NCBI GenBank assembly: GCA_905178155.1
Contig: CAJINV010000002.1
Coordinates: 1,215,809-1,279,808, forward strand
Reading direction: 5' to 3'
DNA length: 64,000 nucleotides
Origin: Amoebophrya sp. A120
Taxonomy: Eukaryota; Protista; Dinoflagellata
Within the stretch, counting starts at the first letter, position 1. Each line of letters begins with the position of its first letter. The translations under genes were made by a program, and so were the position numbers. The notes under the pieces were generated by a model. That model was given only the letters and a program-made list of their open reading frames with translations. It was not told the DNA's origin and did no database searches. Below are positions 1-64,000 of the stretch, one piece after another.

Positions 1-1238
1 TCTGTTTGAATCTTTGTCATGCGGAACACGGAATAAAAGTAAAACATAATAAACGATTCTTACGTACGTATTCAGTACCTTCTCCTGCATCAGATCGTGG
101 ATTTCATTAATCCGCATCTCCACTGCCTTTTCCCGCTGCAGAATCGAGTCCTTTTATCAAATGTAAAACTGTCTGGGTCTGAAAGAGTCATGCTGTTTTT
201 GCATGACACAGAAGGTTTTGCATGGAAGCTCTAGCGTCACAGGTTTCGAGAAGCTTCCGCAATGCCGAGCCCGCATGAGAAATCCCCCATGTTGGTGACA
301 GCAAGTGGGCAGCTTTTGCTACCTATGCATGAGAGATTTTTCTGTGTCGTAAAATGCGCATCACAAGTTCGGATCCTTCCAGACCCAGACGCTTTTGCAT
401 TTGATACCTTTGTCGCCCCGACAATGTCCTCGGACACGAAAACTTGTTCCAGGTCTGAGAAAACCTTCCGTACGTAACTCCGGATTTCGTTCAACACAGG
501 ACTGCTACTCGCTGGGATTTTTGATTTGGCAAACAATTCTTCGGCGTGGTCGTCTCTTTCCTGAACTTCATTGTCCAATTCCTCATACCAATGCTTCAGC
601 TTCTCCGTCACTTCATACAGCTGCTCGATTTCTCTTTCGTGCTTCACTTGCAAGTCCAGCCGTTTTTTGTTCTCCTGCTTCTCGATTTGGTCGACAAAAT
701 TCTCCGTTTTCTGTAGCAGCTTTGTGCAGGTTTGCAGGATGTTCGTGTGGTCCGTGGTGATCGGGATCTTTGCGCCACTGTTGAAAGGCTGTTGTCCGGA
801 CGTTGCGCCGGCCTGCTTCCCGCCTTTGATATTACTGCTTCCTCCAAAGGCACGCGAAGAGGAGGATGTGCCAGCTTGTCCACCGGTGCTGTTTCTGGTG
901 CTGGTCCGCGTTTTCCTTTCCATCTCCAGCAACTGATCTTCTTCCTGTTTCCTCTTTTCCAAAATCGTCCTGCAGCGGTTCAAGTCCGACCGGAGCTGCT
1001 CGAAGGCAGTTTTCTCCTCCTGTTGGCCGGGATTGAGCAAATCGTGCAGCATGTTCTCTCTCTGCGTTGGCTTGATCCGGGCAGTAGTACCGTCGAACGC
1101 TTTTTCTTTCTGCTGGAGTAGCCTTTCCTGGTCCTCGATTTTCTGCCTTTTTTGGATTCGGTTGAGAAGACGGCTCTTGGCCTCGGCGTGGAGGGGGTTG
1201 GGAGGGGGAGGAGCTCCCGGGGCTGGTGACGAGGACAT
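1..1238 (-). CDS. Coiled-coil protein of unknown function; spliced, 3' end runs off the window
   Basis: ORF from ATG at 1238 (MSSSPAPG). Removing element 155-406 plus one CCTTT gives in-frame ATK-DSILQREKAVEMRINEIHDLMQEK. Probable GT donor near 78. Confidence 0.75.
155..406. mobile_element. Introner, family A (TIR tatcaaatgYaaaWatgtctgggtctggaa)
   Basis: TIRs at both ends; 5-bp direct repeat (DR) ccttt; can be read as GT-AG on the minus strand. Confidence 0.9.
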
Positions 1239-3615
1239 GGTGGGCGAGGATAGAAGTGTAGAGACGAGATGGAGGTGTTTCTAGATCTGGTCTCAAAAGG
1301 TTTATTTTTTCATACTTACAGCATAATGTTTAGGCTTTCCACTGAACATCGATGACGATGTAAAAAAACGCAGCAGACTGATAGTAGACACAACTGCTAA
1401 GGCGAAAGAGGTTCTTGACGACGCGGTTGTCCTCTCGTACAATTTCATTCTACCGAAGTAGTAGTTGCTGGCTCGTTCTTACGCTCCCCTCATCATGCCT
1501 CCACGATTTTGATTTTCTTCAAAACGACAGGCCGCATTCGACGTCAACGACGCGCCTCATCTCAGCACTCTGAATCACAACATGTCTCTCGTTTCGGAAG
1601 ATTGTTACGACAAGCTGCTGCTGAAGAAGAAGAAGAAGACCCACATGATCTATCATACCTGGTACTACTAGCGAGTCAAGAAGCAAAACGATGCTGAGGC
1701 GAAGTCGAACATCTTCAAACACAGTTTTCCAACTTTTTCCAGTTACGAAGCGGCCCAAGGTTTCCGGACAGGTCGCGGGCCTGCTTCTCCAACGCAGCTG
1801 GCCACCGGGCGGAGCAAAAAATAGTGCGTCTCTTTTTCAGATATCAAGTGGGCCAAACCGCAAAAATGCTCTTTTTTCACCTTCTCCCGCTTGGTTTCTG
1901 CCATTTTTGCGACATTTTTGACCTCCTGGCCATTTTCCCATCTGGTCCGCTTTTTTTTCCTTCTCCCGCTTCATTTCTGGCCATTTCCCTGACCTTCACG
2001 CCTCCCGGCGGTTGCCCTATATGGTAACTGCAACTGCCTTCGCGCTGCGTTTGCTAAGCAATATCGCAAGCGCGCAGAGCGCGCGCGCCGGCTTCGCGCG
2101 CGCGCACGCATTTGGTTACCAGATAAAGCCATTCCCATTTTCATCTCTTTCAGTTTGTGCGCTAGTACAACTTGAGATAGTGGATGTAACATGATATTGA
2201 TGGGCCGTACAAGTCAATCAAAGGAGTACAACTTCACAGAGTGAATGCAACATATTGATGGGCCGTGATTAAAGGGAAAGAATCTCATCTTGCTATAAGT
2301 TCCGCAAACGAAAACGACAGACCATGACTTGGTGCTGCAAGAAATCGGCGAACATGTTGAGTGCAGCTGCCGGTACGCACAAGGTAGTAGTTCTTGCGAG
2401 AAGTCTTGCATTCTTTTGTAGTTCTTCTTCTTGCCGAGCTGATCGTGGCTCTTCTTCAACAAAATTCAAATTGCGTATGGTACAGCGTGTTCAGATCCGT
2501 GCTTTGTACATCGACGATATGATCTTCGCACCTGCTCGTTCATTTATTCTTCCTGGATACAGTATTCTATGGAAGTTTTTGTTTTTCTCTTTCAACAAGT
2601 CGTGGTGCTTGTGGTTGTGCTATGATCAACAATAAACAATAAAGCAGCAAGATGCAGAAGGCCACAACATCAACATTGCTCAGCTGTTTCTGCTATTGCG
2701 TCCTCCGCAGCTCGCGCTAGAGAGCGAATAAATTTCTACCTGTCAAACCAGTTTAACTATTTCGAAGACGCTTTGCTAAAGTAGATTCAAGACCTCCGTC
2801 AAGGTGAGATACAATGACAATAAGTAAGTAACAGTGGATGATAACAACTTTTAGAGACTTTATTCACAAGAACTTTCGGCGCAGAGCACTAGACACGACA
2901 AGCGCGCACAGCACTCCGTCCGGTGCTCGTCGAGTAACGAAAACGATTATAACGATCCTGAAAGCACAAGAACGATCTTCTTAAAACTTGTTGTACAAAT
3001 TCAAATTCAAATTATGCGACGAAAAGTATAGTGAAACTGTAACTGTAGCAGTAGCTGCGCGAAGGCACGAATTGATTAGGTAGGTACATTCTGCTGGTTC
3101 TGCTTTGATTTGGTTACGATATCTTTACCTTCATGGAAACCGCCTTGATATACGAAAAAATGATCTGCAAGATGTAAAATAGCGACGATAACAAATATTA
3201 AAACGACCGCTGTACAAAAATCAAGTCGGTCTCGATAATTTTGATTTTTACCGACTTGTGCAACAGCGTCTTTTTCTTTGGTAAAATTCATGGAATAAGA
3301 ATACCAGTGAGGTTGGTGTATAAGCAAACTACTTTTTGGAAAAATGTATGAGAGAAAATCTGCGTCGATAGAATAGGTCTCGAGGAGGTACTAGCTGATG
3401 ATAATTTACATTTGCTCAAGTGTGTTTCTTCAAAGAGTTACTGTTTGACGTCTGTCTCCTCTTGAAAAACTTAACTCTTGTGTGCTCCTCCGTGAAACTT
3501 CTACAGGAAGTACTAGGGGACCCACTACAACGGTCTGCTCAAGCTGACAGCACGGAGTTGCTGTTATCCATCGTGTTCATGATCTTCAACATCCCAAGAG
3601 CTTTAAGTGATGAGG

Positions 3616-6600
3616 TCAAATCCGGTCCGTGACCCGGACGGCTTTCTTGCTCCTGACCGGCGAAGAGTGGCGGGGCTCCAACTCGGGTCCCCCAGCAGGA
3701 TGAACCGTTGATGCGGTAGTGCTGTTTCTCATGCTGCTATTCTTATTTGCACTGTTCCTGCTGTTTGGTACTACAGCTTCTCCGTTTTGTACTTTGTTCT
3801 TCCCTGTCGTTCCGCTGTTTTGCTTATTCGGAGAGGCCGCACTCGAGGCTTTATTGGAGTGAGCACTGTTTCTAATTGTACTAGTACCTGAAGACTTGTT
3901 GGGATGATCCGTTCTGCTTTTACCGTCTTTGGCCGTTGTTGACACTCCCTGCTGGTGCTCTCCACTAGCGGTTTTTTTGTTCACCCTGCCACATACATCT
4001 GCGACTCCCGATGTAACTACCAACTGTGGTGCTTTCAGCTGAGACGAATAATTTGTCCCGTTCGCCCCGGCAGTTTTTCCGGCATGATGCTGCTGGGGAA
4101 CGAAGTTGTCGAAAAGATCTTGTTATGAACTGCAAAAGTATCGTACTCGTATCAATTTCAATGCATTACAAAATTCCTCAGCATGAGAAAGAAAATTTGC
4201 AATGCGGATTTACCTTGAGAAAAAAATTTGTAAATGCACGATTGCCATACGAGTACGATACTTTTGCACAGGATACTTGTTCCCTGCTGTCGTCTTCACT
4301 TTCCGAGAAAGCCACGCGGGCCGCCGGGTCAAAGGCTATCCTGTGCAAAAGTATCGCAATCGTACTCGTATTGCTATCATGCATTACAAATCTTTTTCCC
4401 TAAGGCCAATCAGCATTACAAATTTTATTTCTCACGCTGAGGAAATTTGTAATGCATCTATACGAGTACGATACTTTTGCACTGCATAAAGGCTTTTCGC
4501 CGCCGATTTTTCGACATGGCCCTGTCGATTCTCCTCCCGATCGCTCTTTTTTCCCTTTGCTTCTGCAGATACGAGGGCGACCGCGACAAATTCGGGGAAG
4601 GTGACCGAGAGGGGACCGATCTACTTCCGTTTTGACCGTAGTTCATCGTCCTGGCCCCCGCTGCTCTTCGATGGTAGTTGTACCCCGAAGCATGTTCTGT
4701 CGCTCCAGAAGTTCTGCTTCTTGGTCCCGCCGAGTGTTGCGGTTGTGAAGATGAAAACGGTCGTGTTCTGTTTTTGTTTTTTCCGAGTTCGTCCCGTAAG
4801 GATATACCAATGGTCCGCTCCTATCAAATGCAAAGATGTCAGGAGGGTCTGGAAGAGTGCAAGATTTGTCATGCATCTCGCGGACCAGGCGCACGGTCTG
4901 GAATGCACGCAAAAGCAAGACAAAGTTCGCCAGACCTTCCTCAAGCCTATTCCGCATGACAAGTCCGCTATTTGCATTTGCCTAGCGAGAATCGCGCATC
5001 TTTTGGCGTTCATGCAACACAGGTTTTTTTCTGATCGAGACTTCGCATGACAAGCTGCATTCCTCCCGAACCAGATGACATATTCGCAATGCATAGTTTC
5101 GGCGGCGGCGGCGGTGGTTCGATCATCGATGCCGAGAGGGATGTTGAGCTGGAGGATAAACTGCGACTCGTGCCGGAGAGACTCGCTTTCGATCTCCCGA
5201 ACGCATCTTCTGGGTAAAACATCATGGAAGAACTCAGCTCGTCCTTGTGAATGTCGCTATTCGAATGGAAAGTCGTTCCGCCCTTCTGCTCCTTCTCCTC
5301 CCGCTTCAGGAACTTGTCCTCCTCCGCCTCAAATCTGGACAGCCGGTGCATCGACCTCCCCTTGCCCGTGCCCGGCGACCCCGGCTCGTGCGACGGGCTG
5401 GACTTCTTCTGCCGCCTCGCCGATTTCCCCGTTGCGGTTAACGATTTCGTATGCATTGCAAAAGTATCGCACTGGCACTCGTATAAATGCATTACAAATT
5501 TCCTCAGCATGAGAGATAAAAATTGTAATGCGGATTTGCCTTAAAAAAAGGATTTGTAATGCATGATTGCAATACGAGTGCGATACTTTTGCTTAGGATA
5601 TTTCGGCGCCCGCGGCGGAAAATTGTCTTCGTCGATAAATTCGCCTTTCAGTTCCCGCAGTTCCTTTGCCCGTTCCTCCTTCATGAGTTTGATCAGTTGG
5701 TGTTCCCGTTTCTTCAAACTCCTTTCCTTTTTCGCCTCTTCCTTCTCGATCTCCTTTTCCTTCTATGAAAGTGCACAGCCCCCCCTCTCCCTCATTTGTC
5801 TTGCAGGAACAGCAATACAAGCGTCAGCAAGAATACAGGTTTTGCATGACAAATTTCGACTACAGGAGCGTAGTGCTATTTGGGTAGTTGCCACAACTTG
5901 TCATGCATAATTGTGACAGGAGGCAATGCGTACAGTAGGTATTTTGCATGAGAAATGAGAACGAGGGGGAGTTGTGCACTGTCATACCTTCTTCGGATCG
6001 TACCTGATTTTCCCGTTCGACGCGATTTGCAGCGCGATACCAAGTATCCACTGCAAAAATGTCTGGGTCTGGAAAGTTGTGATGCAAGGAAGGGAATACG
6101 AATAGTGGGCACACTGTAATGCGCTGCCCAGCATGACAAGTTTTTCCGTGGTTCACAATGAGAGTTGCGTACTCCGCATGAGAAACTGTGTTTTTGCATG
6201 ACAGGTAAGAGGAGCTCTTTGCGGGCAAGCAATACAGAGTTGAGAGTCATGCCAGACTAGCATGACAAATTTTCCAGACCCAGACATATTTGCATTTGAT
6301 ACCGAGTTTGTTCGATGACAGCTTCTCTCGCTCGTCCGCTTCCAGAAAATGCAGCAACGGGCTGCCTATCCATTCCAAATGTGTCTGGGTCTGGAAGAAA
6401 ATGCAAGTTTGCCATGCCTGTCTCGCATGACTCTTGAACCTGCAATGCGTGAGCAGCATCAGATTCAGAGCCTCTACTTGCCCGTCATGCAAAAATGTAG
6501 TTTGTCATGCGGAAAGGGAAAGAACACAAAGGAGCTGAGAAACTTGTCATGCGTGGCTGCCGATTTTTACAGTGTCCCCCCCATTCATAAAATAGCATCA

Positions 6601-9600
6601 CAAGTTTCCAGACCCAGACATATTTGCAATGCATACTGCCGCTCGCTTCGATACTGCTGTACAAAACCAAATCCCCGCTCGTTCGGCCCGCACGAACGGA
6701 ATGGAGCCCGGACAAGTGGTTGTGTTGCTGCGTCGCGGGAACTTCGTCGTTCCACTCCTTCAGTTTGCTGGTGTCATGCACGTCGTTTCCCATCATCATT
6801 GTCGGGTGGGACATCGTCAACTGCGGATCGGCGTGGGCGAGCATTCCGTGCGCGTCGTCTTCGTCCGTGGGCGACCACGGCTTCATCAATTTTTCCGCTG
6901 GATATCAAAAGGAAAAATCCCCCCTCCCCATATCGAAAACGAAATTTGTGATACTGTATTTAACTACACAAATCGACTTGTCATGCTAGAAGGCCAAGAG
7001 CCGCAGTTTTGGCCTCGTCTGCAGGCACTTTGTCATGCTGTTTCCCACTTTCAGCTGCCTCCTGTTATGCTGAAGACGCAAAGGCTTATTCCCACGCCAA
7101 CCAGCACTACAGTCCGCATCTTTTCCCTTCTAGCATGACAAAGCTGATTTGTGACCACAAATCTGCATCACAGATTTCCGTTTTGATATGGGGAGGGGGG
7201 ATTTTTCCTCACAATACTGGACTTGGGGTGATCATGGGGTCGAACAGAATTCTCTCCCCCGCGTTTTCCCGCCGGTTGCTGTAGTGAAAAATGTCTTTCG
7301 CCACGTGGTCCCGCGGGGTCAAGCCCCGCCACGCCGGGATAGTATCGTGCTCAAACGTGCCCTTCTGCATGATCCGGTGGTCATGGGCTTTATGCATTGC
7401 AAAAGTATCATACTAAGATAAATCGCATGACAAATTTTATCAGGAAGAAAAGTGGAATTTGTAATGCAGATTTGGGTAGGAAACCAGATTTGTCATGCAT
7501 ACCTGCAATTCACACGAGTACGATACTTTTGCACAGGATAGGCTTGTCTTCGGTGCAACAGCCGCGTCGGGCTCATGTCGGCCTCCTGTTTCTTGTTCTT
7601 CCCCGGGTATGGACGCGTCAGGTTTGAAATCAGCAAAGTGGAAATGATTTGTCATGCATGAAATGCATGACGCGACTTCCGTGTGTTGCAGAGCAGGCAA
7701 GTGAGGCCGATTGTAAGCCTGTTTGGGGGTAGAGCTTGAGCTGCTGAAGTAGCATGAGAAAATCGGTCCTCTTTGCCTAAACAGCATGACAAACTGGATT
7801 GCGGTAACGCCGGAATTTGTCATGCGCCAATTGGAAACTGTGGGTCCAACTGGTATAGATTTTATGCATCACAAATTAATTTCAACTTTGTTAATTTCAA
7901 TCCTGACACTCCCATACCGGGCCGGAGTAGGTTAGGGTGCCGGGTTTGCTGTCTCCGGCATAGTCCAACCGGCCGGGGTCCGAGACGAAAGGGGCGGTTT
8001 ATTGTGAGGAAAAACGTCCCCACACCAGAATCAAGGTGGGAAATCTGCTAGACAAATCTGTCAGCTTTTGCTGTTGCGCATGACAAGTTTGGCATTTCGT
8101 AGTGCAATCCTGTTTAGCTTGTTCAGCAGCATCACAGATCTAGCACATCATGCTGATTCTAGCATCACAAATCCGAAACCACGACTAGGAACTCCTTCTC
8201 ATGGGTCTCCGCATGGGAAACATTTTCACCAGCATGCAGATTTGCATTACAACTCTGGGGTGGGAAGGTTTTTACAAATGATACGGTTTGAAACCGGTTC
8301 ACGCGATCCTGGTCCTCTTCGGGGCCAAGCTGGTACGCGGGTTTGTTGCCCTGAGGATGGTGGAACATGACATGAGGTTTTGCTCCTTTTGTATCATGTG
8401 ACAGTGACGCCCACGTCGTTTGGATTTTGCAGTTCTTAAACTTGTCATGCACGGTCACGCAAAACAAATCAAGCCTGTCATGCACGGTCACACATCAAAT
8501 ACTGTACCTGTCCCGTTCCCACCGAGCTCGACAACCCGCCGGGAAGAGTATCAACCGTTAAAATGTCTGGGTCTAGAAGATTCTGAGACTTGTCATGCAC
8601 GTGTTGCATGAGCCATGATGTCTGTGATGCAAGCCCTAGCATCACAGATATTTTGAGGGCTTCTTGATCCTTATTCGGCATGACAAATGCCCTCCCCGCG
8701 TAGCAAAAAATGCGTTCCCCTTGCTTCTCATGCAATACAGATTTTTTTGGAATCCAAATGCAGCATCACAAGCTGCATTCTTCCAGACCCAGACACTTTT
8801 GCATTTGATAAAGAGTGTGTGGGTGCAAGATCAACAGCTGCGATTCGATCATTCTCGTGAACATTAACGCGTTTTGCAAAATCAATTGCAACTCCAATTT
8901 CATGGACAACGGCATGAACTTGATGAAGCTGATCGCGTTATCCTGAGGAAACACGTCCACGCCCCAGAGTTGCCATGCAAATGTGCAATGACAGGAGCAT
9001 TTGTAATGCGCGTCTCCATGAGTAAAGGCATTTTCAGTCGCGTTTTGGCATTTGTCATGCATACCCGACTGCACCACATCGAAAACCTTTGCACCGTCGC
9101 CGCAAGCAGCTACGGCCGCAGGAGATTGGCATTTGTCATGCTGTAAACAGGATGAGAAAGCACCTTTGTCATGCAGCTTCCCTTGTTAATCACCACTACA
9201 CTGCAGATGGAAACTTGTCATGCACAACTCCCAGCAATTGAGGATTTGTGTTGCAGATTTACCAACGAACTTGACTATGGGGTGGGGACATTTTTGCTCG
9301 GGATACGCGTCCGCCTGCGGAATCAAGTGCCGCTCCCGCATGTCTTGTAAGTTCGACCGCATCATGGAAAAGTACTGGTAGTTCGCATCGTGTTCCGTCA
9401 TCGCTTTCGCCACCTGCTTTCTCGCCATGATCAAGTTACTCGTCCGGAGATTCATGCTGGCCGCGCACGCGAACTCGACCTTCTGCATCAACTCCTCTAA
9501 CTCTTCGACCCCGGGTACTATCGGCACGTGTTTGAATTCCTTCAAACCATGATACAGTCGGTAGTTCATGTGGTCAAACTGCTTCCCCGTTGTCCCCTCC

Positions 9601-12600
9601 ACCTGCTTGTCGAAGAGGAACAGCAAGTGCTTCCACACCCGGACTAAGTCCACCCCGCAGACCGTCGGGGGAAGTAACCCCATGATCTTCACCGCGCCCT
9701 TGTTGCCGCCGTGCAGCTTGTCAAAATATCAAAGTGAAAGAAGCCCACACCGCATACAAAACAGAAACTTTCTGTTGCTGGATTTCTGTACACAGATCAG
9801 AACTGTAATGCACGAAGCGCTTGGAGGCATTTTCTAAGCCTGGTTTGGATTGCAAAAGGCTAGCGGTTAGGCATGGCAGACCGCTTTGCAGGAGGCAAAA
9901 GCGCATGACAGATTGGCCGTGGAATGCTCCCAATGGCTCCAACTTGCCCACTAGGCAAGACAGCCCCGATTTGTGATCACAAATCAGCATCACAAATTTC
10001 CATTGCAAGTATGGGGAGGGGGGACTTCTCCTTGCAATACAAAATCGGCCGTGTTCCGGCTGTAGACCGGCGTTTCGAGCAGCATGCTCATGACTTCCGA
10101 TTCCGTGACGAAATCTGGGTTCGGGGATTTCCCTCCTTTGGTAGTTTGGTTCGCCAGAGAGACCACCTTCAGTAGGTGTTGTTCGAAATGCTTCTGGATC
10201 ACCTCCCGCCCGATAACGATCAACACGGAGAGAATCATGTTTGCGGAGAAAATGTCGTAGTTGAAGGGCTCGATGTTTAAGACCGCGCCGTACCGAAGTC
10301 TGACCTCTTTCACCACATCCTCTAACAGCTCCGCGTCCAAGAGTAAAGCGGTCACTTCATCCGAAACGATGTCCAAGACGCCCCTGATCTATGAAAGTGT
10401 CAGAATCGAAATATAACAAAATTAAAAAATTTGTGATGCACAGAATCGATGTCAGTTGGAGCCTCAGTTTCCAAGTGGCGCATGACAAATTTCGGGAGTA
10501 CCCCAATCAAGTCTGTCATGCTGTTTGGGAACAGAAGACTCCTCCTGTAATGCTACTCTGGCAGCACATTGTATACCCCTAAACAGGCTTACGATCGGTC
10601 TCATTTGCCTGCTCCCCAATACAGGCCATCAGTGCCCTACATTTTATGCATCACAAATTCTTCGATTTTGTCGATTTTGATCCTGACACATCCATACGAT
10701 CGTCCCCCGTAATATCGCCGAATGGTTGTTCGCATACGCGTTTTTCAAAGCTGAGGATAAAGACAGGTGAAAAGCACTGGCCAGTCTGACAATCGCGTCC
10801 GGCCGGTACTTGAACTCGCTCGGGTCCTGGTTCAAATACAATTTCTCCTATGCATTGCAATTATTTCTGGGTCTGGAACGTTGCAACTTGTGATGCGCAT
10901 TTCAGATCAGACAACAATTTGTCTTGCATAAACAGCAAAAGTTGTTTACTTTTGGCCATGGTGAGAGCGGATTTGTATTGCAGAATAGGCATCATGGAGC
11001 TCCCGAAGAACCTGTGATGCTGGTCCCTGCATGCCAGACACTCTGGGTCATGCAAAACCTGCATTACAAACATGATCTGCATTTATCCAGACCCAGACAT
11101 ATTTGCAGTTCATATCTCCCTGCCGTAGTCAATCTGTTTCTCGGCCATGTCTTTCGGCGCACCCTTCCGAAGTATGGAATGCAAAAGCATCGCACTCGTA
11201 TATTAAATGCATTACAAATTTCCTCAGCATGAGAAATAAAATTTGTAATGCGGATTTACCTAAAGAGCAAGATTTGTAAATGCATGTTTGCAATTACTAC
11301 GAGTACGATACTTTTGCACAGGATACGAAGATATTCCACCCAATTCTTCTCCGGCTTTTTCTTCCGGTCTTTTTCGGGTAAAATCCCGGGCTGCCCCTCC
11401 TTTTTCGCGAAGGCGTACACTTGGAGGTTGAAGAGTTTCACCGAGTCTTGATTTTCTTCCTCAGTGAAGATATCGTCGAAGTTCCGGTATGCAGTGCAAA
11501 AGCATTGTGCTCGTACTTCTAATCGTAATCGCATTTACGCATTACAATTTTTTTATTTTTTGTCAAGTTAAATCAGCAGTGCAATTTTTTACTTTTGCAG
11601 TGCATATCCGGTGGATCGCGTAGATCACGGCCTGTTCGTCTTCGAAGAGCATCTCGGAAAACTGCTTGTATATCGCAAGAAAAAACTGTTTCACTGTGAA
11701 CTTGTCATGCAGAAAACGAAACACCAAAGTGTTTGTCTTGCTACACCTGCAACCCAATGGATTTTTAAGCGTGTTTTCCCTTGGGAAACGCGCATGGCAA
11801 ATTTTTTGTGTCATGTGTAGCAAACTTGTGATGTGGATCTTGCAAAACCATCACAGTGAAACAGTTTTTTCGTGGGATATTGTAGTACTTGATCCCAGTC
11901 CGCTCCGCTTCGTTACAGAGCTGCTTCAACAATGGCATGTGATCGGAGGATTTCACGAACTTGCTGTAGGGGAAGAGAAACCGTAAATTTCCGACAAACG
12001 GCTGCAACAAGCTGGACTTCAGCACCGACTTCCTCACGTTGAGCATCATTTCGTGGATGGAAGATAGTTATGCAATGCAAAAGTATCGCACTCGTATAAA
12101 ATGCATTACAAATTCCCTCAGCATGAAAGATAAAATTTGTAATGCTGATTTACCTTCGGAAAAAAATTTGTAATGCATGACTGCAATTACTACGAGTACG
12201 ATACTTTTGCACAGGATAATAGTGGAATCCTCGACCGGTTTTGGATCTTCCGCAGCAGCTTATCCATTGCAAATATGTCTGGGTCTGGAAACTTGTGATG
12301 CAAGTCCGTGAACAGTAAGTGCTCATCTGTAATGCACCGCCAAGCATGACAGGTCTTTTCGTGATTCTGTGCTGCGTATTTCGCATGAGAAACTGCGCGT
12401 TTGCATGGCAGGCACGCGCACGTCTTGGTGGCAACGCAATACAGAGTGCATAGTCATGTTAGACTAGCATGACAAATCTTGCAATCATCCAGACCCAGAC
12501 GTATGTGCATTTGATACAGCTGTCCGTGTTCGTATTCTCTTTGTGTTCGGTACGTTTTGTCGCCCATTCCGTACATGTCCTTTTTCCCCCCTTTCGTGGC

Positions 12601-15600
12601 CTTGTCGTTGTCGGGTAGGCCGTCCGCTAGATCGAAGTCCTCCTGCCGTTCCCCGATCTCGAAGTCGTCTAACTCAGAATCGTATCAAATGCAAATATTA
12701 TGTCTGGGTCGAGAAGACGTGGGGAGTTTGTCATGCAAATTGTACATGGCCTCCGATGCCTGTGATGCATTCTCCAGCATCACAGCTTTCCAAAGGTAAA
12801 GGTTTGATGTTCATGCCTATTCTGCATGAGGAATGCCCTCTTTGAATGGCAACAATCTGAGTGCCTGTTGCCTCTCATGCAAGACAGATTTTTGTGTGAT
12901 CGACAGCTAGCATCACAAGTCCCACTCTTTCCAGATGACCCAGACATATTTGCAATGCATAAATCGCGCTTTTTCTTCTTTTTCTTCTTCGACCCGTCCT
13001 GGTCCTCTGCACCTTCCCTCGCGATTTTTCCCTCTTCCTGGTCTTTATGCAATACAAATTTCCCGCACATGTACAACATGCATCACAAATTTCACTAAGC
13101 TTAGAACAGACAACGTGTCATGCTGAACAGGATCGAAGGGAAGCTTTTTCATGCAGACACGGCATTTGTATGTCGTGTACGGGAAATTTCCTGTGGATAG
13201 TCTTTCAGGAAATTCAACAAAGGGTTTCTCTTCGTGTTTTGCTGGGAAATGTTCAGTAAAACGTCCCTTTTCAAGTCGTGAGAATCCACCCCGTACACGG
13301 CGTCTTCGTTCACGTCAATCACCGCTCTTATCAGGTTGGTCAACTCCGTATCCGTCGCGTTCTCCTTTTTCTGTGCCTCATCCAGCACCACTTGCTGAAT
13401 CGATTTTTCCAAGTTTTTCTGTTGCGAAGCGTTATCGAAGCGGACGTTTTTCATCCTACTAGTCGAAGCTCCTGCGAGGTTCATCGTGTTCCAATCCTTG
13501 TTGTTTTTCAGTACCCCCTTCGCGTCGTTTGCCTGCTTAAACAGATCCATATCGGCTAAAGCGAAGTCCGTTTCGTCGTGGAAGGGTAACGGCTGGCTCG
13601 CCATGGTCCGGATACTGTCGTCAAACTCTCCTTTCCTTGGATCCGCCAGGGAAACGGCCGCGCGGAGTGCGCTGGGTCTGGTAGAGACTCCTCTGGAGGA
13701 AGGAAGTTGCTGTTGGGAAGATTGATGTTGTTCGGGGTAGAAAAGAAGCGGGGCGTGGACACTGTTGGAATCAAGATCACCGTCTTTTTTGTCATTTGTT
13801 CCAACTTCTACAGCGACTGCTTCGCCTCGGATCGATGAAGACGATGATGAAGTCGTCTGCTTTTTTAATATTGCCGCACGAACTACATCTGCTGCCTTTA
13901 AGTCTTGGTTCTCGTGGCTCCCTTCGGCGTAGTGTGGGTATTGTGTTTGCGAAGCCGTCAAAGTCGTGTTCTGAACTTCTTGTTTTGCTTTCCCTGCAGC
14001 AGGTTTGGCATCGTCATTCCCGTCACTAGCGGAGGATGAAGCACTCGAACTAGAACTGCCGCTTTTCTCCTTCTTTTTGTTTTTCTTTCTCTTCGCCGCT
14101 TTCGGACTCCGCGACCTTGTTCGCTTTTTCTTTCGGCCAGGACTCGAGGAGCTCCTATTTCGTTTTTTCGATTTTTTCCGAGATTTGGAAGAAGATTTCG
14201 TATTCGTTTCGTCTTCCACTATTGTTTTCATCTCCGGTTCCTCTTCCTCCTCATTTTCCGGTGGTTCTGGGTAAAAACTCGATGGATTTCCGCCCCCACT
14301 TGAGGAAGACGAACTGCTACTGCTACTGGAGGAGTTGTTCGCCTTCTTTCCACCACCCCCACCTGCTTTTGACCCCGACGCCGGTCGAATATTGGACCCC
14401 AACGCGCTCCCGAAGCTCGACGGTTGGTTGATGCTGCTCTGTCGCTGCTGACTCTGCCTGACCACGTCCGCGAAACCACCACTGCCCGCCCGGTTCAATC
14501 CACTCCCGGCTGGAGGCCCCACGGGTTTATTATTCGCTGGAGCACCACCTCCACCCCCGCCGGACCCAAAACCAGGCGCACCTCCTCCGCCTCCGGAGCC
14601 AAATCCCGGCGCAGCAGGAGCCTGTTCTGCGACGCTGTTGCCGATGCTGCCGTGGGAACCCGGGTTATGCGGAACCTCGTGGCTCATCATGGTTTGACTC
14701 GCAGGCGCGTTGGACTTGATGTTCGCGAGCTGGTTTTGGAAACCCTGCGACGGCCGCTGCGTCGACTGGATCGACGCTGAAGGTTTTGGTTTGATTTGCA
14801 GGTTCCAAAAATTTTGCTTTTCTTGCGGTGAGGAGCTCAATAATTTTATATTTTATCTTGCACACAAGACCACAGACATTAGACGCACACTGACTAACAT
14901 ACTCATGTTGTGTTGGTACTGTTGCAGCAGCAATATATAAAATTTGTACCAGGTTGCGTCATATCCAAGTTTGGATCCAGTGCGTTGAAATCCCCCGCCT
15001 CCTGTTGCACCACGCCCTGCGCAAAAAACGTCTGGTACCCGTCGGGTAAATTTGTGTCGTGTAGCGGTCTATGAACTGCAAAAGCAACGTACTAGTATGA
15101 ATAGCATCACAAATTCCCTCAGCATTAGAAATGGAATTTGTGATGCTGTTTCACTTTAGGAAGCAGATTTGTCATGCATTCTTGCAATTAGTACGAGTGC
15201 GATGCTTTTGCAGTTCATACGGTCGCCCGTCGTTGTCCAACAACGGTGTCATTCCCTCCGTCGTCGCAATGTATCCTGTGCAAAAGTATCGCACTCGTAG
15301 TAATTGCAATCCAGCATTACAAATCTTGTTCTTAAGCTAAATCTGCATTACAAATTTTATTGCTCATGCTGAGGAAATTTCTAATGCACTTATACGAGTA
15401 CGATACTTTTGCAGTGCATACAATGTTCCCGGCGCCGAAATTCCGCACGCCGAACTTTTTCGGGTCTAGACTGCCATCTCCCACCGCTCGCCCCTGCGCA
15501 TCCACGGGAACATAGATGATCCGGTCCCGTATAACCGTTCCCTGCGGTGACATCAAGGGGGAATGGGTTTTCGCCCGGGTCACCGCGTCCGCGACCATTT

Positions 15601-18600
15601 CTCCGTCGGGTTCCCGGTGCACTCCCAAAGCCGAGTAGACGCCCTCGGATAGAATGGTCCGGATGTTTCCCTTGATCGTGTCTTCATTCAGGTAATCCGC
15701 TTGGAGGTAGCCCTTCCTCAAAACTTCCGTCCCGACATTCTCCAACAGAGTGGACGAGCCCGCTAACCCAGATCGCTTCTATGACAGTCCACAACTCCCC
15801 CCCTATTGCTATTGCATGAACAGCAATACAAACACCAGCACACGTGGAGCCTGTGCATGACAAATTCATGCGCCTAGTGTACTGTTTGGGCTTCCGGCGG
15901 AATCTGTCATGCAAGCAGTGCCACAGGGAAGCACTTGGGTATGGGGTTTTGCATGACAAATGAGGGGGAGGGGGAGTTGTGCAAGGTCATAGCTCCATCG
16001 CCGTGTCCAAAGAAACCGTCGGGGCGTTATGGCGTTCTCAAGCGTTACACTCTCAACTGTTGCGCGATTTCTTGTCATGCAAATTTACAATCAGAATCGA
16101 CACGATCAAGCTGCTTCGCATGACAAATTCTCGAAGAGCCAAACAGGCTTGGAATCTGTGGCAAATTTGTCATGCAAGACGCGCAAGGTGGGCACCCCTT
16201 TCACTATTGCCATTCTTGCATCACAAATTCACGTAACAGCGAGCTGGGAATGTAACAGTTGAGAAGGCCATAGGCGTCGTAGTAGACTTGCAGCGAGGGA
16301 TCCGACCGCAAATCCTGCAAGTCCTGCAACATGGTTCGGAACCTCTCTTCCTTGTGCTGTTCCTTCACTTGGTTCAACTGTTCTGTGCTGAGTAAAAACG
16401 TCCCCACACCAGAGTCAAGATGGGGATTTTGCAACACAAACCCAAGAGCTTTGGACGTCACGCATGACAAGTTGCATTCCATAGTGTAGTGCAGGTTAGC
16501 AAGTGCAGCCGCATCACAGATCCATGTGCTTATCCTGTTCACAGCATCACAAATTTCAAAACACAATTGGAAATGGCTACCATGGGTATGCGCATCACAA
16601 ATGTCCTCGTCAATGCAAATCTGCATGACAACTCTGGGGTGGGGACGTTTTTCCTTATGATATGTTCTTTCAAATCTTTAAATTCCCGATCCGTGTCCTG
16701 ATCGACCCTGTGCTTCCAGGACTCCTTATTACAATGAAAAATGCCCCCACCCCAAAAGTTGCAATAATTTGTGATGCAAAGTTTCCAAATGAAAACTTTT
16801 TGTCATGCATGAAAGGACTATGAATCTTTCTGATGCAGAGTCTAGGCGTATATCGCATTGGTTGCATGACAAGCGCCGCTCTTGCTGGGATCTTGCGCAA
16901 TACAAATTTTTTCTATTCAGGATTGGAAACCTGTGATGCTGATAGATGCAAGAGGGCGAATGCTTCATTTGCAAAGGTTTGCAATACAAATGGTCCTAAG
17001 TTCGGGGGTGTGGGCATTTTTCATGGTAATACTCCTGAATCATCCGCTCGACCGAGTGATCCGCGATGTCGTGTAACGTTTTCTGCTATCAAATGCAAAC
17101 ATGTCTGGGTCTGGAAACTTGTGATGCAAATCTGTGAATGGAGGTGGGCGCACTACGATATGCAGCCAAGCATGACAAGTTTTTGTACTGTCATGTGTTT
17201 CGCTTTCCGCATGGCAAACTGCGTTTTTGCATGGCATGCCAGACAAGCATGACAAGTCCTGCATTCATCTTCCAGGCCCAGACAATTTTGCAATGCATAT
17301 TTGCGACACGAGGCCGCCTCTTCTTGAAATCGACCCGGACACAGCTTTTCCGTCCGGGCCTTTCTCCTGGCCGCCGAGTCCCGCTTCCTCGTATCCTGAG
17401 TAAAAACGTCCCCACACCAGAGTCCAGTTGGTAAATCTGCAACACAAATCTCCAAGTTTTGGGATTTTTGCATGACAAGTTTACATCTGTAGCGTCGTGC
17501 TGTTTAGCAAGGGTAGCCGCATGAGAAAGCCAGTCATCCCGTTTACAGCATTACAAAGTCCAAAACACAATTGGAAATGCCTCTCATGCAGATCCGCATT
17601 ACAAATGTTCCTGTCATTGCACATTTGCATGACAACTCTGGGGTGGGGACGTTTTTACACAGGATACCTCGGTCCGTTCCATCATCCGCTTGATCAGCTC
17701 GTTTTTCTCCTTCACAGTATGCATTGCAAATTTGTCCGGAAAGAATGGGATTTGTGATGCTAGCATGTCGATCACACAAAAGTCTGTATTGCATGAGAGG
17801 CAAAAGGCGCTCAGATTGGTGCCACTCAAAGAGGGCATTTCTCATGCAGAAGTAGGCAACATGAGCAAACCTTTGCGAAAGCTGTGATGCTAGAGAATGC
17901 ATCACAGGCATCTTCGGACGAGGCCATGCTGTACAATTTGCATGGCAAAGTCTTCAAATCTGCAAGACCCCGACATATTTGCATTTGATACACAACCGCT
18001 TGCAGCGATTCTGCTCGCTTCTTCAATTCCGCTTCCTTCTCCAAAGCCTCCGCTTCTTCAATTTCGACTGGGTCCGGTTGTTCCAAGAAGTCAACCAGGT
18101 TGATGCCGGAGGATAATTGCTGGTGTAACAAATCATCCCCCCGTAACTGGCCTTTGTAGTAGTCAATCTTCGCCCGGTTATATCCTATGTAAAAACGTCC
18201 CCAGCCCATATCTGCTAGACAAATCAACAAGCTTTGGTTGCTGCGCATGACAAGTTTGGCCTCGTAGTGTAATCCTGTTTAGCTTGTTCAGCAGCATCAC
18301 AAACCTAAGCGCATCATGCGTATTTGAGCATGACAAATTCCGAAACACTGCTAGAAAATGCTTCTCATGGGGCCCCGCATGAGAAACATTTTCAGCATGC
18401 AGAGTTGCATTACAACTTACTATGGGGTGGGGCCGTTTTGCTCAGGATAAGTTAAACGCGTGCTTCTCCTGCACCGTCCTTGCTTGTCCGTGCAACCTAT
18501 CCTGTGCAAAAGTATCGCACTCGTAGCAATTGCATTCATGCATTGCAAATCTCCTTTTTTTAGCGGAATCCGCATGACAAATTCCATTTCGTCATGTTGC

Positions 18601-20673
18601 TGAGCTAATTTGTATTGCAACACGACAAGCACAAGTACGATGCTTTTGCAATGCATACAACCCCTGCGCATCTGGAATCATCCGTGCGAGCTGCGCTTCC
18701 AGAGGACTCAATCCCCCTGCTCGGTTCACACTGGTGGACAAAAAAGCTGACTCGTTACTCCCCTGCATGTGGAACGAGTGGTCCCCCGGGGCGTGGCTCG
18801 CTTTCTTCGCGGCCTGCATCGCACCGGACAGGACTTCGAAATCGTGAGCGATTAACGAGCGGATGTTGACCCTTTCCTCCTGCAATTCCCGTTTCTGTTT
18901 CATCAGCGCGTCGCGGCGGATCATCAAATTCTCTAGCAACTGCCTCTGCGATACCGGGTCAATGCCGCGGTTCAGTCTCGCAACGCCGTAGGAGGGCGAG
19001 TTCGGGTCTTCGACCGCCTCGTAGCCCTCTTCGGCTAGTTCCAAAGCCTGTTTCTCCATCTGGTCGATCGCGTGATCCACGTCTTCAATCGCCGCCCGCA
19101 GCCTCACGTCCGCTCGCTGCAGCTCGTGGGTTTCCTCGGAGAGAAAATACGGGTTCACACGGAGCTTCTCGGGAGTACCCCGGTGGGTCTCGTAGATCGC
19201 GACCTGGGCCGGACGCCGGGTGTGGTCTGGAATAGTAAAGTGAGATATTAATCCGGAATGTCTTTCACTCTGTATTTGCAAATGAAATTGCAACTGCAAA
19301 GCTGCACCGTGCATAGTACTCATAAAACAGGCATGACAAACACGGTCCGTGTTGGACCAGGTAAGTACTGCCACTAAACGATGGAATGGTTAAGCAATAC
19401 CTGATTGGTACGCGCCCCCGCTTGGTCCGCCGTATTTCGAGCTTCGCATCGACGGTGACGACGGGTTGGACCTTCCGCTGTTATACATCATTTGGCTGCC
19501 CTGCTGGCCACCGTGGCCGCTTTGGTGGCTGCTCTGGCTCGCGTGGCTTTCCGCCGATTTGATGTAGTGACTTCCGCCTACCGAAGATTGCCCCGACATG
19601 TTATTTTGACTAGCAAACCCGGCTGCAGGTCCTGTTGGTCCCGGTGGTCTTTGCTGCTGCTGCATTTGCTGTTGCATGACTGGCGGTGGGCCCATTTGCA
19701 TTGCGTTGCCCATCATTCCGCCGCCACCAACTATCGTACGAAAAAAGTGTTTCACTGTAAGGACTTTGCAGGTTTTGCGTGTTCTACATGACAGATAAAA
19801 TTAGCTATGCAAGGTTCCGCAGGCAAAACTACACAGCGAAAAACCCACTGTCGTGCATGTGCTGTAGCAAGACAAACACTTGCGAGATACATTTTCTGCA
19901 TGACAAGTCTACAGTGAAAGACAAACAGTTTTTTCTTGCGATACCAACGTCGTCGATAGGGTTTCCGTCGTCGTCAAAGCTCGCGAGCAGATCGTCGTTA
20001 TCAACCTCCGATACGGCCCTGCTCTGTCGGGACATCCTCCCGGCAGCTCCACCGCCGCTCATGGGTCCCTGGTTGTTCAAGTAGTTGCTCATGCGCTGCG
20101 GTCCGGGACCCCCACCTCCCCCGCCCCCCACTGGTTGCTGAAACCCCGATCCGAATATCCCCCCACTAGCGCCGGAAGTGATATGGCTTTCTCAACTGTT
20201 ACACTCTCAACTGTTACATGGATTTGTGATGCAAGAATGGGAAAAGTGAAAGGGGGGAGATTGCGCCTGTAGCATTACAAATTCCGCACAGATTTAGGTG
20301 CTGTTTAGCCCTAGGCAAATTTGTCATGCGAAGCAGCTTCATCATCATCATGTAGTGGACACCCGCACCCAGCGCCACAGGTCAAGGATCCCCTCCCCGG
20401 GGGGTGGGCGGGGAAGCACTTTCGGCGACCTCAACATACAAAAGCCGAGCGCTACCACAGCTTGATCGAGTGGATGACGATGGTGCTTTTGCATGACAAC
20501 TTCATGTAACTACAGCTCAGAATGTAACGATTGAGAACGCCATAGGTGAGACTCTCCTGCTGTCTTCGAGCCGCTTTGGGGTTGCCGGGGTACCGCATGG
20601 CGTTGACATTCTCTTTCACGACCTTCTCCGCGGTCTCGGCCTCGGAGGCCTCCTTGGATTCTTCACCACCCAT
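3616..20673 (-). CDS. Very large low-complexity protein of unknown function (roughly 2,500-2,800 aa estimated), split by ~36 introners and a few GT-AG introns
   Basis: Start MGGEESKE at 20673. Minus-strand ORF fragments (e.g. 13200-14840, 9306-9726, 10040-10389, 18658-19226) are separated by TIR elements. The junctions I checked join in frame (REQ-DLFDNF...LVVTSG to stop 3616; GQ-GNKP; YQS-DHTRR). Not every junction was checked, so it could be two genes. Confidence 0.65.
4124..4275. mobile_element. Introner, family B (TIR tatNNNNtgcaaaagtatcgYactcgta)
   Basis: TIRs; DR cttgt; 152 bp. Confidence 0.9.
4337..4488. mobile_element. Introner, family B
   Basis: TIRs; DR aaggc. Confidence 0.9.
4822..5095. 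mobile_element. Introner, family A (degenerate)
   Basis: Eroded TIRs; flanks gctcc/gtttc. Confidence 0.75.
5450..5600. mobile_element. Introner, family B
   Basis: TIRs; DR tttcg. Confidence 0.9.
5764..5986. mobile_element. Introner, family H (TIR tatgaMagtgcacaRcYcccc)
   Basis: TIRs; DR ccttc. Confidence 0.85.
6045..6301. mobile_element. Introner, family A
   Basis: TIRs; DR ccaag/ccgag. Confidence 0.9.
6367..6635. mobile_element. Introner, family A
   Basis: TIRs; DR ctgcc. Confidence 0.9.
6903..7216. mobile_element. Introner, family I (TIR tatNNNNaggaaaaatcccc..ctccccatat)
   Basis: TIRs; DR ctgga; 314 bp. Confidence 0.85.
7391..7540. mobile_element. Introner, family B
   Basis: TIRs; DR ggctt. 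Confidence 0.9.
7608..7916. mobile_element. Introner, family G (TIR tatgg..gtgtcaggat..aaat..acaaa)
   Basis: ~50-bp imperfect TIRs; DR ccggg. Confidence 0.85.
8000..8283. mobile_element. Introner, family C (TIR tatcctgagtaaaaacgtccccacaccagagt)
   Basis: TIRs; DR cggtt. Confidence 0.85.
8351..8507 (-). other. Canonical GT-AG intron without TIRs
   Basis: cag|GTACAG...cctcAG|ggc joins VGTGQ-GNKPAYQ in frame. Confidence 0.7.
8549..8810. mobile_element. Introner, family A
   Basis: TIRs; DR aagag; close relative of 27968-28231. Confidence 0.9.
8939..9305. mobile_element. Introner, family C (long)
   Basis: TIRs; DR cgcgt; 367 bp. Confidence 0.85.
9727..10039. mobile_element. Introner, family I
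   Basis: Imperfect TIRs; DR caaaa. Confidence 0.8.
10390..10696. mobile_element. Introner, family G
   Basis: TIRs; DR tgatc/cgatc. Confidence 0.85.
10849..11114. mobile_element. Introner, family A
   Basis: TIRs; DR tctcc. Confidence 0.9.
11173..11325. mobile_element. Introner, family B
   Basis: TIRs; DR cgaag. Confidence 0.9.
11488..11606. mobile_element. Introner, family B (short, eroded)
   Basis: tatgcagtgcaaaag...cttttgcagtgcata; DR tccgg; 119 bp. Confidence 0.8.
11671..11879. mobile_element. Introner, family D (TIR tatcgcaagaaaaaactgtttcactgt)
   Basis: TIRs; DR ttgta. Confidence 0.9.
12069..12218. mobile_element. Introner, family B
   Basis: TIRs; DR atagt. Confidence 0.9.
12261..12516. 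mobile_element. Introner, family A
   Basis: TIRs; DR cagct. Confidence 0.9.
12683..12961. mobile_element. Introner, family A
   Basis: TIRs; DR aatcg. Confidence 0.85.
13046..13199. mobile_element. Introner, family F (TIR tatgcaatacaaatttcccg / tatccaYaggaaatttcccg)
   Basis: TIRs; DR gtctt; inverted relative of 48973-49143. Confidence 0.85.
15070..15219. mobile_element. Introner, family B
   Basis: TIRs; DR cggtc. Confidence 0.9.
15272..15420. mobile_element. Introner, family B
   Basis: TIRs; DR caatg. Confidence 0.9.
15780..15991. mobile_element. Introner, family H
   Basis: TIRs; DR gcttc/gctcc. Confidence 0.85.
16028..16272. mobile_element. Introner, family E (TIR tatggcgttctcaaacgttacactctcaactgt)
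   Basis: TIRs; DR ggcgt. Confidence 0.9.
16384..16662. mobile_element. Introner, family C (left end TGT)
   Basis: TIRs; DR tgttc. Confidence 0.85.
16727..17031. mobile_element. Introner, family I-like
   Basis: tattacaatgaaaaatgccc...gggcatttttcatggtaata; DR ctcct. Confidence 0.85.
17087..17299. mobile_element. Introner, family A (short)
   Basis: TIRs; DR tctgc/tttgc; 213 bp. Confidence 0.9.
17392..17666. mobile_element. Introner, family C
   Basis: TIRs; DR cctcg. Confidence 0.9.
17718..17990. mobile_element. Introner, family A
   Basis: Eroded TIRs; DR cacag/cacaa. Confidence 0.85.
18181..18449. mobile_element. Introner, family C
   Basis: TIRs; DR ggtta/agtta. Confidence 0.85.
18498..18657. 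mobile_element. Introner, family B
   Basis: TIRs; DR caacc. Confidence 0.9.
19227..19400 (-). other. Canonical GT-AG intron without TIRs
   Basis: tcag|GTATTG...ttccAG|acc joins YQS-DHTRR in frame. Confidence 0.7.
19732..19943. mobile_element. Introner, family D
   Basis: TIRs; DR ccaac. Confidence 0.9.
20182..20544. mobile_element. Introner, family E, carrying a nested ~118-bp insertion
   Basis: TIRs; DR agtga/ggtga; 363 bp versus 231-250 bp for other E copies. Confidence 0.9.
20340..20457 (-). mobile_element. Short SINE/LINE-3'-like insertion inside an introner
   Basis: Flanked by duplicated cagctt (20334-20339 and 20458-20463); (cat)4 tail at one end. Confidence 0.55.
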
Positions 20674-21536
20674 GGTAGTTTACGATGTTCCACTCGTAGT
20701 CGCAGCTCCAAAGAAAGACAAAGAGGTCCTTCCTGCTAATACAGAACGACAGAGAACTTTTGCGACTTCACTCTCATCATCAACTAATGTGCCGTGGTCG
20801 TGGTACTACAACAGCATCGCCACGACGCCGACCATTTATCTCTGTACTTCCTGTTCCCAAAAAAAAAACCTCTTTTGTACACTGGATAGATTTCATTTTG
20901 ACTTGAAACTAACTACTTGGCTGGTTTCCATGCTGGTGCGAGAGGACACGACGACGACTTCAAAACGTCCGTCTTACGAAAGCGACACATGGGTACAACA
21001 CGACGACAGAGACTACATTATGCGACGACAGCCTCGATCACAGATGCGACGGCGACAGATCGAGGAAAGAAGCCTTCTGGTGATTACGACCCTAAAGCAG
21101 CTCATTGTGCATAGCATACGAAAATGAGTGACGACGTTCTTCGATCTTTCTTTGCGAAGGGCCACGAAGTGAAACGAGTTTTTGCGCTACGAAGTAGTAG
21201 CAATCATCTGGATGCAACTTCATCAATGGCTGCGAGGATACATTTTTGTCCTTTTGCTTCTTCACGACTAGTTTTGAAGAAAGCTCATATCATGAGGAGC
21301 GCAATGTTGACGAGGAGGTGGCGCTAAAGATTGCAGGCCATTTATACCTTGGAACACATTTATTTGGCAGAGGTGAGTCTGTCGCAATCGAGATCGACAA
21401 AAACGCGTCAGTAGAATTAGAATTGTCAGCCATTACTTAATGCATTAAAAACATCGGGAAGGGGAACTATCACGGAGCGAGAGCTTAATATTATTTCCTT
21501 GTTGACATAAAATTCGTGTGCGCAAGAACAAATGAG

Positions 21537-22943
21537 CTACACCTCAGGACCCACAGGGTCTACAACTCCTGAAGAAAGCCTATCTGCAAGAACCACGTCA
21601 ACATCATCTGTGGCCTGTTCTTGCGCAGGAGCTCCACCTACTTGCGCTTGTTGCAATTTCAGTGCTTGAATATCCGCAATGACGTTCATAATACGGTAGG
21701 GCACGTTGTATCCACGCGTGTATTCTTGTAGGGTCTCGTCGTACTCCTCATCCTCATTATCCCCGTCCACAAACTCGGCCTCAATCGTTTCTACGGCCTC
21801 GTTTCTGGCCCTTTCCGCGGCCGCGGCAATCTCGCGCAAAAGGCCAACGTCGTCGAGGAGCCAGAGATCGATCGGAACCGCCTCTATCAGGTCGGCCGCC
21901 ATCAGAAAACCGCACGCAGGTTCCTTTGGTAAATTATGCGCCAAGCCCCGCGTGGGGTGCTTGCGACAGTACCAGGAGCTGCGGCCGCGGCCGTATTTCT
22001 CATCGGCATTCCCCAGTATTTCACATCGGATACTTGGTCCGAATTCCGCGCGGGCCGAGGGTTCTTTAAGTAGTGATCGGCAAAGGATTCTCACGTAGTA
22101 AAAGCTCTGCCAGAATGCGCTCACGCCGCGCTTGAAGATCGGGTCAACGTCAAGTCCCTCCCAAGCCTTATTGTCTTTAAAAAAAACGCTCATGGCTGGG
22201 GTAATTCTGTCCCATATCGTGGTTGTGAACATTGCGTGAAACGCGTCGTAGCAGAAGAAGACTTGGCGCTCGCGGTCTACATGACGGATCTGATTGTGCA
22301 GAACGGCGTCTAGCGATCGGTTGAACGGCGTCAAGGGCGGAGGGTTTCCATTTTCGTCGACCTCCGCGCGAACCTGGTGCCATTCGTCGTCGTTCGGTGC
22401 CTCGGCGTCATAATCGAAGGAGGGCCGCAACGGATCCACAGTCGGGCCGTCCCAATCGACAATTAAAAGGCCCAGGAGGAAGACTATCGCATCCACTCCC
22501 TCAGTGTAGTACCACCAACCCGGCTTCTCACTCGCAGGCAGTGCTTTTAGGACTGCGGTATCAATGACACCTTCCCGTACTCCGTAGAGATCCGGGCCAG
22601 CGACGAGCACCCGCATTTCGCGCGACGCTGGAATTTGCGACACTTCCGTGATGGGCTCAGCCGTTTCCAAATCCAGAAACCGGATGAGGCAAGGTGGCAT
22701 GGGAGGTGTGCGCAAGCTACCCTTGTTAGGGTCCAGTCTTTGCTCAGATAGTTCCTTCGCGGCAGCCGCTTGTATGGCATGCAAGGAGGTTGGCACTGCG
22801 GAAAACTGAATCTCATCACCACTGGCCTTCGTGCAAACGAACCTCACCGCCTGCTCCCTGCTGGTCGTGTCAATGGCGGCCCGCGCAGGAGAGCCAGCGA
22901 CAGCGTTGAGGTTGGAACTGGTAGTTTGTTCTTCATCCGCCAT
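21537..22943 (-). CDS. Intronless 468-aa protein of unknown function; paralog of the next gene
   Basis: ATG-to-stop ORF; shares blocks with 23867-25857 (ASGDEI, CLIR.LD.ET.EPIT, PSF.YD, FW.SF.Y.R, EPA..FL.AADL.E.VP). Confidence 0.85.
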   Translation of the reverse strand: MADEEQTTSSNLNAVAGSPARAAIDTTSREQAVRFVCTKASGDEIQFSAVPTSLHAIQAAAAKELSEQRLDPNKGSLRTPPMPPCLIRFLDLETAEPITEVSQIPASREMRVLVAGPDLYGVREGVIDTAVLKALPASEKPGWWYYTEGVDAIVFLLGLLIVDWDGPTVDPLRPSFDYDAEAPNDDEWHQVRAEVDENGNPPPLTPFNRSLDAVLHNQIRHVDRERQVFFCYDAFHAMFTTTIWDRITPAMSVFFKDNKAWEGLDVDPIFKRGVSAFWQSFYYVRILCRSLLKEPSARAEFGPSIRCEILGNADEKYGRGRSSWYCRKHPTRGLAHNLPKEPACGFLMAADLIEAVPIDLWLLDDVGLLREIAAAAERARNEAVETIEAEFVDGDNEDEEYDETLQEYTRGYNVPYRIMNVIADIQALKLQQAQVGGAPAQEQATDDVDVVLADRLSSGVVDPVGPEV

Positions 22944-23866
22944 GTTCGTTGTTCGTACAACAAAGCGTTGATTCGACCTAGAAGGACTAAAGCAATGGAG
23001 GTCTTTTCTAGGTTATATGATTTTCTAGTGCGTATAGCGTTTCTATCCATCAAATCCCAGGTAAGAGGACACGGCTTTTCCTGTCTCTAGCATCACAATT
23101 CGACTAACCCCTTGACGATGCGTTAGAAAGAAGAGCGAAACTACGAGTGACTAGCAGGGACGATCACGACAGAGATGAACGAAGATCACAATTTTACATT
23201 CTTGTACTAACAAACAGAACATCTTGTTACATAGATACAATTTGAAACCGAGGGAGCAAGCAGATCATCAAAGACTGCGCATGGGCATCGAGATCGAAAA
23301 GCATTAAAGATCGTAAAAAATTCAACTTCAAGGAGCGGATCAACAAGATTTTCGTCGCCAACTTCAGATTTGTGCTTTAGATGACCAGTTCGTGCCTGAC
23401 GATTACTATGGAGGGACAGAAATGCTTTCATTTTTGCTGACAAGATCTTGAATTTCTAGGACTTGGTGGTGTGGTATGCATGATTCATCTTACTGCAAAA
23501 AAATTTCATGACGACGATGGACTTACACACCGACGACAATTTCTGGCTCCTATGTGACTGCGGCAAGCGAGAACCGCGCATGATCCTGACCATATCCATC
23601 CGCATTCATTGACGAAGAAATTCGTTGAGTATTATGTGCTGGACGAACAGATGCGGAAAGCACCTCGGGGTCAAATAGGACTACGTCTGCGGAGTTCATC
23701 ACACGAGCAACATCATTATGAAGATGCGTTTGCGTACTAGGTGCCTTCAAAAATGCATTCATTTTCTTCGTAAAGTAACCACGAGCTTTTCACAGCTGGG
23801 GGCGCGCCGGTCATGAACGTGATTCTTCAGTATGGCAATTCAAAATCAGGACGAGCACCGACTAGC

Positions 23867-25857
23867 TTATCCTGAGGCTACTTCATCCCCACTATCCTCG
23901 CCTTCTTCCTCTTCAGAATCGTCCTCGTCGCAAGAACTTCCGTCATCTTCGCTACTGCCCGTCGCATCCTCCTCTTCGTCCTCGTCCTCGACGTGCGCGA
24001 AAAGATATCCTGTGCAGACGTATCGCACTCGTAGGTACTAGTCGCATTCATGCATCACAATTTTCCATCTTAAGCTACAACCGCACTACAAAAACGTATC
24101 CCATTTCGTCTCACGCTGAGAAAATTTGTCTTGCGACAATTTTGTTTTTTTTTTCTAGGCTTTGGCTTCTCAGGAAGGAAAGCTTGGCATGAAATTTCTA
24201 GTTGTACTACCACGACACTTCTGCGATTCATAAAAGAATATCCGCGACGACATCCAGGATACTGCCTTGCGCGTCGGAATACAAATGTTCTTGTCTATCG
24301 CAAAGGAAAAAAGTTGCGCCAGGTGTACTGCAAGTGCGAGAAGTGATCCATCGATGAGCATCAACATTACACATTCATCAGTATTTGATGCCTTGCGTGA
24401 CAAGTATCCCTGCAGTTCTTGTTCTGAATCATGATGGTCGGCAACTACACAGAGCTTTAGATGAACTAGCGCAGCTTTTTTCGGGAGTATTTGCACATAG
24501 CAACGACACCCGCATCCTCTTCGCCATCAAGAAGCAAATCCTTAGCAAGCCTCTGTTGCTTAAACGCCGCTGTTGCGACGTCGCGCAAAATGCTAGCGTC
24601 GTCGACGGTCCATTGCTCTGTGGGAACCCATTCAACCAGGTCCGCCGCAATCAAAAAAATGCTCGCAGGTTCGTATTTTTCTGGGACATCAAAACTTACG
24701 GTGTCGTCCAAGCAACAAGGCCAGGGACTGCCCTCTCGGTACTTTTCCTTGCACGTGTCCAGCAGGACTTCCCGGATCCTAGAGATGGCGTATGGGGTTC
24801 TCAAACGTTACACTCTCACCTGTAGAGCGCGCTTTTATCATGCAAAATTGCCACAAGCCGCCGCACGAACTCGATCATCAAGGTGCCTCGCGTGACAAAT
24901 TCGCGAAGGGCTAAACAGCAACGGAATCCATCCAGCAGAATTTGTAATGCAAGACACCCAATCTTCCCGCTTCCCCTTTTGCTGTTCTTGCGTCACAAAT
25001 TTATGTCGTAGTTGAGAATGTAACATTTGGGAACTCCATATGGCAGCTCTGCCGCGTATCAGGTCGTTTTCCAGGTCCTCCACCAGCAGCGATAATCCGA
25101 GGTTCCGAATATAAAAAAACGATTCCCAAAACGACTGCGCGTACACGTCGAAAGCTTCTCGCGTGTAGGGCTCCTGGGTGGAAAAAACCCTCTGGTTGAT
25201 AATTGGTTCCAAATTGTTCCAAATCTTCCCGAGGAAGATTAGCTCAAAGGCCTCCAAGAAAAAATCCAATTGCTGATCGTCGCTGGCGTGGCCGAGGTAG
25301 CTGTGCAATACAAAATCCAGCTCCTGCTCTTGGTGGTCCTCGTTTATTCCTGGAACGCCGTGCCGATCGTAGTTGAAGCTCGGATTCGCGCTGCTGCCGC
25401 GCGGGCAATTCTCGTCAAAAATGACCGCCGCCAGAAATTCTGTTACGTCGATTTTTCCTTCCACGTAGTAGAAAAAACCCGGCCTGTCATCCGGCGGAAG
25501 CCTCACCAGAGCTTCATAATCTTTTCCTCCGCCAAAGTTGTCTGCGCCGGCAACGACAATTTGCATGTGGTGATTTTCCGGAAGCGGCGTCGTTTTGGTG
25601 ATGGGTTCCGAAGTTTCGATATCCAAAAGCCGGATTAGACACGCCGGGATCGGCTTATTTTTATTTTGACCCGGAAGATGATCCTCCTGCCGCGCAGACA
25701 GTTCCTTCGCAGCAGCTTCTTTCACCGCTTGCAACCGCGGCGCGGCATTGACGTGAATTTCATCCCCGCTTGCATTCGTGAGAATGAAGGGGATAGTGAT
25801 TTCAGCTGGAGGTGCCGCTCCTGTCCCACGCGGGCTCGATGGGTTGGTGTCCGTCAT
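23867..25857 (-). CDS. Paralog of 21537-22943, interrupted by introners; acidic C-terminus
   Basis: Start MTDTNPSS; homology to the neighbour continues across element 24791-25040; 3' exons less certain. Confidence 0.75.
24006..24232. mobile_element. Introner, family B (degenerate, expanded)
   Basis: tatcctgtgcagacgtatcgcactcgta...cgacacttctgcgattcata; DR aaaga. Confidence 0.7.
24296..24489. mobile_element. Possible eroded introner of another family
   Basis: tatcgcaaaggaaaaaagttgcgc...gcgcagcttttttcgggagta imperfect inverted repeat; DR not conserved. Confidence 0.45.
24791..25040. mobile_element. Introner, family E
   Basis: TIRs; DR tggcg/tggca. Confidence 0.9.
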
Positions 25858-26809
25858 GATGATAGATCTTTTTTTCCAAAAGCGAGTAGATGAAAACGTC
25901 GAATCGCGGAGGTCAAGGTGACGGGCTTGTAGTTGCTGCGTAAACAAAAATTTCAACGATCCAGATTTGGTGCATCGCCTTGCTGCAACCAGTACAACCT
26001 CACACACGCACCTGAGTCTACATAGTAACCAAAACTTCGACCGGGACGGAGACCGCTGAAACAAGTAAGTATCTAATCTACTCCGCGCCTGCGGCTGGGA
26101 CCAGTTGTCGCCGAGGTAAGTATGGATACATCACGAGAGAACGAATGGACAGTGGTTTCCGTCTTGTTGTTGAGAGATCGTCTTCACGACAACGCTTGTG
26201 GAACCAGAAAATGAACCAGAGATCGCGCTCATCTGCTTCAAGGATCCTCCACAACGGTCGTATACGAAAACGTCTTATTCGTGAGAACACGCCCTACAGC
26301 TTTGGATTGCGGCAGTCGCGCCACCAAAAATAGCCGTCAAGATATCTGTCGTCTTGTACGCAGGATAATGCTGTTTTTTACAAGGATGCTTGCGCTTCTA
26401 ATCATCATGGAGTTCTGCTGCTGCTAGATAGCTGTACTAGGGGAAACAAACTTTCATTCACACATAGTACACGCACGGCATTTTCACATTCATTTTCTCG
26501 TTCGCAAAATTCTCTTTTCTAGTTTTGGTTGTAAACCGTCTGTATTCTCAACATCATTTCAACACTGTTGAATAGGAATCTCTCTCTTACAGGGTGTGGA
26601 GGTCCATCCTTTCCTCGTTTGAAAGGAATTGAAATTGTCTTAGGGTATTTGAAGTTTCCTGTTACTTTCTCGTACAAATGGATTATCGTTACTTTGCTTT
26701 AGTATGTAGATGTACTTTGACGCTTTTCTTTTTCTTTCATTTCGCCACGACAATCTATCCACTCCTCATTAATTTCAGCTCAGTTCTCTACTTCACACAC
26801 CACCGCATC

Positions 26810-29800
26810 CTACTGCGCCCGCAACTGCATCATCGCCGGACCGCCGATGGGGTAGTATGGTGTTCTCAAATGTTACATTCTCAACTGTTACACGAATTAT
26901 GGCAAAAGTGAAAGGACAAGGAGGAAGATTGCGCCTTCTGCATTACAGATTTGGGACGGATTGTAGTGCTATTTAGCGCGTCGAGAAGTTGTCATGCTGA
27001 GAAGGCTTGATCGTGTGCAGAGAGATAGTGTTTTTGCATGACAAATTCATGCAACAGCTGAGAATGTAACAGTTGAGAACCGCATAGGTAGGCAAACGAC
27101 CTTGGCCTCTGCTGCCCTTGCGCGTTTGACGGGAGCTGAAAGCCCTGCGGGTGGTGTAGCTGGGTTGGGGGAACCTGTGGACAAGGTCAAATGTGAGTTT
27201 GTAGTGCTTTATCCGATTTGTATATTTTCATCATGCACGCAGGAACTGCAATGTGAAAGAAGAAGAACTTCCGATTCTACAATAGCACGACCGAATTTCT
27301 TCATCTGTCCTACATCCTCAAACCTGCTGCATCCCACCACCGCCGCCCATCACGCTGGCCTGCTGCTGCGGTGTTGGCTGCTGACTCGAGGATGCGTATT
27401 GTGGTGTTGCGGCGCTAGCACCGGTCGTGGGGAGTCTTGAGGAGCCGTAGGTTAGCATGTTCTCCTCGACCGTTCTCTGGAGATTTGTCTGTTGGCTCGT
27501 CATCAGCTTCTGAAACTCGTGGAACTCGCGGGATAGGTCCCGTAGGGGTATGCATTGCAAAAGCAAAAGCATCGCACTTGTACAAATTGCATGACAAATT
27601 TTCCCAGCATGAGAAATGAAACTTGTTATGTAGATTGAACTTGCGCAAGAGATTTGTAATGCAGGAATGCGATGAGATAGTTTTGCAATGCATAATTGTG
27701 TCATTCCATCTGTTCATGTTGTCCGCGAGATTTGCGATTGCCTGGTCGTGATCCACTCGCGTGCGCTTCAACTCCGTGGCGGTGTTCCTGGAGGGGTTTG
27801 CTTTGTTATTGGGTTGTTGTTTCTCATGCAAGATGCTGCATGCGAAGGCGACTTTGTCATGCAGCACAACAAGCACAATTTAAAATAAGTGATCGCCGTG
27901 TTTGTACTGTGAATTGAGCTCCAGCTCCGCGTAGTTCTTCATTAGACTTTGACTACTGTCCGCGGCTTATCAAATGTAAAAATGTCTGGGTCTGGAAGAT
28001 TCTGAGACTTGTCATGCACGTTTTGCATGGGCCATGATGTCTGTGATGCATGCCCTAGCATCACAGACTTTTTGAGGGCTTCGTGCTACCTACTCCGCAT
28101 GACAAATGCCCTCTCCGCGTAGCCAAAATTGCATTCCCGTTGCTGGTCATGCATTACAGATTTTTTTTGCAATCCAAATGCAGCATCACAAGTTCGGATT
28201 CTTCCAGACCCAGACATTTTCACATTTGATACGGCTAGCCGGTGCGTTTCCTCCCGTTGCACGCGGACCTGGGGTTATTTGTGGTGGAATTGTTTGTGTT
28301 TGACATTGATGACAGACTTTAATACAGACTCGCTGTGTCCTCCTCCTCGTCACTCTCTGAAATACTTACACATGAAGATCCACACTTTTAGGTCAATGCC
28401 TCTATTCCCCTCTTCTCAGACTTCGCTCGATGTGATTTACAAATTCCTTTGAAATTGTATCTAGCGCTTGCACAGCCGCTTGGGCGCTCTGAAGTAGAGC
28501 ACCTTCCCAAACGGTGTAAGTAGAGGACGCAGAAAATTTAGTTTTGGAAGACCTTTCTGACTCACTTTGGTACAAGAAAACCAAGCGAGCAAACGAGGTT
28601 CCGTGTTTTTAGTTCTGCGTGGCGGCGGCCTATTTCACTTCTAGTACTTCATTTTCCCCCTACCCCCCAGCGTGCATTTTTGCATTTTCTTTCACGTGAG
28701 ACAACAATTGTATCTAGCGCTTGCACAGCCGCTTGCGCGCTCGAAGGAGCATATCGCGAAACGGTGTAGAGGACGCAGAAAATTTAGTTTTGGAAGACCT
28801 TTCTGACTCACTTTGGTAGAAGGGAAGACCAAGCGAGCAAACGAGGTTCCGTATTTTAGAAGTTCTGCGAGGCCTATTTGACTTCTACTTCATTTTCCCC
28901 CTGCCCCCCCAGAGTGCATTTTTGCATCTTTTTACACGTGGTGAGAAAAGGATAATAATTGTATCTAGCGCTTGCACAGCCGCTTGCGCGCTCGAAAGAA
29001 CATATCGCGAAACGGTGTAGAGGACGCAGAAAATTTTAGTTTGGGAAGACCTTTCTGACTCACTTTGGTACAGGAAAAACCAAGCGAGCAAACGAGGTTC
29101 CACAGAGGTGATTTAGATTTTGTCTTCTTCTAGCAAGACTGACAATTCAAAGTTGGATTTTGTATTCTAGCATGACTTGTCATCTCTCAGAAAATCTAGA
29201 CCACCTGCTTCTTCTTGTTCTTCACTATCACTTCTTGCACTCAATTTCAGCATATACAACAGCACCATTCCGAAACAAAAGAGTTTCCAGTACCTCATTC
29301 AGCTCCGTCTGTAGCTGCAGTATCTGCGCCTGCTGCTGCTGTAGTGTTGAACTGTACTGCTTTTTCAGCCCCTCTATCTCGACCTGTCTATACTGCAACT
29401 GCTCGACCAGGGACTGATATGAACTGCAAAAGTATCGTACTAGTATAAATCGCATGACAAATTTCCTCAGCATGACAAAGAAAATTTGTAATGCGGATTT
29501 CACCTGAGAAATAAATTTGTAATGCATGAATGCGATTAGTACGAGTACGATACTTTTGCACGGGATAACTGGTAGTCCGCCGCGATTTCCTGGTCCGACT
29601 GCGCTTTGGACTTCTTATCCTGTGCAAAAGTATCGCACTCGTATTGCAGTCATGCATTACAAATCTTTTTGTTAAGGTAAATCAACATTACAAATTTTAT
29701 TTCTCATGCTGAGAAAATTTGTGATGGTGCACTTGTGCGACTACGAGACTTTTGCAATGCATACTTCTTCAGGGCCTGGAGCTCGTTTATCGTGTCCTGC

Positions 29801-30365
29801 AATCGCTCGCGGAGGTCGACGAGCTGTTGCTGCTGCTGTTGTTGCACAGTCGTGGCGTTGCGCTTGAAGTCCGAAAGCTCTTGGTTGTTGGAGGAAATAC
29901 CTGAAGATTTAGGGAGGAAGATTTTGGAGTTCATTTTCAGATTCGTATTCAGTTTCAGATGCATTTTTCGCGCCTGTGCAACATGACAACACAAGCCATA
30001 AAGATGTGTCCATCACCAGCAACTACGTTCTAACGTTCTTCTGTAAAAAAAAATCATACCATTCCTAACGATTCCCATCTCGGCTAGTATCTGCTGGAGA
30101 TTCCCGTTTGTCCTGTTTCTCATCTCCGAAAGCCATTGCGCGAACGCGAGGACTATGCATTGCAAAAGTATCGCACTAGTATAATTTGCATGACAAATTT
30201 TCTCAAGAACAAAAATGCAATTTGTAATGCTGTTTTCCCTTAGAAAATAGATCTGTCATGCATGGCTGCAATTAGTACGCGTACGATACTTTTGCACTGG
30301 ATAAGGACGGTGACGTCCACGTTTTCCATACTTTGCGAGGATGACGCGGCCATGGGATCGTTCAT
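26810..30365 (-). CDS. Multi-exon Gln-rich coiled-coil protein of unknown function
   Basis: Start MNDP/MAASSSQS near 30353-30365. Exon fragments QQQQLVDLRERLQDTINEL, SLVEQLQYRQVEIEGLKK, LRDLSREFHEFQKLM. Ends AYPIGGPAMMQLRAQ*. Several intron boundaries unresolved. Confidence 0.6.
26856..27086. mobile_element. Introner, family E
   Basis: TIRs; DR ggtag. Confidence 0.9.
27549..27694. mobile_element. Introner, family B (eroded)
   Basis: tatgcattgcaaaa...ttttgcaatgcata; DR lost. Confidence 0.7.
27968..28231. mobile_element. Introner, family A
   Basis: TIRs; DR cggct. Confidence 0.9.
28453..29101. repeat. Tandem repeat, ~2.6 copies of a ~250-bp unit (probably intronic)
   Basis: aattgtatctagcgcttgcacagccgcttg...accaagcgagcaaacgaggttcc starts at ~28453, ~28706 and ~28957. 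Confidence 0.9.
29418..29567. mobile_element. Introner, family B
   Basis: TIRs; DR actga/actgg. Confidence 0.9.
29616..29763. mobile_element. Introner, family B
   Basis: TIRs; DR cttct. Confidence 0.9.
30154..30303. mobile_element. Introner, family B
   Basis: TIRs; DR aggac. Confidence 0.9.
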
Positions 30366-32193
30366 GGTATTTGCGCTGCCTCAGCGAAGGAGCCTGAGTG
30401 GATCGGATCTGCGATCTTGTTGTTCCGTCGTGGTGTGCAATTCTAAAAATTATATGCAGATCTACTCTTGCTCTTGCAGCTGAAACTCCGTTGCGTCTCT
30501 CACTATTACAACGGATTGCTCATCAATACGGATATTCTGTTGCTTTTGTTCTTGTGACTAAAGATGCTAGTACCGGTTGTAAACTACATGGATCTTCCGT
30601 GCAGGTGCAGGTCTCTCGCCTCGGGGCATGCTAATAAAGCCAGCTCCATCAGCCTCATCCTCTGTAGGGGAATGAATATTTCTAGCTCCTGCAACGACCC
30701 TCAAAACAACTCCGCACACGTGACCTTTTCTCTCGCTGTACTCTCATCCCTGCACTGCAGGCTTAACGAAAGAAAAGAAAGACGAAAAAACAGCAAACAC
30801 CCCCGCCACCGCCTGAACAACAAAACTATTCTGCCGAGCCTTGAAACTCTCGTGTAGTTCTTCCGCATCATCATAGTGCGGCATTGATTTTTTTTCCTTT
30901 TTTCAAGTTTTTAGTTTTAGAAGTGTAGTTTGCGCGTTGATTGTTAGACTATGCGTGGCTCCAGACAAAGAAAACTAGCTGCTCGTAACAAAGTGGTCCT
31001 AAAGATAGCAACGAAGGTGTTTTTTTTTCCGAAATTAGCTCTGGCGGAGCGAGTTCGAAAAATAAATCCCTGTTCGTATAGTCATCAAACGATGCCATAA
31101 AAGCCAGCTCGATGCTGATGCTCATGTACCAACGTAATCTATCTCCGCTGCCTCGTGCCTCACTTCAATTTGCCAACATTGATGCCAACTGTTCTGGAAA
31201 TCAGACCCGAAAGCCTTTCACTCCTTATTTATCGCCAACCTTGCTGCGTGAAGCAGTCTTTCTTGTGCCAACAAATTCTGCTTTGCCTTTCCAAATCTGA
31301 ATCAGCCAACATCAAACCTATTCTTGCATCTCAATTGAAGATCAAGCAACATAAGCATGTCTTCAACAGCTGCACACAGTTTACTTGAGCTTCCGCTCAT
31401 GTTCCTGACATCTTATTCGCCAACATGTTTTGCCAACTGACAAGCAGCGAAGCTACTTGCCCTCCGACTCAACGCCAACTTTTTTTGCCTGCAAGAATCC
31501 CTATCTATTGTATGTGCTAACCAGACCTGAAGCTCGACAAAGCCGCGTTTTTTATTTCTGCCTTTCCTTTGATCCTTCCCAATCTTCGCGTCAAGAAAAA
31601 GACCGCAGCATAGTACGTCGTCGCTAATATGACGCCGACGTAAAAACGCTGCAGCTTTCTCTTCTTGCTTTGTGTACTATACCACCTGTTTGTCACTGCT
31701 TTTTCTTTTTTTACTATTTTTTGTGACAGAACAAGCGGTTCGTGACAGTGTTCCACCTAAAGTCGTACTTAGAGCGATAAAAATAGTGTGCCTGTGTTCG
31801 TTTTCAAAATATCACCTTCGTTCTTCCATTAAAAATCGGTATATCGGTTCTTCTAGCACGCTGAGCTTTCAGCTGTTCTTTCACGGCAGCCAAACACAAC
31901 GTACTAGAGGGAAACCGGAGGTGGTGCGCGCTTGAGGACATTTCAGGGTTGCAAGTAGTAAAGAGAGAAAGATGATGAGCTAAGATTCCGTAAAAGCTGT
32001 TCGTAAAAACCTCGTGGTCGTAAGTTGATAAATCCGTTGTAAATCCGTATCCGCGTGAAGTAGAAATAAAATCGCTTGTCTTTAAATGTTGAATGCATGT
32101 ATCTTGATCGTGACAATTCTTCTCGAAATAAAGCACCTCTTCCGAAGCACTTTATCCCCGCTCCAAATACAACCGGAGGCAGCTACTGTTCGC

Positions 32194-33531
32194 TCAATCG
32201 GAGTCGGAATCGAAGGTCTTCACGGTTCCCTGCGCCTCCTGGATGGAGCCGTTGTTGGCCGCCTTGATCGGATCCGAGCCCTTCTTTCCCTTTTTGCCCT
32301 TTCCCTTGCCCTTACCGTCCTTTCCCTTCTTACCGCCCTTGCCACCCTTATCACCCGCTTCGCGGGGAGCGGAATAGTCGACCGCGATCTTCTTCCCGTC
32401 GAGCTCGGTGTTGTTGCAATCCTTAATCGCCGCGTCGACCGCTTCCGTCGTTTCGAAATCGACAAAAGCCATACCACGACTAGCGCCGGTCTCACGGTCC
32501 ATGATGATCTTGATGTTAGAAATCCCCCCGCAGTTCTCGAAGTGCGTGCGAATGGAATCCTCCACGGTCTCGTAGTTCATGTACTTGACCATAATCGACT
32601 TGCAATTTTCCGGTTTTTCCTGGGGGACGAAATCTTTCCCCTTTCCCTTCTTGCCCTTACCGTCCTTTCCCTTCCCCTTTTTACCGTCCTTACCTTTCTT
32701 GCCATTCCCTTTATCGCCGTTGTCCTCGCAGTAGCGGACACGGAGGGTTCTTCCGCCGTACTCCGTCTCGTTGTACTCTAACGCTTTTTTACTCCCCTCC
32801 GCGGTTTCGTAATCGACGAACGCAATGCCCTTGTACTGCCCAGTTTCCTTGTCCTGCGGCATGCGGAAGGAGACGATGGTGCCGCACTCCTCAAAATCCT
32901 TCTTAACCGTCTCCTCATCGGCAGACCAGGGAAGGCCGAAGATGATCACCGACTTGTTCTCCTTCTCAGTGGAAGTTGTAGCGGAGTCATCTTCCTTCTT
33001 CTCCTCCGCGGCAGGAGAAGCTTCGGCGGACGGAGATTCATCGGACTTCTTCTCATCATCGCCTTCATCAGCGGATGTGGAGGACTCGGAGTCTTCCTTC
33101 TTCTCAACAGCAACCGGTTCCGGAGCAGGAGCTGCGACTTCTTCCTCCTTCTTGGACTTCTTCTTTTTCTTCGGAGCTTCCTCCTCCTTCTTTTCCTCGG
33201 AATCAACTTCCATAGCGACCGGGGCAGCTTCTTCGGTCTTGGACTTCTTCTTCTTTTTCTTCTCGGAAACGACCTCGGCAGCCGGCTCTTCAGCCTTGGG
33301 TTGTTCCTCAACCGCGGCTTCAGTAGCCTCCTTGTTCTTCTTCTTCTTCTTTTTCGCCGGTTCCTCGGCAGCAGGAACTTCCTCCGCCTCACGCTTGGTC
33401 ACAACCGGTTCGGCAACAGCGGCTTCCTCGGAAGATTTCTTCTTCTTTTTCTTCTTCTCCGCCACGGCGGCAACGGCTTCGACCGGGACCTCGGCGGTCG
33501 CGACGGTGGTATCCTTGGATTTCTTGGCCAT
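32194..33531 (-). CDS. Nucleolin/NSR1(gar2)-like nucleolar RNA-binding protein with two RRMs; intronless
   Basis: K/E-rich N-terminus. RRM1 VIIFGLPWS...KGIAFVDY, RRM2 IMVKYMNY...RGMAFVDF, GK-rich linkers. C-terminus GSIQEAQGTVKTFDSD resembles fungal Nsr1/Gar2 ends. Probable start MAKKSK. Confidence 0.9.
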   Translation of the reverse strand: MAKKSKDTTVATAEVPVEAVAAVAEKKKKKKKSSEEAAVAEPVVTKREAEEVPAAEEPAKKKKKKNKEATEAAVEEQPKAEEPAAEVVSEKKKKKKSKTEEAAPVAMEVDSEEKKEEEAPKKKKKSKKEEEVAAPAPEPVAVEKKEDSESSTSADEGDDEKKSDESPSAEASPAAEEKKEDDSATTSTEKENKSVIIFGLPWSADEETVKKDFEECGTIVSFRMPQDKETGQYKGIAFVDYETAEGSKKALEYNETEYGGRTLRVRYCEDNGDKGNGKKGKDGKKGKGKDGKGKKGKGKDFVPQEKPENCKSIMVKYMNYETVEDSIRTHFENCGGISNIKIIMDRETGASRGMAFVDFETTEAVDAAIKDCNNTELDGKKIAVDYSAPREAGDKGGKGGKKGKDGKGKGKGKKGKKGSDPIKAANNGSIQEAQGTVKTFDSDSD

Positions 33532-34853
33532 TTTGAAAATGTTGGGGGTGGTTGCTCGTGTATCAACTTGCTCAACAAAGTGAAGATGAAAACAGTGTGT
33601 TGTCAAGTAGACAGACTTTCTTAAGATGCAGTTTGTTGTAAAAAGAGGAACTCTTCAACAACGTAGTAGATAACGCCTGTTGTGGTCGAGTGGGAATGAC
33701 AATTGGATTTGGTTTTGGAATGAATGATATATTTCGAGAACTTCGACGCACAAGTACATGTTCATACAATAAAACTCTCGTCTTTCATTTAGATCTGCTG
33801 AGGTGGATCTTGATTTTGTCTTGCTGGTGATCTCGTCGTCGCTAGATCCTGAGCTGTCACTAGACGACCCTCTGTACTGGAGCTCGAGCTGGTGTGTTCT
33901 TTGCACGAACGCAATTCGATTCGTGATTCAAGATCGTGCTTCTACCATTCCATCTGATCGTCTTCACCAGGGGGATTTTCTTGTTGATCCTTATTATCGA
34001 GGAGCGGTTGCGGTTCCCTCATGATGAGCTTCAATTTTTTCAAGCAGCTGACTTTTTCCTCGATCCTTTCGTAGCTGTCGCTGATCCTGATAGTAAGTCG
34101 GGATGTAAAATCGTCAACATGGTGTAAAACACAGAGACTTAATTTGTGAACAACGTGAAGACTACGCGCGCGTTTCTTGAGAAAAGCGCTTCTGTGCTGC
34201 AGTGCCTTTGTGTACTCGGCTCATGTATTCTATATGCGACGCTAGTAGTGCTCGTAAAAGGGTCACATTCAAAGATCTACCTCTGTGCAAAATCTACAGG
34301 GGAAAAAGCCTTGCAGTCATGAGGAGGCGAAATTTATGCACTATGCACCGGGCTGTTCTGCTTCGAGTTCTTCCTTGATTTAGATTGGGGTTGCGTTACC
34401 GGGGGTGTACTTCAAATTGATTTAGGTTGCGTCACGAAGTTTGAATTTCAAACTCGCTTTCGCATACTTTGCATACATAGACATGTGCTACAACTATTAC
34501 TTTTCTGCTTGTTCATTTTACTACCACATGGTGGAAGCTTGCACCACACTACTTTCATGGTGCGCTCCACCGTTTTCTAAGCACGACCATGAAGCGCAAT
34601 TACACTTCAATGAAGGTAGGTCACATATGGAAATCGTACATCATGCTCTTGTTCATGCATAAACTGTATATTGCTCGTCTTAAATACTTTTGGTTTTGTG
34701 CCGACTGTTCTCATTCTGAAAAAATCATACATTGGTTGTAGTTCTGCATAGGAAAATAATAGGTACCGACAGAGGCACCACTGAAAAAAATCCTCACCCA
34801 CCAATGGTTAATAGCGGAGCCAGAACTAAACACTGTTCAGGACGTCACTGCAT

Positions 34854-36263
34854 CTACGGGCGAATTTGCTCCCCGAGCCGCGCGTTTGGAAGTCCTCGCA
34901 TCTGTGCGGCAACTGCGGCCCTGTACACAGCGTTAGGGCCCGTGGTCACCCCGAGACCTGATTCCTGGATCACTTTGTTAAATTCCCCCTGCAGGTGTGG
35001 CCATTGCTCTCCCGCTGTAAGACGGCGACCAGCTGACTGTCTCGCTGAATATCTGGGACTGGCACTTCGCGATGAGGAGCGACCATGGCGTCCCCGACTA
35101 CCGCTCCGGCTAGAAGACGATGTAACAGTATCACGAGCGGCGTTGTAGGTGGGGACAGCATCGTCATCGCCGTCTGCGTTGTTGAGGGCAACAAGTTTCG
35201 GAGTCAGGGTGTTCCAGAATTGTTCCGTGAGAGACAGAGCGCTAGTTGTATTCTCCCCCTCCTCGCTCTTCTTTCCCGATCCAGACTCTGGGTCTGCATT
35301 TGCCAGAGACGCCATCACACTGTCCCACACTGCTTGAATCACGGGCGCAGCTATGACCTGCTTTCGGTGCGGCTGCTTGAACAAAAAAATGTCTGCGAAG
35401 AACCAGAAGGCTTCCGCTGTCGGCAGCGCATCCCAATATTTCGTTGCCAGCTTCGTTTGCCACGCTCGCAGCAGCTCTTCGAAATTCTGGGGAGGGGGAC
35501 CCTGCGCGTCCGAGGGCAAAATTGCTTCTAGCACTGTTTGAAGAGAAAAGAAGAGCGCGATGAAGACGGCATCGAAGAAGCGCGTGGTCACGACCATCCC
35601 ATAAAGCCGCCAGTCCAAGTTCGGCAATTTTTCAACAGTCACAGGGCTCAGGTTGATATTTCTCCACACTCTCCCGACATGGGCGTAGACCGGCGGATAG
35701 AAGGTCCCGGTCAACAGCGCACCAATCAGGGTCGCGCGGGCAGCACGCTTGAGGTCGTATTTTCCGAGGGTGCTGCTCTGGATGTAGGCAAGAAAGCCAC
35801 CCTCGAAGACGGAGTCAAAGTCATCAGTCTCCTTTGCGAGATCAACCTTGGGCAGTTGCTTCTGCAGCTCGGACAGTGACAAGGGTTGTGCCTTTATCAT
35901 CTCGATAGTTCGGCCAAAATTCTGCATGTACCCACGCAACGGATTCAAGTCCAGCCTCGACGACGCTCCTGCACCACGAGCACTGGTACTAGGGACCGTC
36001 CATGGTGCAGCCGCATGTATTCCGGAAACCTCCTGTCCTTGCTTTCCGCTTGTGATGTGTTGCACAGCTAAGTCACTTACTCCGGCACTGAGACCGTATC
36101 GCGCCATGTTTGTCGCAACCTTACGTGCACCAGCCCAACCGCGCTGCGCTTTCTTCTTTTTCAATTTCAGCTTCTTCCCAAGCGCAACACCAAACTGCAC
36201 TCCTGGCTGCAGCACAGACGTCTGGCTCAACAGGAACACGAGTACAACGTGAACGTGGCGCAT
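34854..36263 (-). CDS. Mpv17/PMP22-family membrane protein; intronless
   Basis: GLSAGVSDLAVQ, YDLKRAAR..LIG, DAVFIALFF, KLATKYW...FW, QVI...IQAVWDSVMASLAN. Confidence 0.8.
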   Translation of the reverse strand: MRHVHVVLVFLLSQTSVLQPGVQFGVALGKKLKLKKKKAQRGWAGARKVATNMARYGLSAGVSDLAVQHITSGKQGQEVSGIHAAAPWTVPSTSARGAGASSRLDLNPLRGYMQNFGRTIEMIKAQPLSLSELQKQLPKVDLAKETDDFDSVFEGGFLAYIQSSTLGKYDLKRAARATLIGALLTGTFYPPVYAHVGRVWRNINLSPVTVEKLPNLDWRLYGMVVTTRFFDAVFIALFFSLQTVLEAILPSDAQGPPPQNFEELLRAWQTKLATKYWDALPTAEAFWFFADIFLFKQPHRKQVIAAPVIQAVWDSVMASLANADPESGSGKKSEEGENTTSALSLTEQFWNTLTPKLVALNNADGDDDAVPTYNAARDTVTSSSSRSGSRGRHGRSSSRSASPRYSARQSAGRRLTAGEQWPHLQGEFNKVIQESGLGVTTGPNAVYRAAVAAQMRGLPNARLGEQIRP

Positions 36264-38042
36264 CTTTTTTTGCGTTTTTGTTTATGTTTTCGAGGCTAAT
36301 TACAATTAGTTTCCAAGATGAAAAAAGGTAGGAGTAAATCAACTCTTGGCTCCGAAGGAGAAGGACTACTTTGACTATTCTTAATGTTAATTTTTGCGAA
36401 CTACAATACTAACAGCGTTTTCAATCTTAGAGGGGGCTGAGAAACTGACAATAGCAATACTTTTACTTCATTGCGCACAATCAATGCAATCACTTTCAGT
36501 TTCACCGTGGTCAGCGCAGCTTCCTCTTGATGAGATGTCGCGCGAGTAGGTAAAGGTAAACGAAAGTTGTAAAGCTTTCAGGCGCGAACGGCTACCGAAA
36601 AAAAGTATAAATAATAAACTTTGGTTTTGATTGCGAGCTGCGCTATGCACACAATGTCAAGGTGAATTCGTTTTCAAAAGGGTCGCTTCTACTCAAGTAC
36701 AGTGGTAGAGGTTTAGCACACAAGATCAAGAGACAGCAGCTGGTAGAAGTTTTTTTGAATCTAGAGTCGATGTCCACTACTAGTGGTCACGAACTCGTCC
36801 TGGTTCATTTCCGGATCAAGAGTACAGAGTACTATATTTGCATTTCGAACAGATCTTCGTCAGGATCCCGAAAGGATCTCAGCACTCCGTGCATTTTCTT
36901 TTTCATCGTTGCAACTATTTTGCTCTGCGCATTCTCTGTTCAGACCGATCTGACTAGGCCTGGAGACCGACTGACCTGATTCCCGTAGGAACTTCTGCAC
37001 GTCTATTGGTAGAGACCAAAACCGACTGCTATCGTGTACAAGAGCATCCAATTTTCTTTCATGCGGTACCGAAAAAATCAAAATGCTGAAAAAGTCACAA
37101 AGAATCGCAAAGCCAAAGTGATGCATTTCAATTTTCAATTTTTTCAATTTCAATTTATTCACGAGGGAAACTCGCGAGACTACAACCCTATTTGTTCAAC
37201 AGAGGAGTCAAAATGAGAGGAGACTCGATCTTTCAGTCCTCGCGCGCGCAGGGACTAGTCGCATTTCATCAATTTCAAGAAACAGGCTTCGGCTTCACAA
37301 AGTACTAGCTCGCACGGGCCCGCTTGCTGTGCGCAGCTTTTGCACCGGAAGTAGTGTTGAGATGACGATGATGTGCTTCTAGAGTCATTTCTTCTTTTGC
37401 TGTGCTTATCATTATTTTGCGTCTAAGTGGCCACGATGAAAGGAAAAGAAGGTACTTAGCCCTGGGAGACGAGGGGAGGATGAGCCTCGTCCTGTGCCTC
37501 GTCCTATGCCAAAACTACCTTTATCTTCTCAAATAGGAAAATTGAAACTGCTGCTCCAGACGAAATTTTTCGTTGATCTTCATTTTCACGTGAAAAGGAA
37601 CGTAGAACTGCTACGTCGATTTTCATATTTGTTTTCTTTTTCTTCGACTTTATTCTTATTGCAAATGTTTCTTTATTCTCAGACAAACAGAGTGTGATAA
37701 CAAAGGAAAACTTCGCCGGTGCGAAAAATTTCGGATTGGTATTGCTATTGTAGATCAGGAGTACACATACAGATACAGGTTTACAACTTGAAACAAAATG
37801 CCAAAACACAAAAGGGTCTACGACAGCTACAAAACGACCCTCCCATCCTTGTCATCCTCCTTCGTCATTACAGTACTGTATTCTCAAAAAAACTTGTCTA
37901 GGACCACTAGCCCCCGCCGCGGGTAAAAAATCTACTTATGCCCATGATCCTGGCACTTCTGGTCCTTTAGCTCGTTTTGCTATTGTCGCGTAAGTATCGA
38001 AGTGAAGTGGAGGTGAAGGTATATAAGTACAAGTAGAAGGCT

Positions 38043-40198
38043 TCACTCGTCTTCGTCTAGCCAAAATCGATTGCTCTTCGCCGCAAGAGCAAGCTCGTCC
38101 GTGCCAATTGTAGATGAAGAAGATGCGCTGTTTGCAGGGGACAATATCGGTGACGACGGTTGATTTTGTGCTCCATCTTCGCTAACATCAAGGCCGCGAA
38201 GCAGGAGCTCGTCCCACTTGCTGCCCTTTCCGAACCCGACTACACTGTTGGTCTTCAGAAACGGCTTCGAAGTAAAATCCGGTTCTTCTCGTGCACGAAC
38301 AGCATAAAGAGTTTCCCCTCCCAGACCGAGAAGTTGTTCTTGTTCTTCGGGCCAAAATTCCCCATCAGAGATTTGTTGCAGCTGCTCCCGATCGGCACTA
38401 CTCCTGCTGCTGAACTCCTCCATCCCGTCGGCCTTCTTCCCGTTGTCCAAAAACGACAAAAAAGTGGTCCACAAAGCGCCGCACGCGCTCGCGAAATACA
38501 CTCGATTTTTCATCGGTAGTTGGTAGGTGATCAAATCCACAAAGTATCAAACGCAAATATGTCTGGGTCTGGAAACTTGTGATGCTGGGTGGCGTATCAC
38601 GAGGAGGCCACAGGTGCTGGCTCAGCATGACAAGTTTCTGAGCTTCTAAGTGTTGCCTATTCTGCATGACAAACTGCGTTTCTGCATGACAGAAAAATGG
38701 CGCGCTTGGGTAACGTGCATGACAGATTTGAGAGTCATGCTAGACAAGCATGACGAACATGCTTCCTTCCAGACCCAGACATATATGCATTTAATACAAA
38801 GCCCCAGAAGACGATGGATTTCTTGCACGCTTCCGGCCACTGGTTGGACAATTTCTCGTCGATTTTGGACTTGCAGGCGTCGGTGAGATGAAAGGGGAAC
38901 TCGTGGTCGAGAAGAAGTGCGGCGTCGAAGGTGGTGTGGTCTGGGGCTGTAGTTCCTGTTGCACTACTTTTCGCTCTACTTCCTTCTTGTCCAGCATTAG
39001 CATTACCGTTCGTACAGAAGTCTTCCACGATGCTCGAATACGTGAAGAAAATCGCCAGGAAAACCGGGTTGACAAGGAATTGCTGTGACAAATTCTTCAA
39101 CACTAACTGCAGCTTCCCGTATTTCAGCAAATTGTTCGTGCCGAACACAATTTCGCTCTTCCAAAACCGCTCCACCACTTCGTAAGCGACCCGGTAATAG
39201 GGTCCGGTCAAACTCGCCCCGACAAAACCCCAACGGAGAGTGCGGGCAAGGTCGAGTTCCTTTTCTGGAGTGATCAGTGTGTTCTTTGCCGGTACGGTAG
39301 CACACACAACCGCTGGCGTTGAGAGAACATCTTCAAGTGGCATCTTCGTAGTTGCAGAGGCAGATGCAGTGGTCAAAGTCGAGCTCGAACAATCTACCGG
39401 CCGCATCATGATGTCTGTACTTCTTTGTGGTGCCCAAACGAGGTGGTCGGCTTGCTTAATCTGTTTGCTCTCACACTCGACGTAGGACTTGGATTTTGAT
39501 TTGCCCTTCCCCCGGCCCTTGTGGCTGACAAGAAAGCACGGATTCGTCGGCAGCACCCGGCTGTAATTGGTACGGTAAACAGTTCCGAAGGATGTTGAGG
39601 GGACGGGAGCGCAACCGGGTGATGGTTGCCCGTCTTTCAGCGCAGGAAGACCGCCTGCGCCCGTCACCTGTGCTAGCCTACTGGATTTTGCAGTTGCACC
39701 AGTGCTAGCTCCTGCTGCTCTTGCTCTTCCTTCATCCCTGGTACTGGTGGAAACAGGAAGGGAAAGTTGCGGTGCGAGTGCGACGGCCGGCGTGTCCGCA
39801 TTGCAGCCGAGCAGGAGTTTTGCGTTTTCTGGATGGTCTTGCAATACACTCAAATATTTCAACTCCCGCTTCTCACACAGCAGCTGGGAAGCGATATCGC
39901 TGCCCGCGGAAAGAGCGCCGTAGGAGAGACCTGCGCGGAGAAGAGAGGACTTTTTGTTCAGCTTTATTCTCGTCACGCCGAGCTTCTTCCCGTTGCATGC
40001 TTGTAGTGGAGTAAAAGTGCCGGTCGTGCTGCTGGAAAACAAGCTGTTACTACAGCAGTCAGAAACTAGGAGCAGAAACGAGAGGAAAACCTTGGCTCTC
40101 TGCAACAGAGCCAAAGCCTTCTGCGAGTGAAAGTCCAAGTCGTACATCTTTTTGAAAAAAAGTGAATGTGCTTTGCGTTTCAAAATTGGGGCAGCCAA
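38043..40198 (-). CDS. Mpv17/PMP22-family membrane protein with one introner intron
   Basis: GALSAGSDIASQ, LDLARTLRWGFVG, QQFLVNPVFLAIFF; splicing out 38545-38796 gives SIVFWGFVDLITYQLPMKNRVYFASACGALWTTFLSFL; start codon uncertain. Confidence 0.85.
38545..38796. mobile_element. Introner, family A
   Basis: TIRs; DR caaag; close relative of 44774-45028. Confidence 0.92.
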
Positions 40199-40866
40199 CA
40201 GTATTTTGAAGAGTTTGTGGTGGTAACTTAGGAGTGTAAGTCAGAAGATGTTTTCACAGACATAATTGGAACAAAAGTAATGATTAGCTAGTTCGCTAGG
40301 GCGAAGACGTCCCCTATGGTTAAAATTTTTTGCAGCGGAAAATTCGTATATACGATGACGTGTAAGTCCCACGGAAAAACGAAAAAATTTGAGAAGCAAA
40401 AATGCCGTTCACGTGGGTACAGAAATTGATGCGTAGCGGTTGCAGGAACGATGTAAAAATTGCCGAACAAAAATCGAAAAACTTTTCGGCGTAAACTAGA
40501 CGTAGACGCAGCCTGTGAGCACTGACACAGGAGTGGAAGAGGATCAAGATGCTGGTGCTTCGTGTAGATCACGTTGGCTCACGTCCTCCTTACTCTGACC
40601 ATATACAGGTCCATGTTAGTTTGACCTCCCAGCACAATTCAGATTTCATCATGTCAAGCATTCATTGATTTGAGGTGCGGGGCGACCTACAGTTCACAGT
40701 TTTAGTTTTTTCAACCTTCATAGCAAACTGTCAGATCCAATAGAGCTTGTACTCGGTGGAAGTCGATCTGATTCTTGATCTAGCCTCGCTCTCATCGCAC
40801 GGGTGTAAAAATAACCAGACACGAGGACCATTTGAATGCGCAGATTTTGTCTAGCGTGCTAAAGCT

Positions 40867-42117
40867 TCAATACTGCTCATCCCCCCGCAAGGTCAAGCTT
40901 CTCAAATCGTGCCGCAATTCCTCGTCCTGCCTCAACTCCACCAGGTCCTCTGTATCCAGCCGCGCCCGCTGTCGCTGCTCGTCATCGGAAGAAGAAGAAG
41001 CACCACCTTCATTGTTCTCATCGTCATCCACGTCCGAATACAACACCCGCGGCCCACCACGATCTCCGTGAAGAAAAACTTGCCCGCTTTCCGACAAATC
41101 ATCTTCATTCGCCTCAATTTGAAATTCCTCTTCGAAATCATCCAGTGGTGCGGAGGTCGGAAGAAAGACTGGAACAGCAGGGCCTGCAGTCGCAGTTGTA
41201 CCAGCGGCTTTCTTCTTCGATGCAGTTGCCCCCACTTTGGATGAAGCTGATGCTCCATTCACCGCATAATTCAACATCCCTGACGACGACGTGGTTACAA
41301 CATTGCTCGGCGCAGCCTGCGTTTTCCGATCCTTCACGACCCCGCCCACCTGGTTCGCGTAGTAGCACCAGGCCGGCTGCGCAATGGAAATCCAGTCCCG
41401 ACCAAGAATTCCGTGGTTTTCTAATAAGCCAGTGCGAATGCTACAAGTCAGCTCCACAACACAGGTGTGGGGGCTCTGAGGCTGCTGTTGTAGTTGTTGA
41501 CCAGTTCCAGTTCCCGGTCCTCCACCAGCTGCCAAAACTGCTTGCTGCTCTCCGTTAAAACTGCCATTTCTCGGAATCACAGATGCCGCGCTGCTAGCCG
41601 GACTCGTCCAAGAGGGGCTGTTAGTTGGAAAATTACTGGAACTGTTGCTCCCAAACGCGCTCAACTCCTCGATCCTAACCCTCGCAAGCTCCCGTTGCGA
41701 TTTTCCATCCGTCGTCTTCACCGTGACCGTTTTTCCCTCCAGCGGTTTCAATTTCAACACCTCAAACGCGTCCACAGGGGACAAGACCGTTCGCTTCGCC
41801 CCGGTATCGACCAACATTTGGCGTTTGATGAAGCCGGTGTTTGTTTTTGAAGGAGGTGCAGGGTCTGTGTTGGTCGTGCTGGCGGACTTGGTTGATTTGG
41901 GGTTTGCTGGGTTTTGCGAGTTAGCAGGAGTGCTGCTGGTTGCAGCCCTAGTGATTCTCACCCAAGCCTTCCACTTTCCGTCGGGCTGTTGCTGCACCTT
42001 GCATTTGCCCCGGTTTTGGACGAGGATGGGCGGTTGCTTTTTCTTCATTGTGATATTGTTTAGCGCTAGACACAGAAGCAGGCTTTTTTCAAAGACGGGG
42101 ATGTATGATGTGCGCAA
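40867..42117 (-). CDS. Retropepsin-like single-domain aspartic protease with low-complexity insertions; intronless
   Basis: MLVDTGAKRTVLS catalytic motif, flap-like TVKTTDG, C-terminal GILGRDWI; start may be MKKKQPP near 42048. Confidence 0.8.
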   Translation of the reverse strand: MRTSYIPVFEKSLLLCLALNNITMKKKQPPILVQNRGKCKVQQQPDGKWKAWVRITRAATSSTPANSQNPANPKSTKSASTTNTDPAPPSKTNTGFIKRQMLVDTGAKRTVLSPVDAFEVLKLKPLEGKTVTVKTTDGKSQRELARVRIEELSAFGSNSSSNFPTNSPSWTSPASSAASVIPRNGSFNGEQQAVLAAGGGPGTGTGQQLQQQPQSPHTCVVELTCSIRTGLLENHGILGRDWISIAQPAWCYYANQVGGVVKDRKTQAAPSNVVTTSSSGMLNYAVNGASASSKVGATASKKKAAGTTATAGPAVPVFLPTSAPLDDFEEEFQIEANEDDLSESGQVFLHGDRGGPRVLYSDVDDDENNEGGASSSSDDEQRQRARLDTEDLVELRQDEELRHDLRSLTLRGDEQY

Positions 42118-42349
42118 ATTACCGACGCGCGAGCTGTTGTCTCAAAGACAGCAATGACTACCAATTTCAAGGATCTGACCCGGCAGACTTTTCTCAACAG
42201 AAATGACACTGCCAACACGGTCACCAGGAAGTCCTCATGAGAAGACACGGAGGAAGCACAATGCTGTCGGACACACGGCTCACAAGAACGGGTCCCATGA
42301 CCTCGAGATGAACCAACATGCGCGCAACCTCGGCGACAAAAGTATAAAA

Positions 42350-44100
42350 CTTTCTTAGAGACACTGGCGGCCATAGAGCTGAGATACGGCGGGCCACGCA
42401 AGCGACTGACACGACGGGAATAAACAAAGCAACCGCCCGCCGGCGGGCTGCAACGGCAAAACCCAGGCTGGGGACCATGATCCGCTCCACCCACCGGGAC
42501 GCGCCCGCGCCGCGCCTAGACAGAAAATGGGCTGGCGGCCACGCACGCGTGCGCGCCGCCTGCCCAGAGTGCTCGCAATCGAGTCGCCGGCCCGTTCGGA
42601 TAACAAGGCCGGGCGGGGGGGGCGGGCGCCGCAAGACAAAAAGAGGCCCCGGGCCGAAGCTGCAGGCCAGAGCCCGACGCACGAACCGGGGCAACGTACG
42701 CGGCCGACGCTCTCGGCCGTCTCTTCAAGGAAACGGACCCGCCGCAGGAGGGGCGCGGATCGCGAAATGTGGGCGCCACAAACAAAGGCCGGGCGGGGCG
42801 GGGGGGGCACGCCACGGGCGGCGAGGCAGGGCGCACAAGCTCGCCGGGCAACCCAGGACCCGGCAAAATGGAAGAACTTGTGGCCCGCCCCGTCGACCAA
42901 CACCGCACGGCCGAAGTCGCCTACGAGGGCAGCCCGCTTGCTGCTCTGTTCGGCTTCTTTGTGGCTGTTCGGCTCTGCGGTGATTTATACCGCCCCCCTA
43001 TGCCATCCGCAAGCCTGGGGCGGCCACCGCCGTGTGTGTCGGTGGCGTGTCGGGATGCGCGCGGGCCGATTTTCGGGCATGCCCGGCATGCGCGGGCGAA
43101 AGAGCGGGCGCGGCCTTCGGCAGTTTGTTGGACCGACCGGCCACACAGGCGGCACGGCGTGCCTCAGCTGCACGACCTTCGGCAGCGCCGTCTTTTCCAG
43201 CTTGCCGACGTGCAAGGTGGTGCCTACGCTCAAACTCTTACCGCCCGCCTCGGTCCCTCGGTCAAATTTGATCGGTTCCGGTCGGGTAAAGATTGGGCGA
43301 CCTTGATAGAATTGAAAACACAGAGGCTATTTAGTACCTTTGTGGGCGGCCTGGTGGTGGTAGATTTTTACGGTGCACCAGCCTGGCACGGCCGGCCGGC
43401 CGCGCATACTAGCACCCGAGGCCGAAGCCGGCCCCAGTATGGTGGGGCGCCGGCGTCCGTGCCCCGCCGAACTGCCGCGCCCCCCCCCCCCCCCCCCCCC
43501 CCCCCGCGGCGGCCCATTGGCCCGCCTCCCCGTCTGGCGGCCTGGCCACCGGCGCCCCGCGGGCGACCACGCAAAAAGGCCCCACCGAACTCCCTCAGGC
43601 AGCCAATAGCCTCGCAGCGGCCCAGGGGGGGGCCGGGACAGAACACGGCACGAGCGACACAGCCCGGCGCAGATCCACCGCGCACGCCGATACCAGCCAG
43701 ACCACACCGGGCGGCGGCCGGCCCGTGCGAGGCGAAGGGAGGCGCTGCCGGTCGATCGTTGCGCGCGCGTTGGCTTGCGCGGCGCTTGCCTGCTCAGACA
43801 GACCGCGCCGGCAGGCCGGCGCCCCCACAATGTTGCCACGCCGGGCGAGCGGACGCAAAGGCCCCGGCTCGGCGCACTCTGTCGCCTCTCTTTAACTTTA
43901 CGAAAGTTGTGGCACGAAAACAACACTCCCTCAGCGGGGTTGGTGTCTGTCTGCACACAGGCCGCATGTTTGTCCAATACTTAGCGCAAGAACATACCGT
44001 CAAAAATGCTGCGACGCTGCCGCCAGCTCTCTTTACGTTGTGGTTTGCGCAAGCGCAACGTGGCCTCAACACGCTCACCAACGCCGCTGCAATCTCGTGA
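42350..44100. other. GC-rich intergenic block, probable uncharacterised insertion
   Basis: Abrupt rise in GC, many ggcc/gcgc motifs, poly-C run ~43479-43505, no credible protein; boundaries unclear. Confidence 0.45.
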
Positions 44101-44188
44101 ATTTTCAAGCAGATTTCGAAATCAAATTTCCAAGACAATTGGATTAGCTAGACTTGTCGCACTATCCCCCAAAATTCAGAATTCCTCA

Positions 44189-47100
44189 CTAACAACTCCT
44201 CATCATTTCCATCGCGCTTTCCATTGCAGATCGTTTCAGCCGCTCTGCCTCGGTTCCCCCCTGCCGTTCAAACTCGTCCTTCCACCGCTTCTTCCACTCA
44301 GACCGCACCGGATCAAGGTTCGGATCCATGCTGCCATACGTGATTCGAGGTCTATTTCCCTTGTTTTTGCTATCCCGCCCGTAGTACGTCGCATCATACT
44401 GCCGCGCCCTCGCCAGGTTTCGTTCCATCAGCCGGCTCTTCACCTTCACCCACTGTCTCTGCTTATACATTGCAAATATGTCTGGGTCTGGAAGATTGTC
44501 ATGCTAGTCTGGGATGACTCTGCACTCTGTATTGCGCGGCCACTAATAGGTCCTCTTGCCTGTCATGCAAAAGCGCAGTTTCTCATGCGAAATACGCATC
44601 ACAGAAGCACGAAAAAACTTGTCATGCTTGGCGGCGCATTACAGGGCACTCATTGTTCACGGACTTGCATCACAAGTTTCCAGACCCAGACATTTTTGCA
44701 GTTGATACTGCTTCTTCATCGACAAAAACGCGTGGTCGTCCTCCCCGAGCTTGTGTAGTTTGAACTTTCCCTTTATCAAATGTAAAAATGTCTGGGTCTG
44801 GAAACTTGTGATGCTGCGTGGCGTCTCATGATGAGGTCACAAATGCTGGCTCAGCATGACATCAAGTTTCTGAGATTCTAGGCGTTGCCTATTCTGCATG
44901 ACAGACTGCGTTTCTGCATCACAGAAAAATGGAGCTCATGGGTAACGTGCATGACAGATTTAAGAGTTATGCTAGACAAGCATGACAAACATGCATTCTT
45001 CCAGACCCAGACATTTTTACATTTGATACCCTTCTCAAACTCCTTATCGACCTGCCGTTCTGTTGGCTGGATCTTGATCCGTTTTGGCTTCTTTATCTTC
45101 TTGTGATGTTGCAGTGCTGCCGCAGTACCAACAGTCGACACGCAAGCGGCTGGTGTTCTATTCGTAGAAGTAATTGTTGCCAGGGCCGACAACAGCCGGT
45201 CCTGCTCGACCGGCCGCAACCTTTCTTCCCAGATTATGGAGCTCTCAAACGTTACATTCTCAACTGTTACATGGGTTTGTGATGCAAAAACAGCAATAGG
45301 GAAAGGGGCGCTTGCAAGTCTCGCATCACAAATTTGGCACAGGTTTAGATGCTGTCTAGCCCTTCGAGAATTTGTCATGCGAATCAGCTTGATAGGCTGG
45401 CGGCTCATGATCATTTTGCATGACAAATCATGTATACAGTTGAGAATGTAACGTTTGAGAATGCCATACAGATACTGAGCTCCGTGAGGATTCGCTGGAT
45501 TTCGAAAACATGGGGAAGTAGGAACTGCTGCGTTCTCTGCTTCATCCCGGCGTCGCGATAGGCGTCTGCGAACGTTCTCGCCTGCTCTTTATCCTGCAGC
45601 CGGATCTTGAAAAGCGACCCCAGTCGGTGGACGAGTCGCTGGATGGATTTCGGGTGGTTATGGAGGTTGATTTTTTTGAAAAAGGGTTGATGTTCGTCCA
45701 TGATTTCTTCGTCGTCGAGGCTGTGGTCTTCTTCATCTTCAAATGAAGACTCCTCGTCGACTTCTACTTCGTGCTGCTCCTCATCCTCACTGCACTTCTC
45801 TGTGCTCCTAGCTTCGTCCTCATTGTTTTCCGCAGACTGCAATAATTCCGAGGAAGATGTAACAGAAGTTCCAACAAGATCGTTTTCGTCATCTTCATCT
45901 CCAACGGCTTCCTGGCTGCTGTTGTCTCCACCATCGCGCAGTGAAGAACGTCTTGCCGATGCTGCACCATTTACATTTTCCACATCTAGCTGTTCGCCTT
46001 CCCGTTCTCTCTCAACCAGCAATGCATGCACCGTTTTCAAAATCTGCAGCAACTCCCCGGTCGCGCACTGGGGAAGAATCTCGCTGATCTTTTCCGTGAG
46101 TCTCTTCGCGTCGGGAGTGTTAGAGCAGTAATGGTAGTTGATGGTATTTGTTTCCCCACAGAACGACGTGGTGGCGATCCCATCTGATGACGCCAGCATC
46201 GTGAAAGCCCGGATGAGGAACAACAGTTGGAGTGGAGGAATGGGGCGGGAGATGACAGCCCTGCGCTCTCCGAAGATAAATTTTGGACTCATCTTCGCAC
46301 GGTTCCCATTCCTGTTTGCCGCCGACCGTTGCAGCTCGTAGACCGAAAAATCTTCAGGTCCTCCGCAGTGCCGGTTCACGAAAGCTTTGAAGAGCTTTTG
46401 TCGATCAGTTCCGGTGAGGACGGAAAAATCTTCTGCATTTGCTCCGGCAAACACCCTCGGACTGGTGAAGAAAAAGACGTCAAGAGCGGAGATAATGTGT
46501 GTTGCGTCCGCCTCGGTGCTGGCGTCTTTCTTGTTCCCCGAAGCAACAAGAATCCTGTAATCCCTATCGTGTACTAGCTTCTTATCGACAAACTCCATGA
46601 TCCTCTTCCGCAACACAAGTTTCGTCTCCAAAGAGAGGATTTTTTCATTCAGACACCCGATGAGGCACAGCTTCTTCAGGTCGTTCACCTTCAAAATGCT
46701 CGGGTTCTGCACAATTTTCGCCGGTGGACACAAAAACTTCCGCACGGGTTCTTCTTGAACGCCCGACATTGCGTAGAGTTTCAAAGCGGTGATCCGGCTG
46801 CGCCAAGAAATGAGCGGAGGGGGAATAGTACAGTCTGCTCGATTTCTAGACGATGTTGGTGAAGTAGACACGCTACAAGAACTGCCGTATGTGATCAGTC
46901 TTCGGAAGAGTTGCACGAGTAAAAATTGCCTGCGCATCTTCAAATCCTCGATGAAGGTTGATAAGAGGGAGAGCAGGGTTTCGGGCTTCAAAACCCTATG
47001 GTCGTGAGAAGGGCGGGAGCTCTCGCCCTCGAGGACATCATCGCTCCTGCCGTAGAAGTATTCCCCGTTCGCAGTCACGTTGGCACACGACACCAAGTCC

Positions 47101-50100
47101 TGCTTCAGCAACCTCTCCACCTGGGCAGACAGCTGCGCGACCATTTCTAGATGAGTCCGCAAATTTCCTTCCCTCCTTTTCAGCGCCCGGGGATCCATGG
47201 GAATTCTTAATCCGCTATTCCGCGCAATCGTTGTCGTATTTGTCAACATTCCAGTTCCTGCGCCAACAACTCCACTTCTCCGCATCATGGTCTGTCTTTT
47301 CTGCAGTTTGAGGATGTTCATCCGCGCCACCGACCGATTTGCCGTCGTGTTGGCCGAAACTAGTTTCGCGGCGCGGGAGATGCGGTGCTGCGACAACCTT
47401 TCCGGCTGGTGCTTGGCTATCCACTGGATTTTCTTGATTTCCGCCTTGATCCTCGCATTCAACTGCCCCCCCTTGCACTTCTGGGCGAGGAGCGCGAACG
47501 GACGGGAATTTTGCAGCACTCGGGGTAGGGCGCGGTGATTGAAGAGGTGGGATTCGGCCTTTCCGGAGGTGGTCGTCGTTGTGCCAGAACTATCACGACC
47601 CGTCAAACCGCCTTGTTTCGACAAAGACTGAGCCGCGAAGAGACTGGATCGCGGCATTTGCCGAGCGAGGGAGTTCGAGGCGCTGGTTGTAGTAGTGCTG
47701 GTTGTCGGCTTGATGTTCCCAAAACCGCGGGGGCCGCGGCCACGTGTTGAAGTATGGATTGCAAATATGTCTGGGTCTGGAAGAGTGGAACTTGTAATGC
47801 TGTCTGCGGATTCTAAAAATATCTGTGTTGCATGAGCAGAAAGAGGGGTCAGTTCTTGGCACGCGGGGGGGGTGTTTCTCATGCGTAATTAGCATCACGA
47901 AGCTCTCAAAAAAACTGTCATGCTAGCACCAGCATCACAGACCTCGCGGGTCATGCCAAATCCGCATGACAAGCCCCGACTCTTCCAGAACCAGACATTT
48001 TTGCAGCTGATATGAAGATGCATTGTTCAATTTCGCGGCCAACCAGGAACGGGCCGCTTGGTCGACGGGACTGGTGCTAACCGTCGATGACGATGAGTCG
48101 TCCAGAAACAAGTCGCGATGAAGATGATCTCCTTCTGTTTCTAAATCTACTTCTGCGCCACCCAGCGCCGACACCGACTTTGCTTCCGCAAGATGATCAA
48201 CATCCAAAACTGGCATGCCCACAAGCGGAAACCAGGACTCCAACTCTTCACCGCCGCGCGTGCAGCCCTGTGGAGTAGACAACATGTTCTTTTTTCCGGA
48301 AGTAGAAAACAGGCCTCCCAATTTTCCCGCCCCTTTCCCGTACGCATAGAGTAACTGCGCGATATCTTTCGCGTTGTAATCCTTTGCAAGATTATGCTTT
48401 GTCACGGACGGGATTAAGCTGTAAAAAAGCCACCCGGGGAACTTGCCCGCGATCGCGAAGCTGTAGGCTGTGAGCGCGACATCCGCTGGAAACAGCAGTA
48501 ACGTATTCGAGGTGACCCAAGTGGCCGCTTTTTTTCCCAGTTCCGGCACGGTTCTCAGCAAGCCCAGTTTCGCGTAGTAGTGAAGGCAGGAGGCAAAGAG
48601 GGACAGCTTTTGCTTGCTGATGTTCTCTTGCTGGTGGTGGTGCGATAGAGCAGACGTCGAAGCAGGCTGTGTTTTATTAATATCTCCCCTGAGAGAAGAA
48701 GGAAATTTCGTCACGTGACCCATTCTTGCTGATGTTGTTGCTGGTGCCTCTATTTGAATGTGCTGCTCTGCGAAACTATTAGTTTTCAGCCCATTCGCAG
48801 AGGCAGAGGTCGCGCTGGCCGCGTGGTCCTCGCTCTGTTTCACAAAATAGTGCAGCAAGTCTGTATAAAGCGGCAGCAAAGTCGCTTTTCTTCTCACTCC
48901 CTCCGGACCAGTTTCTGCGCGGAAAAGTAACAGCAAATCTTTGAGCAATTGGTGGTGCTGGAACGGCGTCAGTATCCATAGGAAATTTCCCGTACACGTA
49001 GACGTACAAATGCGGTCTCTGCATAACAAAACTTGGCTTCGATCCTAGTTCGGCATGACAGGTTTTACACTCCGAAGAAATTGCAACTCGGTGAAATTTG
49101 CGATGCAAGAATTTGTACATGTACGGGAAATTTGTATTGCATAGTCAGGCTATGGAAGTTTCGTTTCAGCTCGAACAAAAGCCAGTCGACAAGGTCGGTT
49201 TTTTATGAAATGCAAATATGTCTGGGTCTGGAACAAAGCAACTTGTCATGCTAAATCCGGATCATGTAAAAATCTGTGTTGCATGAGTGCCAAAAGCTGT
49301 CCACTTTTGGCATAATCGCGAGGCAGTTTCTCATGCAGGATAGACATGATAGAACTCGCACAGAATCTGTCATGCTATGTCCTACATATCAGGCCTCATG
49401 GGTCACGGAAAACCAGCATGACAAGTCTGGCATTCTTCCAGACCCTGACCCAGACATATTTGCAATGGATATTTTTTCCTCGGAGGTGAAATGGTTTTGA
49501 TGTTCTGCTCCTTCTCCTCCTCGTGTGCTGGCTGTAGGACCAGTAGTACTACACGTTGAGCCGTTCGCTTCCGATAAAACGGCTCCCTTCCCCCTGGTGG
49601 TGCTCGTTCTCCGCGAGGAGCTACTACTATTTGGGAAGCTGCAGGCGCATATGGAATGCAAAAGCATCCATCGTACTCGTATAAATGCGTTACAAATTTC
49701 CTCAGCATGACAAATAAGATCTGTTATGCAGATTTGCCTTGGGAACAAGCTTTGTAATGCAAGACTTGCATTTATACGAGTACGATACTTTTGCACAGGA
49801 TAGCGCAGTAGTGCAAGGCTGTCAGCGCGTCCAAGACATTTAACTCCATCGCTTGCTTCTGCAGTTCCAGAAGGGCTTTTCTTGCAAGCGGGAAATGTAT
49901 CCTATGTAAAAACGTCCCCACCCCATTACTATCTATTATATTCATGCGAAAGTAGAGGTCTACAGAGGGTCGGAGAGAGGTGGCCGAGAGGTCAAAAAGA
50001 GGTGGGAAGAGGTCAAAAAGAGGTCAACAGAGGTGGAGAGGTGGCGCGGGAGGTCATTCGAGAGGGTGGCCGAGAGGTGGCGCGGGTATAGCCCGCTGAA

Positions 50101-53100
50101 GGACTCACTCTAAAGCTGCGCCTATAGGGACCAGAGGTGGCCGAGAGGGTGCCAAGAGGGTAAGCGAGAGGGGGACAGAGGTGCCGAGAGGTTGCGCGAA
50201 TAAGGGCGAACCTCTCGCGCACCCTCTGGGCCACCTCTCGGCCACCTCTGTAGACCTCTACCGGCGAGTATAGCCGGATTATTAGCAACACCTCTCGGGA
50301 GAGGTGAAAAAGAGGGTCTGCGAGAGGGTTAACAGAAGCCGAATCCGCTTGGCACAGAGCTGATTTCTTTGGGGCATTTTCATGCGTAGGCCCGCACCCT
50401 CTCGCGCCACCCTCTCGCGCCACCCCCCGCGGGAACAGATTCTTCCTGGGAATCAGATGGGCGGGCGCGGGAGGGTGGTCAACAAAGGTCAGCGCGGTCC
50501 CCGTTCTGCTTCGGCACCTATGTCGTGGCGGTTTCTCCTCGCCCCCAAGCTTCGCTGCAGTTGCTCCCTGCGCATAGCGCCTAAAGGCGCGGGAAGCGCG
50601 CCGAGGCTCCTGCGGGTTGACATGGCGCAACGCGGCGCCAGTACTTTCCTCGGCCTGTCGTCGCGGTCCGATCCGCCAATAGTCACACCCCAGCACAACA
50701 GCCGTGCGCTCCGGCGTTAGCCGGAGCATGGCTGGTAGTTGTCATGCAGATCTGCATGCTAAAAATGTTTGTCATGCGGAGCCCCATGAGAAGCATTCTC
50801 TAGTCGTGTTTTGGAACTTGTAGTGCTCCAATCAGCATAATGGGCCAGACCTGTGATGCTGCTGAACGAGCTAAACAGCATTACGCTACGAGACCAAACC
50901 TGTCACGCGCAACAAGAACCAAAGCTGGTAGATTTGTCTAGCAGATCCCCCATCTTGACTATGGGTTGGGGACGTTTTTGCTCAGGATAGAATAAGTCTC
51001 ATGTTCATCCGCGTGTCTGTTCTTTCGTTTTTGTCTTTTCAAGCACCATTTCAGCAGCAGACACAAATCCTTCGGCGGCGTGCGCGCCCAGTCGTTGGTG
51101 GTTTGGGTTTCTGGATCGATGTGGAGAATTTTTGATGATTTATTCTTGCGAGTACAAGAACTTGTCATGCTGTTTGACGTCGCGCCGTGCAGTTCTTCTT
51201 CTTGAACTGGTGGTGCTAAAAAAGCACGATCGTCCAATACGTACAAGGTCCGGATGTAGTGGCGGAGTGGGAGCTGATCGTCCTCGTGCGAAGATGAAGA
51301 TGGTTGAATGGATATTGCATCACCTCCACCCGAAGAACTTTCTAAAGTGGTCGCCCTTGTAGTTTTCAACATCCAGCTCTTCATACTATCGCCTACTTGC
51401 GCAGCGAACAACTTCGTCCGCAGAAAGGGCTCCAGATTCACTTCTGTTTGATGTTCAAGAACGGCTGGTGTTGCAGCTTTGTTTCCTCTTGCGGTCGTGC
51501 CTAGACAAACCTCGGACATCGGTTTATTTTTTCCCGCTCCGTCGTGGAACAAGCACCACACCAATTTGCAGGCCTGCGTTCGCGGAATCGTAGACAAGTA
51601 GAAATTTTTCTGCAACAAGGCAGCCGCAACTTCTGCCATGGCGGGCGGAAGGAGAAAATCATCTTCTTCCGCATGGTTTTTCACCATTCCAAGTGACGTA
51701 GAAGGACATCTGTTACTGTTTGTCCTGCCCCCGTTGGTCCTACCGGCGTGATTTAAGGTTATTTTTCGTAGTCTGCAGTAGCTGAAGAGTAGGTCCCCGA
51801 GTTCTCCCGGTTTGAAGATTGGAGGTGGGAGCTGCATATGATCTTCATGACGTGACGACTCGCCGGGGCTGCGGGAATTACAATTAGGCTCCATTGTGGT
51901 TGTTTCGTTTGTTCCGACGAGGAATGCTTCCAAGTCCAGATTCATCCACCTCTCCTCAATGGTTTCAAGCAACGGGAACAAGTCGAAATTTATTCCCTGC
52001 TGGTTTGTCATCATATGATCTCCAGGATCTGCCAGCAGCACAATCTCGCAGCAGTCCTTCGCTAAATCCGGTAGTTTCTCGGAGGGCAGGAACGGAGCCG
52101 CTTCGAGGCAGGCCGGCAGAATTTGCGTTCTGACGAAATTGAAAATTTCGTACTCGTAGTCGATTTTGCGGTGGATGTCAGCGGCACCCTGCTGCGACGC
52201 AGTCGAAGCAGGAGGGACGTCGACCCTGGTCCTGTCTCGAAAGATTCTACTCCGCGAAGAACCCTTCTCCGACATGATCTGCTCGGTCGTGCACATCTGC
52301 GTAGAAGCCAAACCCTTCCACTTTTTCGCCTCTGCCGGGTATGCATTGCACAAGTTCAAGTACTATCAATCGCACTTGTATAGAATTATGTGCCTGTCAA
52401 CACGCATGTTGACAAATCTGCTTTTCTGCTTGAATCCGCAGGACAAAGTTGATTTTTCTTCTTGAAAATCAAAAAAACCTGTGATGCAATAATTCCTACA
52501 CCACTAGTACGACGCTTTTGCAGTGCATACCGCTAGTTCCTCCGCGATTTCTAGGTCGGCTTTTTGCTTTCTCAAAACAAGAGAGCTCCACATCGATTTC
52601 CAAGGTGAAGTTGTAGCGCCACCTCCTCTCTTACGGGAAGACGATGAACCGTAGTCAACTGCCACGACGGCTTGTTCAACGCCAGGACAACTATCTCCAT
52701 CCCCGGCAAAAAGGTGCAGGATATCGCACATCCGCTGGGCACCCATTTCGTCAAACGAGGCTGTCAGACGAGCGAGCAAGTGTTCGTTCCAGGGATGAGC
52801 ATAATTGTTCATCTCGTCCGGGCTCTCAACATCCGCCTCAGCACGCATCCCTGGATTCATCCTTCCTTCCTGGCGAGAAGTAGAATTATTTTGTGATGCA
52901 ATAAAAAGCGCACGACGGAGGTCTGCTATCAGCTTTTGTTCGCGTTCCAGCTGGAGTTCAAAAAAGGAGCTGTAGGACGAGCCTTCGGGAGGGTCGCCGT
53001 CCTCGTGGTCGCGCACATGTGGTGTTTGATCTTCCTGGTAGAGCAGCGGAGGCACGGTAGCTGTTGAGGGTTCTGGCAGTCCCGTCATACCAATAGTAGC

Positions 53101-55091
53101 CGCGTCCGCGGAGGTAGTGAGGTCATGGCGGTCCTTTTGTCTTCACGCCAAAAAAGACGCAACTTCTCTGCCCACCATGCCATCGTGAGTAATGCTATGC
53201 ACGACGGCACGGCAGTCGCTAAAAATTCCACTCCAGAGCTGGCCTCCATTTGGTTTCGAATTTAAAAACCTTCCCCGCATGCTATGGCCCCGCCAGGGCC
53301 CGCGCCAGGGTCGGACCCTTGGGAGCCCCAAATCGGGCCCATAGCATGCGGATTGGCTTTTTGCTTTTGGCGGGCTTTCTTTTTTTGTTTTTTTTTGGCA
53401 AAATGCTGCATCTTCTGGCCTTCAGTCCGCCTCTGAAGTGGCGGATTTTGGTGGCGTATTTTGCGAGGCCCGAATGTGGGCCAAAATGAGGCCCATACCA
53501 TGCGGATTCGCTGTCTTTTTCGGAGTGCTGCGTTTTGGGCATCCCTTTTTGGGCGCCCCAAACCGCCAGAAACCAAGGCGGTGGGCGCCTCAGAAGGGCG
53601 CCCCTTTTGCCGGCTCCCCTGCGTCGTTTTATCAAGCGGGGATCGATAGTTTTCGACCGGGCTTGTTTGCCGGCAAAGCCCCGCCCGCTTGATAATTGGA
53701 AATTTTTTATGCCCAAAAACACTGCCGGCCGCTTGCAAACTGCCGGTCGTTTTGCGTAATGACTGTCAAAAAGATCGCTAGATTAGAACGTTCGTGACCT
53801 CACTACATACAATTCGCGGTTTCAAGCAGCAGCTCGCCGTCGTGGTTACTACACCATGGCCCAACTACACCTCCTGGTGCACGAGGATCTGCTCCCGGTG
53901 TCGTCCTCGTTCTTGCACTAGATGATGAAAACTGTCGCTTTATTTCTTCCGGTTGATTTGTTTTACTGCCTCGTGCTCTTGGTCTTGGCAGAGCTAGCCG
54001 TTTGCTGCTGTCGAAGTTGCCCAACGACTCGGTGGTCCTCGCAGGAGGTAGTACAGTGAAAACCTTGGTGTGACTTATTGTCGAAGTCGTGCACCTCCTC
54101 GGGGACACCAGCAGTTCTCCTAGCGGAACTCGGTCATCTGGAGCAGCCGTCTATTCTGAGTAAAAACATCCCCACCCCAGAGTCAAGATGGGCGACATCT
54201 CGCAACACAAATCGAGAAGTTTTGGAAGTCAAGCATGACAAGTTCGTCTCTGTATTGTAGTGCAGTTTGGCAAGTACAGCCGCAACACAAATCCATCTGC
54301 TCATCCTGTCTAGAGCATTACAAAGTCTAAAACACGATTGGAGCTGCCTCTCATGGGGATGCACATTACAAATCTTCCTGTGACTGGAAATCTGCATGAC
54401 AACTCTGGGGTGGGGACGTTTCTACTCAGGATACCGTCTTCAAGATGTAGTCGCCGTGGTCCTCGTGGTCGTGCTCGTGCACATGTGCTTCCTGCTGCTG
54501 GTAGAGCACCAGCGGAGGCACGGTAGCTGCTGTTGGGAGTTCTACTTCTTGCTGCTGTGCATGAGAATCTGCATCTGCTCCTGCGCCTCCTGTCGGCATC
54601 GGTGCAGCACTGGACGATGAAGAGAACTGTCGCTGCTTCTGCGGCATTTTTCCTGCAGTTCTTGTACCTCTGCGTGAATAAATGGGTTGTAGCCGTTTGC
54701 TGTAGAAGTTGCCGGCCAACGAGGACCCGTTCACAGGCAGAGTGACCTTGGTGTTGTTCTTACTTATCGCAGAACTACTCCATCTCCTCGAGCTCGACAA
54801 GGACCCCATCATGTTCCCGGAGCTTCTAATACCTGTTTTCATCGCTTTCGTTCCGGTTACCCTATGAATTTTGCGGCTTCGGTGGGTTACAAGTCCTCCT
54901 ACCGGAAGTCGTTCATTTGGAGCCGTCTTCAAGGTGTAGTTCTTGAGCGAACTACATTTCGAGCTACTGCTCCCGCCAGCGGTCACAGTGCCCAGGGGCG
55001 GAAAAAGCTTGGTAGACGGGGCGGAATAGGCTGCACGACTTCGGGGTGTAACAGATATTATGGACATCTTCGACGTTGTAATGACCACCAT
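44189..55091 (-). CDS. Large helical-repeat (HPR/OPR/RAP-like) protein, possibly mitochondrion-targeted, with ~10 introners
   Basis: S/R/K-rich N-terminus (RRWSSSA, RQFSSSS). Repeated amphipathic motifs: DIAQLLYAYGK, DVALTAYSFA, ELGDLLFSYCRL, LFASCLHYYAKLG, QLLFLIRAFTML. Structure near 53140-53860 unresolved; could be two genes. Confidence 0.55.
44464..44707. mobile_element. Introner, family A
   Basis: TIRs; DR ctgct; inverted relative of 12261-12516. Confidence 0.9.
44774..45028. mobile_element. Introner, family A
   Basis: Near-perfect ~30-bp TIRs; DR ccctt. Confidence 0.92.
45235..45468. mobile_element. Introner, family E
   Basis: TIRs; DR cagat. Confidence 0.9.
47753..48012. mobile_element. 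Introner, family A
   Basis: TIRs; DR tgaag. Confidence 0.9.
48973..49143. mobile_element. Introner, family F
   Basis: TIRs; DR gtcag. Confidence 0.85.
49204..49471. mobile_element. Introner, family A
   Basis: TIRs; DR ttttt; close relative of 62846-63107. Confidence 0.9.
49650..49802. mobile_element. Introner, family B
   Basis: TIRs; DR gcgca. Confidence 0.9.
49898..50989. mobile_element. Introner, family C, carrying an ~810-bp nested insertion
   Basis: C TIRs at both ends; body 50736-50989 matches the inverted copy 18181-18449; flanks aaatg/gaata. Confidence 0.85.
49926..50735 (+). mobile_element. Non-autonomous Helitron-like element nested in an introner
   Basis: Inserted between A and T with no TSD; AT-rich 5' end; hairpin gctccggc-gtta-gccggagc (50708-50727) followed by CTGG (CTRR); internal agaggK repeats. 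Confidence 0.65.
52340..52529. mobile_element. Introner, family B (eroded)
   Basis: tatgcattgca...ttttgcagtgcata; flanks ccggg/ccgct. Confidence 0.75.
54152..54433. mobile_element. Introner, family C
   Basis: TIRs; DR ccgtc. Confidence 0.9.
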
Positions 55092-56777
55092 TATTGAAAT
55101 TTTTCTTGCAATGAAACTACAAACATGTACATCGTGTAAAACGATGTGAGAAAAACAACAACAAAAATCCACGACCTGGTGAATAATACACGATGAGATA
55201 AACCTACTTACCTTTAGACGACGACCTACGCCGCGCTGCGCGTAACATATTTTTTAGCGCCTCAACAGACTTTGTCGTTCGCAACTAGTGCCAACAGGTG
55301 ACGAAGATCACTTTTACCACCAATTCCATCTTGCGGTGCACAAGAACTAAAGACGACCTCGAGCAGGACATCGTTCACCAGCTGGTGAAAAAAAATGTCT
55401 CGAAATGTGCTGGATGAACAAGAACTGGAAAAGTTTTAGTACCATAGCTGCGCCATCACAAGAACTTCAATAGACAGATCACGCCGAAAGGACCTCGCGG
55501 AAAGAAAAAGATCCAAGCGGCCCTCACCTCTATTTTCCAGTCCTGGTTTCTTGTTTCCTTTGTCGCATCAATCATACGCAATAAATAGAAGAGTTTTTCA
55601 TCCACAAGACCCTACTTCAAAAATTGAGGAAAGGAGAAGAAGATCGTGGCCGCGTGAAGATGAGGGCAGAAAAACCGGTGATCTTCTTTGAACACCAACA
55701 CATCAAGCCACGAATAAGAATAACAGATAAAACAACGCCAGATCTTGAAAAATATTAAAATCCGACCCTGGTCCTATTTTCCGCAACATGCAGGAACGAG
55801 GATCGGCTCCAACAGAAGAGGGACAAGATGAACTGTGTGATCTAGCAAGATGACCACGCGGACAACAACTGCTCGAGCAGCAGTGAAGAACATCGGGGCA
55901 TGTGCGACGTCCCGCCGTCCCGAGGGAACTAGGGGCGGATTGTAGCGCACCCGTAAAAATCGTAAACTCCTTGGAGTTCCGGATGGCAGGTATTCGTTTT
56001 TCGCTTCTAGGGTTGTGTTGTAATTGTGTAGATTCATTCTACCAAAGTTTTTCGATGCAGCGTGGGACGAGCAACGACAGCTAGTACGAGCCCAACTGCT
56101 GATGTCAGTCGTGCGCAACATCGCGCATCCTGCCCTCTAGCGGATGCTGCTGCCTGGTTAATATGGGCGACCAGAAGGAGCCTTATCATACAAAATGCTG
56201 TGGACATCATGAGCTCTGACTGTCCCCTGCGAGGGGTAATGTCCCCCTCTCGCACTACTACTCCGGGGTTCGATATAGCAAAACCAACCCTTATCTCCAG
56301 CGTCGCAGCTGCATCTACTGCAAGCACTAGAGCAGGAAGGAGCTCATTTTTCAAAACAAAACAAAACAAAACAAAAACCAGCACTTTCCCGCCCGTCGGG
56401 GGATGCAATTGTAAAGCGCTGGTGTTTGTTGACATAATATCTTCTTCCAAAAGTAGCGAAACATCAACATCTTTGTACTAGAGGTCCATCGTGTAGGAGT
56501 GGTTTTCTTTTTTCAATTTCAACAAACGTAGAGAAACCTACTTCACCAAGGGGAGTTCGACATGGTGCGGGGTTCTTTTCTACCTGAAACTGAATGGAGC
56601 TCGACCTTCCATAGTACATCACATAAATAAGTACATAATTTTGGCATGTTGATTTTTGTTTGATGACATTCTTGTTTTTCATCCCTTCTACTTGTTTGTT
56701 CCCGTTGTACATGTACTTCTAAGTGCGGGAAAAAAATAATCATCGTAGCCAATAAACGCGTGCTGATCCACTTCCAC

Positions 56778-59700
56778 TCATGGTGGGACTGCTCGACCTA
56801 GCGCATCTTTATCCACTGCAAATATGTGGTCTGGGTCCTCTGGATGACGAGTGCACAAGTTTGTCATGCAGGTTCTTTTGCGTTACCATAGATACCCAGT
56901 AGAAGGTCTGGCATGCAAGCCATAGCATGACGCGTCTTGTTGAGATGGTGTCATCTCAATGCCGAGTTATACGCATCACATCAAATTCCCTTTATAATTT
57001 CTGGTGCCAAGTTTATTTGGGCCGCACTTGCTGCTCATGCATGACAGACACAGATCAAGATCTTGGTGATGTGTTGTCTGAAATGAATTGCATAAACAAG
57101 TTGCACCCTCGATTATATAATTTCACCTTCTCTGCGCAATTCACCCATAGAGTGAACGCGCGCGCAACCAACGGAAGCGAATGACGTGCAGAAGCGCGTC
57201 GCAGTGATAGTCGCAAGACCTCGAGCGACAGTCACAATGGCAGCCAAGAGAGAACCCGGCCGGCACAGCGAGCTACGGGTAGCAGGCCATGCAAGCCAGG
57301 CTCTCGACCCCCACAGAGCCATGCCCCGGACATAGAGGTGGTCCAAGCCGCGAGGCGCGACTGGGACCGCCGAATATCTTGGGCGGGCTTGCGAGGGGTG
57401 CCGCAAGGGGTCTCGCAACCTCAAGTCGGGTGGGAGGGTGGGAAAAAACGCAAAATCTAGGCGAGCCAAGACAATGCGGTATTTCTGGACAAAGGACAGA
57501 GACCCAGCCGAAGCTGGTCGACACCGGACAGCCAGCCCGGTGTCGGACTGTGCAACCCTCTTGCTTGATCATGTGAACTGATATAATCGCTACGCGTCGC
57601 ATATAATTTCACCTTCTCTGCGCAATTCACCCATAGAGTGAACGCGCGCGCAACCAACGGAAGCTCATGCATGACAGACACAGATCAAGATCTTTGTGAT
57701 GTGTTGTCTGAAAGGAATTCAGCATAACAAGTTGCACCCTCAAAAATTATATCCAGACCCAGACAACATATTTGCAATGCATAACCTTGTTCTGGGATTT
57801 CTTCTTCAAGACCAGGGGTTCCTCGCGAGGCAACGCTAAACCCGACTGCATGCGGTTCGCGAAACTCTTCAAGTATCCTGAGTAAAAACGTACCCACACC
57901 AGAGTTGTAATGCAGATTTGCAAGGACAGGACGACTTGTAATACGCATCCCCATGAGGTCCATTTCTAATCGTGTTTTGGAAGTTGTGATGCTGTGAACA
58001 GGATGAGCAAATGAATCTGTGATGCGGCTGCACTTGCTAACCTGCACTACACTGCATAGTGCAACTTGTCATGCGTGACTCACAAAACTCCTAGGTTTGT
58101 GTTGCAAATCCCCATCCTGACTCTGGTGTGGGGACGTTTTTACTCACGGTATCAAGGCTTTCTCCTTCAAGACTTTGGATAGAAATTTTTCCCACGCTTC
58201 GTGGTTCCACGTCCCTTATCCTGTGCGAAAGAATCTTTATCGTCCAACTACTCGTGGTATTTTAGCTGCAATCATGCATTACAAACCTTTCCACTCTCAA
58301 GCAAATAACTCCGCATTAGCATTTTTCACAAAAACCCATTTTTCCCGTTGAGAAAAATAGTTGTTGTAATGCGAGAATAAATGCAAAGAATACCACTTAT
58401 CCTGTGCAAAAGTATCGTACTCGAACTCGTATAAATGCAAGTCTTGCATTACAAATCTTGTTCCCAAGGCAAATGTGCATTACAAACTTTATTACTCATG
58501 CTAAGGAAATTTGTAATGCATTTATACGAGTACGGTGCTTTTGCAATTCATACCACTCGTAGAAGTACGATAAATTATTTTGCAAAAATGGATATCCATT
58601 CCCATTCGCCTTTCTGGGCGTCATAGTACCAGTGCCAAGCATCGCGATCCTCGACCACCAGGTCGGGAACGGGAGAGACGAACGGGATCTTAGAAGCCGC
58701 TGATAGCCCGCCGACAATCACGGCCCCGGGTTTGAAGAAGGGCTTGCCTTTCTCGATGCCTTCTAGCATTCGTATTGTGAGGAAAAATCCCCCTCCCCAT
58801 ATTGAAAGCGCGCCCTTGTCATGCAGATTTGTGACCACAAATCCTGTCTGTCTTGCAAGAGAGCAAAGTCAGAGATCCCAGATCCGTTATGCAGGCGGTC
58901 TGTGGTGCTGCAAGGCCTACAGGTCGGCAGCCGCCTGCCACGTTAAGCGCCCAGCACCCCTCAGCGCGGCCCCTCTCCAGGCTTTGCATCTACCTGCTGT
59001 CCTCTACTGCAACACAAATCTGATTTGTGAACAGACGAATCAGCATGACAAATTTCCATTTTGATATGGGGAGGGGAGAATTTTCCTTGTGATAATTCGA
59101 CTCCACTCTTCTTGGTTCCACGTCCATTCCCACTCACCTTCTTGTTCATTGAAGTACCAGTGCGAGATATCGCAAGAAAAAACTGTTTCACTGTAAACTT
59201 GTGATGCATAGAACGGAGCGTAAATGTGTTTGTCTTGCAGCTACACATGCAAGACATTGGATTTTTAGCTGTGTTTTCCCTTAGGAAGCACGCATGCCAA
59301 GCTTTCTTTGTCATGTGTAACAAACTTGTAATGCAAAACTTGCAAAATCCTTTATACAGTGAAACAGTTTTTTCTTGCGATACGAGACACCGTCGCCATA
59401 CCTCTTCTCCGCCTCGGGGCATCGACAAAATTTTTTCATTCCCGGAGTACCTGAGCAGCTGCTCACCACCTGCTGGACGAGAGCCTGTTCGCCGGAAGTC
59501 GGAGCAGGTGCACCCGCCGTCGAAGTTTTTTGCTCTTCGAGTTTCCCGACAAGGTCCAAAAACTTTTCTTTTTCCCCGGTGGTCTCCCACGCACTTTTGT
59601 CGTTTTTGAACAACGTCTTCGCCTTCTCGTAGGTGGGGGCGTTTTCGGGCCAAAGCGCAATAGCTTGGTCGTACAAACCCACAATGCCGGGGCTCCGGGG

Positions 59701-60633
59701 AAAAACGGGGGTGGATTCATCTTTTTTCACCTTGGTCAGGGGACTGGTCTGCTGTGTCTGTAGTTTGTTGTTTTCTTTAACGAATTTGTTGTTGACACGA
59801 TGTTCCTCCTCCTTCACGACTTTGTTCACATGTTTCACGACTTTGCTCAGCATTTTCTCCCAGGCGTCGTGATTCCACGTCCACTCCCGACCGCCCTTCC
59901 GGGGATCATAGTACCAGTGCCAAGCATCGCGATCCTCGACAAAGTCTTCCTGTTTCACGTCGGGAACCAGGTCGGGAAAGGGATAAACGCCGCGATTATA
60001 AGCGGAAAGTCCGCCGACAATCACGGTCCCGGGTTGGAAACGGGGCTTGCCTTTCACGATGCCGCTCAGCATTTCTTCCCACACTTGGCGGTCAAACGTC
60101 CATGCCCGCGACTCGCGTATATTTTCCCGTTTAACATCTTCGAGGTAGTACCAGTGCGAAACACCGTCACGGCGAGTTATTTCCGTGACCGCGTCTGCTC
60201 CTCGGTCCACTGAAGTAGTTGTAGTGCTACAGCCCGGCTTATGCTTTTCGAGTTTCCCGACAAGGTCCAAAAACTTTTCTTTTTCTCCGGTGGTCTCCCA
60301 CGCACCTGGGTCGGTTTTGAACAACCTCTTCGCCTTCTCGTAGGTGGGGGCGTTTTCGGGCCAAAGCGCAATAGCTTGGTCGTACAAACCCACAATGCCG
60401 GGGCTCCGGGGAAAAACGGGAGCGGATTCATCTTTTTCCACCTTGTTCGCGGTCTGCTCGGCGGAACTTTTACGACGAGCCCCGTCAACATCGCCAATGT
60501 TGAGGTTCGTTCCGAGGAGGAGCTGCTCCGCGTGGACGCCACAGGTGACATTTCCGAGGGAAGTTGTGCAAAGAAGAAGAGACACGGCGCAACTTCCGCT
60601 CGAGAGCACAATTTTCTTGGTCGTGCCAAACAT
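56778..60633 (-). CDS. Predicted secreted Trp-rich protein with an internal ~240-aa duplication; introners only in the second copy and tail
   Basis: Signal-like MFGTTKKIVLSSGSCAVSLLLC. Two copies of PVFPRSPGIVGLYDQAIALWPENAPTYEKAK...DGVSHWY...KGKP.F.PG.VIVGGLSA...EDRDAWHWYYD. Spliced end EIPEQxALGRAVPP*. Confidence 0.75.
56810..57783. mobile_element. Introner, family A, expanded to 974 bp by a nested insertion
   Basis: Eroded A TIRs; DR atctt/acctt. Confidence 0.8.
57032..57741. repeat. Nested direct repeats X-Y...Y-X
   Basis: X (~79 bp) at ~57032-57110 and ~57663-57741; Y (~63 bp) at ~57116-57178 and ~57602-57664. Confidence 0.85.
57874..58151. mobile_element. Introner, family C
   Basis: TIRs; DR tcaag; inverted relative of 16384-16662. 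Confidence 0.9.
58217..58594. mobile_element. Old family-B introner hosting a younger B element
   Basis: Eroded TIRs; DR tccct/tccat; removal restores EWEW-TWNHEAWEK. Confidence 0.8.
58398..58552. mobile_element. Family-B introner nested in another introner
   Basis: Intact TIRs; DR ccact. Confidence 0.88.
58773..59094. mobile_element. Introner, family I
   Basis: TIRs; DR attcg. Confidence 0.9.
59168..59382. mobile_element. Introner, family D
   Basis: Perfect ~27-bp TIRs; DR cgaga. Confidence 0.93.
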
Positions 60634-62276
60634 TGTCACTTTCAGTATAGTTTTACGTAGAAAACAGTCTTTTTTCGATCAGAAGAACAAGAGGAGGCAG
60701 AGGCACAAGATGAATTTATTGGGTGTGGAAGGACGAGGTAAAACAAGATGAAGATACTACTGCTAGCACTTTGACGCAATACTTCTGTAGCGCCGGGGAA
60801 GATTTTTGAGTTCAATATCTTACGCAAGAGGGCCGACTTTAGTTTTCTTGCAAAAGAAGGGAAGAACTCAGAAAAGTGATTTTTTATATGTAAAGTAGTC
60901 GCTTGCAAGCTTTTCAGAATTTTGGTTTTGTCTGCGGTCAAAAGCTTTGGATCATTTGCTGGCGCTGTGCAAGAGCAAAACGCTCACTATGGTTCAAGAC
61001 TTCAAGGTTGATTTTTTGGTTCAAAATACTCAAGGTTGGTTTTTTGGTTCAAGACTTGTTTGACTATTGTGAGAGGTTAATCACTAGGATAATCAGGGGC
61101 CTGGTGTTGGTGTTTTTGGTGGAGGAAGTGTAAGAAGTAGTGTCGTTTTGTTATGAACAAGTACAAGATCGCGATGCTTTGTCAAAATATGTAATTCATT
61201 TTTATTATCCTGCTTCGTTCGATCTCATCATCATGATTTAGATTTACCAAGATGAACTTTATTTGCTGGCTACCGACTTTTAGTCCGTTCTTTGGAGGTC
61301 GTGCGTCACCGACATCAGGTAATTGTAACTCAAACTATGATCCGACACATGCATCGATGCTCAGATCCACCTGAGGGTGAGGGACGAAAAGAGCTGTGTG
61401 TTGATCTAGCAAACGCATATAGAGAACCAGCAGGAGGAAAGCGAAAAAAGATGTTGACCTTCGGTCTTCGGAGAGCAAGAACGAACACCGTTCCCGCTCG
61501 CGACCGCCCCATCCAATTTTTATATGATCGCGAAGTTGTAGCTTCCAATGAGGTCCTCTTTCAATCATACAAGCAAGAAAAATTATTCTCACACGACCTT
61601 CATCTGCTTGTTTCTTTTTTTCGTCCAAAATTCCGCATTTTTTTTTCCGGAAGTAAAAATACAACCGGCTTTATAAGTGCGGGGCAAACATGATTTCGAT
61701 CATGCTCATGGTCAACAAACGTAGCGCCCTCTGCGATCACTTCTTTGTGTCACAAACAAAACACCAGCGCGTGAAGAAGGAGACTTCATCTCCTTGAAGG
61801 AGATTTCATCTCCTTTGACAAATGTAACATCAAAGCCGTGCTAGTACCCTTGTCGACAATAGATTCTATGTTACACATGCAAATACATGTTGGGCATAGA
61901 GATAAACCTTGAAGAGCCTCTTTGTCCTTATCCAGGCCTGCCGCGCTCCCGAGACAAGGAAGCCATCAAGTCTTTTGATTTCTTTTGTTTTTGCGTACCA
62001 TAATCTAGTATCGCCCCGCGAAGTCAGGGTTGATTCAGGATAGCTGTGTCAAGCTGACGGGAGAGAGCGGAAGATTGATTCATATAGTTAGAAGAATGGA
62101 AAATTTATCATCTTCATGATGCGAGCCGTCTAGCACGAATCGGAATAAACAACAAGTTGAAATCCAAATCCGCCAATACAGCAGAAGATAAATAAAGCGA
62201 CCATGGATCGCGGCGCTGCTTCTGTACCTTCCCCTTTCAATCATCCAGAGAAGCTCGCTTGAGCTTAGGGGGAAAT

Positions 62277-63710
62277 CTACAATAGTTCGGCGTTAATTTC
62301 ACCAAGCTTTTTTTGCAGCGTATTCGCAATCCTGGCCTCCTCGGCTTCAGCTGTGGCGTGAATTGTGGCTTGCGCGGTTTGAAGATCTGCCTGAATCGTG
62401 GCAAGCTCGGTCTTATCAAATGTAAAAGTGTCTGGGTCTGGAAGGTCGTTGGAGCTTGTGATGCTAACTCTGGACTCTAAAAAAATCTGTATTGCATGAT
62501 GATCAGCAAGAAGAGCCTAGTTTGTGCAGCTAAGGGGGGAGGGCATTTGTCATGCGGATTGGGCATCAGGCAGCCCTGTAAAAATGAAAATCTGCGAAGA
62601 TGCTAAGTCATGCATTGCAGACATCCTGGGCACACATGCAAAACAAGCATGATAAGCCTGGCAAAATTCCAGACCCAGACATTTTTGCATTTGATAGGTC
62701 TCAAGCTCGGCGTCAATCTTGGCAATCTCCGTGCGTAGCGTACGGTCAATACTGGGAAGCTCCGCCCTCAGCCGAGTGTCGATCTCGGCAAGCTCGGCTC
62801 GAAGTCCTTCATCCTCGCACGCTTCCGAGCTCGGTTTGACCGGGTTATCAACTGTAAAAATGTCTGGGTCTGGAAGAATGCAACTTGTCATGCTAAATCT
62901 GAATCATGTAAAAATCTGTGTTGCATGATTACCAAAAGCTGTCCACTTTTGACCTAGTCGAGAGGCAGTTTCTCATGCAGGATAGGCATGATAGAACTCT
63001 CACAGAATCTGTCATGCTCTGTCCTACATGCCAGACCTCATTGGTCATGTAAAATCTGCATGACAAGTCTGGCATTCTTCCAGACCCAGACATTTTTACA
63101 GTTGATACGGGTTCCTCCCCAACAATTCCGCGATCGCATCGTTGCCCTGGGTTTGACACAGTTCCTCAGTCCACCTCATCAGCTTCCGATGCCGTTCCAC
63201 TGGAGTCGCGTTCATGATCTCGTCCCGCGCAGATACGCGTTGCTGCGCGGACTGCCTCTCCTTAGCGGCTCTTTTCTCGGCGTCATGTTTGTCCGAATCG
63301 GCTTGTTTCTTGGCGTCGCGCTTGTCCGAATCGGCTTGTTTCTTGGCGTCGCGCTCGGCCGACGCGGCTGTCTTCTCGGCATCACTCAGGCCTTTCTTCA
63401 AATCCTTCAGACGCTCTTGCTCGGCTGCCTTCGCTAATTTTTCGGCCTCCTTGACAGCATCCAAGCGTTCTTTTTCGGCCGCCTTCGCCGTTTTTTCGGC
63501 CTCCTTGACAGCATTCAAGCGTTCTTTTTCGGCCTCTCTCGCGGCCCTACTGGCCTGTCTCGCGGCTTCGCCACGATCGGCCGTGAACTGCAGTGCATGA
63601 ACCACGCCTGGCGCAGTTGCCGCGAGGGAACTAAACAGGACACTAATGCACGCCGCACCTGCGGTCAGAGACATTTTCATGGTCGTGGATCCGATTTTCA
63701 TCTTTTCCAC
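62277..63710 (-). CDS. Predicted secreted coiled-coil protein with short internal repeats; two introner introns
   Basis: Signal-like N-terminus; AAEKERL.AVKEAEK repeats; splicing gives GRNP-VKPSSE...AELET-ELATIQADLQ...EINAELL*. Confidence 0.8.
62414..62696. mobile_element. Introner, family A
   Basis: TIRs; DR ggtct. Confidence 0.9.
62846..63107. mobile_element. Introner, family A
   Basis: Perfect ~35-bp TIRs; DR cgggt. Confidence 0.93.
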
Positions 63711-63962
63711 TCGTTTTCAAACGAAACACAAATAAGTATGTTGCAATGTAAAATCAATATCAAAACACAAATAATAAATATAGAAAAATTCTTAGTTCTG
63801 CTTGGGAAAGTCGAAGTCGAAGTTTGTTTTTCTTTTTGTACACCAGCTGTAGTTCGCTAGAACTCTTTTAGTTCTTCGCTGTAAAAAAACTTTAAAAATC
63901 CACTTCTGTCGTCACGATGATGAAGGAAAATTCAGTTCCAGAAGATCCAGTTGCCAAAAAAC

Positions 63963-64000
63963 TATCCTATGTAAAAACGTCCCCACCCCATAGCTGTTAT
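63963..64000. mobile_element. Introner, family C, truncated by window end
   Basis: tatcctatgtaaaaacgtccccacccca. Confidence 0.75.

Follow-up and report, generated by a model that had tools for sequence, protein, structure and literature searches.

Transposon-derived introner elements in a 64,000-nt window of the Amoebophrya sp. A120 genome: excision from RNA and a likely fixed cut register

The stretch of DNA analysed here, a window of 64,000 nucleotides from Amoebophrya sp. A120, raises the question of how genes that are densely interrupted by inverted-repeat elements can yield intact transcripts when hardly any of these elements can be bounded by GT-AG. The catalogue comprises 64 elements (63 outer and 1 nested) with a length of 119-1092 nt (median 252 nt), which together account for 16,406 bp or 26% of the window, and which BLAST comparisons group into 8 clusters and 2 singletons, in agreement with the approximately 65 elements of at least nine terminal inverted repeat (TIR) families counted in a preliminary description. 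Exact TAT...ATA ends are present in 62 of 64 elements, the exceptions being elements 16384 and 57874 (Table 1), and the flanking 5-bp direct repeat is perfect in 49, with one mismatch in 11, two in 3 and three in 1. The earlier statement that all copies have both features was therefore slightly overstated. The repeat length is 5 nt, as 49 repeats are perfect at this length and none at 6-9 nt, and a blind scan for TAT..ATA pairs with at least 11/16 TIR matches detected 45 pairs in the window whose 5-nt repeat is perfect, as compared to 0 in 10 shuffled windows.

The extended end motif TAT-N7-AAA is present on 95 of 128 ends; applied strictly, it fits 53 of the 64 elements (57 if 7-9 nt are allowed), with families D, G and H being the deviating ones. 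Since all 64 elements carry the internal motif GCATNACA, the families probably form one transposon clade and not, as had been proposed, many unrelated sets. Both orientations were encountered in 8 of 9 groups tested, and also within the gene for which removal from RNA was confirmed. By sliding the boundary within the direct repeat, GT-AG termini can be reached in 5/64 elements (155, 5764, 17392, 18498 and 56810), three of them at the register described below; four of these copies had been recognised before, whereas 18498 was missing from that count.

Table 1. Elements and associated features in the window, by gene (register 1/4: intron from 1 nt upstream of TAT to 4 nt downstream of ATA)
Feature	Position	Strand	Context
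Element, family B (TIR with TGTCTGGGTC)	155..406	-	GT-AG at register 1/4; gene 1238->(off window)
23 elements, first half	4124-4275, 4337-4488, 4822-5095, 5450-5600, 5764-5986, 6045-6301, 6367-6635, 6903-7216, 7391-7540, 7608-7916, 8000-8283, 8549-8810	-	One gene, ORF 14690->3619, 1810 aa from M
23 elements, second half	8939-9305, 9727-10039, 10390-10696, 10849-11114, 11173-11325, 11488-11606, 11671-11879, 12069-12218, 12261-12516, 12683-12961, 13046-13199	-	Same 1810-aa ORF 14690->3619
Canonical GT-AG intron, 157 nt	8351..8507	-	Removed in X6 contig; two GCATGACA motifs 33 nt apart inside
13 elements	15070-15219, 15272-15420, 15780-15991, 16028-16272, 16384-16662 (begins TGT), 16727-17031, 17087-17299, 17392-17666, 17718-17990, 18181-18449, 18498-18657, 19732-19943, 20182-20544	-	Predicted 833-aa gene 20673->14906
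Element	24006-24232	-	Probable acidic last exon
Element	24791-25040	-	Inside 469-aa ORF
6 elements	26856-27086, 27549-27694 (3 repeat mismatches), 27968-28231, 29418-29567, 29616-29763, 30154-30303	-	Predicted gene of 327 aa; 4 GT-AG introns predicted
Element, family B	38545..38796	-	Inside 646-aa ORF
9 elements	44464-44707, 44774-45028, 45235-45468, 47753-48012, 48973-49143, 49204-49471, 49650-49802, 49898-50989 (family C with ~810 nt inserted), 52340-52529	-	2013-aa ORF
Element, family C	54152..54433	-	Inside 387-aa ORF
Elements	56810-57783 (internal insertion and duplication), 57874-58151 (ends GTA), 58217-58594, 58398-58552 (nested in 58217-58594, own 5-bp duplication), 58773-59094, 59168-59382	-	562-aa ORF
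Elements	62414-62696, 62846-63107 (36-bp perfect TIR)	-	294-aa ORF
Further family C element, left end, cut by window edge (uncounted)	63963..64000

With respect to their position, nearly all elements reside in minus-strand coding sequence. Removal of each element together with 5 nt (or with 2 or 8 nt) results in minus-strand ORFs of up to 2013 aa that span 61 elements, whereas other offsets give 782-827 aa and the plus strand 498 aa, which bears out the earlier observation that the frame is restored upon removing the element plus one direct repeat. When predicted GT-AG introns are added, 60 of the 63 outer elements lie inside ORFs of at least 250 aa, and one further predicted join raises this number to 62, leaving only element 24006. 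The non-coding share of about 41% of the element-free DNA contains no element, a result whose p-value is inflated by the gene set having partly been drawn using the elements; the preliminary finding of elements confined to minus-strand genes is thus supported. Retention would disrupt the frame in 60 of the 63 outer elements. An apparent zero-length exon between tandem elements 58217 and 58398 was rejected, 58398-58552 being a nested insertion.

Read evidence covers window positions 1-20000, and the junctions in 20001-64000, including those of the nested, the long and most of the imperfect-repeat elements, are predictions. In run X6, which like run X3 is putatively classed as RNA, in line with a removed GT-AG intron and with contigs bounded by the gene, a single contig of 6266 nt corresponds to positions 14317 to 2410 minus 23 elements (with 5 nt each) and minus one GT-AG intron, the lengths agreeing exactly (6266 = 6423 - 157). 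Because this canonical intron is also gone, the contig should represent spliced RNA. The distances between its pieces (917, 41, 1110, 41 and 96) all match the removal of element plus 5 nt, as had been anticipated for the junctions and is now borne out for this one gene, and run X3 is concordant (425 = 425), one of its contig pieces ending at 407 next to the family B element 155..406. Removal from RNA is seen individually for two elements and for the others of the 23 by the exact summed lengths, and just one of the 23 can be GT-AG. The neighbouring 833-aa gene has low RNA depth, with one piece ending at 15774.

The elements are thus excised from RNA and not from DNA. Ciliate internal eliminated sequences (IESs) are likewise TA-bounded, embedded in coding sequence and precisely removed, and excision from DNA had been named as an outcome that would overturn the reading as introns. 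However, contigs of the DNA-like run X1 at about 43x read from the exon straight into the element, so that, in contrast to IESs in somatic DNA, the elements are retained; among the rows listed, these contigs cross exon-element boundaries at single-copy depth, the element bins reach a summed depth of 10^4-10^5, and those contigs that lack the elements also lack the GT-AG intron. An IES-like process is therefore hardly credible as anything more than a rare event. It is also very improbable that the junctions are template-switch artefacts of reverse transcriptase, with the elements staying in the mRNA and being skipped at translation or residing in dead genes. Direct repeats combined with strong structure are a hallmark of such artefacts, and the RNA evidence is cDNA-based both here and in the accessible text of the published accounts, but all 23 elements are missing from a single continuous contig, the homology at the 4822 junction amounts to only 1 nt, retention would break the frame of most copies, and ORFs of 1800-2000 aa are intact after removal.

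Two junctions with imperfect repeats are informative for the exact cut. At 4817..5096 (minus strand; element 4822-5095, two repeat mismatches) piece 4488-4816 is joined directly to piece 5096-5443 in X6, and the X3 piece likewise begins at 5096, so that either 4817-5095 or 4818-5096 is skipped and the intron includes no more than 1 nt upstream of TAT. At 10385..10701 (minus strand; element 10390-10696, repeat mismatched at position 5) both X3 and X6 retain base 10385, in a piece spanning 10040-10385, and the intron must therefore include 1 nt or more upstream of TAT. Taken together with the base composition, these two junctions suggest that the cut register is likely to be fixed, the intron running from 1 nt upstream of TAT to 4 nt downstream of ATA. 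Among the A120 non-canonical motifs, the nine predominant ones listed in Table S4 all start with NT, which agrees with this register. Mismatches at repeat position 5 are also present in elements 18181, 20182 and 49898, and at position 4 in 17087, 27549 and 56810, the last of which reaches GT-AG at register 2. In this register, +2 is T and +3 is A in 63/63 elements, as in U2-type donors, and +1 is G in 28/56 as compared to 16.5 expected after controlling for codon phase (p = 8e-4, borderline when taken over 60 cells). The mirror position is not enriched for G (18 or 14 vs 14.5), and offset +5 is also G-rich (25 vs 16.2). Codon phase as the source of the bias was rejected (phases 25/14/17, p = 0.18, controlled). 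Since the direct repeat makes intron +1 and exon +1 one and the same base, the bias is assignable to either.

At the other end, AG is found in only 8/63 elements, the last four bases being free, and the branch motif CTRAY occurs in 3/63. The motif GCATNACA, which fits UnAy, was rejected as a branch point: it is present 91 times in sense and 110 times in antisense, and its sense copy is missing from 14/63 elements, three of which are RNA-confirmed. Where present, the sense copy lies 39-159 nt from the 3' end in 48/49 elements. As the elements are spliced in either orientation without GT-AG, the signal must therefore lie in their symmetric ends. This sustains one part of the preliminary proposal that paired ends are recognised rather than GT/AG; its second part was too strong, because the cut register also yields GT-AG copies, the TIR provides U at +2 and A at +3, and +1 is biased towards G. 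RNA pairing of the ends as the signal receives no support, as G-U mismatches do not exceed A-C mismatches in transcript sense (26 vs 29), and therefore conservation of the TIR can be explained by transposition alone.

The elements of the window can be described as TIR DNA transposons of the non-autonomous kind, which duplicate 5 bp of their target and are precisely removed from the transcript. They match the introner elements already known from A120, so that the system as such is not new. In the published accounts (Farhat et al. 2021, PMC7789003; Gozashti et al. 2025, PMC12130899), A120 introners are described as hairpin-forming, non-canonical introns of about 240 nt supported by RNA-seq, belonging to many families, lacking an internal transposase and classified as TIR DNA elements of unknown superfamily, with TAT + 7 nt + AAA inverted repeats and 3-5 nt direct repeats at the exon/intron boundary (5 bp in the legend of Fig. 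S19; here 5 nt, with at most one mismatch in 60/64). Nothing separates the window elements from these with respect to TAT-N7-AAA ends, 5-nt repeats, non-GT-AG removal and multi-family hairpins. The A120 paper calls the border variable or unknown and mentions four nucleotides upstream; in the text consulted, neither a 1/4 register was found to be spelled out nor a preference for G at +1, and no mention was found of splicing in both orientations, of GCATNACA as a motif common to all elements or of nesting, some of which figures 3, 4 and S19-S25 may show.

Amongst other systems, the nonconventional introns of euglenids (PMC12501133, PMC11282704) are similar in being MITE-like, with paired ends at a fixed offset, slidable direct repeats and no GT-AG, but their signature N3CDG...CHG N5-6|R differs from N1TAT...ATA N4 found here, Euglena rarely has hybrids with canonical ends, and circles have been shown in euglenids. 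In Fritillaria borealis (bioRxiv 2025.08.15.670264, PMC11282704), TIR/TSD MITEs are also spliced without GT-AG, for which the U2 spliceosome is necessary; there the TIRs have fixed terminal dinucleotides (AG-AC, AG-AT), whereas here both termini derive from the target duplication and are free to vary. As to their origin, IS3EU/GingerRoot and IS481EU transposons (PMC10045372) share TA..TA or TNT..AYA termini (here TAT..ATA in 62/64), short TIRs and non-autonomous derivatives, which fits an integrase-like ORF noted for A120 family 38. Their duplications are usually 6 bp in IS3EU and about 4, 15 or 25 bp in IS481EU, as compared to 5 bp here, with 0/64 elements having 6 bp in register.

How the elements leave the transcript is best explained, with a probability of roughly 0.55, by a relaxed U2-type spliceosome for which the TIR would be an N-UAU donor and the hairpin the point from which the acceptor is measured. 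An element would insert by means of a DDE transposase acting in trans, as suggested by the TIRs, the 5-bp duplication, nesting and random orientation, with ends resembling those of IS3EU/GingerRoot and IS481EU, and would then be taken out of the RNA with 5 nt in the register N|TAT...ATA NNNN|. Either TIR could serve as a donor N-U-A-U-(C/G), much like the GTAY donors in 5/6 of the modelled local canonical introns, while a U-tract at -19 to -15 would come from the opposite TIR, and distance from the hairpin base instead of AG would define the acceptor. The GCATNACA repeats would probably be DNA-level transposase sites marking one clade. In favour of this reading, the cut register coincides with that giving the GT-AG copies, the TIR reads like a normal donor, +1 is biased towards G, the introners of Fritillaria offer a precedent, and A120 is described as retaining most spliceosomal proteins, with no U1 snRNA found in it and U1 present in a strain with canonical introns. 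Against it, half of the donors lack G, there is neither an acceptor signal nor a conserved branch motif, the +1 G may equally be exonic, the Euglena system also prefers a purine at this position, the published annotations of five large A120 families give 26-29% GT donors at boundaries that may be slid, and the same texts report no transposase in A120.

A separate, spliceosome-independent or dedicated machinery as in euglenids, already envisaged in the preliminary description, might alternatively recognise the terminal hairpin, cut 1 nt away on its 5' side and 4 nt away on its 3' side, and ligate the exons. This tentative possibility is in line with function in either orientation, with the missing acceptor and branch signals, with the Euglena system, whose signature has the same geometry and which releases circles, and with the rod-like folds of the elements (median z -5.3; 56/62 below -2; -8.9 for element 10390-10696), in which a 4-nt loop of variable sequence separates a 3-bp TAT/ATA stem from another stem. 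However, it accounts neither for the coincidence of the register with GT-AG, the donor-like TIR and the +1 G bias, nor for the missing excess of G-U over A-C, and 15% of canonical A120 introns bear the same repeats, a continuum missing in Euglena. A bolder version, in which a second non-spliceosomal route of mRNA splicing reads the symmetric code N|TAT-hairpin-ATA NNNN| of one IS3EU/IS481-like clade, convergent with euglenids, and older copies decay to GT-AG introns keeping GCATNACA, is less likely than not. Strong folds might also point to a self-splicing ribozyme, but both orientations work, the shared fold core is only a rod, the lengths vary widely and Rfam gave 0 matches for the elements, which makes a ribozyme most improbable.

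The window thereby supplies a testable signature, with cuts placed 1 nt upstream of TAT and 4 nt downstream of ATA, in either orientation and with no acceptor dinucleotide. If the relaxed spliceosome is responsible, it would choose a 3' splice site without sequence at the site; if not, hairpin-guided mRNA splicing would have had a second independent origin, and either route would account for tens of thousands of harmless transposon-derived introns. No transposase ORF was found in the window, and neither the long inserts nor the GC-rich block had a Pfam match; the shared GCATNACA motif offers a handle on the missing transposase. A literature search with the element motif returned only unrelated primer matches among the best 15 of 759. 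The top named protein match of the window is from Amoebophrya A25, and its G + C content is about 49% as compared to 51% for A120.

The TAT...ATA intron-like elements are a real feature of the window. A blind scan of its whole length for TAT...ATA pairs with at least 11/16 matches in the terminal inverted repeats (TIRs) found 183 pairs, of which 45 are flanked by a 5-nt repeat without mismatch and 11 by a one-mismatch repeat, as compared to 0 and 11, respectively, in ten shuffled windows pooled. Scan, end profile and BLAST together gave a total of 64 elements (16,406 bp), one nested inside another. The preliminary description, according to which all have TAT...ATA ends and a 5-bp repeat, holds for most of them: the ends are exact in 62/64 and deviate in two, and the flanking repeat has no mismatch in 49, one in 11, two in 3 and three in 1, and is thus imperfect in 15. 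TIR pairing (n = 64) is found in 63-64 elements at positions 1-3, in 21-39 at positions 4-7 and in 49-62 at positions 8-14. BLAST grouping yielded eight clusters (sizes 20, 19, 8, 5, 3, 3, 2 and 2) and two singletons, in agreement with the at least nine TIR families proposed before, and the best near-full-length pair, nested pairs left out, is 89% identical. The nested element (58398-58552 within 58217-58594) has its own 5-bp duplication, a twintron-like arrangement that may be removed by one cut or by two. The family C element at 49898-50989 carries an insert of ~810 nt with many GAGAGG direct and inverted repeats, whose 242-aa ORF has no Pfam match, and in the family B element at 56810-57783 internal 80-nt and 64-nt duplications flank a GC-rich insert.

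Deletion of each element plus 5 nt opens minus-strand ORFs of up to 2013 aa crossing 61 elements, in contrast to at most 827 aa with deletion offsets other than 2 mod 3 and 498 aa on the plus strand, which bears out the earlier claim that removing the element and one repeat restores the frame; retention would break it in 60/63. In predicted gene models, 60 of the 63 outer elements fall within ORFs measuring at least 250 aa once five GT-AG introns are modelled, and an 833-aa model takes in two more. The placement of all elements inside minus-strand genes therefore stands for 62/63 and is uncertain for the element starting at 24006. Every modelled gene lies on the minus strand, forming a unidirectional cluster as is typical of dinoflagellates. 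No element is found in non-coding DNA, though this makes up ~41% of the element-free sequence; the GC content is 54% in coding versus 46% in non-coding DNA, and in the accessible literature introners usually show a bias of this kind towards genes and GC. Elements are also absent from three other ORFs and from the RRM (nucleolin-like) gene at 33531-32197 (minus strand), whose best named match is from Amoebophrya A25, in agreement with the introner depletion that the available texts report for translation and ribosome genes.

The elements leave RNA precisely. Four sequencing runs were compared over positions 1-20000, to which the junction evidence is restricted; the raw-read RNA run among them, X9, yielded no matching reads. 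One of them, X6, contains a single contig of 6266 nt spanning 14317 to 2410; this interval minus 23 elements, each with 5 nt, amounts to 6423 nt, and minus the 157-nt GT-AG intron (8507-8351) to exactly 6266 nt, so that the expected removal of exactly element plus 5 nt fits all 23. The intervals between the listed X6 pieces (917, 41, 1110, 41 and 96) all match the prediction, and run X3 is consistent with X6. The RNA label of these two runs, which come from one study, is an automatic guess; however, since the canonical intron is gone too, the contig represents spliced RNA. Elements 4822 and 9727 (named by start coordinate) were seen singly with both flanks, the remaining ones by summed length, where compensating errors are possible, if unlikely.

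With respect to the cut register, the transcript skip at 4822-5095 comprises either 4817-5095 or 4818-5096, so that no more than 1 intronic nt precedes TAT in the transcript sense, while the retained base 10385 at 10390-10696 implies at least 1 nt; a piece ending at 15774 permits up to 3 nt. If a single register holds, the cuts thus lie 1 nt upstream of TAT and 4 nt downstream of ATA, and this register is probably fixed across elements. So aligned (n = 63), T at +2 and A at +3 are invariant (63/63), +1 is G in 30/63, positions -19 to -15 form a T-tract, and no constraint is seen on the last four intron bases. With codon phase controlled, +1 is G in 28/56 versus 16.5 expected (p = 8e-4, uncorrected), with no G enrichment at the palindromic mirror position; offset +5 is likewise G-rich (25 vs 16.2). 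AG ends only 8/63, and the elements have no common acceptor dinucleotide. In the accessible Table S4 of PMC7789003, all nine predominant non-canonical A120 motifs start with NT, as this register predicts; annotated GT donors account for only 26-29% in five large A120 families of a later dataset, among the 19/58 rows listed (PMC12130899).

A transposase may drive the spread of the elements. Their removal from RNA would fall to a relaxed U2 spliceosome, a reading to which we assign a probability of about 55%. It is favoured because the register of the elements coincides with the GT-AG one, the TIR resembles local GTAY donors and G is preferred at +1, and, as far as the available texts go, because canonical introns share the direct repeats (PMC7789003), U1 was not found where the non-canonical introns abound but was found in a canonical-intron strain, and Fritillaria shows the route to be possible (bioRxiv 2025.08.15.670264, PMC11282704). 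Tentatively, a separate euglenid-like machinery might excise the elements instead, given that acceptor and branch signals are missing from them and that their geometry is similar to that of euglenid introns in the accessible text of PMC12501133 and PMC11282704. Minor weight is given to self-splicing, to template switching as the source of the junctions and to excision from the DNA; the latter, raised earlier as IES-like removal, is confronted with run X1, which behaves like DNA and whose ~43x contigs keep the elements, passing from exon into element (e.g., at 4858-5504, 9270-9880 and 9967-10453 among the rows listed).

Removal is independent of element orientation. Both orientations relative to the transcript occur in 8/9 family groups with at least two copies (10/8, 11/8 and 5/3 in the largest), and the RNA-confirmed gene holds both, so that the splice signal resides in the symmetric ends. 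The motif GCATNACA, picked after inspecting the elements, has 201 copies spread over 64/64 elements, versus 9 copies in the remaining 47.6 kb; shuffled elements contain 3.8 on average. Being common to all, the motif speaks against the many unrelated families previously assumed. Neighbouring copies on the same strand are most often 31-33 nt apart (30 gaps), and neither strand is preferred. The motif is best taken for a DNA-binding repeat belonging to a single transposon clade and was rejected as a branch point. Five of the nine outside copies lie within seven modelled canonical introns (1784 nt in total), three of which were found by following GCATNACA matches, which suggests that old element copies decay into GT-AG introns; those bearing GCATGACA are possibly aged elements turned canonical.

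GT-AG introns carrying the motif GCATGACA
Feature	Position	Strand	Remarks
GT-AG intron with GCATGACA	8351-8507	minus	RNA-confirmed; two motif copies at 33-nt spacing, plus a TIR-like stretch
GT-AG intron with GCATGACA	19302-19400	minus	predicted
GT-AG intron with GCATGACA	27788-27907	minus	predicted
GT-AG intron with GCATGACA	1-78	minus	predicted

The system is already known for Amoebophrya A120, and the window adds useful refinements: its elements show each sequence feature described for the A120 introner elements by Farhat et al. (PMC7789003). The accessible text of that study describes inverted repeats with a TAT start, seven variable bases and at least 3 A, direct repeats of 3-5 nt, totals of 29,850 elements and 1954 families, and 65% non-canonical introns; U1 snRNA was not found in A120 and the mechanism was left open. 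According to the available part of Gozashti et al. (PMC12130899), most A120 families seen are TIR DNA elements of unassigned superfamily, one having an integrase-like ORF. TA..TA ends like those in the window are typical of IS3EU/GingerRoot, whereas duplications there are usually 6 bp rather than 5 bp (PMC10045372, in part), so that this superfamily is a lead only. We found no paper in the accessible literature that resolves how the A120 elements are excised, their register or the motif; such work may be contained in figures, in supplements on bioRxiv or in journals behind a subscription.

Among the other features of the window, an element-free ORF at 40870-42141 (minus strand) with a gag-type aspartyl protease match (PF13975, E = 2.5e-6) adjoins a block of 65% GC at 42200-44100 that includes a C-run; together they look retroelement-like, and no LTR was found around them. 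Near two outside-element GCATNACA copies, ACTTACCTGG at 19340-19350 and 23050-23070 (minus strand) resembles the U1 snRNA 5′ end, probably by chance; an Rfam search gave nothing at gathering score. U1 is reported missing in the lineage in the accessible text of PMC7789003. An intergenic repeat of another kind lies at ~1725-2100 (summed DNA depth >1000), and one similar in style, by look alone, at ~53250-53800. The predicted canonical intron at 28269-29293 (1025 nt) contains three tandem copies of a ~250-nt unit.
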